The notes beneath the pieces are model-generated. The model worked only from the letters and a program-made list of their open reading frames with translations. It was not told the origin of the DNA and ran no database searches. Below are positions 1-64,000 of a stretch of DNA of 64,000 bases, in pieces. The position numbers and the translations under genes are program-made. Position 1 is the first letter of the stretch. Each line of letters starts with the position of its first letter. The stretch is from Candidatus Latescibacterota bacterium (GTDB taxonomy: Bacteria; Latescibacterota; CBDEFO01): the NCBI GenBank assembly GCA_965248755.1, contig OZ252149.1, positions 832,001 through 896,000 of the forward strand, read 5' to 3'.

Positions 1-253
1 AGCTACTATATTCTTAATAGTTTCGGACAGTTCGGAAACGCTTATGTATTGGTTATCCTTTTGCCCGGAGGAGACCTTAAAGTTCATCACTCGTCTCAAG
101 ATCGATTGGAATCCCCCGGCTTCTTTAGGGGAGGGGAATCCTGTCTGTGGGGCCTGTGGAGATGCATTCGAGAAAGCAAACGGTATTGGGGAGGATAAGA
201 ATATCTGCATTTTATATCTCCTTTAGGGAATTACGAATCTTTCCAGTAGCGAT

Positions 254-844
254 TCATTTGATTTTCAAATTTACGATCTTCCTGCTCAAATCCGCGGCTA
301 ATTTGGGCCTCATGTTCGACAGGATTCCAGCCGCACCTCGTTCTTTCATGTTGCTTAGTATGTTTGTGACAGTCTTTTTGTCCATAGCTTCGATGATCGG
401 AACTACGCTTTGAGGATTCATAGATGCGAAGACCTTTGCAATTTGTTTTATCCTTTTAGCCTCGAAAGAGTCGAGCTGAATAGTAGACTGTTCTATCTTC
501 GCTTCTTGCGATGTTAACTCTTTCTCCAAAGCCGCAAGTTCTCTTTCTTTAGCCGCAACGTCTCTTTCTTTTACGGATAATCTCTCTTCCCGCTCTTTAA
601 GCTCCCTTTCCTTTACATCGAGCAGCGATTCCTGTACGGCAGAGGTGTCAACTTCAACCTCTGCTAAACTGGAGAATGTTTCTTTTGTTATCACGCCATA
701 TTCCTTTAACTGGGGAATGGCTATCAAGGTGAGAGAGAGGATCACCAGGAAGGAGCCTCCTGACACCAAAAGGTATTTGAGTGCATTAGTGCTTGGACCC
801 TTTCCAGCCTCTTCAGTCTCATCTATGGTGTTCTGATCTGCCAT
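254..844 (-). CDS. Flagellar FlbB/MotE-like protein (TM anchor, coiled coil, MgtE_N-like C-terminal domain)
   Basis: One N-terminal TM helix, coiled coil, C-terminal 'AKVFASMNPQ..ILSNMKERGAAGILSNMRP' repeats; directly downstream of fliJ. Confidence 0.7.
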   Translation of the reverse strand: MADQNTIDETEEAGKGPSTNALKYLLVSGGSFLVILSLTLIAIPQLKEYGVITKETFSSLAEVEVDTSAVQESLLDVKERELKEREERLSVKERDVAAKERELAALEKELTSQEAKIEQSTIQLDSFEAKRIKQIAKVFASMNPQSVVPIIEAMDKKTVTNILSNMKERGAAGILSNMRPKLAADLSRKIVNLKIK

Positions 845-878
845 CTTTAGTTTCGTTCCCCCTTCAAGACATTTTTCT

Positions 879-1334
879 TTAAGTTAGACCTAATCTCCAA
901 GTTAGACCTAATCTCCCTGCAACTTCATCCGTAAGGGCTTGCTCTTTTGATTCTACCGTTTTTTGGAACTCTTCAAACTTGCGCTCCTTGAGCTTTTCAA
1001 GTATCTTACGGTCTTGGGATGCTTTCAAAAGTTCCTCTCGTTTTTTCTCTTCGGCTACTTTTAGGTCTTGTATCTTATGATGCTGTAATTGTATCCTATT
1101 TCTCAGATTCTGAAGATATTGTACCTCAAGCGTCATATCCCAGGGGCTGACTTCTCCTGTAGCTTTACCCTCGACCTGATCCAACCTTTGGCGTTGTTCG
1201 GATAGAAATCGCTCAAGTGTATCCTCTTCTTTCTTAACCTCATTTCTGATGACCCCGAGTTGGTTCTTGATCTGATCTTCTATCGTAATTCTCAGATCGA
1301 GTACTCGTTGGAGGCGGAAGTTAAATCCCTTCAT
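879..1334 (-). CDS. fliJ: Flagellar export chaperone FliJ
   Basis: MKGFNFRLQRVLDLR N-terminus, 'LEKLKER..EQ..DE' C-terminus; overlaps the fliI stop. Confidence 0.92.
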   Translation of the reverse strand: MKGFNFRLQRVLDLRITIEDQIKNQLGVIRNEVKKEEDTLERFLSEQRQRLDQVEGKATGEVSPWDMTLEVQYLQNLRNRIQLQHHKIQDLKVAEEKKREELLKASQDRKILEKLKERKFEEFQKTVESKEQALTDEVAGRLGLTWRLGLT

Positions 1335-2365
1335 GCGGCGCCCTGCTCCTGGACGGGCACTATATTAGGCGATGCTATTTGCATCAAGGCCTCTACGCTT
1401 TCTTCCATTTCGGATTTCTCGTCGATGCCTTGTCTCAGATACGAATTTATGCGGTCGATCATCTCTATGGCTCTGTCTATCTTTAAACTGCTCCCTTTGA
1501 CGTACGCGCCTATGTTTATAAGGTCTTCAGACTCCCCGTAAGTGGCAAGGAGATCCATAACACGCGCTGCGGCAGATATCTGCTCAGATGGAATGATGTC
1601 GGGCATGACTCTGCTTACACTTTCCAATGGATCGATAGCCGGATAGTGTCCCGAAGACGCTAATCTCCTGGATAGAACAATGTGTCCGTCGAGGATAGCT
1701 CTTGTGGCGTCTGCTACTGGCTCGTTCAGGTCATCGCTCTCCACCAGAACTGTATAAAGACCCGTTACGCTGCCTTTATCGGAGCATCCGGCTCTTTCCA
1801 GGAGTTTTGGCAGCAGGGCGAAAACAGATGGGGTGTAGCCCTTGGTAGTAGGAGGTTCACCAACCGCAAGGCCTATTTCTCTTTGAGCCATAGCTACTCT
1901 TGTGACAGAGTCCATCATAAGCATAACGTTCATTCCCCGGTCTCTGAAGTATTCCGCTATAGTAGTGGCAGAGAGGGCTCCCTTGATGCGTGCAAGGGCG
2001 GGCCGATCCGATGTGGAGACCACGACGACAGATCTTTTGAGTCCCTCTTCTTTCAGGTCTTTTTCGATGAATTCCTTGACCTCTCTGCCCCTCTCTCCGA
2101 TGAGGGCTATAACGTTGACATCGGCCGAGGTGTTTCTGGCAATCATTCCTAAAAGCACGCTTTTACCGACGCCGCTTCCCGAAAAGATCCCTAACCTTTG
2201 ACCCTTGCCACAGGTCAAAAGTCCGTCTATTGCCCTGACACCTGTGGCCACGGGATCAGTAATCCTTTTTCTGTCCATAGGATTGGGCGGAGCGTTGTAT
2301 ATGGAGCGATCTTCATCTGTTTCTATATGTCCAAGTCCATCTATGGGATGTCCGAGTCCATCTAT
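1331..2365 (-). pseudogene. fliI: Flagellar export ATPase FliI, 5'-truncated by IS1380
   Basis: Walker A GSGVGKS, 'MMDSVTR', 'GEPPTTKGYTPS'; frame stays open (IDGLGHPIDG) up to the IS end at 2366; N-terminal ~95 aa absent. Confidence 0.9.
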
Positions 2366-3991
2366 CCCCCATTCGCCATATTAGACCCGAAAAATGGTTG
2401 TCAAAGTCGCCAGAACATGTTATATTACAATAAATAAGACTCATAAATGGCGGATAAATATTGATCATCCAGAGGGTGAAAGAATGAAAGTAGGTTTTGA
2501 TGGAGGAATAAAGCTTGAATTTCATGGTGCAAAGGTGACATCAAACGGTGGACTTCTTGCGTATCGTGACCTTGATTACGCACTGGGATTATTTGATTCG
2601 GTATCAGCGGTTTTTACCGATAAACGCACAGGCCGTAATATCCAACATGATATATCTACTCTCCTGCGTCAATCGATATACAGCCGTCTTGCAGGATATG
2701 AAGATGTAAATGACGCCGAGCGATTATCCGTTGATCCCGTCATGCGAGCGATTACCGGAAAGAAGGACAAAGGCAGGCAAGCTGCCAGCTCCAACACGAT
2801 AGGACGTTTTGAAACTGATATACTGACTCAGCATGACAATCTCAGAAACTTGTCAGATATCAATGGCAAGTGGGTTCAAAAAGCGATGAGTAAAACACAG
2901 CATCAACGAATCATTCTGGACATGGACAGTTCGGAGAGTCCGGTACATGGCCAGCAGGAAGGATCAGCTTACAACGGTCATTTCGGATGTACCTGTTTTC
3001 ATCCAGTGTTCTGCTTCAATCAGTTCGGGGATTGTGAAGGAGTCCTACTTCGCTCTGGTAATGTTCACAGTGCTGATCGTTGGAAGGAAGTTCTGGAACC
3101 GATCGTCAAGAGATACGAGAGCAAGAAGAATAGGAAATACTTTCGAGGCGATGCTGCATTCGCAAAGCCTGAGATTTATGATTATCTGGAGGGAAACGGC
3201 TATTTGTATGCCATTCGGCTTCCCGCAAATGAGATACTCTATGAAAAGATACGATACCTGCTGACTCGGCCAGTTGGACGACCGCCGAGGAAACCGATTG
3301 TATCGTTATATGAATTTCAATATAAAGCGGCCAGTTGGGATCAATCGAGGCGAGTGGTCGCCAAGGTTGAATGGCACCAAGGGGAGTTATTCCCAAGAGT
3401 GGGATTTATCGTGACCAACATGAGCGCCAAGCCAGAAGGCGTGGTACACTTCTACAATGGCCGTGGCAGAGCTGAGCAGTGGATTAAGGAGGGCAAGTAT
3501 GCTCTGAACTGGACCCGACTCTCATGCAAGCGTTTCGTCTCCAATCAGGTGAGGCTCTGGCTGTTTGTTCTGGCTTACAACTTGGGCAACTTCCTGCGAC
3601 GTTTTGTTCTTCCGAAGAAAATCAAACACTGGTCACTACGCAGCCTCCTCGTGAAATTTATCAAAATCGGAGCGAAGATTGTCAGACACAGCGGATATAT
3701 TACGTTTCAAATGGCTGAGGTTGGGATAGACAAGAGGTTATTTGCCGAAATATTATCCCGGATTGAACGATTGCGATGTTATTCTGTTTAAACTGCCACA
3801 TTTTTTTGTGAGTCGATGGAGAGGTGTCTCTAATTGGAGGATTTAAACACAAAGAAAGTGATAATTCAGAGGAAAATACTATTTTAATTGAAAAAAGTAC
3901 TTGTTGAAAAATGTAAAAGTGGTAATATTAATTCAGAAACAAGAATGTATCGAAATATAATCCCTCATGAATGTGATATGGGGAATGTCGG
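2366..3991 (+). mobile_element. IS1380-family element, copy 1 (1626 bp; transposase 2394..3791)
   Basis: DDE_Tnp_1_4-type transposase (LDMDSSESPVHG, FRGDAAF, YNGRGRAEQWIKEGK); imperfect IRs CCCCCATTCGCCATAT / CCGACATTCCCCATAT; flanks TCTAT vs TTGTA, so no TSD. Confidence 0.95.
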
Positions 3992-4439
3992 TTGTACTCT
4001 ATCTTGAATTTATAAAAACTCAAAAAAGTTTTGGATGTTTTGTCTCTCTCACGTATCTATAATACGACAGTGATATAAATTTCTCATAAAGTATTTGTAA
4101 AATAGTTGACAAATACTAAATATATGTAAAATAAATAAGATATGTCATCAAAGAAAGCTTGACAAAGCTTGGGAATTGTAGTATATGATACACATACAGT
4201 TACTAACATTATCCTGATTAAGCAAAGAGCTTGATGACTTCTATGCGGTGTCTTTCACGAATCCTACGTAACAGCCATAGGTAGTCCTAATTTGTTTGCT
4301 GAAAAGATACTGCTATTAACTTAAAAAACTTTCATGCCGGAAGGGGAAATGGTTTCAGGCAAAGGAAAGGAGGGAGCAATGCTGCAGAAAAGAGGTTTTG
4401 TATAACCGTAGATGGAACTTGTCTTATTATATGGAGTCG

Positions 4440-5525
4440 ATGAACAAAATGAACAGACAGGCATTAAGATTCTCTGCAGTTGTTGCTGGGATGATGCTTG
4501 TGATCGCGTGCACCCCTCTAGAGACTAGCACCGAGATTATCGGGCCGCTGATCAAGCGAAATATCACGGCGATTGCGGTGGCCCCTGGGGGAAATCCGGT
4601 CTATGTGGGTACTTTTGAAAGTGGGGTCTTCCGCTTGGACGCAGATACTGGAGAGGCGAAGGCGATAAATGACGGACTGGAGAGTTTGTTTATCAGAAGC
4701 TTGGCAATGGACCCTGTAAATGCATCACGTCTCTACGTTAGTTCAGGCAAAGGGGTTTTTCGCACAGAAGACACAGGAGAGCATTGGGTGAAACGGGATC
4801 TGGGGGTGCACGGTATCAACGAAATTTGGATAAGTTCTCATAATTCAGATTTCCTTCTGGCTCAGGAAAAGTTGGGCGGGGTTTTTCGAAGCAACGATGG
4901 AGGCGAGCAGTGGCATAGCTTGAGAAATCCTGTAACCGACCACGGAGGCAACGTTGGGACGGAAATAGTAGTGACAAAAGACGAAAGTACCATTTTTGTA
5001 GCTAAGGAAGATGTTGGAATCGTTCGAAGCAGGAATGGCGGTCAGACCTGGAAAGATGTGAGCCCCCGAGATCCGACCGGTGTCATGGCGTTATCTGCAG
5101 ATCAGAGCGTTCTTTATGCCAGCTCGTGGGAGGATGTCTCATCCCCAGGTGAAAAAGGGGTTGTTGTGTATCGCAGTCTGGACGATGGGGATACCTGGGA
5201 AGGACTAGAATACACACCAATTGTTACTGAACACGATTGGTTCCCTTGGGGAATAACTCTCTATCTCTTGCCCGATCCCGACGTACCTAACGTTCTTTAT
5301 GCGACTGCCTCTGATGGGTCATTCTACACGACCGATGGGGGAATGACCTGGCAGCCCTTCACCGATTTGAGATATGGTATTCTGTCTGGACTGATATTGG
5401 CAATAGACCCGGACAGATCTCGCCTCTATGTAGCAACGGTAGATGGCTTGTTCATCACGCCAACACCAGATTTTCCAACTGCTGCGGAAGCTAACTCGTG
5501 GGGCAGCATCAAGTCACTTCACTAA
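4440..5525 (+). CDS. Secreted/lipoprotein BNR (Asp-box) beta-propeller protein with C-terminal SWGxIK motif
   Basis: Signal peptide with 'VIAC' lipobox, repeated S/T-x-D-G-G-x-x-W boxes, ends 'AAEANSWGSIKSLH'. Confidence 0.75.
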   Translation: MNKMNRQALRFSAVVAGMMLVIACTPLETSTEIIGPLIKRNITAIAVAPGGNPVYVGTFESGVFRLDADTGEAKAINDGLESLFIRSLAMDPVNASRLYVSSGKGVFRTEDTGEHWVKRDLGVHGINEIWISSHNSDFLLAQEKLGGVFRSNDGGEQWHSLRNPVTDHGGNVGTEIVVTKDESTIFVAKEDVGIVRSRNGGQTWKDVSPRDPTGVMALSADQSVLYASSWEDVSSPGEKGVVVYRSLDDGDTWEGLEYTPIVTEHDWFPWGITLYLLPDPDVPNVLYATASDGSFYTTDGGMTWQPFTDLRYGILSGLILAIDPDRSRLYVATVDGLFITPTPDFPTAAEANSWGSIKSLH

Positions 5526-6009
5526 ACAGATTGACACGAATGATCAAGAGAAGCTCGTTAACAAATCCTTAGCTACTCATCGTTGATTAGGTATGCAGCG
5601 CAAGGCAGGTCTATTTCTCGACCTCCACATCGGTTGATTTGATGTGACGGACGCAATGTTTCGCGAAAGAAGATGTGATAGAACCAACGTAAGTAACTGA
5701 ACCCATGGGTTGCAGTCAAACACACCAAAACAGAGGAGGCCAATCATGTGCAGGCTGCATACCGTGCTAGAGATAGTATCAATGGTGATAGTTGGAATCG
5801 TCGCCTCGTACGCTTCAGGAAAGACGATCATTTTCGAGCAAGCGCTGGCTTGAGATGCCGGGGGATGTTTGGATTCATATCGGAGTCAGACCGCTTCTAG
5901 GTCGTAACAGCAAAAGATCTGCATATAGTATTGATACCAGATTATCCTTCGGAAATCGCGGCTAATTCGCAGGATACAATTAGGTCACAACTTATCAAGG
6001 AGATTAACG

Positions 6010-9000
6010 ATGTTGCCAACAAAAATCGGTATATCCTTGAGGCTAGTTTGTACGATGGCCTTTTGGGGCGCTTCTGTTTTGCTAACAGTCTCATCCATAG
6101 AAGCAACAAGCTGGATGAATACGTCGGAAGATTATCTGATTTCGGTTTCCGACTATGTGATACGCGGAAAAGCAGTGGACCAAGAGACGAAACTGGATGA
6201 GAAAGCACAAAAGGTTTATACCTATACCACCTTCGAAGTATCTGAGGAGGTAGTAGGAGTATCTTCCCGACATCCAGTGATAGTCAGAACAAGGGGGGGT
6301 CGTATTGGTGATCTAGAATATCATATACCCTAGGTGAAGCAGAACTTAGTGTCGGTGCACAATATTTCCTTTTTCTGCGGAAGGTTGTGGACAACGAGTA
6401 TGACGTCATCGGAATGAAGTTCGGCAAATTCCAAGTGATCAATGACCGGATTTTGGACAGAAATCTGTCTCGCCAGGAGTTTAGCGACAAGGTGAAGGCG
6501 AGTGCACGTGGTGAAAAAGTGCAATGGGGCACTCCATCCGGCAAAGTAGCCAAGACACTTGATAATAAGTTCACTAGGTGGATAAAGTCGTGGCTTGAAT
6601 CCGACTTGCCGATCACCTACAAGATTAATGCGGATGATGCACTTTATCCCAATGGTGACTCAATCCCATTGGATAGTCTTGAGGCTGTGACAGATCGATT
6701 CTTCGATACTTGGGAGAATGTCGGCCACTCCTATGTCTCCTTTTCGTACGGCGGTACAACTACTGCAAAAGAGGTAGATAATGATGGAATTAACGCCGTA
6801 TGTTGGTTTGATAAGGGCGATCTATCCGAAACTGCACACGTCAATTGGGTGACCAGCGGTATATACAGGATAATAGAAGTCGACATAGTATTTAATTCAT
6901 TTAGTGAACTTCCCTGGGATACTGTTGACCCACCGAGAGCAGATAAGGCAGGTACTTACGATCCCAAAGACATCCAGCATGTCGGCACTCACGAAGCAGG
7001 GCATCTCATTGGACTTTTTCACCAAAACAGCGACGCGGCTAATACAATGTATTTTAATAGTGGAGCTCGGCGGGCCATCCATTTCAGAACTCTGGAGCCG
7101 GGAGATGCTGCGGGGGCTTCATACCAATACAGGAAGGCTTACGGTACATTGTCGGGCAATACGGATTTGAAGGAATACGAGTGGAAGTCTCGAAACTTCC
7201 ATGTAAAGATGGTGGGAGATGTTACAATACCATCGGGAGTAACGTTGGACATAAGACAAGGTACGACAATCGAGGTATCTACAACGGACTCACAATCAGG
7301 AGGCGCCGACAACTCTAAGTGCGAGCTTATTGTCGATTATGGTAAGCTCAGAGCAGAAGGCTTCTCTGGCATTCAGATCGTTTTTAAATCTGCGGCTGGG
7401 GGTACGGCCAGTAATAAGTGGTACGGCATCGTCTTCAAGTCGAATGCTAACGACAGTAGCATCGTGAAGTATTGTGACATCAAGAACGCGAAATACGGTG
7501 TCTATGTCGATAATGCTGCTCCGGATATCTATAACAACACCATCACATACTCGACAGTAGGGATCAAGACCGTGGGAATGGGCAGCGGAGGTGAAATCAA
7601 GAACAACACCTTAAGCAATAACACCACTGGGCTTTCCCTTAACTCCGGTTCAGTGCCAGATGTGCATGACAATACAAGTAAGGACAACGCTAACATAGGG
7701 GTATATATGGACAGCAGTTCTCCTTCTTCGTTCTACGACAACACAATTAAAGACAACGACGGTGAAGGGGTCTACCTCTTCAGTAATGCCAGTCCCACAT
7801 TCGGGAACAACGTGATTACTAAGAGCGGTTTATGGGGGCTCCGCTTGTGGAACAATTCTGATCCGATACTCGAGGGCACGGGTACAACTGGAAGAAAAAA
7901 CGATATCTTTAACAACGGGGGCAGCGCGAAGGCAGAGATCTACTGCCAGAAGAACTCAGAACCTAAGCTTGGCCTTAGCTCTAATCCCGGTGACAATAAT
8001 ATCTACGATGATGCGGGGGGAAAAGTTATCTTCATCGACACAGGATACTCTTACGGTTCCATTAATGCAGAATTCAATTGGTGGGGGACTGATCCTCCAG
8101 ATCCCGCTGTACTCTTTTCTCCTAGTTCTGAAGTTGACTACGTGCCCTACGAAACAGAGTTAATCCCAAAACCTGTCGCGTTGGCCAGAGAAGTGTCCTT
8201 GCAAGAGGAGCGTCTGATACAAGCACTGCTGGCAGAGGAGAATCGGCAGTACGACGTTGCCGTAGGACATTACGATCAGCTTTTGCTGGAATCCTTTGAG
8301 GTGGAAATGGTAGAGCGTGCCGCCGATGGCCTTTTTCGGGCTGCACTGCATAGAGGAACAGATTTAAGCTCCGTAATCAGTCGGTTTGAAGCCCTGGCTT
8401 CGAGTCATCCGTCAGCCTCCGTGCGGCGCAAAGTGGTTGCTCTGTGGCGTCAGGCCCTGGTAGCTGATGGGCAGTACAATGCCGCTATAGCTGCGTATGA
8501 GCAGGAGATGACAGAAGCAGAGGATTTTGACGACCGGCTCTCTGCACAGAAGTCCTTGGGCGAAGTGTACATGTACTACATGAAAGACGAGACACGGGCT
8601 CGACAGTTGTTAGAACCGATATTGCGAGATTATCCGAATCACCCTGTGGCTTATGGCGCTTGGATGGTTCTTCTGGACGTAGAGGATTTGCCTCCACCGC
8701 CTGCGGGAAGAGAAGCCTCTCAACCAATCGCCTCAGCTTCAACAGCATCAGGAGCATCTTCAGACATAGGTCTGGAAACATCACCTAATCCGTTCAACCC
8801 GAGCACTACCATAAGGTTCCAGTTACCGGAGACAGTCCGGGTACAGTTGTCCATCTACAATTTGTTAGGTCAACGTGTGCAGGAGTTGTTGCCGGAGGAA
8901 TTACAGCCCGCAGGAGAGTATGCGGTAATTTGGAATGGACAAGACGAGAGTGGGCAACTAGTAGCAAGCGGGATGTATATTGTCCAATTGAATATCAATG

Positions 9001-9065
9001 AAAGGACATATACATTGGAAACCAATGAACGGACATATACACGGAAAGTCATGCTGATGCGTTAG
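6010..9065 (+). pseudogene. Secreted metzincin (matrixin-like) protease with right-handed beta-helix, TPR-like and FlgD-Ig C-terminal domains; frameshift near 6330
   Basis: Signal peptide and propeptide in 6010..6333 continue in another frame (GEAELSVGAQYFLFL) into 6387..9065; HEAGHLIGLFH zinc motif and Met-turn; PNPFNPSTTIRF..IYNLLGQ..WNGQD tail. Confidence 0.75.
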
Positions 9066-9091
9066 GTCGGCAGCATCATCTAACAAAGATG

Positions 9092-9125
9092 AGGGCCTCG
9101 GTTCTTAGCAGATCCGGGGCCTTTT
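9092..9125. terminator. Probable intrinsic terminator between convergent genes
   Basis: Hairpin AGGGCCTCGG...CCGGGGCCTT followed by T run. Confidence 0.55.
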
Positions 9126-9148
9126 CATATTCCTACATCTGCAATACA

Positions 9149-10366
9149 TCACGACATAAAGGTTTTGGCTAAGTGAAACAGAAGCTTCGGCTCTCTTATG
9201 AGCGCGGTTCTGAAGACTCTACCGACAGTTCTCTTTTTGTAGTCAATTCTGTTTAAGATATCAGCTGTTCTATTTAAGACATCGTCTCCAAGCTGCACCA
9301 CCGCCTGTTTGATCTTGTAGAAACGCCTGTTTATCTTGCCTTCTGTGTTTTCCCATTCCTCCTGGTATTCTCGTAAGCGTTCTTCACTGACATCTCCCTC
9401 AGCGACTGCCTGGGCTGCTACTCTTCCTGCTATCCTGCCGGCTTTCATCGCAGTGACGATGCCGCCACCAGTCATAGGGTTTACCTGATGAGCAGCGTCT
9501 CCTACGAGCATCAGGCCTCCCATTACTATTTTCTTCATGTTGTCTGTGCAGGGCACACCGCCGACCAGCGAGCTCAGCATCTGGGCTTCGGGATACTTTT
9601 GGGCGATGAAGCGGTCTAAATAATCAAAGGGGTGCTCCGTATCTGTGTAGTTTCCCGATATTCCGATACCGACATTGGCGACGCCGTCTGCTTTTGGAAA
9701 GACCCAGAGATAACCGCCCGGGGCCACGTTCATTCCCAGATACATTTGACAGGCATCCCTTTCAATCCTGGGGCTATAAAGAGTGTACTGGGCGCAGACC
9801 TCCATATCGCGCATTCTGGTGTTTGTCGTAAAGCCCGCTAATCTACCTATTCTGCTTTCGACTCCGTCGGCGCCAATGACTACTTTAGCTTTTATTTCGT
9901 GTTCTTCGCCTCTGAACTTTACCTTCACACCTTCTACTTTACCGTTGTCCATTATAAGGTCTGTCACAGGGGCACTAACGAGGATCTCGGCTCCAGAATC
10001 GGCTGCCATTATCGCCAAATCCCGCTCGAAGCCTTTTCTGTCCAGTACAAATCCTTCATCCTCCACGTGGACATCTACCTCTGTGCCGTTGGGCGCTACG
10101 AGCCTCAGACCATTTATGCTATTGAGCGCCCATTTAGGATCCGGGTCTATGAATTCTCGTAAGCCCGCTCCGCCGAGGCCTTCAGCGCATCGGACGGGAA
10201 CACCTATTTCTCTGTCTTTCTCCAAAACGAGGACACTGGCACCCTCAGCGGCTACGAATCTGGCAGCAACTAATCCCCCTGGTCCGCCTCCCACGACTAC
10301 GACATCGTACTGCTCTCTTTTCCCAAAAAAGTTCCTCGATACTTTTCTGGGGTCCTGTTCTTTCAA
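9149..10366 (-). CDS. Geranylgeranyl reductase family FAD oxidoreductase (DGGGPL reductase-like)
   Basis: GGGPGG FAD motif, 'PVRCAEG', 'APGGYLWVFPK', 'GDAAHQVNPMTGGGI'; probable TTG start overlapping the ferredoxin stop. Confidence 0.88.
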   Translation of the reverse strand: MKEQDPRKVSRNFFGKREQYDVVVVGGGPGGLVAARFVAAEGASVLVLEKDREIGVPVRCAEGLGGAGLREFIDPDPKWALNSINGLRLVAPNGTEVDVHVEDEGFVLDRKGFERDLAIMAADSGAEILVSAPVTDLIMDNGKVEGVKVKFRGEEHEIKAKVVIGADGVESRIGRLAGFTTNTRMRDMEVCAQYTLYSPRIERDACQMYLGMNVAPGGYLWVFPKADGVANVGIGISGNYTDTEHPFDYLDRFIAQKYPEAQMLSSLVGGVPCTDNMKKIVMGGLMLVGDAAHQVNPMTGGGIVTAMKAGRIAGRVAAQAVAEGDVSEERLREYQEEWENTEGKINRRFYKIKQAVVQLGDDVLNRTADILNRIDYKKRTVGRVFRTALIREPKLLFHLAKTFMS

Positions 10367-10539
10367 CTGAACCCCTCCAATGCTTGCACCGGGCATATCT
10401 TAACGCATTTAAGACAGCTTGTGCAAGTTTCGGTTATCACTATTGCATTTGGCTCTAAATCTATTGCTGTGTCTATGTGGCACACGCCTACGCACGCGCC
10501 GCAAAGATCGCATCTGTCTTCGATCCACTCTATAGGCAA
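10363..10539 (-). CDS. 2x[4Fe-4S] ferredoxin (58 aa; absent from the ORF track)
   Basis: Manual translation MPIEWIEDRCDLCGACVGVCHIDTAIDLEPNAIVITETCTSCLKCVKICPVQALEGFS; two CxxCxxCxxxC motifs; AGAGGAG RBS and TTG start. Confidence 0.9.
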   Translation of the reverse strand: MPIEWIEDRCDLCGACVGVCHIDTAIDLEPNAIVITETCTSCLKCVKICPVQALEGFS

Positions 10540-10659
10540 TTAGGCTCTCCTCTATTATTTTTCTGAAAGTAAGTGCTGGGCCCCCTAACACTGCGTAAAC
10601 TGTCAGGGAGTGGAGGCAGCAAGGCACGAAGTGGTCTCCCCTGCGAATCGGGTTCTCTT

Positions 10660-12042
10660 CTATCTTTCAAGCTCAAGCTTGCCTATGTTATCGTCTATCT
10701 GGACCGGGTAATCTCCTGTGAAACAAGCTGTGCAGTAGTGTTGGGGAGGATTGGGTACGGACTTTAGCATACCCTCTACAGATAGGTATTTCAGGCTCTC
10801 AACTCCTAAAAGTTCTCTTATCCCTTCGACGGACATCGAGGAGGCCGTCAGTTCCTTGTGGGTCTGGAAGTCTATGCCGTAGAAGCAGGGAGATTTGATA
10901 GGCGGGCAACTTACTCTTACGTGGATCTCCTTAGCTCCAGCCCTTCGCATCATTTTGGCCAAGTGTTTCATTGTGGTGCCCCTGACTATGGAGTCCTCCA
11001 CTACTACAATCCTTTTATTTTTAAGGACGCCGCCCACGGGGTTATATTTGATTCTGGTATTGAATTGCCTTATGCTTTGACTTGGGTTGATGAAGGTCCT
11101 TCCCACGTAGTGGTTTCTGATAAGGCCGATTTCGAATCTGATGCCTGACTGTTCTGAGTACCCCAATGCGGCTGTGTTGCTGGAATCGGGGACAGAGATG
11201 ACAATGTCAGCTTCTGCGGGATGTTCTTGCGCTAATTGTCTGCCGAGCCTCCTTCTGGCCTTGTCCACATAATCGCCGAAGATTCTGCTGTCGGGTCGGG
11301 AAAAGTAGATGTACTCGAAGATGCACAAGGCGAGTCTTTCGCTGTTTAGGGCCTGCACCGAATCGACTCCGTTCTGATCTATTACAATGAGTTCACCAGG
11401 TTCGATGTCTCTTATGTATTTGGCTCCTACCATGTCAAGGGCACACGATTCGGAGGCTACGACCCAGGCGTCGTCAAGTCTCCCGAGGCAGAGCGGTCGG
11501 AAACCATACGGGTCTCGGACGGCTATGATCTTATCTCTTGTCGCGAAAAGGAGACAATAGGCTCCTCTGACACAAGACAGGGCGTCTGTGATCCCTTCAA
11601 CTATGGTTTGCTTTTTTGATTTGGCTACAAGATGGACGATGATTTCGCTGTCCATCGTGGTCTGGAACAGAGCCCCTGCGTCCTCAAGCTCTCTTCTGAC
11701 GCTTACTGTGTTAGTAAGATTTCCGTTGTGGGCAACGGCTAATTGGACATCTTTGCACTTTACCAGCAGCGGTTGGGTGTTGATCGCCACAGAAGATCCG
11801 GTGGTGGAGTACCGGTTGTGGCCTATTGCTAAGGTCCCCTTCAATCTATCGAATATGGAGTGATCTTTGAACACATCCGATACTAATCCTAGGCCCTTGT
11901 GCACATACATCCTTTCACCGTCTCCCGAGACTATCCCTGATCCTTCATCACCCCGATGCTGAAGGGCGTAGAGACCCAAATACGTTAGCTCAGCCGCCCG
12001 TTTATGCCCATATATGGCGAAGATACCACATCCTTCTTTCAT
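10660..12042 (-). CDS. purF: Amidophosphoribosyltransferase
   Basis: N-terminal CG nucleophile, ALQHRG, HNGNL, VEDSIVRGTT PRPP-binding motif, Fe-S cysteines. Confidence 0.97.
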   Translation of the reverse strand: MKEGCGIFAIYGHKRAAELTYLGLYALQHRGDEGSGIVSGDGERMYVHKGLGLVSDVFKDHSIFDRLKGTLAIGHNRYSTTGSSVAINTQPLLVKCKDVQLAVAHNGNLTNTVSVRRELEDAGALFQTTMDSEIIVHLVAKSKKQTIVEGITDALSCVRGAYCLLFATRDKIIAVRDPYGFRPLCLGRLDDAWVVASESCALDMVGAKYIRDIEPGELIVIDQNGVDSVQALNSERLALCIFEYIYFSRPDSRIFGDYVDKARRRLGRQLAQEHPAEADIVISVPDSSNTAALGYSEQSGIRFEIGLIRNHYVGRTFINPSQSIRQFNTRIKYNPVGGVLKNKRIVVVEDSIVRGTTMKHLAKMMRRAGAKEIHVRVSCPPIKSPCFYGIDFQTHKELTASSMSVEGIRELLGVESLKYLSVEGMLKSVPNPPQHYCTACFTGDYPVQIDDNIGKLELER

Positions 12043-12100
12043 ACGTGCCTCTTGGAGACTCGCGCGCTGAAAGGAACCAACTTGAACAATTTCAGATTAT

Positions 12101-12129
12101 ATTATAGGAAATTTTTCCTCCAAGTGCAA
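12101..12129 (-). promoter_or_regulatory. Sigma70-like promoter for purF
   Basis: TTGCAC-17 bp-TATAAT on the minus strand. Confidence 0.65.
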
Positions 12130-12264
12130 GAGTAAAATAGGTTAGGAAGTTCTGTATGCTGCAGAATCTTAGAAAATAGCTTGTCTCATAAATTCATTTT
12201 ATATAGCTAAATCCGGACAAGTGCAGCCAGAAGAGCCAAATTGAAAAATTAAGGTTGTGCTCGA

Positions 12265-12715
12265 CCAATTCTTTGGATTGAAAGAGGCGGGAACGGATCT
12301 CAAGACAGAGGTAGTAGAAGGAGCTACGACTTTATGATCTGGCTTATATTATCTTCGTGCAGCCTGCCGTCTTATCGGGCTCCTGTATGGACTTTGGGGC
12401 TGTGATGATAGCTGCGTGTGTATCAGGGGCACTGACTACGCTCCTCATGGGGCTTCACGCAAATTATCGGATCGTACTGGCCCTCGGCGATGGGACAGAA
12501 CTTCTACTTTGCTTTTACAGTGTGCGGAGCTACAACAGCGGGGGGCTGGGCTATTCCTGGTAGGTGGGATTGGGGGCTGTGTTTCTGGCGGGGTTTATAT
12601 CTTATTCTCTACTGAAGACAGTCTCCCACAGGCGCAAGGAGGACATTGGATTGTTCATGGGATTGTTCATGTCTTTGCTGTGCTGTTCATCTTGAGACAT
12701 ATGTTTCTCAAATAG
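12265..12715 (+). pseudogene. NCS2/AzgA-family purine permease remnant (frameshifts plus large internal deletion)
   Basis: Frames give FGLKEAGTDLKTEVVEGATTF / YIIFVQPAVLS..MDFGAVMIAAC..LLMGLHANY, then jump to a C-terminal 'FAVLFILRHMFL'; divergent from purF. Confidence 0.75.
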
Positions 12716-12729
12716 TTTTTGCCGAAGTT

Positions 12730-12830
12730 TAGGGGCAGGGTAACCCTGCTCGTGTGGCAGGGCGCCGCAAGCGCTCCGTTACGGAGCATGAGGTGGAGAG
12801 AGTAGATCACGAAGTGCCCTGGCCCCTACA
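12730..12830. repeat. REP-like element (TAGGGGC...GCCCCTAC class)
   Basis: Inverted ends TAGGGGCAGGG / CCCTGGCCCCTACA with internal hairpin. Confidence 0.55.
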
Positions 12831-12845
12831 TCTTTGGGCTCTCTA

Positions 12846-15437
12846 CTATTTTCCCCAGACGTCCAGTATTCTGATCTTTGAGAGCGCCTCCCTCCAGAGG
12901 TCGAACTCTAATATCGCTGATACTATTACGATCACGGCTGCGATTACTAATATCGCTGCTTTGTGTCTTATATCGATTTTTCGAGATTGATCCATCAGTG
13001 AGGAATGTGAAACTTTTGTTAGCTTTACGTCCCTTTTGAGCGACAAAATTATGAGCGCTACAACGATAAAGAGAGCGGCTGTGGAGGTAATAGCTCCCGC
13101 TCTAAAGGCTTCCGATCGGTAGAAGAATTCTACGTTGTGGCGCCCCGGACTCAAATAGACCGCTCTGAATAGGTGATTGGCCGTGTATATCTTGTCTTTA
13201 CTTCCATCCACGCGGACGTTCCAGCCGGGATAGTTGGCATCGGCAAGGACCAGGAAACCGGGTTCTGTGAGATTAGCTTCTACGACGACCCTTTCGGGAG
13301 TATATTCTATGATCTCGGCAAAGGTGCTTTCCGTTTCTGCCTTCTGTCTGTTGATCGGATGATTGGGGACACCTTCTTCGATGATGACGGTTTGATCGGG
13401 TTTGAACGAGGGATCTTTGAGCTTTTTTAGTCTGTCCACTCTTTCGGGAATGACCTCAAAGTCGTAGGCGATAAATGCCCTTTCAAGGGCTCTTTTATTT
13501 TCGTATATCTTGACCTTTCCCTCGAAAACCAGTTCCAGGTCTCTCCTCCTCATTGCATCGTATGTGATGACATATTTGACGTTGGAAAGGTCTATAATGC
13601 GTTTATTTAGGGTTTGTCTGCCTGCTAAGTCCCAGTGGTGCTGAAGGTGGAGCGGGCTCCAGCCGGGGGAGAAGTTATGTAGGCCATAGAGCGTTCCGCT
13701 GTACATCCTCAGGGTTTCGTAGTAGTCGGTGTATGAACTTTTCTCGTTAGCCCAGCCCTGATGCCACTGGAAAGGGGAGTTGCTTTCGGATATGTTGCTG
13801 AATATGCGGTAAAATGTCCTATCTTGCTCGAGAAATTCGGCTGTCTGGGGTCCATGTAAATAGACCTTGGGGTTGATCGTGGCGTTGAATCCAATCCCGA
13901 AGCTGAAGAGATCCGATACTATCATAACTGGAATAAGAACTTTTAATAGCAACTCCCCTTTTGCCTTGAAGATTTTGGGAAAGCACAAAAGGACGATTCC
14001 GGAAGCCGTGACGAGGGCGAATCTTATCAGATCCTTAACGAGAGTGGAATGGAGTTTTATAAGACTATACGCGTGAGAGGAGAACAGGCGTTCGATCTGT
14101 TCTGACGATAGGAATATGAAGTCGGAATTGGCGTAGAAAAGGCAGGCTGCTATAACCATAATCCAAATGCCGACGATCAGAATTAGGCTTGTTCTGACAA
14201 TCCTGCGTTCACCTGTCCGTTCCATTCGGATCGAATCTATGAAGCTCTGCAGCCCGAGGGCTGAAAGTACAGAGATGGAAAAGGAAAAGATCACAAGGAA
14301 CCTTGCGGGCGATCTAAAGAGAGAAAACCCGGGGACATAATCGTATAAAACTCTGTAAAGGACCGTATATTTTCCGAGCGAAAGGAGCAAAGAGAGCAGG
14401 AGTAGTGCAGCAAAAAAGAGCGTCTTTTTGTCGTTGCGGAGGACAAAAGCCGATGCTGAAAGCATCAGGGGGATTATGCCTATATATCCGCAAAGCTGCA
14501 AGAAAAAGCGCGAATCTATATCCAGATGCTGCGCCCAGTAGGAGTAGTTGGAGGTGTTACCGAAGAAGTTGGGGAGGATGAAGGTTATGAGATTGCGCGG
14601 CGGGAGGGATTGAGAGGCAACCCATTCGTAGTCTCCTCCCCCACTCCTTGTGGAGTGCTGGATTAGTTCGTAGGTGGGAAGGATCTGGACGGACGATATT
14701 ATTATTCCAATTGAAAGAGTTATAAAAGAGCACAATAAAACAGTAGATAGGAAAAGGACTTTCGAGTTTGGGCTGTAAAAGCTCGTAAAGCTTTTAAAGA
14801 TGAGATAGAGTCCGGCAACAAGGATGCAGTAAAGGACTGCCTGAGGATGTCCGGCAAGGAGTTGTATTCCAAGGATAAGTCCCGAAAGTACAATATATAT
14901 GAGTTTGTTCTTCTTGAAGGCAAGTTCTATTAGCATAAGGATTAGGGGAAGCCACGCCAATACGTCTATGAAGTTTAAGGACATAAGGTGGACGGTGAGA
15001 AACCCGCAGAAGGCGAACGTTATAGCTCCCGTCAGTGCACTGGATGGATCCAGGTCAAGCGTCTTCAGGTACAGGTAAGTGAAGAGACCTGTTAAGAATA
15101 TGTGGATGATGATATTGTAGTTTATGGCGGCCCAGGTCGGAAGGAGGAGGGATAGGATCAAATTGATGGGATAGAGGACTCCCGACTGCCCTTCGGCAAA
15201 AAGGGGAAAGCCGCAGGCTATGTTGGGACACCAAAGGGGGATGCTCCACTCTTTGAGTGCACCGGAAAAATAGTGCCTGAAGGGGTAATTCTGGAACATA
15301 ACGTCCTGTATGAAGAAGGCTCCTTTGAGGAAGGCGGCTCTGGGGAAGAAGGCTATCGTGAGGAGCAATAGAACAGCTATGGGAATAAGGTCCCTGATAG
15401 GGATAAGGTCTATCTTTTTCGAGCTATTGTCTAACAT
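12846..15437 (-). CDS. YfhO-family multi-pass membrane protein (putative GT-C glycosyltransferase)
   Basis: 'PLWCP..CGFP..AEGQ..LYP', many TM helices, C-terminal 'LVLADANYPGW.VRVDG..ANHLFRAV'. Confidence 0.85.
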   Translation of the reverse strand: MLDNSSKKIDLIPIRDLIPIAVLLLLTIAFFPRAAFLKGAFFIQDVMFQNYPFRHYFSGALKEWSIPLWCPNIACGFPLFAEGQSGVLYPINLILSLLLPTWAAINYNIIIHIFLTGLFTYLYLKTLDLDPSSALTGAITFAFCGFLTVHLMSLNFIDVLAWLPLILMLIELAFKKNKLIYIVLSGLILGIQLLAGHPQAVLYCILVAGLYLIFKSFTSFYSPNSKVLFLSTVLLCSFITLSIGIIISSVQILPTYELIQHSTRSGGGDYEWVASQSLPPRNLITFILPNFFGNTSNYSYWAQHLDIDSRFFLQLCGYIGIIPLMLSASAFVLRNDKKTLFFAALLLLSLLLSLGKYTVLYRVLYDYVPGFSLFRSPARFLVIFSFSISVLSALGLQSFIDSIRMERTGERRIVRTSLILIVGIWIMVIAACLFYANSDFIFLSSEQIERLFSSHAYSLIKLHSTLVKDLIRFALVTASGIVLLCFPKIFKAKGELLLKVLIPVMIVSDLFSFGIGFNATINPKVYLHGPQTAEFLEQDRTFYRIFSNISESNSPFQWHQGWANEKSSYTDYYETLRMYSGTLYGLHNFSPGWSPLHLQHHWDLAGRQTLNKRIIDLSNVKYVITYDAMRRRDLELVFEGKVKIYENKRALERAFIAYDFEVIPERVDRLKKLKDPSFKPDQTVIIEEGVPNHPINRQKAETESTFAEIIEYTPERVVVEANLTEPGFLVLADANYPGWNVRVDGSKDKIYTANHLFRAVYLSPGRHNVEFFYRSEAFRAGAITSTAALFIVVALIILSLKRDVKLTKVSHSSLMDQSRKIDIRHKAAILVIAAVIVIVSAILEFDLWREALSKIRILDVWGK

Positions 15438-15489
15438 TTATTCGCTTGTCGAATGAGCCCTTTCGTTGTCTTTAAAGTACTCATACATC

Positions 15490-16263
15490 TCACACCTCTC
15501 GATAGCCGAGCCTTAAATAGAGCCGATGGGCATCGAGTTCAGGGGAGACAAAGATCGACAGATGTTCTATATTCTGGCTTGCAACATGACTTTGCACAGT
15601 AAGTATTAGACTCGTTGCGACCCCTTTCCTTCTCGCTTGGGGGATCGTTTCGACCTGGCAATTCCGAGAGACGTCATCCACCACAAAGAATCCGGTCGAT
15701 CCGACAGGCCTGTTGTCCAGATACGCGATGAATATTGAGGCATTCAGTTTTAGGTAGCATTCAATCCGGAGATCAGTTAAAGGTGGATGACCCCACGTGT
15801 CACACGCAGTTGCGATAGCTCGATAGTCGTCCCAATCACCATCGTTTGACAGCTGTCTAATCTGGATGCTGCTTGAGGCAGATAGTTGGGGCTTTTCTCG
15901 TAAGATCATACATAGCATCTCGCTGACATTGAAACCCCGCGCCGACAGGTGCGCTCCTGGGGATTCGGAGGCGTCTTTGCGATGCATTGTGACTTTCCTG
16001 AACAGACGAGGATGGGACCTATAGAGGTCTTCGAGAGCCTCGTCGAACTCTTCCAACGAACCGTTGTTCGGCATCATAGCGTCTGTGAGCAGGCAGGCGC
16101 CGTGAATGCCCAGATAGCGGTCATCAGCCACAAACGTCCCGAAGTCGGTATCGTACAGCTTCCCGGTGGATCTAAGTTCGGTGTATTCGGTGGCAGCCAG
16201 TTTATCTTCCAATGTAGCCATAGTTTTTTTCAAAAGTGCAAAAGTTTGGGTTCGCGCTGACAA
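15490..16263 (-). CDS. GNAT-family N-acetyltransferase
   Basis: 'VETIPQARRKGVATSL' acetyl-CoA motif, 'AHRLYLRLGY'. Confidence 0.8.
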   Translation of the reverse strand: MSARTQTFALLKKTMATLEDKLAATEYTELRSTGKLYDTDFGTFVADDRYLGIHGACLLTDAMMPNNGSLEEFDEALEDLYRSHPRLFRKVTMHRKDASESPGAHLSARGFNVSEMLCMILREKPQLSASSSIQIRQLSNDGDWDDYRAIATACDTWGHPPLTDLRIECYLKLNASIFIAYLDNRPVGSTGFFVVDDVSRNCQVETIPQARRKGVATSLILTVQSHVASQNIEHLSIFVSPELDAHRLYLRLGYREV

Positions 16264-16274
16264 GTTTCTAAGGA

Positions 16275-16358
16275 ATAATACATCAAAGTGAAACTTCGGT
16301 CAAGACATTTGTGAAGGTCTAAAAAGGGCTTGCTATATGAGGGGGAATATGTTAATAT
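16275..16358. promoter_or_regulatory. Divergent sigma70-like promoters
   Basis: Minus strand TTGACC-17-TATTAT (16303-16275); plus strand TTGCTA-17-TAATAT (16330-16358). Confidence 0.55.
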
Positions 16359-16417
16359 GCATGGGGAAAAGGGAAAGCTCGATAGTATCCGATAAACTTT
16401 TAGAAAGAGAGGATATA

Positions 16418-17704
16418 ATGTCCGAAAAAGTCTATAAGTCGCCTTTAGAGCCCTTTACAAGGCGGGTCCTTGACAACGGCTTGACCGTGATAGTCAAGGA
16501 AGTTCATACGACTCCAATTGTGGCTGTCTATTTCTGGACCCGGACGGGGTCGGTCAATGAGAGTCCCCGACTCAACGGCATCTCTCACTTTTTTGAGCAT
16601 ATGTTCTTCAAGGGGACAGTAGAAAGGGGTGTGGGAGAGATGGACAGGGCGATAAAGGAATTAGGAGGATATAACAACGCCTTTACAGGGTCGGAATATA
16701 CAGCGTATTATGTGGTGGTGCCGAGCCAGAATTTTGCCACAGCCTTTGACGTTTTGTACGACGCCACGGTAAATTCGGTCTTCGACCCGGAGGAAGTAGA
16801 CAGAGAAAGGAACGTAATCAAGGAGGAGATCAAGCGCAAAGAGGATAGCCCGGGAGGTAAGATCTCGGATATGTTCACAGAGGAGATATTCAGGGGGAGT
16901 CCTTACCAGATGCCGATCTTGGGGACCAATGAATCGTTGGACAACATTGGCAGAGAGGATTTCCTGGCGGATCTGGAGACCTTCTACTGCCCGAATAACA
17001 TGGTACTCGCCATAGTAGGGGACATAGATGAGGCTGAGATTGTAGGAGAGATTGAGAAATTGACAGCCAACTGGAAGGCGAATCCAGAGGTAGAGGCGGC
17101 ACTTGCGAGCTTCGAATTTGAACCTCAAGAAGAAATCAGGCGTCAGGTGGTGGAAAAGGACGTAAATCAGGGCTATCTACTGATAGGATTCCCCAACTTC
17201 GGAAGGAAGAGATTGGACGATATGTACACTTTGGACGTTGCATCCACCATATTGGGAGATGGGAAAAGTTCGAGGCTCCATCAGAGGTTAGTGGAGAAAG
17301 ATCAGTTGGCTTCCGTGGCAACCGGATGGTTGTGGCCCTTAACGATGGCAGGAACATTAGCTATAGAGGCGGAGTTCAGAGACGAGAACCTGAAGAAGGT
17401 GGAGGAAGTTGTGATAGAAGAGGTGGAAAGGATGAGGGATGAGTTGGTGGATGAGGACGAGCTGAACAAGGCCAAGACCATGATTAAAAACGATTTCGCG
17501 TATTCCAACGAGACGGATTCTAACATAGCGGGCACTCTGGGGCAGTACGAGACAATGTCAAGTGTAGAAGAGGCCCTGGAATACGTAGAGAGAATCGAGA
17601 AGATTACTGCCCAAGATGTAGAGCAAGCAGTAAACGAGTATTGTGATCCCAACGCGTATACGTTGTGTTACCTGAAGCCGAAGGGGGAGGAAAATGGGAG
17701 CTGA
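16418..17704 (+). CDS. M16B zinc peptidase, catalytic subunit
   Basis: Inverted zinc motif HFFEH, 'NAFT', 'ERNVIKEE'. Confidence 0.92.
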   Translation: MSEKVYKSPLEPFTRRVLDNGLTVIVKEVHTTPIVAVYFWTRTGSVNESPRLNGISHFFEHMFFKGTVERGVGEMDRAIKELGGYNNAFTGSEYTAYYVVVPSQNFATAFDVLYDATVNSVFDPEEVDRERNVIKEEIKRKEDSPGGKISDMFTEEIFRGSPYQMPILGTNESLDNIGREDFLADLETFYCPNNMVLAIVGDIDEAEIVGEIEKLTANWKANPEVEAALASFEFEPQEEIRRQVVEKDVNQGYLLIGFPNFGRKRLDDMYTLDVASTILGDGKSSRLHQRLVEKDQLASVATGWLWPLTMAGTLAIEAEFRDENLKKVEEVVIEEVERMRDELVDEDELNKAKTMIKNDFAYSNETDSNIAGTLGQYETMSSVEEALEYVERIEKITAQDVEQAVNEYCDPNAYTLCYLKPKGEENGS

Positions 17705-18932
17705 GCTTGTAACTTTGGATAGCGGTTTGAAGGTGCTGACGAAGGAGTCAAAAGCGAACGATATAATCGCGCTGTCAGTGTTAGTGGGCATGGGTAGTTC
17801 CTACGAAAATGACGAAGAGGCGGGTCTTTCGAATCTGACTCAGAGTGTGCTTTTGAAGGGGACGGAAAACAGGAGCGCCGAGGAATTGATGAACCAGATA
17901 GATTCGGCAGGGATCAAATTATCCTCCTCCGCTTCAAGGGATTCCGGGAGCGTGTATCTTTTGTGCACGACTCAGGGACTGGATGTGGGTCTGGATCTCC
18001 TGTTCGATGTCCTCCTGAATCCCACGTTCCCCTCAGATGAAGTGGAAAAAGAAAAAGAACAGACGCTTTTAGAGATAGCGGCAAAAGAGGATCAGCTAAT
18101 GTCGAAGGCTATGGAGCTTTTAGCGGAAGTCCACTACGGGGTCCACCCCTATCACAAGCCACTTTTGGGTTATCCTGAGACAGTTAAGAGATTTGAAAGG
18201 GCGGACATCGAACCATTCTTCCGCAAGCACTATGTGCCGGGGAATATGATATTTTCTGCGGTGGGAAATTTGGATGCCGAAGAATTAGTCGGAGAAGTAC
18301 AAAAGAGGTTCGACGTGAAAACTTCACCCGAAAAACCTGAAGGGATAGACACAAAAGTGCCTCGTCGAGTGGAACCCGCGGCCCTATTTAAGGAGAGGGA
18401 GAGTCAGGCGGCGTGGATCGGCATAGGATATAACGCTCCGAGGATAACGGACGACAACTACGCCGCTATGGAGGTATTAAACGGAGTGATGGGCGGTTCT
18501 ATGAATTCCAGGCTCTTTGTGGAGTTGAGGGACAAAAGGGGTCTGGCGTATCAGGTGGGGTCCATGTATGCGGCAAGGCCGGGTCCGAGCCTGTTCGTGT
18601 CGTATATGGGGACGAGTGTGGATCAGTTTGAGGAGGCGAAAGATGGGATTTTACAGGAGATAAAAAAGATCGCCTCTTTTCCTGTTACTGATGAGGAACT
18701 AAGGCTTTCCAAGACCTATCTTAAAGGGACATTTATCATGGGTCAGGAGGGGAACAGCAGTCAGGCCTCTCTTTTTGCGCACTACGAACATTTCGGGCTG
18801 GGATACGGCTTTGTGGATGAGTATCCGAAGTTGATAGATGACGTGTCCAGAGAGGATGTGTTGAGGGTAGGTGAGGAAAATTTTGATGATAACTATGCTT
18901 TAGGATGCGTGATGAGCGGCACACCAGAATAG
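17694..18932 (+). CDS. M16B peptidase, non-catalytic partner subunit
   Basis: M16 fold without HxxEH; 'SRLFVELRDKRGLAY' motif; overlaps the previous gene. Confidence 0.88.
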   Translation: MGAELVTLDSGLKVLTKESKANDIIALSVLVGMGSSYENDEEAGLSNLTQSVLLKGTENRSAEELMNQIDSAGIKLSSSASRDSGSVYLLCTTQGLDVGLDLLFDVLLNPTFPSDEVEKEKEQTLLEIAAKEDQLMSKAMELLAEVHYGVHPYHKPLLGYPETVKRFERADIEPFFRKHYVPGNMIFSAVGNLDAEELVGEVQKRFDVKTSPEKPEGIDTKVPRRVEPAALFKERESQAAWIGIGYNAPRITDDNYAAMEVLNGVMGGSMNSRLFVELRDKRGLAYQVGSMYAARPGPSLFVSYMGTSVDQFEEAKDGILQEIKKIASFPVTDEELRLSKTYLKGTFIMGQEGNSSQASLFAHYEHFGLGYGFVDEYPKLIDDVSREDVLRVGEENFDDNYALGCVMSGTPE

Positions 18933-19001
18933 TAGACAGTAGACAGGGAAAGGCCAAGGCAGTAGGAGCAGACCCGTGTGTCTGCCCTCAAGAGCATCCA
19001 G

Positions 19002-19643
19002 ATGAAAATAAGATTTATAATACTATCCGTTCTGGGGTTATTTATATGTGCGCTCTCCTCCTCGTGCGGCTCGTCGAAGCAGAAGCTCTCTTATGAAGAG
19101 GAACTGGCACGGCTTCACAATAGCGGCATATTTATCGAGACATGGGTGGACAGCACCTACCAACTGCCCTCTTACATCGGCATCCTTCCGAGCGATCCCA
19201 GGAACGCTGAAGACGTGACATTAGCCGATCGGATACCGGTCTATCTTGCAAATTATCTGGATTACGGATTCGAGTTGGCAGGACGGGCACAGATAGAGCG
19301 TACGAGAGATGTATTTGCTCCGCTTGTGGGCACTTTGGGTCCCAAAAATCTGAAGGTTCACGTTATAGTCGATCTTTGGGGATGGAACAATCTAAAGTCG
19401 TTGTCGAATCTGATGGGTCTTGATGCCGTTCTGATCTGTTCCTGGAGGGTTCAGGGAGGGATGATGTCGCGTCGGGAGAATGTGATAGATGTTTCACTGA
19501 TCCACCTGGAAAGCGGAAAGACTATCGGGTGGACTCGGTGCAGGTACTCGCATCCGGGACGGGATCTCTATGCAACAAGATGGGTAGCTACGTCTCTGGG
19601 ACATGAGCTTACCAGTAAGTTGTCCAGAAAAGGTGGAGATTGA
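19002..19643 (+). CDS. Hypothetical lipoprotein
   Basis: Signal peptide ending LSSSC; 213-aa ORF. Confidence 0.6.
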   Translation: MKIRFIILSVLGLFICALSSSCGSSKQKLSYEEELARLHNSGIFIETWVDSTYQLPSYIGILPSDPRNAEDVTLADRIPVYLANYLDYGFELAGRAQIERTRDVFAPLVGTLGPKNLKVHVIVDLWGWNNLKSLSNLMGLDAVLICSWRVQGGMMSRRENVIDVSLIHLESGKTIGWTRCRYSHPGRDLYATRWVATSLGHELTSKLSRKGGD

Positions 19644-19683
19644 GAAATCGGAGAATTTTGAATTTATCACTCTTAAAAGATAG

Positions 19684-20075
19684 AGGCTTAAAATAAACGG
19701 TATAATTTCCTATACTGCTCTGATACTTTTAGCTACTTTGAATGTGCGTGCCTATGCACAGGTTAACCCCCCTGTCGCAACTTCTATCATTCCCATTTCT
19801 GACACAGACTTGGGCGGTACATCTGTAACAATATCAGGGGGCAATTTCCAAAGTGGATTAACCGTTACTTTTGGAGATAGCACAGCTACAGATATAGTCG
19901 TAGTATCTTCTGATAACATCACTGCTACATCACCTGCTTATCCTGCTGGCACGGTGGATGTGATAGTTACAAATCCCAATGGTCTTTCAGACATACTATC
20001 CAGTGGATTTACATTTGTTTCTCATCCTGATGTGACATTTATTAATCCTTCTTCTGGTACAGAATTAGGCGGGAC
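19684..20075 (+). pseudogene. IPT/TIG-repeat surface protein, fragment 1 (signal peptide plus first domain)
   Basis: RLKINGIISYTALILLATLNVRAYAQ signal-like sequence then an IPT domain; no ATG (TAG at 19681); cut by IS3 at 20076. Confidence 0.85.
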
Positions 20076-21341
20076 CATACCGCTCCCCTTGACAGAGCGA
20101 CAAATATTTCGCAAATTGGGGTTTGAGAAGGGAGGTCAAGGTGTCGAGCCCCGAAGTGAAAGATGGTAAGCGCTGGACGGCGACCCGTAAGGGAGAGATT
20201 GTGTTGGCTCTTTTGAGAGGAGCAGATCTATCTGAGGTGTGTCGTAAGAATGGAATTAGCCAGTCGCAGGCGTATGCTTGGCGTGATAGTTTCTTAGAAG
20301 GGGGCCAGGAGAGTCTGAAGTCTCGGCGTGGTCGCAAGGATCCGAAGGAGCGAGAGGTTAGCCGGTTGGAGCGCAAGGTAGGGCAGTTGACGCTCCAGTT
20401 GGAGATACTCGAAGAGGTAGCCCGTCTAAAAAAAACGAAGCGGTTGCCTTGAGTGGGCGGTTTTTGGGTCGAGGCTATTCCCGCAAGGTGGTAGCTTTGG
20501 CTTTGGGTTTGCATCGTTCGACTCTGTATAGGTTTAGGGATAGAGGTGTCAGTTCTTCTGTTAAAGAGCCTGTGATAGATGAGGAGCTTGCTTTTCGTAT
20601 TCGAGGGATACTGGACCAAGAAGAGGCATTTGGTCACAGGCGGGTTTGGGCGCATCTTCGTTTCAAGGAAGGGGAATGTGTCAACGTTAAGAAGGTTCAT
20701 AGGATAATGAAGCTTAAGGGGTGGCAGTGTAAGCTGTGGAATCGTCCCGGGAGAAAGGGGCCACAGGTTGCCCAGAAGCGTTCTGTGGTGGATAGTCCCG
20801 ACAGTTTGTGGTCGAGTGACTTGACAAAGATTTACTGTGGAAAAGATGGTTGGTGTCCTCTTATTGCGGTGGTGGACAACGGAAGCCGGGAGGTTCCTGG
20901 GTATCGTTTTAGTCGAAAAGGGAGGGCACTGGAGGCCACAGATGCCCTGGATCGGGCCGTGATCTCTCGATACACTTCCAAGGAGGCTGTCCCCCAGGGT
21001 CTCACTTTGCGCTCTGACAATGGTTCCATCTTTTTGGCTCGGGCCTATTTGGCCAGTACCGAATATTGGGGAATTCGTCAGGAATACATACCAAGTGGTA
21101 AACCCGATTGGAACGGTGTTGTAGAGCGTTTTTTCAGGACCCTCAAGCAAGAGTGTGTTTGGCTTCACAAGTTTGAATCCTTTGAACAGGCTGAGAAGAT
21201 CATATCTCAGTGGATCGATAATTACAACAAGAACAGGCTTCATTCATCCCTGGGATATAAGACCCCAAAAGAGTGGAGAAAACAATTTTATCTACTACCC
21301 CAGGTTGCTTAATTGGTGTCGCTTTCCTGGGAAGCAGTACA
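20076..21341 (+). mobile_element. IS3-family element variant A, copy 1 (1266 bp; orfA 20123..20452, orfB 20449..21312)
   Basis: HTH orfA, rve-type DDE orfB (WSSDLT, LRSDNGS, VERFFRTLK), A8C slippery run at the overlap; ends CATACCGCTCCCC / GGGAAGCAGTACA. Confidence 0.95.
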
Positions 21342-22070
21342 CATCAGGATGAGAAATAAATGTAAATCCACTAGATAGTATGTCTGAAAGACCATTGGGA
21401 TTTGTAACTATCACATCCACAGTGCCAGCAGGATAAGCAGGTGATGTAGCAGTGATGTTATCAGAAGATACTACGACTATATCTGTAGCTGTGCTATCTC
21501 CAAAAGTAACGGTTAATCCACTTTGGAAATTGCTCCCTGCTATCGTCACAGATGTACCTCCCAATTGTGTGCCTGAATCAGGATCAATAGATGTCACAGC
21601 AGGGGGAATCCCAATAAACTCAAAGCTATTAGCTAGTGTATCTGAAAGACCATTGGGATTTGTAACTATCACATCCACAGTGCCAGCAGGATGAGCAGGA
21701 GTCGCAGCGGTGATGATGGAGGAGGGTACTACGAATATATCTGTGGCTGAGGTATCCCCGAAAGTAACGGTTAATCCACTTTGGAAATTGTCCCCTACTA
21801 TCGTCACAGATGTACCGCCTAATTCTGTACCAGAAGAAGGATTAATAAATGTCACATCAGGATGAGAAAGAAAAGTAAATCCACTGGATAGTGTGCCTGA
21901 AAGACCATTGGGATTTGTGACTATCACGTCCATAGTTCCGATAGCATGAGCAGGAGTTGTGGCCGTAATTATGCTATCTGATAATACGAATACATCTGTG
22001 GCTGCACTATCTCCAAAAGTAACAGTTAATCCACTTTGGAAACTACTCCCTACTATCGTCACAGATGTAC
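21342..22070 (-). pseudogene. IPT/TIG-repeat protein, inverted fragment 3 (~3 domains)
   Basis: GGTSVTIxGxNFQSGLTVTFG...[12 protein letters not shown] repeats on the minus strand. Confidence 0.88.
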
Positions 22071-23696
22071 CCCCCATTCGCCATATTAGACCCGAAAAAT
22101 GGTTGTCAAAGTCGCCAGAACATGTTATATTACAATAAATAAGACTCATAAATGGCGGATAAATATTGATCATCCAGAGGGTGAAAGAATCAAAGTAGGT
22201 TTTGATGGAGGAATAAAGCTTGAATTTCATGGTGCAAAGGTGACATCAAACGGTGGACTTCTTGCGTATCGTGACCTTGATTACGCACTGGGATTATTTG
22301 ATTCGGTATCAGCGGTTTTTACCGATAAACGCACAGGCCGTAATATCCAACATGATATATCTACTCTCCTGCGTCAATCGATATACAGCCGTCTTGCAGG
22401 ATATGAAGATGTAAATGACGCCGAGCGATTATCCGTTGATCCCGTCATGCGAGCGATTACCGGAAAGAAGGACAAAGGCAGGCAAGCTGCCAGCTCCAAC
22501 ACGATAGGACGTTTTGAAACTGATATACTGACTCAGCATGACAATCTCAGAAACTTGTCAGATATCAATGGCAAGTGGGTTCAAAAAGCGATGAGTAAAA
22601 CACAGCATCAACGAATCATTCTGGACATGGACAGTTCGGAGAGTCCGGTACATGGCCAGCAGGAAGGATCAGCTTACAACGGTCATTTCGGATGTACCTG
22701 TTTTCATCCAGTGTTCTGCTTCAATCAGTTCGGGGATTGTGAAGGAGTCCTACTTCGCTCTGGTAATGTTCACAGTGCTGATCGTTGGAAGGAAGTTCTG
22801 GAACCGATCGTCAAGAGATACGAGAGCAAGAAGAATAGGAAATACTTTCGAGGCGATGCTGCATTCGCAAAGCCTGAGATTTATGATTATCTGGAGGGAA
22901 ACGGCTATTTGTATGCCATTCGGCTTCCCGCAAATGAGATACTCTATGAAAAGATACGATACCTGCTGACTCGGCCAGTTGGACGACCGCCGAGGAAACC
23001 GATTGTATCGTTATATGAATTTCAATATAAAGCGGCCAGTTGGGATCAATCGAGGCGAGTGGTCGCCAAGGTTGAATGGCACCAAGGGGAGTTATTCCCA
23101 AGAGTGGGATTTATCGTGACCAACATGAGCGCCAAGCCAGAAGGCGTGGTACACTTCTACAATGGCCGTGGCAGAGCTGAGCAGTGGATTAAGGAGGGCA
23201 AGTATGCTCTGAACTGGACCCGACTCTCATGCAAGCGTTTCGTCTCCAATCAGGTGAGGCTCTGGCTGTTTGTTCTGGCTTACAACTTGGGCAACTTCCT
23301 GCGACGTTTTGTTCTTCCGAAGAAAATCAAACACTGGTCACTACGCAGCCTCCTCGTGAAATTTATCAAAATCGGAGCGAAGATTGTCAGACACAGCGGA
23401 TATATTACGTTTCAAATGGCTGAGGTTGGGATAGACAAGAGGTTATTTGCCGAAATATTATCCCGGATTGAACGATTGCGATGTTATTCTGTTTAAACTG
23501 CCACATTTTTTTGTGAGTCGATGGAGAGGTGTCTCTAATTGGAGGATTTAAACACAAAGAAAGTGATAATTCAGAGGAAAATACTATTTTAATTGAAAAA
23601 AGTACTTGTTGAAAAATGTAAAAGTGGTAATATTAATTCAGAAACAAGAATGTATCGAAATATAATCCCTCATGAATGTGATATGGGGAATGTCGG
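22071..23696 (+). mobile_element. IS1380-family element, copy 2, with 5-bp TSD TGTAC
   Basis: Near-identical to copy 1 (ATG>ATC change at ~22191); TGTAC at 22066-22070 and 23697-23701. Confidence 0.96.
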
Positions 23697-26600
23697 TGTA
23701 CCTCCCAATTGTGTGCCTGAATCAGGATCAATAGATGTCATAACAGGGGGAATCCCAACAAACTCAAATCCATTAGATAGTGTGTCTGAAAGACTATTGG
23801 GATTTGTAACTATCACTTCGACAGTGCCAGCAAGATAAGCAGGAGTTACAGTAGTAATGGTATCAGAAGATACTACGACTATATCTGTGGCTGAGCTATC
23901 TCCGAAAGTAACGGTTAATCCATTTTGGAAATTGCCCCCTACTATCGTCACAGATGTACCGCCTAATTCTGTACCAGAAGAAGGAATAATAAATGTCACA
24001 TCAGGATGAGAAATAAATGTAAATCCACTGGATAGTGTGTCGGAAAGACCATTGGGATTTGTGACTATCACATCCACCGTGCCAGCAGGATAAGCAGGTG
24101 ATGTAGCAGTGATGTTATCAGAAGATACTACGACTATATCTGTAGCTGTGCTATCTCCAAAAGTAACGGTTAATCCACTTTGGAAATTGCCCCCTACTAT
24201 CGTCACAGATGTACCTCCCAGTTGTGTGCCTGAATCAGGATCAATAGATGTCATAACAGGGGGAATCCCAATAAACTCAAATCCATTAGATAGTGTGTCT
24301 GAAAGACCGTTGCGATTTGTAACTATCACTTCAACAGTGCCAGCAGGATATGAGGAAGTCTTAGCGGTGATGATGGTGGAGGATACTACGACTATATCTG
24401 TGGCTGAGCTATCCCCAAAAGTAACGGTTAATCCACTTTGGAAATTGTCCCCTACTATCGTCACAGATGTACCACCTAATTCTGTACCAGAAGAAGGAAT
24501 AATAAATGTCACATCAGGATGAGAAAGAAATGTAAATCCACTAGATAGTGTGTCTGATAGACCATTGGGATTTGTGACTATCACGTCCATAGTTCCGATA
24601 GGATGAGCAGGAGTTGTCGCCGTAATTATGCTATCTGACAATACGAATACATCTGTGGCCGCACTATCTCCAAAAGTAACGGTTAATCCACTTTGGAAAT
24701 TGCCCCCTACTATCGTCACAGATGTACCTCCTAATTGTGTTCCTGAATCAGGATCAATAGATGTCATAACAGGGGGAATCCCAACAAACTCAAATCCATT
24801 AGATAGTGTTTCTGAAAGACCATTGGGATTTGTAACTATCACATCCACCGTGCCGGCAAGATGAGCAGGAGTTACAGTAGTAATGGTATCAGAAGATACT
24901 ACGACTATATCTGTAGCTGTGCTATCTCCGAAAGTAACGGTTAACCCACTTTGGAAATTGCCCCCTACTATCGTCACAGATGTCCCGCCTAATTCTGTAC
25001 CAGAAGAAGGAATAATAAATGTCACATCAGGATGAGAAATAAATGTAAATCCACTGGATAGTGTGTCTGAAAGACCATTGGGATTTGTGACTATCACATC
25101 CACCGTGCCAGCAGGATAAGCAGGTGATGTAGCAGTGATGTTATCAGAAGATACTACGACTATATCTGTAGCTGTGCTATCTCCAAAAGTAACGGTTAAT
25201 CCACTTTGGAAATTGCCCCCTACTATCGTCACAGATGTACCTCCCAGTTGTGTGCCTGAATCAGGATCAATAGACGTCATAACAGGGGGAATCCCAATAA
25301 ACTCAAATCCATTAGATAGTGTGTCTGAAAGACCGTTGGGATTTGTAACTATAACATCCACTGTGCCAGCAGGATATGAGGAAGTCTTAGCGGTGATGAT
25401 GGTGGAGGATACTACGACTATATCTGTGGCTGAGCTATCCCCAAAAGTAACCGTTAATCCACTTTGGAAATTGTCCCCTACTATCGTCACAGATGTACCA
25501 CCTAATTCTGTACCAGAAGAAGGAATAATAAATGTCACATCAGGATGAGAAAGAAATGTAAATCCACTAGATAGTGTGTCTGATAGACCATTGGGATTTG
25601 TGACTATCGCGTCCATAGTTCCGATAGGATGAGCAGGAGTTGTCGCCGTAATTATGCTATCTGACAATACGAATACATCTGTGGCCGCACTATCTCCAAA
25701 AGTAACGGTTAATCCACTTTGGAAATTGCCCCCTACTATCGTCACAGATGTACCTCCCAATTGTGTTCCTGAATCAGGATCAATAGATGTCCTAACAGGG
25801 GAAATCCCAACAAACTCAAATCCATTAGATAGTGTTTCTGAAAGACCATTGGGATTTGTAACTATCACATCCACCGTGCCGGCAAGATGAGCAGGAGTTA
25901 CAGTAGTAATGGTATCAGAAGATACTACGACTATATCTGTTGTTGTGCTATCTCCGAAAGTAACGGTTAATCCACTTTGGAAATTGCCCCCTACTATCGT
26001 GACAGATGTCCCGCCTAATTCTGTACCAGAAGAAGGATTAATAAATGTCACATCAGGATGAGAAATAAATGTAAATCCACTGGATAGTGTGTCTGAAAGA
26101 CCATTGGGATTTGTGACTATCACATCCACCGTGCCAGCAGGATAAGCAGGTGATGTAGCAGTGATGTTATCAGAAGATACTACGACTATATCTGTAGCTG
26201 TGCTATCTCCAAAAGTAACGGTTAATCCACTTTGGAAACTACTTCCTACTATCGTCACAGATGTACCTCCCAGTTGTGTGCCTGAATCAGGATCAATAGA
26301 CGTCATAACAGGGGGAATCCCAACAAACTCAAATCCATTAGATAGTGTGTCTGAAAGACCATTGGGATTTGTAACTATCACTTCAACAGTGCCAGCAGGA
26401 TATGAGGAAGTCTTAGCGGTGATGATGGTGGAGGATACTACGACTATATCTGTAGCTGAGCTATCCCCGAAAGTAACCGTTAATCCACTTTGGAAATTGT
26501 CCCCTACTATCGTCACAGATGTACCGCCTAATTCTGTACCAGAAGAAGGATTAATAAATGTCACATCAGGATGAGAAAGAAAAGTAAATCCACTAGATAG

Positions 26601-27034
26601 TGTGTCTGAAAGACCATTGGGATTTGTAACTATCACATCCACCGTGCCAGCAGGATAAGCAGGTGATGTAGCAGTGATGTTATCAGAAGATACTACGACT
26701 ATATCTGTAGCTGTGCTATCTCCAAAAGTAACTGTTAATCCACTTTGGAAACTACTCCCTACTATCGTCACAGACGTACCGCCTAATTGTGTTCCCAAAA
26801 CAGGATCAATAGATGTTATAGCAGGATGAGAAAGAAAAGTAAATCCACTAGATAATGTATCTGAAAGACCATTGAGATTTGTAACTATCACATCCACCGT
26901 TCCAGCAGGATGACCAGGAGTTACAGTAGTAATGGTATCAGAAGATACTACGACTATATCTGTGGCTGAGCTATCCCCGAAAGTAACGGTTAATCCACTT
27001 TGGAAATTGCCCCCTACTATCGTGACAGATGTCC
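23697..27034 (-). pseudogene. IPT/TIG-repeat protein, inverted fragment 2 (~13 domains)
   Basis: Open frame of ~85-aa IPT repeats with a 1026-bp higher-order period. Confidence 0.9.
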
Positions 27035-27441
27035 TGTACTGCTTCCCAGGAAAGCGACACCAATTAAGCAACCTGGGGTAGTAGATAAAATTGTTTTCTC
27101 CACTCTTTTGGGGTCTTGTACTGCCCCCCTGGAAAGCGACACCGATTAAGCAACTTGGGGTAGCAGATATTATTGTTTTCTCCATTCTTGCAGGGTCTTG
27201 TATCCCAGGGATGAATGAAGACGGTTCTTGTCGTAATTATCGATCCACTGAGATATGATCTTCTCAGCTTGCTCAAAGGATTCGAAGCTGTGAAGTCAAA
27301 CACACTCTTGCTTGAGGGTCCTGAAAAAACGCTCTACAACACCGTTCCAATCGGCCTTTCCGCTCGGAACATATTCTTGACAAACCCCTAATATTCGGTA
27401 CTTACCAAATAGGATCTAGAAAGAAAGATCGAACCGTTGTC
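27035..27441 (-). mobile_element. Two stacked IS3 right-end fragments (variant A 27035..27116; diverged variant C 27117..~27441)
   Basis: TGTACTGCTTCCCAGG start, then a second TGTACTGCCCCCCTGG start with degenerate orfB 3' end. Confidence 0.85.
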
Positions 27442-27595
27442 CAGCGCTAGCCGTCTTCTGCTCTGGCGCTGACATCTTGCCCTTCGCGAACCCCGATTTA
27501 CAGAATATCTGTCGTTCTGTGAAGGGGAACGGTATGATATGGCAACCACCCATCTTCGATTATCGCACCTATCTTCGATTATAAATAGCCTTCTT

Positions 27596-28861
27596 TGTAC
27601 TGCTTCCCAGGAAAGCGACACCAATTAAGCAACCTGGGGTAGTAGATAAAATTGTTTTCTCCACTCTTTTGGGGTCTTATATCCCAGGGATGAATGAAGC
27701 CTGTTCTTGTTGTAATTATCGATCCACTGAGATATGATCTTCTCAGCCTGTTCAAAGGATTCAAACTTGTGAAGCCAAACACACTCTTGCTTGAGGGTCC
27801 TGAAAAAACGCTCTACAACACCGTTCCAATCGGGTTTACCACTTGGTATGTATTCCTGACGAATTCCCCAATATTCGGTACTGGCCAAATAGGCCCGAGC
27901 CAAAAAGATGGAACCATTGTCAGAGCGCAAAGTGAGACCCTGGGGGACAGCCTCCTTGGAAGTGTATCGAGAGATCACGGCCCGATCCAGGGCATCTGTG
28001 GCCTCCAGTGCCCTCCCTTTTCGACTAAAACGATACCCAGGAACCTCCCGGCTTCCGTTGTCCACCACCGCAATAAGAGGACACCAACCATCTTTTCCAC
28101 AGTAAATCTTTGTCAAGTCACTCGACCACAAACTGTCGGGACTATCCACCACAGAACGCTTCTGGGCAACCTGTGGCCCCTTTCTCCCGGGACGATTCCA
28201 CAGCTTACACTGCCACCCCTTAAGCTTCATTATCCTATGAACCTTCTTAACGTTGACACATTCCCCTTCCTTGAAACGAAGATGCGCCCAAACCCGCCTG
28301 TGACCAAATGCCTCTTCTTGGTCCAGTATCCCTCGAATACGAAAAGCAAGCTCCTCATCTATCACAGGCTCTTTAACAGAAGAACTGACACCTCTATCCC
28401 TAAACCTATACAGAGTCGAACGATGCAAACCCAAAGCCAAAGCTACCACCTTGCGGGAATAGCCTCGACCCAAAAACCGCCCACTCAAGGCAACCGCTTC
28501 GTTTTTTTTAGACGGGCTACCTCTTCGAGTATCTCCAACTGGAGCGTCAACTGCCCTACCTTGCGCTCCAACCGGCTAACCTCTCGCTCCTTCGGATCCT
28601 TGCGACCACGCCGAGACTTCAGACTCTCCTGGCCCCCTTCTAAGAAACTATCACGCCAAGCATACGCCTGCGACTGGCTAATTCCATTCTTACGACACAC
28701 CTCAGATAGATCTGCTCCTCTCAAAAGAGCCAACACAATCTCTCCCTTACGGGTCGCCGTCCAGCGCTTACCATCTTTCACTTCGGGGCTCGACACCTTG
28801 ACCTCCCTTCTCAAACCCCAATTTGCGAAATATTTGTCGCTCTGTCAAGGGGAGCGGTATG
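27596..28861 (-). mobile_element. IS3-family variant A, copy 2, 4-bp TSD TCTT
   Basis: Same ORF translations as copy 1; TCTT on both sides. Confidence 0.95.
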
Positions 28862-30445
28862 TCTTGTTTCAGTTATTACTACCTGCTAACAATTCCTTAT
28901 TAACATCCCAACCACTTCTCTGCAGTGCTTCTTCTTGTCCGGTAATACTATCCTTATGAACCGCAATGCAAAGGAGACGAGATGGACGTGACATCCCTAC
29001 AAAAGCCATTTTTAGATTTTGAATTACTCTTTCTTTTGGCTTAGTATGCTCTCCCTTTATATAATTTATTATTCGCTTAATGTCATAGTCATAAAAGAAA
29101 GTTTCAAGGTAACATGTTGCCGTATGGGTTTCGCCTTTGACACCATGAATAGTTGAAACTTCTATGTCGATATCAGTTGTTCCAGAAGAATATTTGTAGA
29201 TGTTATTGCTCGAATGGGTTTCTTCATCATCCGCTTCCAAATCTGATGAATTTATAAAGATTGTAAGTTCAACATTCACCTGATAATTAAAAAACTCCTT
29301 AAATTCATTGGTTAGATAATGTTTTATTTCTTCAAAAACTTCTTCTTGCCTGTGTATCTTCAAACACCAATTGGCGAGCCTTACCCTAAAATCCTGGTAA
29401 AAATCCGAGTTTTTTTCTGATATATATTTATGCAGTTTTTTCTCTGTGAATGCCCTTCCATCGTCAGTTACTCCTGCAATTCTTAAGCACTTTAAGAAAG
29501 CTTCCCCTAACCTCTTCTTGTAAAAATTAACTCCATTAGATGAAATAAAACTATCAGATTGTGGAGCTAAATAACTTTTTAGATTACTAAATTCAGTTTT
29601 TTTAACTTTTATTTCTTTGGAGTAGCCGTCCCAATAACTTGGTATAGTTCTTTTTGTGTCATGCGGTTTTCCACGCCATCCAACTGCTTTAAATACCCTT
29701 TTCTCATTCTGATGTAGATTATTTCTGATAATTATTTCACCGAATTTATCTAATACCTGCTGAATAGTATAATCATCATAAACAATGATAACAGGAGTAA
29801 TTTCATTTTGCCTGCCATTTCCCGTTATTGTCTGCCGGAAAACACAAAGTTTTTCAACCTTGCTTGCTATAGCGTTAGAAAATCTTTTACTACCTGTAAT
29901 ACACATAGTTCTGTCGTCAATTACTGCCCAACCGCATTCCAAGTTAGGGTCATAGTCAAATATTGATTGATTTAAATCACCTATTTTTTGAATAACAACA
30001 TTATCATTGAATATTTTATTCATCAGTTCGGACTGTATTGTACTTGAATCCTGCATTTCATCTATGAAAACATAGGCAAATCTTTTTGCAAATACGTTTT
30101 TCAAATTAGGGTGCTTTTCAATGTGTCTTTCTGCTATATAATATGCATCATCATAGCTTAGTATTCCATCCAAAAGTATCCGTTCTTTTAGTCTTAGCAA
30201 TCTATCATAGTGTGCTCTTTGAGTTGTATCATTTGAATCTAATTTAAGTCTTTTACATATACCATTATCATCCAGGGAAAAATCTTCAAATCTAAGTGAA
30301 TAAGGCAAATCTTTATGACCGCTCTGATAGCAAAATGCATTTGTTTTTCTACCTAAATATTTTCTCGTTCTTTCCATCCTATCAAGATAAATTTCGTTGT
30401 TTATGAATAATGGTCTTCGGTTGAACTGATTGATATACGTCGGTA

Positions 30446-31733
30446 TGTACTGCCCCCCAGAAAAGCGACATCAATTAAGCAACTTGGGGTAGCAGATAAA
30501 ATTGTTTTCTCCACTCTTCCGGGGTCTTGTATCCCAGGGATGAATGAAGCCTGTTCTTGTTGTAATTATCGATCCACTGAGATATGATCTTCTCAGCTTG
30601 TTCAAAGGACTTGAAATTGTGAAGCCACACACACTCCTGCTTGAGGGTCCTGAAAAAACGTTCTATGACCCCGTTCCAATCGGCCTTTCCGCTCGGAATA
30701 TATTCTTGACGAATGTCCCAATATTCGGTACTTGCCAAATAGGTCCGAGACAAAAAGATGGAGCCGTTGTCAGAGCGCAAAGTGAGACCCTGGGGGACAG
30801 CCTCCTTAGGAAGTGTATCGAGAGATCACGGCCCGATCCAGGGCATCTGTGGCCTCCAGTGCCCTCCCTTTTCGACTAAAACGATACCCGGGGAACCTCC
30901 CGACTCCCGTTGTCCACCACCGCAATAAGAGGACACCAACCATCTTCCCCACAATAGATCTTGGTCAAGTCAGCCGACCAGAGACTGTCAGGACGATCCA
31001 TCACAGAACGCTTCTGGGCAACCTGTGGCCCCTTTCTCCCGGGGTCCCCGATTGATTCTATCGGGGATTCCACAGCTTACACTGCCACCCCTTAAGCTTC
31101 ATTATCCTATGAACCTTCTTGATGTTGACATATGCCCCTTCCTTGAAACGAAGATGCGCCCAAACCCGCCTGTGACCAAATGCCTCTTCTTGGTCGAGTA
31201 TCCCTCGAATACGAAAAGCAAGCTGTTCATCTATCACAGACTCTTCGACAGAAGAACTGACACCTCTATACCTAAGCCTACACAGAGTCGAACGATGCAA
31301 ACCCAAAGCCAAAGCTACCACCTTCCGGGAATAGCCTCGACCCAAAAACCGCTCACTCAAGGCAACCGCTTCGTTTTTTTTAGACGGGCTACCTCCTCGA
31401 GTATCTCCAACTGGAGGGTTAAGTGCCCTACCTTACGCTCCAACCGGCTGACCTCCCGCTCCTTCGCATCCTTGCGACCACGCCGAGACTTCAGACTCTC
31501 CTGGCCTCCTTCCAAGAAACTATCACGCCAAGCATACGCCTGTGACTGGCTAATTCCATTCTTCCAACACACCTCTGATACATTCGCTCCTTTCAAAACA
31601 GCCAACACCACCTCTACCTTACGGGTCGCCGTCCAGCGCTTACCATCTTTCACTTCGGGGCTTGACACCTTGACCTCCTTTCTCAAACCCCAATTTGCAA
31701 AATATTTGTCGCCCTGTCAAGGGGAGCGGTATG
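30446..31733 (-). mobile_element. IS3-family variant B (1288 bp, orfB broken), 4-bp TSD GGTA
   Basis: Diverged from A; orfB split by a net +20 palindromic insert and two +1 indels; GGTA on both sides. Confidence 0.93.
31045..31067. repeat. Short palindromic element copy inside IS3-B orfB
   Basis: TCCCCGATTGATTCTATCGGGGA, absent from variant A. Confidence 0.9.
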
Positions 31734-32055
31734 GGTATCGCAAGATATTTATCCACGAAACTTTGAATTGTCCCAAAATGATTTGGGTAATTAGAGAGCT
31801 TTTTAGAAGCAAAGTAAGCGTGGCTTTTTATTTCATTTATAGCCACATTTGTGTGAGTTAATACGCAAATACCCCTATTATTTTCAAGAGGCATTTGCCG
31901 GGACAAAATCAACAACTTGGCAATCAAAGCCTTTGTTTTACCACTACCCGGGCAGGCAAGAATATCTTTGGTTTCAAAACATTTTATTACTACCTTTTGT
32001 TCTTTATCGAAGTGCTCACCGGGCGGTAAAAGAATTCTTTCTGCCCAAGAAATAT

Positions 32056-33321
32056 TGTACTGCTTCCCAGGAAAGCGACACCAATTAAGCAACCTGGGGT
32101 AGTAGATAAAATTGTTTTCTCCACTCTTTTGGGGTCTTATATCCCAGGGATGAATGAAGCCTGTTCTTGTTGTAATTATCGATCCACTGAGATATGATCT
32201 TCTCAGCCTGTTCAAAGGATTCAAACTTGTGAAGCCAAACACACTCTTGCTTGAGGGTCCTGAAAAAACGCTCTACAACACCGTTCCAATCGGGTTTACC
32301 ACTTGGTATGTATTCCTGACGAATTCCCCAATATTCGGTACTGGCCAAATAGGCCCGAGCCAAAAAGATGGAACCATTGTCAGAGCGCAAAGTGAGACCC
32401 TGGGGGACAGCCTCCTTGGAAGTGTATCGAGAGATCACGGCCCGATCCAGGGCATCTGTGGCCTCCAGTGCCCTCCCTTTTCGACTAAAACGATACCCAG
32501 GAACCTCCCGGCTTCCGTTGTCCACCACCGCAATAAGAGGACACCAACCATCTTTTCCACAGTAAATCTTTGTCAAGTCACTCGACCACAAACTGTCGGG
32601 ACTATCCACCACAGAACGCTTCTGGGCAACCTGTGGCCCCTTTCTCCCGGGACGATTCCACAGCTTACACTGCCACCCCTTAAGCTTCATTATCCTATGA
32701 ACCTTCTTAACGTTGACACATTCCCCTTCCTTGAAACGAAGATGCGCCCAAACCCGCCTGTGACCAAATGCCTCTTCTTGGTCCAGTATCCCTCGAATAC
32801 GAAAAGCAAGCTCCTCATCTATCACAGGCTCTTTAACAGAAGAACTGACACCTCTATCCCTAAACCTATACAGAGTCGAACGATGCAAACCCAAAGCCAA
32901 AGCTACCACCTTGCGGGAATAGCCTCGACCCAAAAACCGCCCACTCAAGGCAACCGCTTCGTTTTTTTTAGACGGGCTACCTCTTCGAGTATCTCCAACT
33001 GGAGCGTCAACTGCCCTACCTTGCGCTCCAACCGGCTAACCTCTCGCTCCTTCGGATCCTTGCGACCACGCCGAGACTTCAGACTCTCCTGGCCCCCTTC
33101 TAAGAAACTATCACGCCAAGCATACGCCTGCGACTGGCTAATTCCATTCTTACGACACACCTCAGATAGATCTGCTCCTCTCAAAAGAGCCAACACAATC
33201 TCTCCCTTACGGGTCGCCGTCCAGCGCTTACCATCTTTCACTTCGGGGCTCGACACCTTGACCTCCCTTCTCAAACCCCAATTTGCGAAATATTTGTCGC
33301 TCTGTCAAGGGGAGCGGTATG
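32056..33321 (-). mobile_element. IS3-family variant A, copy 3 (no TSD)
   Basis: Same ORF translations as copy 1; flanks ATAT / TTCT. Confidence 0.95.
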
Positions 33322-34024
33322 TTCTCATCCTGATGTGACATTTATTAATCCTTCTTCTGGTACAGAATTAGGCGGTACATCTGTCACGTTAGTAGGGGAC
33401 AATTTCCAAAGTGGATTAACCGTTACTTTTGGGGATAGCTCAGCCACAGATATAGTCGTAGTATCCTCCACCATCATCACCGCTAAGACTTCCTCATATC
33501 CAGCTGGCACAGTGGATGTGATAGTTACAAATCCCAATGGTCTTTCAGACACACTATCTCATAGCTTTGAGTTTATTGGGATTCCCCCTGTTATGACATC
33601 TATTGATCCTAATACAGGCACACAATTGGGAGGTACATCTGTGACGATAGTAGGCAGTAGTTTCCAAAGTGGATTAACCGTTACTTTTGGAGATAGCACA
33701 GCTACAGATATGTTCGTAGAATCTTCTGATACTATTACTGCTGCATCGCCTGCTTATCCTGCTGGCACGGTGGATGTGATAGTTACAAATCCCAATGGTC
33801 TTTCAGACACACTATCTAGTGGATTTACTTTCGTTAGCGTCCCTGACATTGTAGGAGATTTTGACGGGGACAAGGAAGTAGGCCTTTCAGATTTTGTCCT
33901 TTTTCTGGATGTGTTCGGGGCGACAACCACTCCAGCTAATTCTATATTTGATTTAAACGGTAACGGAGAAATCGGTCTATCTGACTTTGTGATCTTTCTG
34001 GATAACTTCGGTAGTTCAGGTTAG
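33322..34024 (+). pseudogene. IPT/TIG-repeat protein, C-terminal fragment 4 (2 IPT domains plus dockerin/EF-hand-like domain)
   Basis: IPT repeats then duplicated Ca-binding loops GDFDGDKEVGLSDF / DLNGNGEIGLSDF. Confidence 0.88.
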
Positions 34025-34204
34025 TTTTACGATCAGAGACACATGGATTTGTGAAGACACGGAAGCTGATATTGATGAAATAGGCTCTTCCCATCGTGTC
34101 AGAGGGAGAATGTCTGACCCACCAAGTGATAGGGTGCAAGGTTAAAGTCAACAGCGACCGCAATGGGCGTAAAGAGTCCGTCACGGTCGCTGTTTCTATT
34201 TCAA

Positions 34205-34246
34205 TCCCCGACCTCCAATTGAATCTATTGGGGGTTCAATCGGGGA
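34205..34246. repeat. Nested pair of short palindromic elements
   Basis: TCCCCGA[CCTCCAATTGAATCTATTGGGGG]TTCAATCGGGGA. Confidence 0.8.
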
Positions 34247-34262
34247 TCAATCCGGATAATTT

Positions 34263-37200
34263 CTACGTCACCTGTTCTATTTCTTCCTCAACTTCCACCT
34301 GCCTCCCAAGTAGCCTTGCGCCCAGGCACTTGAGATCCTCAAGGATGAAGTAGCCTACGGGGACGAGCAACAGGGTGATAAAGGTCGCGAACAGGACTCC
34401 GAACCCGAGAGAGATAGCCATAGGTATGAGGAACTGCGCCTGCAGACTCCTCTCTAACAGCAGGGGCGTGAGTCCGGCAAAGGTGGTCAAGGATGTGAGC
34501 AAGATGGGACGGAAGCGAGCCACACCTGCCTGCCGAAGTGCCTTCTCTATGGGGGTTCCATCCGCCCGTGTGCGGTTGACAAAATCGACCATGATCAAAC
34601 TGTCGTTTACTACCACACCGGTAAGCGCAACGATGCCGAACATCGACAGGATGGTCAGGTCCATTCCCATTATGATGTGTCCCCATATCGCTCCGACCAC
34701 GCCGAAGGGGATAGCGGCCATAACGATTAAGGGCTGTATGTAGGAGCGGAAGGGGACAGCCAAAAGGGCGTAGATCATCAGCAGGGCGATCAAAAAGCCG
34801 CGTTTTAAGCCATCTAAAGTTTCGCTCTGCTCCCGCTGTTCGCCTTCGAGGGAGTAGCTGATCCCAGGATGGTCTGCGAGCAGCTTGGGCAGGGCCGAAC
34901 CGGTAAGATCGGCTAATATCTCATTTGCATTGGCCTTGCTCTGATCTACATCGGCTGTGACGTTGACGGTGCGCCGGCGGTCGGTGCGTTGAATGGCAGC
35001 ATAGCCGCGCCCGAGTTTGGCGGTTGCCGCAACGGAAAAGGGAACTTCCCCGCCTGAGGGAGTTCGAATGCGCATGTTTTCCAGGTCGCCGAGGGAGCGC
35101 CGACCATCGGCGGGGTATCGCACCATCACGCGGATGTCGTCGCGGCCGCGCTGGATGCGTTGTGCCTCTTCTCCGTAGAAGGCTTGTCGCACCTGGCGCG
35201 CAAGATCAGAGAGGGAAAGACCTAAAGCCTCAGCGGCAGGCGTGATGGAGAGTTCGACCTCCTGTTTTCCGGGTCGGAAGGAGTCTCTAATGTCGATGAC
35301 GCCGGGATAGTTGTTCAACCTTCTCTTAAGTTCGTCCGCCACTACCTTCAACTGATCGTAGTCTAATCCCCGATTGAATCTATCGGGGACAGCAAGCTGG
35401 ATGTTGATGGCCTCGCCGGTGGAGAAGAGAGACGAGGTGAAGGTCAGCTCCTGAGCGTCGGGGATAGGACCGGTAAGGTTGCGCCAGCGGCTGGCGATCT
35501 CGGGACTGGTGATGCTCCGCTCCTCAGAAGGGGCCAGTTCGATGTTAACTTCTCCGAGATGGGCGCCTGAAAAGGAGCTGGTGCTTTGGCCCGGACGGCT
35601 CTGACTTGCGCTAAAGGGGTGTTCACCGATAGAAGCCAGGACGTGGCGGAAGACTCCGTTGTGTATTCCTCCTCCTTCAGCTTCGAGTTCTTTGCGCAGC
35701 TTCTGGGCACTCTCTTCAAGGCGTTGCACGGCATCGGCTGTGACCTCGACAGGCGTCCCCTGCGGCATTGTCAAGAGAGCGACGACGTTATCCGCATCCA
35801 CATTCGGGAAAAAGAGGAACTTGATCCAGCCGCCGCCGACCAGACCGGAAGTGATAAGTAAGATGGACACGCCGATGGCAAGTGTAAGATAGCGCCAACG
35901 CAGGCCCAGCTCTAAAATAGGGCGGTAGACCGTGTCGACGAAGCGCCGCATCTTTCCCGCGAAGCCCTCCTGGAATCTCCCCCAGATGCCGCGTATCCCC
36001 CGAGACGGATCAGGCTGGCCCTTCGACCTGGAGTGAGACAGATGTGCGGGCAAGATGAACAGCGACTCCACAAGGGAAAATAAAAGGGTGGGGATCACGA
36101 TGAGCGGAATGAACTTCATAATCTTGCCCATGTTCCCCGGCACGGACAATAGGGGAGCAAAGGCCGCTACTAAGGTCATAACCGCGAAGATCACCGGCGT
36201 TGCTAACTCCTGGGCACCGTCGACAGCGGCGCGCAGGCCTTTTTTGCCTTTCTGCTGATGCGTGTAGATGTTCTCACCGATGACGATGGCGTCGTCGACG
36301 ACGATTCCGAGCACAGCGATGAAGGCAAAAAGCGAGATGAGATTGATCGAGACGTCGAAGGTCGGCATCAGCCAGATGGCTCCCAGGAAGGAGATCGGAA
36401 TCCCCAGTGCGACCCAGAAGGCAAGGCGCAGCCGCAAAAAGAGCGCTAAAGAGAGAAAGACCAAAACCAGACCGGCCCGGCCGTTGCGGATCAGCAGGTC
36501 GAGCCTGCCCCTAAGGATCCTTGAAAAGTCCTGCCAGATAGTCAGAGTAATCCCTTCAGGCATGCGGGGCTGAGCCGCGCGGACATAGTTCTTGATCGCT
36601 TCGGCGACCTCTAATGCATTCTCTTCCCCGACCCGGAAGACCTGCACCATGACAGAAGGCTTGCCATCGAAACGCGCAGACTGATCGGTGTCAGCAAAGC
36701 CGTCCACGACCTGTGCGACGTCACCCAATCTGAGTCGTGTGCCGTCCGGGAAGGAGCGGAGGATGAGGTCCTCAAATTCTCCCCCTCGGTAGGCCTGACC
36801 CTTTGTACGCAGAAGTATCTCGCCTCCTGAAGTCTTCACAGACCCTCCCGGAAGGTCCAAAGACGAGCGGCGCACCGTACGGACGACCTCATCGAAGGTG
36901 AGGCCATAGCGCTGCAGAGCATCTTCGGAGACCTCTATAGAGATCTCATACGGCCGGGCGTTTGAGAGTTCCACCTGGGTTATCCCGGGCAGGGCGGCGA
37001 TCTCGTCCCGAACCCGTTCGCCGAGGTATTTGAGCGTTACCTCATCGGCATTGCCCAAGATGGCAACGTTTATGACTTGGCGGCGAAGTATTACCTCCTG
37101 GATAACCGGTTTCTCGGTCTCTTCAGGGAAGGTATCGATAGCGTCAACTCGGTTCTTGATGTCGTCAAGGAGCTTGCGAGTATCAACTCCAGGCAAAAGT

Positions 37201-37484
37201 TCCACCGTTACAACACCGACACCCTCCACGGCGGTGGAGGTGATGCGCTTAATGCCCTCAAGGCTCTGTATCTCCTCCTCAATGCGTATGCAGACACCTT
37301 CTTCTACCTCTTCGGGAGCGGCGCCGAGATAGACTACGGAGACAGTGATAAGCTCGGACGAGAACTCGGGGAAGATCTCCTGCTTAAGGCTCATAGCGGT
37401 CAAAACACCGCTGACCAAGATCAAGAACATAAGGAGGTTTGCAGAGACCCTGTTTTCGGCAAACCAGGCGATGGCGCGATTCAT
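34263..37484 (-). CDS. RND efflux permease (AcrB/AcrD/AcrF family)
   Basis: 1073 aa, 'GIVVDDAIV.GEN', 'RFRPILLTSLTT'. Confidence 0.95.
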   Translation of the reverse strand: MNRAIAWFAENRVSANLLMFLILVSGVLTAMSLKQEIFPEFSSELITVSVVYLGAAPEEVEEGVCIRIEEEIQSLEGIKRITSTAVEGVGVVTVELLPGVDTRKLLDDIKNRVDAIDTFPEETEKPVIQEVILRRQVINVAILGNADEVTLKYLGERVRDEIAALPGITQVELSNARPYEISIEVSEDALQRYGLTFDEVVRTVRRSSLDLPGGSVKTSGGEILLRTKGQAYRGGEFEDLILRSFPDGTRLRLGDVAQVVDGFADTDQSARFDGKPSVMVQVFRVGEENALEVAEAIKNYVRAAQPRMPEGITLTIWQDFSRILRGRLDLLIRNGRAGLVLVFLSLALFLRLRLAFWVALGIPISFLGAIWLMPTFDVSINLISLFAFIAVLGIVVDDAIVIGENIYTHQQKGKKGLRAAVDGAQELATPVIFAVMTLVAAFAPLLSVPGNMGKIMKFIPLIVIPTLLFSLVESLFILPAHLSHSRSKGQPDPSRGIRGIWGRFQEGFAGKMRRFVDTVYRPILELGLRWRYLTLAIGVSILLITSGLVGGGWIKFLFFPNVDADNVVALLTMPQGTPVEVTADAVQRLEESAQKLRKELEAEGGGIHNGVFRHVLASIGEHPFSASQSRPGQSTSSFSGAHLGEVNIELAPSEERSITSPEIASRWRNLTGPIPDAQELTFTSSLFSTGEAINIQLAVPDRFNRGLDYDQLKVVADELKRRLNNYPGVIDIRDSFRPGKQEVELSITPAAEALGLSLSDLARQVRQAFYGEEAQRIQRGRDDIRVMVRYPADGRRSLGDLENMRIRTPSGGEVPFSVAATAKLGRGYAAIQRTDRRRTVNVTADVDQSKANANEILADLTGSALPKLLADHPGISYSLEGEQREQSETLDGLKRGFLIALLMIYALLAVPFRSYIQPLIVMAAIPFGVVGAIWGHIIMGMDLTILSMFGIVALTGVVVNDSLIMVDFVNRTRADGTPIEKALRQAGVARFRPILLTSLTTFAGLTPLLLERSLQAQFLIPMAISLGFGVLFATFITLLLVPVGYFILEDLKCLGARLLGRQVEVEEEIEQVT
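35367..35389. repeat. Short palindromic element inserted in-frame in the RND permease
   Basis: TCCCCGATTGAATCTATCGGGGA, read as VPDRFNRG. Confidence 0.85.
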
Positions 37485-38695
37485 CTTGCAACCCCTCGGA
37501 TCACAGCAGAGGCATCCTCATCTCCCATAGGTTCATCGGGCATAGTGCGCACCCGCATTCCGTCCGTCACAGCGTCCAGCGGAGAAAGACAGACACGCTC
37601 CTGGCAGGTCAGTCCCGAGCGGATTACCACTTCCTTCTTATCGGCGCGTAGGACCTCGACAGTGCGGAAGTGGAGCCGGTTTTCATCGTCGACGACCAGG
37701 GTCTGGTTGTGACTCCGCATCGCTCCACGCGGCAGCACGGTTACATCTTCAACCAGTCGGCCAATGATTTCAGCCTCCACAAAGAGGCCCACAGCTAACG
37801 GAGGCCTTTGGGGTTCGTCGCCGCGGCCGTAGGGGTTTTCGACCCGCGCGACGGCGTGGACCATGTGGCTTTTCGGGTCAATCTCTCCCTCGAGGCGCAC
37901 GATGTGGCCTCTCCAACTGTGCTGACGGCCGGCAAAGGTCGAACTCAGGATGACTTCCGGACCGCGGCGGTGTACTGTATCTCCTCGAAAGTCGAGCGGC
38001 AGGTCCAAAAAGGCGAGCTGATCATCGGGAATAGGCAGTCGGACCTCGGCGTAATCGACTGCGTAGATTTTCGCTGAAGGTGCACCTCGGTTTACAAATT
38101 GGCCGACGTCAACGCTCTTTGTGCGGACTCGGCCGGCGTACGGCGCGCGGATCTCGGTGCGCTCCAGATCGAGTTGGGCCTGCTGCAAGACAGCTTGGGC
38201 AGCGGCTAGGTCAGCTCGGGCCTGTGCTAATTGAGGGCGTCGTACGACCAACGGGTGAGGCTTTCCCTGTCCCAGGAGCTCCCATTCACGGCGGGCTACG
38301 TCTGCCTCTTCTTTCTCCCACGCCAGGCGTAGCCTCCCCTGCGCTACCTGTGCCTGCGCGCGCACTAACGCCAGTTCGTAGTCACTTGGGTCGATGGTGA
38401 CTAAGAGGTCACCGGACTCAAAGAAGCCACCCGCAGCAAATGCCGGAGATACAGCTATCACGCGTCCAGATACCTGAGAGATCAGGGTGCTTTCGGTGCG
38501 AGGAGTAACGCTCCCTTGCGAGCGAACCCTCAGTTGAAGGTTCTGACGTTGCACGGTGAGAACCCGAACCAGCGGTGCGGGGACTGCTGCTGGTCGGGAT
38601 TCGACAGCCGTCCGAGCTTTAACTAACACTATTAAGCCCACAATTCCCAGAGCGAGGACAACGAGTGGAAGGATAATCTTTAATTTTCTGTTCAT
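37481..38695 (-). CDS. RND membrane fusion protein
   Basis: TM anchor, lipoyl-like 'SQVSGRV', helical hairpin, 'IRAPYAGRV'. Confidence 0.92.
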   Translation of the reverse strand: MNRKLKIILPLVVLALGIVGLIVLVKARTAVESRPAAVPAPLVRVLTVQRQNLQLRVRSQGSVTPRTESTLISQVSGRVIAVSPAFAAGGFFESGDLLVTIDPSDYELALVRAQAQVAQGRLRLAWEKEEADVARREWELLGQGKPHPLVVRRPQLAQARADLAAAQAVLQQAQLDLERTEIRAPYAGRVRTKSVDVGQFVNRGAPSAKIYAVDYAEVRLPIPDDQLAFLDLPLDFRGDTVHRRGPEVILSSTFAGRQHSWRGHIVRLEGEIDPKSHMVHAVARVENPYGRGDEPQRPPLAVGLFVEAEIIGRLVEDVTVLPRGAMRSHNQTLVVDDENRLHFRTVEVLRADKKEVVIRSGLTCQERVCLSPLDAVTDGMRVRTMPDEPMGDEDASAVIRGVAR

Positions 38696-40128
38696 GGTGT
38701 ACTAGCCCCAGTATCAAGTAGTTCTGCAGAATCAGTCACGAAACCTCCGCCGAGAGCTAAATACAGGTCAATACGGGCATCCAGCCGCCCTCGGCGGACG
38801 GCGAGCAGTTGGCTTTCGGCCTCAAAGGCACGCCTTTGTGACTCGAGCATAGTGATGAGATCGGTCAGGCCACTGGCGTACCGATCCTCAGCAAGCCTGC
38901 GTGCGGCTAAGGCCTGCTCGGCAGCAGTTTCCAAAGCCTCTTGCTGCTTGACCAGAAATCCTTCGGCCGCCAAAGCAGCCTCCACCTCGGCGTACGCCCT
39001 GAGGACGCTCTGGGCGTATAGTGCCAGTGCCCCTTCGGACTGAGCATTGGCAAGATCGACGCCGGCCCGCAGGCGACCTCCCTGAAAGAGAGGCTGTACC
39101 AAGTTGCCGACCAGATTCCAGACCGCAAAGTCTCCGTTCAAAAGATCGCTCAGTTCGTTACTGGCAGTGCCCCCAGAGGATGTTAGACTAACTCTGGGAT
39201 AGAGTGCAGCACGGGCCTTGGTCACGCGGGCATCGGCAGCGGCGAGTTGACGCTCGGCCGCAATCAAGTCCGGACGGCGCGCCACCAGGTCTGCCGGTAG
39301 ACCAGCAGGGACACTATCAGGAACCTCTGGGAGTTCTTCTCCCACTGCGATGACCGCGGCGGGATAGCGCCCTAACAACAGTTCGAGTTGCCGCTGCACG
39401 TTATCCAGTCGTTCTTGCCTCTGCTGTAGGGTGGCTTCGGCTGTGGCCACATTAGAAAGCGAAAGGCGCAGATCCAGCGAGGGGCGCAGTCCGCGTTCGT
39501 AGCGGACTCGCACCTGCTGGCTGGAGGTACGGAAGTTCTCGACCGTCGCCTGGGCAAGTTCCACCTGGCTCCTGGCTTCGATGGCCGAAAACCACACCTT
39601 GGAGGTCTGACCAGCAAGTGAAAGCTTGGCGGCTCTCAGGTCCGCCTGCGAAGCCTGCAGATCCGCCAGGGCAGCCGATTTTTGCGCACCCAGCCGACCC
39701 CACAGATCCACCTCCCAGCTTGTGTCCAGAGAGACGCCAAAGCTGTTCGAGATCGAAGTTAGAACACCCCTCCTACCCGGGATAGGAAATCCGATGAAGT
39801 TCTGCCGACGCCGGTAGGCGTTAAAGTTAAGTCCGGCCTGAGGCAGCAACGGAGCACCGGCAATACGGGCCTGTGCAGAAGCAGCATAAAGTCGGGCAGC
39901 AGCGATCTGCAGGTTGTAGTTATAGGTTAGGGCCTCGGCCACCAGTTCCTCTAATTGAGGATCGCCGAAATGGGACCACCAGAGGGTGTCGCCGGGCATT
40001 TCCGTGTTGACAGCGGCAGTCCACCGATCGGGCGTTGCAACCCAGCGATTGGGATTCTGTGTCTTCGGCGCCGATGCGCAGGCCGCGGTCAAGAGAGGAA
40101 TTACCAAAAATAGGAATTTGACTCTCAT
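38692..40128 (-). CDS. RND outer-membrane factor lipoprotein (NodT/OprM family)
   Basis: Lipobox LTAAC, 'WWSHFGDPQL', 'SWEVDLWG', 'RRPDLIAAE', 'LYLALGGG'. Confidence 0.93.
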   Translation of the reverse strand: MRVKFLFLVIPLLTAACASAPKTQNPNRWVATPDRWTAAVNTEMPGDTLWWSHFGDPQLEELVAEALTYNYNLQIAAARLYAASAQARIAGAPLLPQAGLNFNAYRRRQNFIGFPIPGRRGVLTSISNSFGVSLDTSWEVDLWGRLGAQKSAALADLQASQADLRAAKLSLAGQTSKVWFSAIEARSQVELAQATVENFRTSSQQVRVRYERGLRPSLDLRLSLSNVATAEATLQQRQERLDNVQRQLELLLGRYPAAVIAVGEELPEVPDSVPAGLPADLVARRPDLIAAERQLAAADARVTKARAALYPRVSLTSSGGTASNELSDLLNGDFAVWNLVGNLVQPLFQGGRLRAGVDLANAQSEGALALYAQSVLRAYAEVEAALAAEGFLVKQQEALETAAEQALAARRLAEDRYASGLTDLITMLESQRRAFEAESQLLAVRRGRLDARIDLYLALGGGFVTDSAELLDTGASTP

Positions 40129-40193
40129 ACCGTTTCTCTTTTGTAAAGGTGCCTTTTATGTCCTGCGAGGGAATAACCAGAAATATTTTACTT

Positions 40194-40216
40194 TCCCCGA
40201 TTGAATCTATCGGGGA
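40194..40216. repeat. Short palindromic element copy, intergenic
   Basis: TCCCCGATTGAATCTATCGGGGA. Confidence 0.9.
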
Positions 40217-40247
40217 TCAATGTTGTATTATTACCTTTTACTATGAT

Positions 40248-41825
40248 TTACTTTTGAAAGACGGTTCTGATATCTTTGTGCAATCCACCATATTGTTCTA
40301 GCCTTTCCGCTCTTTGTCTGTCCAATTCTCTCTGTCGCACCCCAAATTCCGAAGATGAAAATAATCTTTCTGGGTGCATTAGAATAGAATCGACTAATCG
40401 TACAGATTTCGGAACCAGCAGTCCCGTTGCTTCAGATTCGATCCAGTCTTCTAATCCTCCCCTAATTACTGCATCTAAAATGCCTACGGTATCTTCTAAA
40501 CGAATGTCGTGGTAGTGAGCTCCTTCGCCGATCCCCCCGGTATTGAGAAGATAACAGTTTACATGAGGGTTGTCTGTTAATATATCGTAAAAGAGATTTG
40601 CATGGTCTGCTTTGTCTCCTGCGACAAAGGGGTCGTAAAAGAATTCATTTTTTATTTTGCCCGCCTGGGTCGGATCTCCTGCAGAAGATTCCATAGACTG
40701 GCCTAAAACCATAAATGCTGTCGCCTCTTGCGGTGTTAACTTCGCAATCGCAGGGATAATGCTCCCTCTTGTTATGATAAATAGATTATCGATTCTTTCG
40801 ACATTGATATCCCTGCTTGCATGCATAAAATCTCTTCTCTCGATAATCGCTCTTCCATTTGACGTTCGCTCTATGTTGTAAAAATCGATTTCTCCGTTTT
40901 CATCGACATAGACATTTTCAAGGAATGTATCCGATTTTAGAGTTCCATAATAGGTTTCTATTTGATTGTGAGGATTTAAGCCATCTGTTTTGACGAATAG
41001 TCCACCTGCTTCAAATCCACCAAAAGATCCCTCTCTTCTCAAGATTCCTCCATCGTCCTGGATTAACCATGATTTCTCCTCTGTCTTTCGCGCCAACACC
41101 TTGCACGTTAAAGATGTCTTGCCATTTGCACTCAGGGCGACAAACAAGGAACACCGTGTTTCGCAGCCTCCGTGAGACATTTCCAGATAATCATGTCTGC
41201 ACCCTGCATGCAGGAAAATCGCATCGCTCTTTTGCTTGGCTCTATAATTTTCCCCTGCAAAGATGGCCTTTTTCCACTCACCGGTATAGTTGCTATTTCT
41301 CACGATCTTGGTGAGGCAACCTTCCCGAGAGTGTGCATTCCTTATGGTAATACTCTTTTGAGGTAGCGTTTTTGAACTGTTTTCTTCGTATTCTTTATCG
41401 AAAAAGATAATGACTTGATGCGTAGGACGTTCTACAGATGTCGGCTTAAACAACTTCATTCCACCGTAGGCCAGATGAGCAAATCTCTTTGGAGTAATCA
41501 ATCTTGCCGTTATCCCTTCGCTCCCGTCTCCAACTACGACATCGACGCTGATAAGATGCTCTTTACGTAGATGCTCTGTTGCCTGATCTAATAGCGCATG
41601 TTCACCTTTTCCAAAAGGAGTGTCGATATTGTTTTTTGTAAACATAGCTGCTCTGGAGGTCGGTTCTGAATTAGCCATAATATTGCCATATCGGGTCTCT
41701 TTCACCCCCGGTTCTTCAAGAGCAAGATTTCTCAAAAGGTCTCTACTCGGGTTATGTGTCAGTCTGCCATCCTTCCTTGCATCTTCATAAATCTTCCTTG
41801 CAGTTTGTTGAAATTCATCTATCAT
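40248..41825 (-). CDS. pckA: Phosphoenolpyruvate carboxykinase (ATP), divergent family
   Basis: 'NYTGEWKK', 'LHAG', P-loop 'LSANGKTSL', 'QDD', 'TSNGRA', 'YLLNTG'. Confidence 0.8.
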   Translation of the reverse strand: MIDEFQQTARKIYEDARKDGRLTHNPSRDLLRNLALEEPGVKETRYGNIMANSEPTSRAAMFTKNNIDTPFGKGEHALLDQATEHLRKEHLISVDVVVGDGSEGITARLITPKRFAHLAYGGMKLFKPTSVERPTHQVIIFFDKEYEENSSKTLPQKSITIRNAHSREGCLTKIVRNSNYTGEWKKAIFAGENYRAKQKSDAIFLHAGCRHDYLEMSHGGCETRCSLFVALSANGKTSLTCKVLARKTEEKSWLIQDDGGILRREGSFGGFEAGGLFVKTDGLNPHNQIETYYGTLKSDTFLENVYVDENGEIDFYNIERTSNGRAIIERRDFMHASRDINVERIDNLFIITRGSIIPAIAKLTPQEATAFMVLGQSMESSAGDPTQAGKIKNEFFYDPFVAGDKADHANLFYDILTDNPHVNCYLLNTGGIGEGAHYHDIRLEDTVGILDAVIRGGLEDWIESEATGLLVPKSVRLVDSILMHPERLFSSSEFGVRQRELDRQRAERLEQYGGLHKDIRTVFQK

Positions 41826-42040
41826 TAGAGTTTGTCTCCTTAAATAGACAGTAGAAACATTGTTATCTATCCCCATTTGATAAATATACTGTAATTGGGT
41901 TTATCGGACAAGAAAAAACCCGCAATGACATTGGTTGCATCTTACCTTCGGTTATTGCGAAGCGCCAAACCCCGGCCCCGTCAGTAGGCGCTATCCGAAG
42001 GAACGCCAAGGGAAACCAGAAACAATCTCTGTGATAAGTA

Positions 42041-42256
42041 GTCGCAACCTCTTCCAAGGTCGTAACCTCTTCCAAGGTCGTAACCTCTTCCAAGGTCGTA
42101 ACCTCTTCCAAGGTCGTAACCTCTTCCAAGGTCGTAACCTCTTCCAAGGTCGTAACCTCTTCCAAGGTCGTAACCTCTTCCAAGGTCGTAACCTCTTCCA
42201 AGGTCGTAGCCTCTTCCAAGGTCGTAGCCTCTTCCAAGGTCGTAGCCTCTTCCGAG
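42041..42256. repeat. Tandem repeat, 12 x 18 bp (GTCGTAACCTCTTCCAAG)
   Basis: Unit 1 GCAA variant, units 2-9 identical, units 10-12 GTAGCC variant; no spacers. Confidence 0.97.
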
Positions 42257-42924
42257 CCAACTTTATGTTGTTTCACCAGCGCGTTCTCATATTATATATA
42301 CAACTTATTGATAGAGATCATACTTAAATCCATTTTCCCCTTGTCAGATAAACTCACAAACAGTATATTAAGTCTCTTTGAAGGGCGCAGCATATTTTTC
42401 TAGATATAGCTAAGAAGACTTGCCGCGGAAGGACCAAACAATTGAAAAAACTTAACGAGGCGTTGCTATGGTAAAAATTGATGTCTCAAAGTTTAAGCAG
42501 AGTCGAAAGGCGAATGCAGGAGAGGCTTAGCCTAAATCTTAACCTTCGCCTACCTTTACCGGGAGCGTGACCCGGGAGCGTGAGAATGATGATTTCTTCA
42601 ATCGACGCTTATTCACCGCGACAGATCGCGCAGAAGGTCGAAGCCTTGGGAGTGACAAAAGCTCGGAGCGATACCTTAAGCATATTAGTCTTGGCTGTGC
42701 TGGCTGGCCTGTCTGCGCCAGGGAGCAGGAAAGGAAAGTGCTGATGCCTCAGTCGGCACGTGAGACCCTTTGTCTTATTGCAAAATCGAGTCAGGCACAA
42801 AGATATTAAAACGTAGTACCTCGTGTCACACTCCTGTATCCCCCCTTAATAAGGGGGGAATTAAAGGGGGGTCGCTAACTTTAGCGTTGATAAAAAATCA
42901 ACAATTTAGAAGCAGGAGTTGCAT

Positions 42925-44229
42925 ATGTCCACTCTGCCAGCTTTACTCTATGAGACTGTTCACTTACTTCGCAAGGATCAGCTCGATCTGCTTACATATA
43001 TAGATCAGGTTTGCGATCGGATCGACGCTGTCGAACCTCAAATTCAGGCGATGATTTCTGAGCCGAATCGACGTGCTCGTTTAATGGAGGAGGCTGCTTC
43101 GCTAAAGGAGCGTTTCCCTGATCTGGAGATGCGCCCGCAACTTTACGGCATCCCAGTCGGGATCAAGGATATTTTTCATGTGGATGGTTTCGCAACCAAA
43201 GCCGGATCGAAGCTCCCGGCGGAACTCTTTGCCGGCCCTGATGCGGCCTGCGTGGCGACCCTGCGCTCTGCTGGTGCGCTGATTTTAGGTAAAACCGTTA
43301 CCACCGAGTTTGCCTACTTCGAGCCCGGTCCGACCCGTAATCCGCACGACCTTGATCATACCCCCGGAGGATCCAGCAGCGGATCTGCCGCGGCTGTTGC
43401 TGCAGGCTACTGCCCTCTGGCGCTCGGAACGCAGACCATCGGTTCAGTGATTCGTCCAGCCGCCTACTGCGGGATAGTCGGCTTCAAGCCGAGCTTCGGC
43501 CGCATCGCCACTGTTGGCGTGATCCCCTTTTCCAAGTCAGTCGATCATGTCGGCATTTTCACACAGGATGTGGCCGGTATGAGGCTGGCTGCGTCGATTC
43601 TCTGTAACGATTGGCGGGCAGATCGGGAGGATGTTCGGTCCTTCACACTGCCGGTGCTCGGCGTCCCAGAAGGACCTTATCTGGACCAGGCATCATCCGA
43701 GGCGTTGACCGCTTTCGAAGCACAGCTTTCATCGTTCGAAAGAGCCGGTTACTCCGTGCGGCGCGTGGCGGCGCTTGGTGATATTGAGACGATCTCCCAC
43801 CGCCATCGGCAGATGATCGCCGCTGAGGTTTCAAAGGTGCACAACGAGTGGTTTCCAAAGTACGAGCCGCTCTATCGTCCTCGCACGGCCGAGATTATCC
43901 GGCAGGGGCGTAAAGTGAGCGCTGATGAATTGGCAGAAGCCCGCGCCGGGCGCGGTATACTGCGAGATGAGTTAGAGGCACTAATGGCAGAGGTCGGGAT
44001 TGACTTATGGGTCTGTCCCGCTGCCCCTGGTCCTGCACCGGAGGGAATCGGCTCTACTGGCGACCCGGCCATGAATCTGCCCTGGACTCATGCGGGCCTG
44101 CCTGCTATCACACTTCCTGCAGGGTTATCCGAAAATGGTCTTCCGCTCGGACTGCAATTTGCCGCTCCTTTCATGGCGGACGAACGCCTGCTGGCCTGGG
44201 CTGAGGCGTTAGCCAGAATATTCGATTAG
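42925..44229 (+). CDS. Amidase signature family enzyme
   Basis: 'GIKDIF', 'TPGGSSSGSAAAVAAG', 'GTQTIGSVIRPAAYCG'. Confidence 0.92.
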   Translation: MSTLPALLYETVHLLRKDQLDLLTYIDQVCDRIDAVEPQIQAMISEPNRRARLMEEAASLKERFPDLEMRPQLYGIPVGIKDIFHVDGFATKAGSKLPAELFAGPDAACVATLRSAGALILGKTVTTEFAYFEPGPTRNPHDLDHTPGGSSSGSAAAVAAGYCPLALGTQTIGSVIRPAAYCGIVGFKPSFGRIATVGVIPFSKSVDHVGIFTQDVAGMRLAASILCNDWRADREDVRSFTLPVLGVPEGPYLDQASSEALTAFEAQLSSFERAGYSVRRVAALGDIETISHRHRQMIAAEVSKVHNEWFPKYEPLYRPRTAEIIRQGRKVSADELAEARAGRGILRDELEALMAEVGIDLWVCPAAPGPAPEGIGSTGDPAMNLPWTHAGLPAITLPAGLSENGLPLGLQFAAPFMADERLLAWAEALARIFD

Positions 44230-44488
44230 AACGACATCATACTGCTTTCCTGTAAAGGATCAATTCGGGCATGCCAGAAACAAAACGACACAGAAATTAG
44301 AGTGCGCCCTGACCATCCGCGTCCAGAAAGATCGTCCGGCATCTGAACGGATTGAGCTGACCAGACTGGGAAAGATCCAGGGATTACGAGGCTAACGCCT
44401 CAGGCTGTATCCGGATTATCTTTGGGTCGTAACTTAAACAGCGAAAGCGATAGACGGACTTATTGGATAGTTACTTAAGGTGCTGTAA

Positions 44489-45029
44489 TCAGTCACATTG
44501 GGCAGAGTGCAGATTAGGTAAACAAATCACGTTATCAGAGTAATAATTAAATCCCGGAACTGAGGATAAGAATCGATCATTAAGTCTCTCTCCTGCTTCG
44601 TAGTCGGAAAACTCAATTCCCGGCGCAATCGTCGCGCCCAACAGGGCGAATCTCCCTCCGGGGATGAGCCTCGATCCCTGACATACTCCGCTCGGCACTA
44701 CAACTTGCGGATAGCATACCCTTCAAGATGTCGTTCCCAAGTGTGATGACTCTGCCAGATCCATCAGGCATCAGTTGAAGCATCTCGACCGGGTCGCCCA
44801 TATAAAAGTGGAAAATCTCGTCCGTCGGGAGTCGGTGCATGGCGGAGAGGGTATCGGATGTCAGCAGATAGTAGATCGCAGTTGCAAACGATCTATCACC
44901 TTCATAGCGATTCGGAAGGGCATTTTGAGGGATGTGCTCATCAGAGCGGTAGGTCTCAACGAAGTAGCCGCCTTCTTCTGGATGCGGCTTAAGATTAAGC
45001 TGCCGCTGTAACTGCTCGGCTGTGATCAT
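44489..45029 (-). pseudogene. Cupin_5 (DUF985) protein, frameshifted near 44710
   Basis: 'LKPHPEEGGYFVETY', 'TAIYYLL', 'MHRLPTDEIFHFY'; C-terminus 'VVPSGVCQGS..TIAPGIEFSDYE' in another frame. Confidence 0.82.
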
Positions 45030-45214
45030 GGGAACGACGGAAACCGACAAGAATGTCTGTCCCACCAATTAGAGTGGGGCGGGGCTGCCCCACCCCCACT
45101 TAAATCGCTTAAGAATAGAGGTAGTTAGGACTGGCTTTGAGATTACGAGTTAAAACATCTTCAAAAGGTTTTCAAGTGGTCGATGAAGCAGCAAGCCACA
45201 AAGCTTCAGGCAGT

Positions 45215-46561
45215 TCATATCCCGACTTTAAGCTCCATCGAGAAATTGATCCCGTTCGCCTGATTGGGAGTCGCGCCGCCTCGCTGGACGATTGCAAGGT
45301 CGAAAGTGATCAACTTCCTTCCGAATCCCAATCCGAGTCCGAGGTCGAAGTTGCTCTTTCCCCCGAGGGATATTCCTCCCCTTAAAGGCAGCCACGTGAG
45401 GGGCCTGAACTCCGCTCCCCCGGAGAGCTTCGGAGTTGTAGTGGATCCCGGCTCGTCGGAGAATCCCTGCTCGTAGTCCACAGCCCAGAGCACCTTGGAA
45501 TACTGATACGCCGCGCCTAATCTCAATATAGTCGGAAAGTTACTATCAAAGGAATCTATCACAATCGTAGTGTCACTCTTGTCGAATAGATCCTCAAACT
45601 TGTCCACATCGCTGATCTTTGTGACGGTCAGAGAATCTACAAAGATCTTTCCTTTTACCTCCTCTGTGTCCTTGTTCCAGGAGATAGTCCCGAACAGATT
45701 TATTAAAGAACCGCCGAACGTCCATCTATCTCTCGTCGCCGCGACTCCTAAATCCAGGGCAAAGCCCGTTCCGCCCTGTGCGATCTGAGCTATTACCTCA
45801 GCAGAATCCGTTCCGCCCTCTGCTCCGGCAATCTTGATCCCCTCCTCCAAGGTGGATAGAGTGCCTTCGGATTTGAGCACCTTACCGTAGCCAAAGCCCT
45901 TGAGTATCTTTACAGTTCCTCCAACTGTGAACTCGTCGAAGATGGGCGCCAAAGAGGCTATCTGGAGCGGTCTGGCTCCTGACAGGGCTATGCTGGCGAG
46001 GGCCCATCCCTCGCCTTCGACATCGCCTAAGCTGGTCGTGTCGTTGAAGGTATTTCCGAACAGAAATATCTCAAATGGTTCCTTGGGAATAGCGGCATCT
46101 CCAGCTCCTACTCCCGAGAATCTAATAGCGTAGGAATCGTAGGAAAGAGACAGTATACTGGCTTCTACATCCAAATCTATGCCAAGACCCTCGTCGGGAA
46201 TCTTATCCAAAATTGTCCTTTTATCCGATTCGGTCCACTGGGGGGTATCTAATTTGTCCCTGACCTTCTTGTCACCGTTGTACTTACGGTAATCATCCGG
46301 CGAAAACGAGTCGTTGTGGATTCCAAAGCCAAAGGAGAAGATGGAAATAGAGAACTTGGTATCGCTTTTCAGCGCTAAATTAGCGGGATTCCATCCGATG
46401 GCGTGGATGTTCCTCCCCACTGCGGTGTAGGCCCCGCCCATAGCCTGACTCCTGGGGTTAAACCCCTCAAGAGAGAACGCGTCATCGGAGGAGAGGATTC
46501 CGATTGTCAAAAGGAGGCTAAAGACTACACGCTTTAGTACACGTAATCGTAATTTTTCCAT
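45215..46561 (-). CDS. Outer-membrane beta-barrel protein (FadL/DUF5723-like)
   Basis: Signal peptide, 'AMGGAYTA..WNPANL' plug motif, amphipathic strands, 'WLPLRGG'. Confidence 0.7.
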   Translation of the reverse strand: MEKLRLRVLKRVVFSLLLTIGILSSDDAFSLEGFNPRSQAMGGAYTAVGRNIHAIGWNPANLALKSDTKFSISIFSFGFGIHNDSFSPDDYRKYNGDKKVRDKLDTPQWTESDKRTILDKIPDEGLGIDLDVEASILSLSYDSYAIRFSGVGAGDAAIPKEPFEIFLFGNTFNDTTSLGDVEGEGWALASIALSGARPLQIASLAPIFDEFTVGGTVKILKGFGYGKVLKSEGTLSTLEEGIKIAGAEGGTDSAEVIAQIAQGGTGFALDLGVAATRDRWTFGGSLINLFGTISWNKDTEEVKGKIFVDSLTVTKISDVDKFEDLFDKSDTTIVIDSFDSNFPTILRLGAAYQYSKVLWAVDYEQGFSDEPGSTTTPKLSGGAEFRPLTWLPLRGGISLGGKSNFDLGLGLGFGRKLITFDLAIVQRGGATPNQANGINFSMELKVGI

Positions 46562-46577
46562 ATCGATCTCCTATTTC

Positions 46578-46643
46578 GTAGGGGCGAGGTTAACTCGCCC
46601 AAGGGCTGCCTCCGATAGATTCAATCGGGGGCCAGCCCCTACA
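46578..46643. repeat. REP-like element (GTAGGGGC...GCCCCTAC) carrying a short palindromic element (46609..46631)
   Basis: GTAGGGGCGAGGTTAACTCGCCC..GGGCTG[CCTCCGATAGATTCAATCGGGGG]CCAGCCCCTAC. Confidence 0.8.
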
Positions 46644-46647
46644 TTTA

Positions 46648-48745
46648 TTATTTCGTCTCTAATAGATCCTCATCTATCAGAATTTCTATTTCGGCACGCG
46701 CCCTTACCTGCACCTGATCGGTGTTAAGGACAGCTATGTTTCCATCTGTCTTTGGAATGGTGATCAGGACAGCCGAAAAGAGCGGAAGCTTCGTAAATAT
46801 GTCTATATCGTTCTTGTTAAGCGTAAATTCTATGTGACTCGACACAGGGATATGCCGCCCTGTCTCCGGATCCACCTCTTGTGCCGCTGCCACTACTATC
46901 GGCCCTTCCTTCAGGGATGACCAATTCCGGATCTGAAAAGATCTTTGTCGTGTCGTGAGCTATATTTATCTGCACACCTATGCCCAGCGGAAGAGAGTTG
47001 TCCACATCCGCAACTATAGAGCCACTTAACACATTTTCCCTGATCTTATTGCGGGATTCTTCGTCTTTAATGCTGACGTCCTCAGGGTCGACTTCTATAC
47101 GCGTAGTATCCGTGATTGTCAAACTTAAAGGAGTGCTGAATTTGAATCTGCCGGAAACTACGTCGTCCTTATTTATGGTCACTTCTGTGAAGCCATCTCC
47201 TAACAGAGCCATTCCTGATGCCTCAACATCTGTAGGGAGAAGATTTAAGAAGGCTGCCACGTCCGGTCCTGCCACAGTCAAGGTAGTATCCCCTGGACCT
47301 ATTGTTTCATCTATTATCAGGAAACCTTCGTTTCCTCCTTTGTTGGTCCCCTTGACTGTCAGATCCAAACTCAGCGGAAGCCCGAACGGTCCGTTGTTTT
47401 TAAAAAAACTCAATACGAATGAAGCCGTCTCGAACTGCACATTGTCCAGCCCATCGGGGATATCTATGTCCCCCTTTTTAGTCTCGGGAATCTCCACTTC
47501 TAGTCCGGCGGGTTTCCCGCTTACCTCGTCAAAGATAATCTTGCTCGGCTCTGATGTCACCGTTACAAAGTCCCCTCTGCTTAAAGTCCTGAACTCCTCT
47601 CCTGTATCCTCAGTTAACACATCCCACTGGACCCTTATAGCATCGGATTGGAGAGGGGCAAAAACGGTATTGTCCAGTACTATATTCTGAGTCCGTGTAA
47701 CGTTCCTTTCAAAGGACAGATCAACCGACAGTACCGCACCGTCTTTTTCAAAGTCGGGAAATTGTACTATGAACCTCTCCACGCCTATGGGCAATCGGTT
47801 GACGATCTCTAAGGATATACTTCCCGAACCGATCACGGCTCTGGTCACGAATATGTCGGGCACACTTATAGTCGTGCTCCCATCAAACTCCTGTTGGGGT
47901 ATCTTGGCACTTGCACTGTCAACCTGAAGCGCCGTGATGAAAGTCTCCACCACGAAGGAACTCTCCAGTAGATCTGGCTCTCCAAGATCGACGGTAGCTT
48001 CGGGTATCTCTGCATCTATGAAGATCGAAAGATCATTGGTAAAAGTCTTTCCTGCAAGGTCCAGCCGACTGGTATCCGATCCCCCTGGCGGTATCACCTC
48101 GTTAAACCCGACTGTGCCTATAGTATCTGTCGATATATCGTCTATAAGATCGATAGTAATCCTGCCCAGAGGGATGATCAAATTGTTCCTGACCGTTATA
48201 TCGATTTTGTTTATATCTTCCTCTTCGCTGCTACTGAGGGCCACAAATTCGTACTCGTCGAATTCTCCAAGATCTCTGTCGATCTGGAACGTAAGGCGGG
48301 GCACCGGAACGCTACCTGTTAAAAGTGGGTTTTCTAATATTTCCACCACTTCGGAAGGAGCTATCTCTCTCAACGTGATGGCGGGCGTGCTCCGTGCGCC
48401 AGGGGAATCGACCTTAAAGTCGCCAAGGTCAGTGCGTTCGTCCACACGCGGCGGTTCTATGGAGAGATCGTCTCCCACTTCATACGGGTCAATGTCCCGC
48501 TCTATTGCAAAGGTAACAATGTCGCCCGAAAGGGTCAGAAAGTCAGGGTTGTCCTCAACGATCTCCTCCATCGTTTGGATTTTATCTGTGATCGGGACCG
48601 TGATGGTCACATTGAACGAAGGTGCTTGGGGCTTCTCGGTCAGAGCGCATCCGATCCCAAGAAGCACAAACATAATAAGGACAGCAGAAAGGCAAGTCGA
48701 ACGTCGACTCCGTGTTGACATCCTTGCGTAATCTTTCTCCCTCAC
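46648..48745 (-). pseudogene. Large acidic beta-rich lipoprotein, frameshift near 46905
   Basis: Lipobox LGIGC; main frame degenerates after ELVIP while 46648..46893 continues with matching composition. Confidence 0.65.
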
Positions 48746-48763
48746 TGTAAGTTCCTCCTTTTA

Positions 48764-48823
48764 AGTGGGGGCAAACCCATGTGTTCGCCCAACTTATCAG
48801 GGCACAAACGGGTCTGCCTCTGC
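48764..48823. repeat. REP-like element
   Basis: GTGGGGGCAAACCCATGTGTTCGCCC..GGGCACAAACGGGTCTGCCTCTGC; resembles 18962-18988. Confidence 0.55.
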
Positions 48824-48841
48824 TGTTTGCAGTCTACCTCT

Positions 48842-50092
48842 TTAAGTTCCTTCCGTCCACGAGTTTAGATACTTTTCCTGTTCAGGTGTCAGACTATCTA
48901 TCTCTATCCCCATAGCCTCCAGTTGCAGTCTTGCCACTTGGTCGTCTATCTCATCGGGTAGGCGATAGACTTTCGGCTCGAGCTTGCCCTTATTCTCAAC
49001 GCCATACTCTATACCCAATGCTTGATCGCAGAAGGAAAGTGCCATCACTGCAGAAGGGTGTCCCTCAGCGCACGAAAGGTTTACGAGTCTGCCTTCTCCA
49101 CACAGATAGATCGACTTGCCATCTACGCTGTACTCCTCAAAGAGCGGTCTGACCTCCTTTACATTAGTGGCCATCTCTTTTAGGCCCTCTACGTCTATCT
49201 CATTGTCAAAGTGTCCTGAATTGGCCAAAATTACGCCGTCCTTCATGTCCTTTATGTGATCTTTGGCGATGACCTTCGAATTCCCCGTCACCGTCACAAA
49301 GATATCCCCTACATTGGCCGCCTCGGCGATGGGCATCACGCGGAAGCCGTCCATCCTGGCCTGAAGCGCTCTGAAGGGGTCAACCTCGCATACGATAACA
49401 TCGGCTCCTAGACCCTTGCCTCTTAAGGCCAATCCCTTGCCGCAGTTTCCGTATCCTGCTATCACCATAGTCGTCCCGCTGATCAGGATGTTGCATGCCC
49501 TTATTATCCCGTCCAGCGTGGATTGACCAGTTCCGTAGTAGTTGTCCATCAGGTGTTTGGTATTGCAGTCGTTTACGGCTATTATCGGATACTTCAAAGC
49601 GCCGTCCCGCTCCATCGCCCTCAGGCGTACGATCCCCGTAGTCGTCTCCTCACAACCGCATACGATTTCGGGCAGGGCTTCTTGACGCTTGGTATGTATC
49701 TCGGTGACAAGGTCGCAGCCGTCGTCTATTGTCACGTTCGGCTTAAAGTCGATAATTTCGTTTATGAAGGTGTAGTACTCCTCTGAGGTTTCGCCCTTAT
49801 GCGCAAAGACGATTACACCCTCCTTAGCCAGGGCAGCTGCCACATCGTCCTGGGTAGACAGCGGATTGCAGCTTGTTATCGCCACATCTGCTCCGCCTGC
49901 TATAAGTGTCCTGACGAGGACTGCCGTCTCCTTGGTGACATGGAGCGCCATTCCAATTCTGTATCCCAAAAGCGGCTTTTCCCTTTCAAATCTCTCCCTT
50001 ATCCTTAAAAGTGCGCCCATTTGCTTTTCAGCCCACTCCACGTTTTTCATTCCCTGTTCGGCTAAGCTTATGTCCTTAACTCTATAAGTCAT
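48842..50092 (-). CDS. ahcY: Adenosylhomocysteinase
   Basis: 'SCNPLSTQD', 'IDDGCD', 'EETTTG', 'NSGHFDNEID', 'GEGRLVNL'. Confidence 0.97.
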   Translation of the reverse strand: MTYRVKDISLAEQGMKNVEWAEKQMGALLRIRERFEREKPLLGYRIGMALHVTKETAVLVRTLIAGGADVAITSCNPLSTQDDVAAALAKEGVIVFAHKGETSEEYYTFINEIIDFKPNVTIDDGCDLVTEIHTKRQEALPEIVCGCEETTTGIVRLRAMERDGALKYPIIAVNDCNTKHLMDNYYGTGQSTLDGIIRACNILISGTTMVIAGYGNCGKGLALRGKGLGADVIVCEVDPFRALQARMDGFRVMPIAEAANVGDIFVTVTGNSKVIAKDHIKDMKDGVILANSGHFDNEIDVEGLKEMATNVKEVRPLFEEYSVDGKSIYLCGEGRLVNLSCAEGHPSAVMALSFCDQALGIEYGVENKGKLEPKVYRLPDEIDDQVARLQLEAMGIEIDSLTPEQEKYLNSWTEGT

Positions 50093-50120
50093 TGCTTCTC
50101 CTCACACAAAAGTACTGATC

Positions 50121-50155
50121 CGTCAGACAGGACAAGCTCCCTTCCCTGTCTGACG
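50121..50155. other. Strong hairpin between metK and ahcY
   Basis: CGTCAGACAGG...CCTGTCTGACG, 11-bp perfect stem. Confidence 0.6.
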
Positions 50156-50160
50156 TCTGC

Positions 50161-51342
50161 TTATCCACTGTACGCTGGAAGCTGTGCGCTTTCTCTGAGA
50201 GCTTCTGTCTTATCTGTCTTCTCCCAGGTGAAATCGGGCAGATTCCTTCCGAAGTGCCCGTAGGCGGACGTCTGCCTGTATATAGGCCTTATTAGATCTA
50301 AAGACTCGATTATCCCTTTAGGGGTAAGGGAAAAGTGTTCCCTTACCAGTTGGGATATCTTGGAGTCCTGGATGGCTCCTGTCCCGAACGAATCCACATT
50401 TATACTCACAGGCTCAGCTACACCTATCGCGTAGGCCAACTGAACCTCGGCTCTGGTTGCCAGCCCTGCTGCTACTATATTCTTGGCGACATATCTGGCA
50501 GCGTAGCTTGCACATCTGTCCACTTTAGTGGGGTCTTTGCCGGAGAAGGCTCCGCCGCCGTGCCTGCTCATACCTCCGTAGGTATCAACGATGATCTTCC
50601 TTCCCGTAAGCCCTGTATCCCCATGCGGTCCTCCCGTGACGAATCTGCCGGTCGGATTGATATGGTAAATCGAATCTCCATCCAGATATTCCTCAGCTAT
50701 GATCTCCTTGATCACATGTTCGATCATGTCGGACCTGATCTGGTCGTGTCCCAAATCTGGGTCGTGCTGGGTAGATATAACTACAGTATGGACTCTGACA
50801 GGCCTATCGCCTTCGTACTCAACTGTCACCTGCGATTTGCTATCAGGCCTCAAATAGGGCAGTATTTTATCTTTTCTCAAGTAGGCAAGGTGCATAAGCA
50901 GCTTATGAGCCAGCATGATCGGAAGGGGCATGAGCTCTTCTGTCTCGTTGCAGGCGTAGCCGTACATCATCCCTTGATCTCCCGCGCCCTGATCCTTGTG
51001 AAGTCCCTCTCCTTCGGACACGCCCTGAGATATGTCCGCTGATTGCCTACCTATGCTCTGAACGATAGCACAACTTTCATAATCAAGACCGTAGTTGGAA
51101 TCGGTGTATCCTATATCCTTTATCGTATCCCTCACGATAAGTGGTATATCTACCCACGTATCCGTGGTTACTTCTCCGGTCACAAATACTATCCCCGTCG
51201 TCACTAAAGTCTCACACGCCACCCGGGCTTTTAGATCCTTCTCAATAATAGCGTCTAAGACAGTGTCGGATATCTGGTCGGCTATCTTATCGGGATGTCC
51301 CTCCGAGACTGACTCAGACGTGAATAGACGGCGATTTAGCAT
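50161..51342 (-). CDS. metK: S-adenosylmethionine synthetase
   Basis: [34 protein letters not shown]. Confidence 0.98.
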
Positions 51343-51458
51343 TAAGCGTTCCTTTTCTCCCCAAAAAGTTCTTCGATACTCTTTGTTTGAAAGTTTCTAT
51401 CAACAATAGGGATGTTTATCCCTCATATATCCATCAAGAGCTACCGCACACAATTGCA

Positions 51459-52463
51459 TCAATGGAAATCTATCTGGGATGCATCGCCCACATTTAGCTT
51501 TTTAGATCCTCCTCTGACCGTTGCCTCGTTCCCTATTAAAGAGCCCTCTAAAACGCAGTCCCGAACTATGGAGTTTTCGCTGATTATCGAGTTCCGTACT
51601 ATAGAAGACTCCACATAAGCCCCGTCGGCTATGGAGACGTAAGGACCTATAATTGAATTTTCTATTTTTGTACTCTCTGATGTAAAGACAGGATGCACTA
51701 TGATCGATCCCGGGATCTGTCTTGACTTTGAATTCAAGGATAATAGATGTCTATTGGTCTCTAAAAGCGTCTCCGGCTTTCCGCAGTCGAACCAGTCCTC
51801 GATGGGAAAGATCGAAAGGATGGCGCCTCTTTCTACCATAAGCCCAAAGGCGTCTGTCAGCTGGTATTCTCCTTTTGTCGTTACGTTCTCCTTTAAGAGT
51901 TCCTCCAGGCACTCAAAAAGGAGCCCTGAACTCTTAATATAGTTCACACCTACAATGGCAAGGTCTGATACGAACTTATCGGGCTTTTCCACAAGCCGCC
52001 TGATCTTGTTGTCCCCATCCAATTGGACTACTCCGAACCTGTGGGGATTCTCGACGCGCTTTACCCCGATCATGCCGTCGAATCTGTTGTCTATGCCGAC
52101 TGTTATGTCGCCCTCAGTTATGGTATCCCCATAGACTATAAGACATGGATCTTCGCCAACTATCTTTTCTGTCAGTCCCACAGCGTGTCCCAGTCCTTTC
52201 ATCTCCTCCTGCTCCACATACTTCGTCTTTTCAAAGCTGTAATTAGTTTCCAAATAGTCTGCTATCTTACCTCCCATATAGCCTATTATGAGTACGACCT
52301 TCCTTATTCCTGCCTTTGACAGTTTGTCCAGAATATGGCCAATTATCGGTTTTCCGGCTACTTGTACTAACGCCTTTGGAGCTGTATGAGTAAGGGGGCG
52401 AAGACGCGTCCCCACTCCTGCGGCAGGGATAACCGCCCATATATTTGATGCATTGGGAATCAT
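51459..52463 (-). CDS. Sugar-phosphate nucleotidyltransferase with C-terminal hexapeptide repeats
   Basis: 'AAGVGTRLRPLT..PK', 'VEKP', 'WFDCGKPE'. Confidence 0.88.
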   Translation of the reverse strand: MIPNASNIWAVIPAAGVGTRLRPLTHTAPKALVQVAGKPIIGHILDKLSKAGIRKVVLIIGYMGGKIADYLETNYSFEKTKYVEQEEMKGLGHAVGLTEKIVGEDPCLIVYGDTITEGDITVGIDNRFDGMIGVKRVENPHRFGVVQLDGDNKIRRLVEKPDKFVSDLAIVGVNYIKSSGLLFECLEELLKENVTTKGEYQLTDAFGLMVERGAILSIFPIEDWFDCGKPETLLETNRHLLSLNSKSRQIPGSIIVHPVFTSESTKIENSIIGPYVSIADGAYVESSIVRNSIISENSIVRDCVLEGSLIGNEATVRGGSKKLNVGDASQIDFH

Positions 52464-52550
52464 ATTTATATTTTGTTCCTTGACAAACGCACTGACTAAA
52501 TACGGGTTTAAGCGGATCTTGGATGTGATATACGTCACACTATAAAAGCT

Positions 52551-52817
52551 TTACTCCTCTCCAAATCCGCTTTCCACAATAGCCACAAGTTCCTTTACCG
52601 CCTCCTCCTCGTCAGGGCCTCTGGCCATTATGGTCAGCTCAGAGCCCATCTCAGCCGCCAGCATCATAACCCCCATAATGCTCTTGCCATTGACCTCTAC
52701 GTATTCCTTAGAGACCATAATTTCAGAATCGAACTTCGAAGCCGCCTGAACCAATAGTGCGGCAGGACGGGCGTGTATGCCTAATTTATTGTTTACTATA
52801 GCAGTTCCCTGCTGCAT
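52551..52817 (-). CDS. ptsH: Phosphocarrier protein HPr
   Basis: 'GIHARPA' (His15) and 'NGKSIMG' (Ser46). Confidence 0.96.
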   Translation of the reverse strand: MQQGTAIVNNKLGIHARPAALLVQAASKFDSEIMVSKEYVEVNGKSIMGVMMLAAEMGSELTIMARGPDEEEAVKELVAIVESGFGEE

Positions 52818-52852
52818 AAACTCCTCTATAATTGTCCCTTTATACTCTCATC

Positions 52853-52881
52853 AATTTAAGCTAAACCGTTCTGTTTGTCAA
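52853..52881 (-). promoter_or_regulatory. Sigma70-like promoter for the ptsH-metK-ahcY operon
   Basis: TTGACA-17 bp-TAAATT. Confidence 0.6.
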
Positions 52882-53067
52882 GTAAATTCCTCTTTATCTA
52901 CAACTTACTATCCTGGGGCACGTCCGCTCAAATTGCCGATCGTCAGTGTAAGTTATCTAAAAAGTGGTTGATTTTAGGAAATTAATTGACTATTATTTGG
53001 TCTGACCCGTCAGAACCCATATTGAGCATAAAGTAGAAATAACCGGATCGTATCTGAAGGAGTACAG

Positions 53068-54192
53068 ATGGCTGAACTTTGCTGTGCAGAATGTGGACAG
53101 ATGTATCCCGGAAATTCTCCAGCTTGGAGATGTGAGTGCGGCGGCATATTGGACTTGGAGTACAAGGCGCGTTTCCCACTGAACCAGATAGAAAAAAGGG
53201 AGCCGACGCTTTGGAGGTACCGGGAGGCTATCCCAATATTGGATGACGATAATATAGTCTCTCTGGGTGAGGGCTACACTCCGTTGGTGGAGACGGACCT
53301 GAACGGAAGCAGATTTCTATTGAAGCTTGAGTATCTGATGCCATCGGGGTCTTTTAAAGATCGAGGGGCGTCGGTCCTCATAAGTAAGGCTAAAGAGCTT
53401 AAGGTGGACAGCTTAGTGGAGGATTCCTCGGGAAATGCAGGAAGCGCGATCGCTGCTTATTGTGCTCTTTGTGGAATAGAGTGCGAGATTTTTGTGCCTT
53501 TCGGAACTCCCGCAGGGAAATTGGCTCAGATTGAGGGATACGGCGCAAAGCTAAGGAGAATAGAGGGCTCAAGGGAGAATGTAGCTGAAGCTGCCTTAGA
53601 GCGGGCTTTCAACATCTATTACGCAAGCCACAGCTGGAATCCGTTCTTCTTACAGGGGACAAAGACGTTTGCATTTGAGGTATGCGAGCAGTTGGGCTGG
53701 AGAGCACCAGATGTGGTGGTGGTCCCTGTGGGCAATGGAACGCTACTCTTAGGGGCTTATATGGGTTTTAAGGAATTGTCCCTTGAGGGGATTATAGAGA
53801 GCGTTCCAAGAATCGTAGCGGTACAGTCTGCAGGGTGTGATCCGATTTGCAAGGCGTTCGAAGAAGGTTCAGATGCTCCGGCTGAGATCAAAAAGCGGGA
53901 TTCAATTGCCGATGGGATCGCAGTGGCGAAACCCGTAAGGGGAAGGCAGATATTAGCTGCTCTTAGGGAGGGCGGTGGCATGACTCTATCAGTGTCGGAC
54001 AAAGAGGTTGCCGATGCTCTCTGGATGCTGTGCGGAAAGGGACTCTACGTAGAGCCTACAGGGGCTGTGGCCCTTGCGGGGGCACTGAAGTACGTAGAAA
54101 ATAATGAAGATGGGAAGACAATTGTCCTCCCGCTTACAGGATCAGGGTTAAAGGAGAAAGAAAAGATGACCAACTTGTTGACTCGACATTAA
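53068..54192 (+). CDS. thrC: Threonine synthase-like PLP enzyme
   Basis: N-terminal Zn-ribbon, 'PSGSFKDRG', 'SSGNAG', 'PVGNG', 'VEPT', 'LTGSGLK'. Confidence 0.8.
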   Translation: MAELCCAECGQMYPGNSPAWRCECGGILDLEYKARFPLNQIEKREPTLWRYREAIPILDDDNIVSLGEGYTPLVETDLNGSRFLLKLEYLMPSGSFKDRGASVLISKAKELKVDSLVEDSSGNAGSAIAAYCALCGIECEIFVPFGTPAGKLAQIEGYGAKLRRIEGSRENVAEAALERAFNIYYASHSWNPFFLQGTKTFAFEVCEQLGWRAPDVVVVPVGNGTLLLGAYMGFKELSLEGIIESVPRIVAVQSAGCDPICKAFEEGSDAPAEIKKRDSIADGIAVAKPVRGRQILAALREGGGMTLSVSDKEVADALWMLCGKGLYVEPTGAVALAGALKYVENNEDGKTIVLPLTGSGLKEKEKMTNLLTRH

Positions 54193-54203
54193 AGGACATT
54201 CTT

Positions 54204-54656
54204 TTGGACAGCTTGTTGGACTACATCCGCAGCTTATTTCCCCTGTTATCGGGGGCCGGGATAGTATGTCTTCTGGTGTGGTTAGGTGTGAAATTGGCGG
54301 GAGTGGAGGGCGTTACAGCGGGCGGAATAGTAGTTGTGGGGGCTATCTACACTGTAGCAAGTCTGATGTTGAGTATGATTTTCAACTATACTGTATTACC
54401 CGGAGCAGTTATCATCTATACTCTGGGTATCTGTGTTCTCTTTTTACTGATCAGATTTCTATTTGAGACCTCGAACAGGGAGGCCCTTTTGAGTTTGGTT
54501 CCGCTTCTGGGGACGTCGGGATTATTTTTAGTATATGAGTTCTTAAACAGGCTTTCAAAGAAAGTTCCCTGGATCGGGATCATCGTGTCCGCAGCGGTCT
54601 TAGGGCTCTTGATCTCCAGGTACATTTCAAGAGGCCAAAAAGGGAAGAGTGATTAG
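54204..54656 (+). CDS. Hypothetical membrane protein
   Basis: About 5 hydrophobic segments; in an operon with neighbours. Confidence 0.6.
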   Translation: MDSLLDYIRSLFPLLSGAGIVCLLVWLGVKLAGVEGVTAGGIVVVGAIYTVASLMLSMIFNYTVLPGAVIIYTLGICVLFLLIRFLFETSNREALLSLVPLLGTSGLFLVYEFLNRLSKKVPWIGIIVSAAVLGLLISRYISRGQKGKSD

Positions 54657-55446
54657 TATGTTCGGTTTGCTGGGCTTTGTAGGTTATAAAACGAGGCGTC
54701 TTTTCGAGGTCGTAGCGGATATTTCCGCCTTCTCTCTGAGGACCTTAAGGGGGACCTTGGATTTCCACAAGCAGGGGTTTTGGACTTCTTTCGAGGTAGT
54801 GGTAAAGCAGGTATATTTTACAGGCCTGGAGGCTATACCGTTCCTGACTCTAGTCTCGCTGATTTTAGGGTCTGTGGTTATCATTCAGTCTCTACCACAG
54901 TTGATCGGCGTAGGAGCGCAGAGATTTATAGGGACAATATTAGTTATAGCGATCATAAGGGAGTTAGGCCCGCTCATAACAGCCGTCATCGTGATAAGCA
55001 GATCGGGAACTGCCATGGCTGCAGAATTGGCGACCAATAAAGTGGACGGGGAGATCGAGGCTTTAGAGGCCATGGGAGTGGATATGTTTAGATTCAGCGT
55101 GCTTCCCAGGATCATAGGTTGTATTATCTCTACGTTTTGTCTTATAATCTACTTTGATGTGATAGCCCTGGTGGGTGGGTTCCTGGTGGCGAGTTTTAAA
55201 CTGACTATGCCCTTGACGATTTATTTAGGTCACATATTCGATGCGTTGACGCTTACTGATGTGTATATAAGCTTTTCAAAAGGCGCCCTGTTCGGGATGA
55301 TCGTCGCTCTTTTCTCCTGCTACAACGGACTATTAGCTCATAGGGCAAGTTGGGAGGTCCCGGCAGTCGCAAGGGACGGTGTGATGCAGGCGATGTTCTT
55401 TGTGTTCGTATCGAGTGCGATTATCTCTGTCGCATTTTATCTGTAG
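54649..55446 (+). CDS. mlaE: MlaE-family ABC permease
   Basis: 'IRELGPLITA..SRSGTAMAAEL', 'EIEALEAMG..LPR'. Confidence 0.88.
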   Translation: MISMFGLLGFVGYKTRRLFEVVADISAFSLRTLRGTLDFHKQGFWTSFEVVVKQVYFTGLEAIPFLTLVSLILGSVVIIQSLPQLIGVGAQRFIGTILVIAIIRELGPLITAVIVISRSGTAMAAELATNKVDGEIEALEAMGVDMFRFSVLPRIIGCIISTFCLIIYFDVIALVGGFLVASFKLTMPLTIYLGHIFDALTLTDVYISFSKGALFGMIVALFSCYNGLLAHRASWEVPAVARDGVMQAMFFVFVSSAIISVAFYL

Positions 55447-55453
55447 TTGAATT

Positions 55454-56221
55454 ATGTCAGAAGACTATGCCATACAGTTCGAGAATGTCTTTGTAGAGAT
55501 CGATGGACGGCAGTTTATTAAGGGTATAGACCTTTGCATCAAAAGGGGAGAAAATTTTGTGCTCTTCGCACCGAGCGGGAGCGGTAAGTCGTTCTTCATC
55601 AGGCTTACACTGGGACTCTACAAGGCAAATCGGGGAGTTGTGAGAGTAAACGGAATAGATATTTCACAGTACGGAAGGTCAGAACTCCTGGATCTTCGAG
55701 AAAATTTGGGCACTGTCTTCTACAGGAACTTCGGACTGATAGGCAATATGACTGTGGCTGGGAATATATCTTTGCCTTTGAGCTATCATACAAAGATGAA
55801 GACGGATGAGATCGAGGGGAGGGTGAACGAGCTGTTAACGGTGTTAAACATTGAAAAGGAGAAAGATAAAAGGCCTTATCTTTTAGATAGTTATGTAAGT
55901 AGGAAAGTGGCACTGGCCAGAGCCCTTGTCCTTAATCCCGAGATCCTTCTGTGCGACGATCCGTCTCTTGGGCTATCTCCGTTGATGGTAAGGGATATAG
56001 TAGAGTCAGTCTTTACGCTGGAAAATCCGGGCCCGAAGGGAAAGCGCACGAATTTTGTGGCTGTGTCGGGGATAGAGCATTACACAAGCTTTGCAGATAG
56101 ATTGGCACTATTTAAGGATGGAAAGATACGGTTTGTCGGGACTTATGAAGAACTCCTGTCGTGCGAGGAGGATTGTGTTAAGGAGTTTATTCAAAAAGTC
56201 AATGTTGAAAAAGGAATATAG
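55454..56221 (+). CDS. MlaF-like ABC ATPase
   Basis: Walker A APSGSGKS, Walker B LLCDDP; degenerate signature motif. Confidence 0.8.
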   Translation: MSEDYAIQFENVFVEIDGRQFIKGIDLCIKRGENFVLFAPSGSGKSFFIRLTLGLYKANRGVVRVNGIDISQYGRSELLDLRENLGTVFYRNFGLIGNMTVAGNISLPLSYHTKMKTDEIEGRVNELLTVLNIEKEKDKRPYLLDSYVSRKVALARALVLNPEILLCDDPSLGLSPLMVRDIVESVFTLENPGPKGKRTNFVAVSGIEHYTSFADRLALFKDGKIRFVGTYEELLSCEEDCVKEFIQKVNVEKGI

Positions 56222-56264
56222 GAGCTTACGGAAAAGCTCATTTCAAGAAGATAGGTAACTCAAG

Positions 56265-56852
56265 ATGAACACCTCAATACATGACGAGGTTTTAGCAAGA
56301 GTAAAGCTTGGGGGAGATCTTGTGGGTGCGGACCTTTCTGGTGCCGACCTGGAAAATGTAGATCTTTCGGGTGTGGACATGACAAGGGCGAAATTAGACG
56401 GTACAAATCTTAAAGGGGCAAGGTTAATAGGAACGAGATTAGAGCATGCGAGCCTGAAAGAAGCAGACCTTTCAAAGGGCATTCTTAAGGTGGCCTTTTT
56501 AGTGCATTCGGATCTGGACGGGGCGAAGTTCGACGATGCGGACATGGAAGGAGCCTTCCTTTCGGGGAGCAATCTTAAGGGCGCAAGCTTCAGAAGGACA
56601 AATCTTAAGGATGCGAGATTCGGGGTTGTAAAATTCGGAAAGCCCAATGCCGAAGAACTGCCGACGTCGTTTAGGGGCGCAAATCTGGAGAACGCCTTCT
56701 TCTCTCAGGTGGACTTCAACGGCGTGGATCTAAGGGAGGCGAACCTTACAAAGGCTTTTCTGCACGAGGCCAAGCTCTACGGAGCGATATTGGACGGCGC
56801 TATTATGGATGGGGCGATTCTGAAGGGGGGTCACGGCTCTGAGAGGTTTTGA
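56265..56852 (+). CDS. Pentapeptide repeat protein
   Basis: A(D/N)LxG repeats throughout. Confidence 0.9.
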   Translation: MNTSIHDEVLARVKLGGDLVGADLSGADLENVDLSGVDMTRAKLDGTNLKGARLIGTRLEHASLKEADLSKGILKVAFLVHSDLDGAKFDDADMEGAFLSGSNLKGASFRRTNLKDARFGVVKFGKPNAEELPTSFRGANLENAFFSQVDFNGVDLREANLTKAFLHEAKLYGAILDGAIMDGAILKGGHGSERF

Positions 56853-56870
56853 ATGAGTAGAAAGTGGTCA

Positions 56871-57003
56871 GTAGCCCCGGATAGATTCAATCGGGGCGCT
56901 TGCCATGACAGTTTTAAGGTACCCGTAATAACCCAAGTCGGGCTACGTCACTGCACGTCCCTCCAGGTCATTACAAGGGGGATGAAATCCCCCGAAGCAA
57001 TCT
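56871..57003. repeat. Cluster of REP-like elements with a short palindromic element at 56874..56897
   Basis: GTAGCCC[CGGATAGATTCAATCGGGG]...CAAGTCGGGCTAC, followed by GTCATT...GAAGCAATCT. Confidence 0.7.
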
Positions 57004-57124
57004 TCCCGTATGCTGCTACTATTTTGACCTGATACTTAGCCTGATACTTAGCAATGTATAGCTTGGTCAGATATTTCATAAAGACGAGTATAGTCTTTCT
57101 CTTTATAGGCCTGGTGTCGGGCGG

Positions 57125-57339
57125 CTATATGATTGTGGCTCGAGAGATATTAGCCCGGATTTACCCGGCCAGGAGTAGGACAAAAATGCCTGCATCACCT
57201 CTGACGATACCCCCTTAACCCTTCCACCTAACTCCTGATTGTATTTCTCAATAAAGTAATCGACAAGGAAAAAGGGAAGGTCCTCGATATGCTCGCGTAG
57301 CGGCGGCAGGACGATAGGAACGACGTTAAGGCATAAGAA
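57125..57339 (-). pseudogene. Sigma-54 activator (NtrC-family AAA+) fragment
   Basis: Manual translation LNVVPIVLPPLREHIEDLPFLVDYFIEKYNQELGGRVKGVSSEVMQAFLSYSWPG, then degenerates; cut by IS1380. Confidence 0.8.
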
Positions 57340-58965
57340 CCGACATTCCCCATATCACATTCATGAGGGATTATATTTCGATACATTCTTGTTTCTGAAT
57401 TAATATTACCACTTTTACATTTTTCAACAAGTACTTTTTTCAATTAAAATAGTATTTTCCTCTGAATTATCACTTTCTTTGTGTTTAAATCCTCCAATTA
57501 GAGACACCTCTCCATCGACTCACAAAAAAATGTGGCAGTTTAAACAGAATAACATCGCAATCGTTCAATCCGGGATAATATTTCGGCAAATAACCTCTTG
57601 TCTATCCCAACCTCAGCCATTTGAAACGTAATATATCCGCTGTGTCTGACAATCTTCGCTCCGATTTTGATAAATTTCACGAGGAGGCTGCGTAGTGACC
57701 AGTGTTTGATTTTCTTCGGAAGAACAAAACGTCGCAGGAAGTTGCCCAAGTTGTAAGCCAGAACAAACAGCCAGAGCCTCACCTGATTGGAGACGAAACG
57801 CTTGCATGAGAGTCGGGTCCAGTTCAGAGCATACTTGCCCTCCTTAATCCACTGCTCAGCTCTGCCACGGCCATTGTAGAAGTGTACCACGCCTTCTGGC
57901 TTGGCGCTCATGTTGGTCACGATAAATCCCACTCTTGGGAATAACTCCCCTTGGTGCCATTCAACCTTGGCGACCACTCGCCTCGATTGATCCCAACTGG
58001 CCGCTTTATATTGAAATTCATATAACGATACAATCGGTTTCCTCGGCGGTCGTCCAACTGGCCGAGTCAGCAGGTATCGTATCTTTTCATAGAGTATCTC
58101 ATTTGCGGGAAGCCGAATGGCATACAAATAGCCGTTTCCCTCCAGATAATCATAAATCTCAGGCTTTGCGAATGCAGCATCGCCTCGAAAGTATTTCCTA
58201 TTCTTCTTGCTCTCGTATCTCTTGACGATCGGTTCCAGAACTTCCTTCCAACGATCAGCACTGTGAACATTACCAGAGCGAAGTAGGACTCCTTCACAAT
58301 CCCCGAACTGATTGAAGCAGAACACTGGATGAAAACAGGTACATCCGAAATGACCGTTGTAAGCTGATCCTTCCTGCTGGCCATGTACCGGACTCTCCGA
58401 ACTGTCCATGTCCAGAATGATTCGTTGATGCTGTGTTTTACTCATCGCTTTTTGAACCCACTTGCCATTGATATCTGACAAGTTTCTGAGATTGTCATGC
58501 TGAGTCAGTATATCAGTTTCAAAACGTCCTATCGTGTTGGAGCTGGCAGCTTGCCTGCCTTTGTCCTTCTTTCCGGTAATCGCTCGCATGACGGGATCAA
58601 CGGATAATCGCTCGGCGTCATTTACATCTTCATATCCTGCAAGACGGCTGTATATCGATTGACGCAGGAGAGTAGATATATCATGTTGGATATTACGGCC
58701 TGTGCGTTTATCGGTAAAAACCGCTGATACCGAATCAAATAATCCCAGTGCGTAATCAAGGTCACGATACGCAAGAAGTCCACCGTTTGATGTCACCTTT
58801 GCACCATGAAATTCAAGCTTTATTCCTCCATCAAAACCTACTTTCATTCTTTCACCCTCTGGATGATCAATATTTATCCGCCATTTATGAGTCTTATTTA
58901 TTGTAATATAACATGTTCTGGCGACTTTGACAACCATTTTTCGGGTCTAATATGGCGAATGGGGG
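57340..58965 (-). mobile_element. IS1380-family element, copy 3 (no TSD)
   Basis: Same transposase translation as copy 1, 1626 bp; flanks AAGAA / ATTAG. Confidence 0.96.
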
Positions 58966-59112
58966 ATTAGATGTACCTCTGCATTATCAGATAATAACAG
59001 CGCACGTTCATTTACTGCTTGTGGGGTTTATACTGATGATGATCATGGGCGTGGCGCTGTGGATGTTCCCGAGACTCCCAAAGGGCGACGAGGGATATAG
59101 TCCGGACTTGTC
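58966..59112 (+). pseudogene. Membrane protein fragment between two ISs
   Basis: 'ITAHVHLLLVGFILMMIMGVALWMFPR' TM segment with HxH; both ends cut. Confidence 0.6.
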
Positions 59113-61926
59113 TAAAAGCCTTGTGAAAAACCCTTAAATCGAACAAATAGTATAAAAACATTGACGGAGCAATCTCCATGTATTATATTATATCATTGAT
59201 AATATTATACATGGAGGAAATAATAACGCCACAAAAGAAGGAACAGACAAATCTGATATTTCACTATTTTCAGATGGAGGATTTAGTTCCCCAAGACCAT
59301 ATTCTCCGTCAAATTGATAAAGCGGTTGATTTTTCATTTGTACGAGACGTTGTGTCAGATTGTTATTGCTCTGATAATGGCAGACCCGGTATTGATCCTG
59401 AATTGTACTGCCCCCCAGAAAAGCGACATCAATTAAGCAACTTGGGGTAGCAGATAAAATTGTTTTCTCCACTCTTCCGGGGTCTTGTATCCCAGGGATG
59501 AATGAAGCCTGTTCTTGTTGTAATTATCGATCCACTGAGATATGATCTTCTCAGCTTGTTCAAAGGACTTGAAATTGTGAAGCCACACACACTCCTGCTT
59601 GAGGGTCCTGAAAAAACGTTCTATGACCCCGTTCCAATCGGCCTTTCCGCTCGGAATATATTCTTGACGAATGTCCCAATATTCGGTACTTGCCAAATAG
59701 GTCCGAGACAAAAAGATGGAGCCGTTGTCAGAGCGCAAAGTGAGACCCTGGGGGACAGCCTCCTTAGGAAGTGTATCGAGAGATCACGGCCCGATCCAGG
59801 GCATCTGTGGCCTCCAGTGCCCTCCCTTTTCGACTAAAACGATACCCGGGGAACCTCCCGACTCCCGTTGTCCACCACCGCAATAAGAGGACACCAACCA
59901 TCTTCCCCACAATAGATCTTGGTCAAGTCAGCCGACCAGAGACTGTCAGGACGATCCATCACAGAACGCTTCTGGGCAACCTGTGGCCCCTTTCTCCCGG
60001 GGTCCCCGATTGATTCTATCGGGGATTCCACAGCTTACACTGCCACCCCTTAAGCTTCATTATCCTATGAACCTTCTTGATGTTGACATATGCCCCTTCC
60101 TTGAAACGAAGATGCGCCCAAACCCGCCTGTGACCAAATGCCTCTTCTTGGTCGAGTATCCCTCGAATACGAAAAGCAAGCTGTTCATCTATCACAGACT
60201 CTTCGACAGAAGAACTGACACCTCTATACCTAAGCCTACACAGAGTCGAACGATGCAAACCCAAAGCCAAAGCTACCACCTTCCGGGAATAGCCTCGACC
60301 CAAAAACCGCTCACTCAAGGCAACCGCTTCGTTTTTTTTAGACGGGCTACCTCCTCGAGTATCTCCAACTGGAGGGTTAAGTGCCCTACCTTACGCTCCA
60401 ACCGGCTGACCTCCCGCTCCTTCGCATCCTTGCGACCACGCCGAGACTTCAGACTCTCCTGGCCTCCTTCCAAGAAACTATCACGCCAAGCATACGCCTG
60501 TGACTGGCTAATTCCATTCTTCCAACACACCTCTGATACATTCGCTCCTTTCAAAACAGCCAACACCACCTCTACCTTACGGGTCGCCGTCCAGCGCTTA
60601 CCATCTTTCACTTCGGGGCTTGACACCTTGACCTCCTTTCTCAAACCCCAATTTGCAAAATATTTGTCGCCCTGTCAAGGGGAGCGGTATGGAATTAGTT
60701 ATTCGAATGATCCTTATCGGCTATTTGTATAATTTGAGTGAGAATCGGCTTTGTCAGGAAGTGGCGATGCATGCGGCATATAGGTTGTTTTGTCATCAGA
60801 CATTTGAGGATGAGGTTCCAGACAGAAGCACGATCAACAAGCTTCGCAATCACAAGTGGGCATCTAGTGGATTGTTTGAACAGATAATGCGTCAGGTAGT
60901 CCAGCGCTGTATAGATGTCGGTCTTGTGAGCGGTAAACACTTAAGTGTTGATGGCACTCAGATACGAGCGAATGCTTCGGTGAAGAGTATTGAGCCGATA
61001 GAGCTTCCTGTTTCTCTTGATGACTACCTAAAGGAAATGGGTTTTGAAGGTGATAAGGTACAGGCCGAAGATAGGTCTGGGCATTCTCACGATAAGGACT
61101 TTCATGGTGAAAAGTGGACGAACCAGACGCACCGTTCGACTACAGACCCCGATGCTCTCTTATACAAAAAGTCAAAAGGCACGGGGGCTTCTCTTTCGTT
61201 TATGGGTCATGATCTCATCGACACAAAAAGTAGAGTAATCCTTGAGACACAGGGCACACAGGCGACAGCCGAGACTGAAAGTGCCCTTAAGATGGTTGAT
61301 GATCTTGAAGTATACACTATGCCCGAAGGCATTCAGACACTTACTGCCGATACCGGTTACGGTTCTGGTGGTTTTATCGCTGATATACTTGACTGGGGAA
61401 TCACACCCCACATTCCTCTGCGATCAGGTGAAGAGATTGAGCCAATTCCTACTTGGAAAAACAAGACAAATTTCGTACATATTCAGGCCAAGCGAGATAA
61501 GAAAGTGCGAGAGGCAAAGGCCAGGAATTATGCACGATCTATCTCATTGACATCTGACTACAGACTCTCCCAGAAGCTCCGCAAACGCAGTGAACATATC
61601 TTTGCTGAAGCCAAACAACAGCACGGTATGGGCCGAGCCCGTTACAGGGGATTGGCCTCACTGAATGAACAGTTAAATCTTGTTGCAACAGTGCAGAATC
61701 TCAAGAGGCTTGTATCCTTCATAAGAAGGAGAAAAGCGTCTATATGTGCCCTGTCTGTCAAAGACAGTGCATCCTGTTCTTCAAACAGCTTCTATTCCTT
61801 GCTGACCAGAACTCTGATGAGACTATTTTGCTTATTCCATAGCAAAACGATACGATATGCTACTGTTTGACCCATAATAAGCGTTTCAGACGCTGCCTAC
61901 AAGATAACTATTTCACAAGGCTTTTA
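59113..61926 (+). mobile_element. IS1182-family element interrupted by IS3-B
   Basis: 16-bp IR TAAAAGCCTTGTGAAA / TTTCACAAGGCTTTTA; transposase 'LVPQDHILR..GRPGIDPE|LVIRM..VDGTQIRANAS..STTDPDA..ADTGY..EHIFAEAK'. Confidence 0.9.
59404..60691 (-). mobile_element. IS3-family variant B, copy 2, 4-bp TSD GAAT
   Basis: Same lesions and palindrome (60003..60025) as the 30446 copy; removal restores IDPELVIRM. Confidence 0.94.
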
Positions 61927-64000
61927 ATACTCCTCCTACTTCGGTCAAGTGCATATTAACATTCGGCGCCCTCTTGTTTGGATCGCTAAAGTAACTCACT
62001 AAGCCAGAGATATTAAACCCTACAGACGTTGCGAGAAACGGCGACCAAGAAGCACTGGCATCAGTTGCCGTGTTGTTGGTCAGATTGACAGGGTTTGTCC
62101 CATCAGCATTCATCGCGTAGATTTCAGCGAGGCCATCACGGGTTGAATAAAAGGCGATCTTCGTCCCGTCTGGCGACCAGAAAGGCCCTTCGTCACGCGC
62201 CGTGTTGTTGGTCAGTCGTGTCTGCTTGGTCCCGTCTGCGTTCATCACGTAGATCTCGAAGTTGCCATCGCGATCGGACCTGAAAGCCATCTTCGTCCCA
62301 TCAGGGGACCAAGAAGGATCGCAGTCAAACGCTGTGTTGTTAGTCAGATTGACTGGGTTTGTTCCATCGGCGTTCATCACATAGATCTCGAAGTTGCTAT
62401 CACGGAATGAACAAAAGGCGATCTTCATCCCATCCGGTGACCAAGAAGACCGGTTGTCCTCCGCTGGGTTGTTGGTCAGATTGACAGGGTTCGTCCCGTC
62501 TGCGTTCATCACGTAGATTTCTCTGTTGGCATCACGATCTGGATCAAAGGCAATCTTGGTGTTAGTAGAAAGGTCACCATACCCGAATCTATTAAAGAGC
62601 GTGTCCTCCTGACCATCAGGATATGTGACTATTATACTCACAGTGCCGGCAGGATGAGTGGGAGTTGTAGCGGAAATTGTATCAGGGGATACTACGACTA
62701 TACCTGTGGCTGGGCTACTATCGAAACTAACGGTCCCACCACTCTGGAAATTGCTTCCTGTAATCGTCACACCCGTCCCGCCTGCTACTGGACCAGCAAG
62801 GGGACTAATGGAGGTCACAACAGGAGAAGCAGGTGGAGAGGAGAGGAACGGCGACCAAGAAAGGTTCTGGTCACCTGCCGTGTTGTTGGTCACACGTGTC
62901 TGGTTTCCCCGTCTGCGTCCATAATGTAGATTTCCCAGTTGCCATCGCGGGCTGACCGAAACGCGATCTTCGTCCCGTCAGGCGACCAGGAAGAGTACAG
63001 GTCATACGCCGGGTTGTTGGTCAGCCGTGTCTGGTTGGTCCCGTCTGCATCCATCACGTATATCTCCCGATTGCCATCTCGGTCTGACCAAAATGCGATC
63101 TTCGTCCCATCAGGTGACCAAGAAGGATTCGCGTCAAGCGCCGGGTTGTTTGTCAGGTTGATTTGGTTTGTCCCATCTGCATTCATCACGTAGATTTCAT
63201 CGTTGCCATCGCGCTTTGACATAAAGGCGATCTTCGTCCCGTCAGGCGACCAGGAAGAGTACAGGTCATACGCCGGGTTGTTGGTCAGCCGTGTCTGGTT
63301 GGTCCCGTCTGCATCCATCACGTATATCTCCCGATTGCCATCTCGGTCTGACCAAAATGCGATCTTCGTCCCATCAGGTGACCAAGAAGGATTCGCGTCA
63401 AGCGCCGGGTTGTTTGTCAGGTTGATTTGGTTTGTCCCATCTGCATTCATCACGTAGATTTCATCGTTGCCATCGCGCTTTGACATAAAGGCGATCTTGG
63501 TGTTAGTAGAAAGATCACCAAATCCAAATCCATACTTAAGCGTGTCTGTCTGACCGTCGGGATTTGTGACTATCACGTCCACAGTCCCAGCAGGATAAGC
63601 GGGAGTCGTAGCAGTAATGGTATCCGAGGACACAAATATCACACCTGTGGCTGCGGTACCATCGAAAGTAACAGTCGCACCATCTTGGAAGTTGCTCCCT
63701 CTTATCGTCACAGCCGTGCCTCCTGCCACCGGACCAGCAAGGGGACTAATAGATGCCACAACAGGAGAAGAAGGTGGAGAAGATAGGAACGGCGACCAAG
63801 AAGGATTTCGGTCCTCCGCCGGGTTGCTGGTCAGCCGTGTTGGGTTTGTCCCGTCGGCGTTCATCACGTAGATTTCACCGTTACCATCGCGGAATGACTA
63901 AAATGCAATTTTCGTCCCATCAGGTAACCAAGAAGGAACTTCTTCCTGCGCCGTGTTATTGGTCAGATTGACAGGGTTTGTCCCGTCGGCGTTCATCACG
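61927..64000 (-). pseudogene. TolB-like PD40 beta-propeller plus IPT/TIG surface protein (partial, degraded)
   Basis: [10 protein letters not shown]..[14 protein letters not shown] repeats alternating with IPT domains; in-frame TAG at 63898-63900, frameshift at ~62905, 3' end cut by IS1182; runs off the window. Confidence 0.87.

Follow-up and report, generated by a model that had tools for sequence, protein, structure and literature searches.

A 23-nt hairpin dispersed through a Candidatus Latescibacterota genome (G000) is almost certainly a mobile element, and it probably originates from the motif that accompanies the Ssn family of GIY-YIG nucleases. The unit, Y-CCCCGA-loop-TCGGGG-R with N9 between CCCCGA and TCGGGG, occurs in 530 copies genome-wide at up to 3 mismatches, and one congener holds about as many. 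The very short, non-autonomous inserted hairpin postulated in an earlier note on this DNA is thus upheld, but its insertion is not blunt: the incoming unit mostly replaces 2-6 target bases, with a mode of 4.

Copies in the analysed window

Within the window, the 64-kb stretch of G000 analysed here, the core (up to 3 mismatches) lies at seven distinct places (31046, 34213, 35368, 40195, 46610, 56876 and 60004), only those at 35368 and 40195 being exact, and yields 11 strand-matches against 0.01 expected. Together with the split outer copy at 34205-34246 these make the eight copies of the earlier note, in the settings that it described (IS3 orfB, the AcrB coding sequence, a GTAG-type REP, nested at 34205 and intergenic at 40194). 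The figure stands for loci but not for separate events, as the copies at 31045 and 60003 are a single insertion event, duplicated along with its IS.

Table 1. The 23-mer and related features in the window.
Feature	Position	Strand	Remarks
IS3-family element, variant B	30446..31734	-	Host of the 31045 copy; right end approximate
23-mer (T...A)	31045..31067	-	Inside orfB of IS3 variant B; transposase frame split
Compound copy	34205..34246	+	TAGA of outer element replaced by inner 23-mer
Inner 23-mer (C...G)	34212..34234	-	Stem subfamily with compensatory G-C to A-T change
23-mer	35367..35389	-	In frame within AcrB-family gene (34263-37484), +7 residues
Empty site TTCA	37532..37535	+	HlyD-family gene
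23-mer	40194..40216	-	Intergenic, PEPCK gene to outer-membrane efflux gene
GTAG-type REP doublet hosting a copy	46578..46642	+	
23-mer (C...G)	46609..46631	+	Replaces the 6-nt loop in the REP hairpin
Copy adjoining truncated CGTC-type REP	56875..56897	+	43 nt of congener absent at right foot
23-mer	60003..60025	-	Same IS3-B insertion as 31045, on second IS copy

Several of these loci can be read against a relative or paralog. The 31045 copy adds a net 20 nt to IS3 variant B with respect to variant A, as previously observed, and genome-wide 15 IS3 copies are filled and 56 empty at this site. The AcrB protein exceeds 119 of 120 homologs by 7 aa, and the copy at 46609..46631 represents a net gain of 17 nt over other members of its REP family. 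In the congener, the compound copy at 34205..34246 is found in an identical state, the copy at 40194..40216 has a second copy nested inside it (+17), and the HlyD-family site at 37532..37535 is filled by a 23-mer plus a TTCA duplication (+27). The outer pair at 56875/56897 reads C...C, whereas in the congener it is C...G, with an additional 43 bases after it.

Form and genomic distribution

The outer pair was known to vary, but it is not always complementary: it pairs in 411 of the 530 genomic copies (T-A 250, C-G 159), and the C...C at 56875/56897 is an exception within the window. Stem pairs covary, with compensatory changes at one pair (28 A-T and 4 T-A), and a 27-nt subclass bears a one-sided CCTG/CTTG tag. 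Most copies (372/470) fall outside ORFs of at least 150 aa, with enrichment between convergent genes (65/470), and 44 lie in frame deep inside genes. A T-tract adjoins only 5/470 copies, and no orientation bias by replichore or transcription is apparent (127 sense vs 133 antisense; p 0.39). An Rfam search of the 64-kb window returned no match, and no RNA was listed as holding the hairpin. The G000 genome is also very rich in IS.

Across the phylum the hairpin pattern appears in 3 of 168 genomes. Letter-for-letter identical copies of the 23-mer are present in Deltaproteobacteria-labelled MAGs, and among relatives of G041 the pattern occurs in 17 of 61 genomes and Ssn in 20 of 61. A single archaeal-labelled match consists of one copy on a 3.5-kb contig, and hence was not counted as a host. 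Close variants of the hairpin were also seen on 8 viral-contig stretches, with no ssn within the flanks fetched.

Empty sites, junctions and target preference

Comparison with the congener set covered 200 of 245 mapped sites, not all of them simply readable (66 nested or rearranged, 42 unclear), and provided 19 clean empty sites, four of them filled in G000 and empty in the congener; empty sites also exist within G000 itself. The earlier note regarded a lack of empty sites, or copies confined to promoters, as evidence against mobility; neither result occurred: empty sites were found, and copies also lie away from promoters. The number of target bases replaced at the 19 clean sites was 4 at seven sites, 3 at four, 5 at three, 2 at two and -4 at two, with one site outside this range. 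New sites have been gained in either orientation, and mapped sites display variable junctions and junction-adjacent substitutions.

The absence of an obvious target duplication, noted earlier for the IS3 site, does not hold in general: 4-bp direct repeats flank 20 of 496 de-duplicated copies (shuffle mean 3.1), and one duplication is demonstrated against the empty site at 37532-37535 of the window. Direct repeats of 3 bp, mostly CTA/TAG, are likewise in excess (44 vs 12.9), but were rejected as duplications, for they mostly derive from heptamer repeats, and the empty sites there show 4-nt replacement. Inverted flanks around copies were not above chance. Junctions prefer YYNR on both strands; of 272 copies outside listed repeats, 101 have it at the left junction and 114 at the right one, against a control of 12.5%. 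The most frequent junction tetramers in 450 flanks, TTGA (29), TCTA (20) and TCAA (19), with 5.4, 8.4 and 7.0 expected, are also tetramers of the 23-mer's loop. Loop-guided targeting was nonetheless set aside, because variant-loop copies are flanked by their own variant tetramer in 0/198 cases, compared with 21 for the canonical one; this test is a weak one, as loop variants may post-date insertion.

Preferred targets of the 23-mer are other hairpin repeats and, within its own loop, a TAGA at one exact position. In 37 compound copies precisely the TAGA of an older copy has been replaced by an inner 23-mer, in the same (19) or the opposite (18) orientation and with inner and outer variants mixed. 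Of 389 intergenic copies, 97 lie in the arms of their own family (control 0.4%), 77 adjoin CGTC-type REPs (control 1.7%) and 19 stand by GTAG REPs.

Probable relationship to Ssn nucleases

Judged by sequence likeness, the 23-nt hairpin appears nearly identical to the stem-loop of CGTC/TGTC-tagged repeats bracketing Ssn genes in other genomes. In G191, the hairpins on either side of ssn belong to a family of 56 copies whose sole difference from the Deltaproteobacteria subfamily is the outer stem pair, and in G202 tagged CCCCGA-stem copies lie on both sides of the gene; the flanking hairpins are close variants of the 23-mer at both loci and at L179/L181. A metagenome search with a DNA-only pattern (two inverted tagged hairpins ~300 nt apart) recovered 4 loci, 2 of which (one near-identical pair) hold an ssn gene in between. 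The TAGATTCAA variant itself was not seen beside an ssn gene.

A search with an HMM built on 54 sequences found no ssn gene in G000, which nevertheless retains six stumps, each composed of the motif plus the first codons. The congener has Ssn, flanked by a different hairpin, and the MAGs G041-G045 (1.5-2.4 Mb) gave no Ssn match at E<=0.001. Ssn matches occur in 60 of 168 genomes of the phylum, and Ssn is common both with and without the 23-mer. Of the 487 stem matches of G000, none is preceded by the TGTC-AT tag (CGTC/TGTC, then AT before the stem); tagged versions of the hairpin occur in other genomes, and in the Deltaproteobacteria MAGs they form head-to-head dimers. The published SRM pattern matches 0 of 530 copies, but it also missed the ssn-flanking hairpins at 4/4 control loci (L147, L179, L234, L242). 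According to the available text of the Ssn study (PMC11893778), the enzyme binds ssDNA and cleaves it next to hairpins of this kind, works on half-sites in trans and requires the TGTC-AT tag for cutting. It is described there as a hydrolase without demonstrated joining activity, shown to cleave and to affect transformation but not to insert, its part in mobility being only hypothesised.

Proposed origin and mode of spread

The account that we favour, which as a whole we put at even odds, is that of a tag-less element derived from the Ssn motif and spread by nick-primed copying. Its ancestor would be a CGTC/TGTC-tagged repeat related to Ssn, whose stem-loop lost tag and tail and became a non-autonomous, SDR-like derivative. 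An ssDNA nuclease of the Ssn type that recognises hairpins would nick at or near them, and host repair would extend the two target 3' ends, each terminated in YYNR, on the donor hairpin or join them to it. If the nicks lie 2-6 nt apart, the intervening bases would be lost (net +17 to +21); if they enclose a single tetramer, a 4-bp duplication would result (+27). Within genes only in-frame outcomes would persist. Ssn itself as the nicking enzyme and mobiliser is a serious candidate, at slightly under even chances. We infer more tentatively that Ssn nucleases may be more than restriction-like ssDNA cutters and act as the autonomous partners of a class of 20-27 nt insertion elements, which would unite orphan SDR-like repeats with the CGTC-REP/Ssn system and let such elements cross phyla unchanged.

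Copying by host replication or repair without a dedicated enzyme, through template switching or gene conversion at stalled sites able to form hairpins, is rather unlikely, even if a similar route has reportedly been proposed for the SDRs of Nostoc. Variable junctions with adjacent substitutions, targets made of hairpins and repeats, and the lack of a mobiliser in G000 all agree with it. However, unique empty sites (TCGA and ACGA, for example) show no homology between donor and target, the exact, orientation-independent TAGA replacement at 37 loci and the YYNR preference suggest a cutter, and letter-identical copies in another lineage require a vehicle.

The HUH/RAYT mobiliser put forward in the earlier note fares worse, and the evidence points instead to Ssn GIY-YIG nucleases. 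A HUH/Y1 enzyme (RAYT or IS200/IS605 TnpA) using tetramer junctions and the CCTG/CTTG tag as guide or cleavage sites would fit the hairpin, the tetramer preference, that one-sided tag, the Y1 genes of G041, G043 and G045, and the GTAG REPs adjoining 19/389 intergenic copies. We consider it improbable, since insertion by IS200/IS605 HUH enzymes neither duplicates nor deletes target bases, PF01797 was absent from searches of G000 and G001, the two genomes of the genus, and the 17 Y1 loci in three MAGs lack bracketing copies, showing 2 lone element-like hairpins. CGTC repeats, too, have no association with such transposases in the available text of PMC3733652. As mobilisers, RAYT/Y1, Ku and Cas1 were all discarded, none being found in G000 or G001, and inspection by eye of ORFs lying between two copies revealed no obvious nuclease.

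A minimal MITE moved by an abundant DDE transposase (IS3, IS1380 or IS1182/IS5-like) has little to recommend it beyond the wealth of IS and some 4-bp duplications: 23 nt are too short for two transposase-binding ends, the arms do not resemble IS1380 or IS3 ends (the two families compared), most events delete target bases, and target duplication is not constant (4-bp in only 20/496). Slighter still is the chance of a small cDNA or oligonucleotide captured at breaks (a retron/RT product, NHEJ or Cas1 integration); small deletions and duplications at junctions and the 2 RT genes of G000 speak for it, but RT is present in 2/7 element-bearing genomes and not in the congener, Ku in 0/5 genomes and Cas1 in 1/5, neither of them in G000/G001. 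A role as a fixed functional site (terminator, operator of a transcription factor or the like), which the palindrome, its position mostly outside long ORFs and its convergent-gene enrichment might suggest, is refuted by the existence of empty orthologous sites and further opposed by the deep in-frame copies, nesting, unbiased orientation and rarity of T-tracts, although secondary RNA effects may exist.

Comparison with known repeats

The small size of the element has a precedent: Nostoc SDRs of ~20 bp, dispersed and possibly mobile, are on record (PMC2884548, PMC4390886), and SDR5 inserts precisely at the short target HIP1 (PMC4390886/PMC2884548), as far as the available text of these sources goes. 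The 23-mer (23 nt, 530 copies) resembles SDRs in size, dispersal and high copy number, and displays the empty/filled polymorphism, precise insertion and nesting ascribed to SDR-type repeats. Elhai et al. (2008, Genome Res 18:1484) reportedly described SDR1-8 of Nostoc and relatives, said to be 21-27 nt long and to nest within their own copies, heptamer repeats and mini-transposons, three kinds of nesting that the 23-mer shows too. Sequence and phylum differ, the 23-mer being a near-perfect palindrome (SDRs were compared by description only), and it is set apart by its ~4-nt replacement, minority 4-bp duplication, second-lineage copies and link to the Ssn motif.

With the Ssn NTS/SRM hairpins (Chenal et al. 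2025, PMC11893778) the 23-mer has in common its dispersal in hundreds of copies, and its stem-loop is nearly identical to the hairpins that bracket ssn in G191, G202 and the metagenome pair; in contrast, it lacks tag and tail, inserts singly and also within genes, and resides in a host without ssn. CGTC-tagged REPs (Di Nocera et al. 2013, PMC3733652), a superfamily to which Neisseria dRS3 and Rickettsia RPE-4/6 belong, are likewise short imperfect hairpins with translated intragenic copies, reported in the text available to us without a dedicated transposase, but the G000 copies have no CGTC/TGTC tag, a longer loop and no dimer organisation. REP/REPIN sequences with RAYT, as the available text of PMC3116915 presents them, are gene-less hairpins spread in trans like the 23-mer, which differs in having no GTAG tag or conserved flank, in occurring as singlets rather than doublets, and in the absence of Y1 from the genus.

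The literature searched, with most subscription journals outside reach, held no account of the 23-nt repeat or of Ssn-driven insertion, and the spread of 20-30 nt repeats has so far no demonstrated mechanism. This family offers numerous sites known in both the empty and the filled state, a precisely placed hot spot and a rule for the junctions (usually -4, in some cases +4). Together with candidate enzymes whose own hairpins are near-cognate, these open the question of mobility to direct tests that require only oligonucleotides and a protein of 95 residues. The resemblance of the 23-mer to a pared-down version of the hairpin flanking Ssn nucleases makes Ssn a testable mobiliser candidate. The consequences for the host extend to its proteins, as the element disrupts transposases and adds short loops through the 44 copies that lie in frame deep inside genes.

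A mobile hairpin of 23 nucleotides

The 23-nt hairpin element (Y-CCCCGA-loop-TCGGGG-R) is real and mobile. Its conservation stops one base beyond the inner 21-mer, its core. The outermost pair, which the earlier note had called variable yet complementary, is complementary in 411 of 530 copies (T-A in 250, C-G in 159), no complementarity being found beyond that pair in the 530 copies. When folded, the 23-mer forms a stem of 8 bp closed by a loop of 7 nt (z about -3); in 32 copies both bases of one stem pair have changed (A-T in 28, T-A in 4), and a 27-nt subclass adds CCTG or CTTG on one side. Genome-wide, G000, the genome holding the window, also carries a shorter 17-nt stem variant, CCCCGA-TTTAA-TCGGGG (17 of the 31 hairpins of this length have that loop), which likewise nests through replacement of TAGA.

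In the window, seven core places at up to three mismatches (0.01 expected) and a split outer copy at 34205-34246 together account for the eight copies first reported. The genome (4.54 Mb, one contig) contains 105 exact core copies and 530 within three mismatches, evenly spread along it; ORFs of at least 200 aa, which make up 74% of it, hold 104 of the 530, 44 of them deep inside. A one-mismatch pattern yields 341 copies in G000, 356 in its congener G001 and none in 39 other genomes of the phylum, and a broader exact pattern is present in 3 of 168 phylum genomes, in the third once only. Loci titled Candidatus Latescibacterota map to G000 at 92-99%. Identical element letters occur, among the matches listed, in MAGs titled Deltaproteobacteria or Thermodesulfobacteriota, and the element or close loop variants in 17 of 61 genomes around the MAG G041, the host range from the genome scan being at least this wide.

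Filled and empty sites

The earlier comparison of filled and empty IS3 copies stands, with 15 copies filled and 56 empty, and because of these counts the elements at 31045 and 60003, previously taken as separate copies, represent a single event that moved with the IS. The copy at 35367 gives an AcrB-family protein seven residues that 119 of 120 homologs lack; the lone exception is a 99%-identical protein, and the polarity is therefore one of gain. Empty sites were sought in 133 congener-type loci (1.44 Mb with overlaps, among them 60 tiles of G001 and Latescibacterota-titled loci, and partly picked because they hold the element). The 138 of 244 unique elements that could be mapped divide into 62 shared, 15 clean empty, 32 nested or rearranged and 29 unclear, and the 107 of 550 G000 elements into 56, 4, 34 and 13, respectively. 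One empty site lies in the window itself (TTCA, 37532-37535); the congener carries the element there, as do contigs of runs X4, X5 and X8, and an X11 contig crosses the site without a gap. In a REP family of G000 with an empty TCGT (e.g. 103986, 3243845), the filled copies have a junction in common and the loop in either orientation, which suggests loop inversion or conversion following insertion.

Junctions and target choice

Of the 19 clean empty sites, seven show 4 nt replaced by the 23-mer, four 3 nt, three 5 nt and two 2 nt; two more have a 4-nt overlap (a clear duplication in one, mismatched flanks in the other) and one falls outside this range, a further TCGA case appearing under looser thresholds. 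In three of the four replacements of 3 nt, as in IS3, the adjacent base has also turned from T to C, so these may be taken as an exchange of 24 nt for 4. TAGA became T...A once, and TTGA, CTAG and ACAG became C...G: the outer pair arrives with the element. In 37 compound copies the TAGA of an older copy is exactly replaced, the inner element having the same orientation in 19 and the opposite in 18. Some of these may have spread as a unit, but the mixture of inner and outer variants argues for repeated events.

After de-duplication, 20 of 496 copies have a direct repeat of 4 bp at their sides, where shuffling gives a mean of 3.1 and a maximum of 9-12. YYNR, read toward the element, is preferred on either strand (101 left and 114 right junctions among 272 copies, against 12.5%). 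Of the 389 intergenic copies, 194 (half) lie in or beside other repeats, namely the element's own arms (97; 0.4% in intergenic controls), CGTC-type REPs (77; 1.7%), heptamer repeats (31; 1.3%) and GTAG REPs (19; 0.3%), part of these copies having been multiplied by the host repeat itself.

A proposed mechanism

We infer that a single YYNR/nick rule fits both junction classes, replacement and duplication. Each of the target's 3' ends, with YYNR at its terminus, would receive an arm of the element; nicks a few bases apart would lose the bases between them, and nicks around one tetramer would duplicate it. A candidate cutter is Ssn, a GIY-YIG ssDNA nuclease that acts on ssDNA hairpins with half-sites in trans and a cut position shifting by one base (PMC11893778). 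Such a substrate logic would account for the targeting of hairpin repeats and of the element itself. Against Ssn stand the missing tag, the lack of strand bias among the G000 copies and of genome-level co-occurrence (Ssn in 60 of 168 phylum genomes, the element in 3), and the fact that Ssn is not known to join DNA. The element is related in sequence to Ssn motifs and CGTC REPs yet has no tag, and for that reason is not classed as an SRM.

The main rival is that host template switching pastes the element. Of the HUH/RAYT trans factor that the earlier note gave as an example, no RAYT was found in G000 or G001. Ku and Cas1 were likewise not found in either genome, and reverse transcriptase, with two genes in G000 (L156, L158), was not found in the congener. 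The element appears to work like the SDRs of Nostoc. The literature searched, which includes few subscription papers, gave no description of this repeat or of Ssn-driven insertion. The family offers a rule for its junctions and a candidate enzyme, both testable.

Hairpins around ssn genes

Close loop variants make up the stem-loop of TGTC-tagged dimers in the MAGs titled Deltaproteobacteria, and within such dimers the untagged variant occurs as well. When DNA alone was searched for a pair of tagged hairpins in inverted orientation, some 300 nt from each other, four metagenome loci emerged, two being repeat clusters and two, a near-identical pair, enclosing a 94-aa GIY-YIG gene whose products, judged by size, motif and flanks, belong to the Ssn family (PMC11893778). 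Among the 25 ssn-like loci listed, element-like hairpins occur at two, those of G191 and G202, most others having different tagged hairpins. In G191 the ssn gene is bracketed by members of a 56-copy hairpin family, which the outer stem pair alone sets apart from the Deltaproteobacteria subfamily. The ssn gene of G202, which looks frameshifted, has tagged CCCCGA-stem copies on either side. Other small hairpins are apparently inserted in motifs around ssn genes in the upstream flanks of loci L235 and L240, which suggests a wider class of mini-inserts.

In the congener ssn is intact and flanked by a different hairpin. An HMM search, whose positive control was itself part of the training set, found no ssn gene in G000, which counts against Ssn; G000 does retain six stumps of the congener's cassette, each an Ssn motif with the first 6-8 codons.

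Locations of ssn stumps and of further features
Feature	Location	Remark
ssn stumps	G000:C1 1272114, 1852134, 2714208, 2979199, 3031451, 3547896	behind one of them, two CCTG-tagged 27-nt hairpins in tandem
4-nt TATG duplication	L242:1400-1800 (G202)	near ssn start, apparently shifts frame
CCTG-tagged 27-nt hairpin	L242:1400-1800 (G202)	a different hairpin, held in the motif downstream of ssn
IPT/TIG-repeat surface-protein gene(s)	window:19738-33800	broken up by copies of IS3 and IS1380
UvrD-like fragment	window:28869-30377	beside IS3; belongs to a family of 18 near-identical ORFs in G000
18-bp tandem repeat	window:41987-42292	about 17 units; run X5 contig without 180 bases of the repeat
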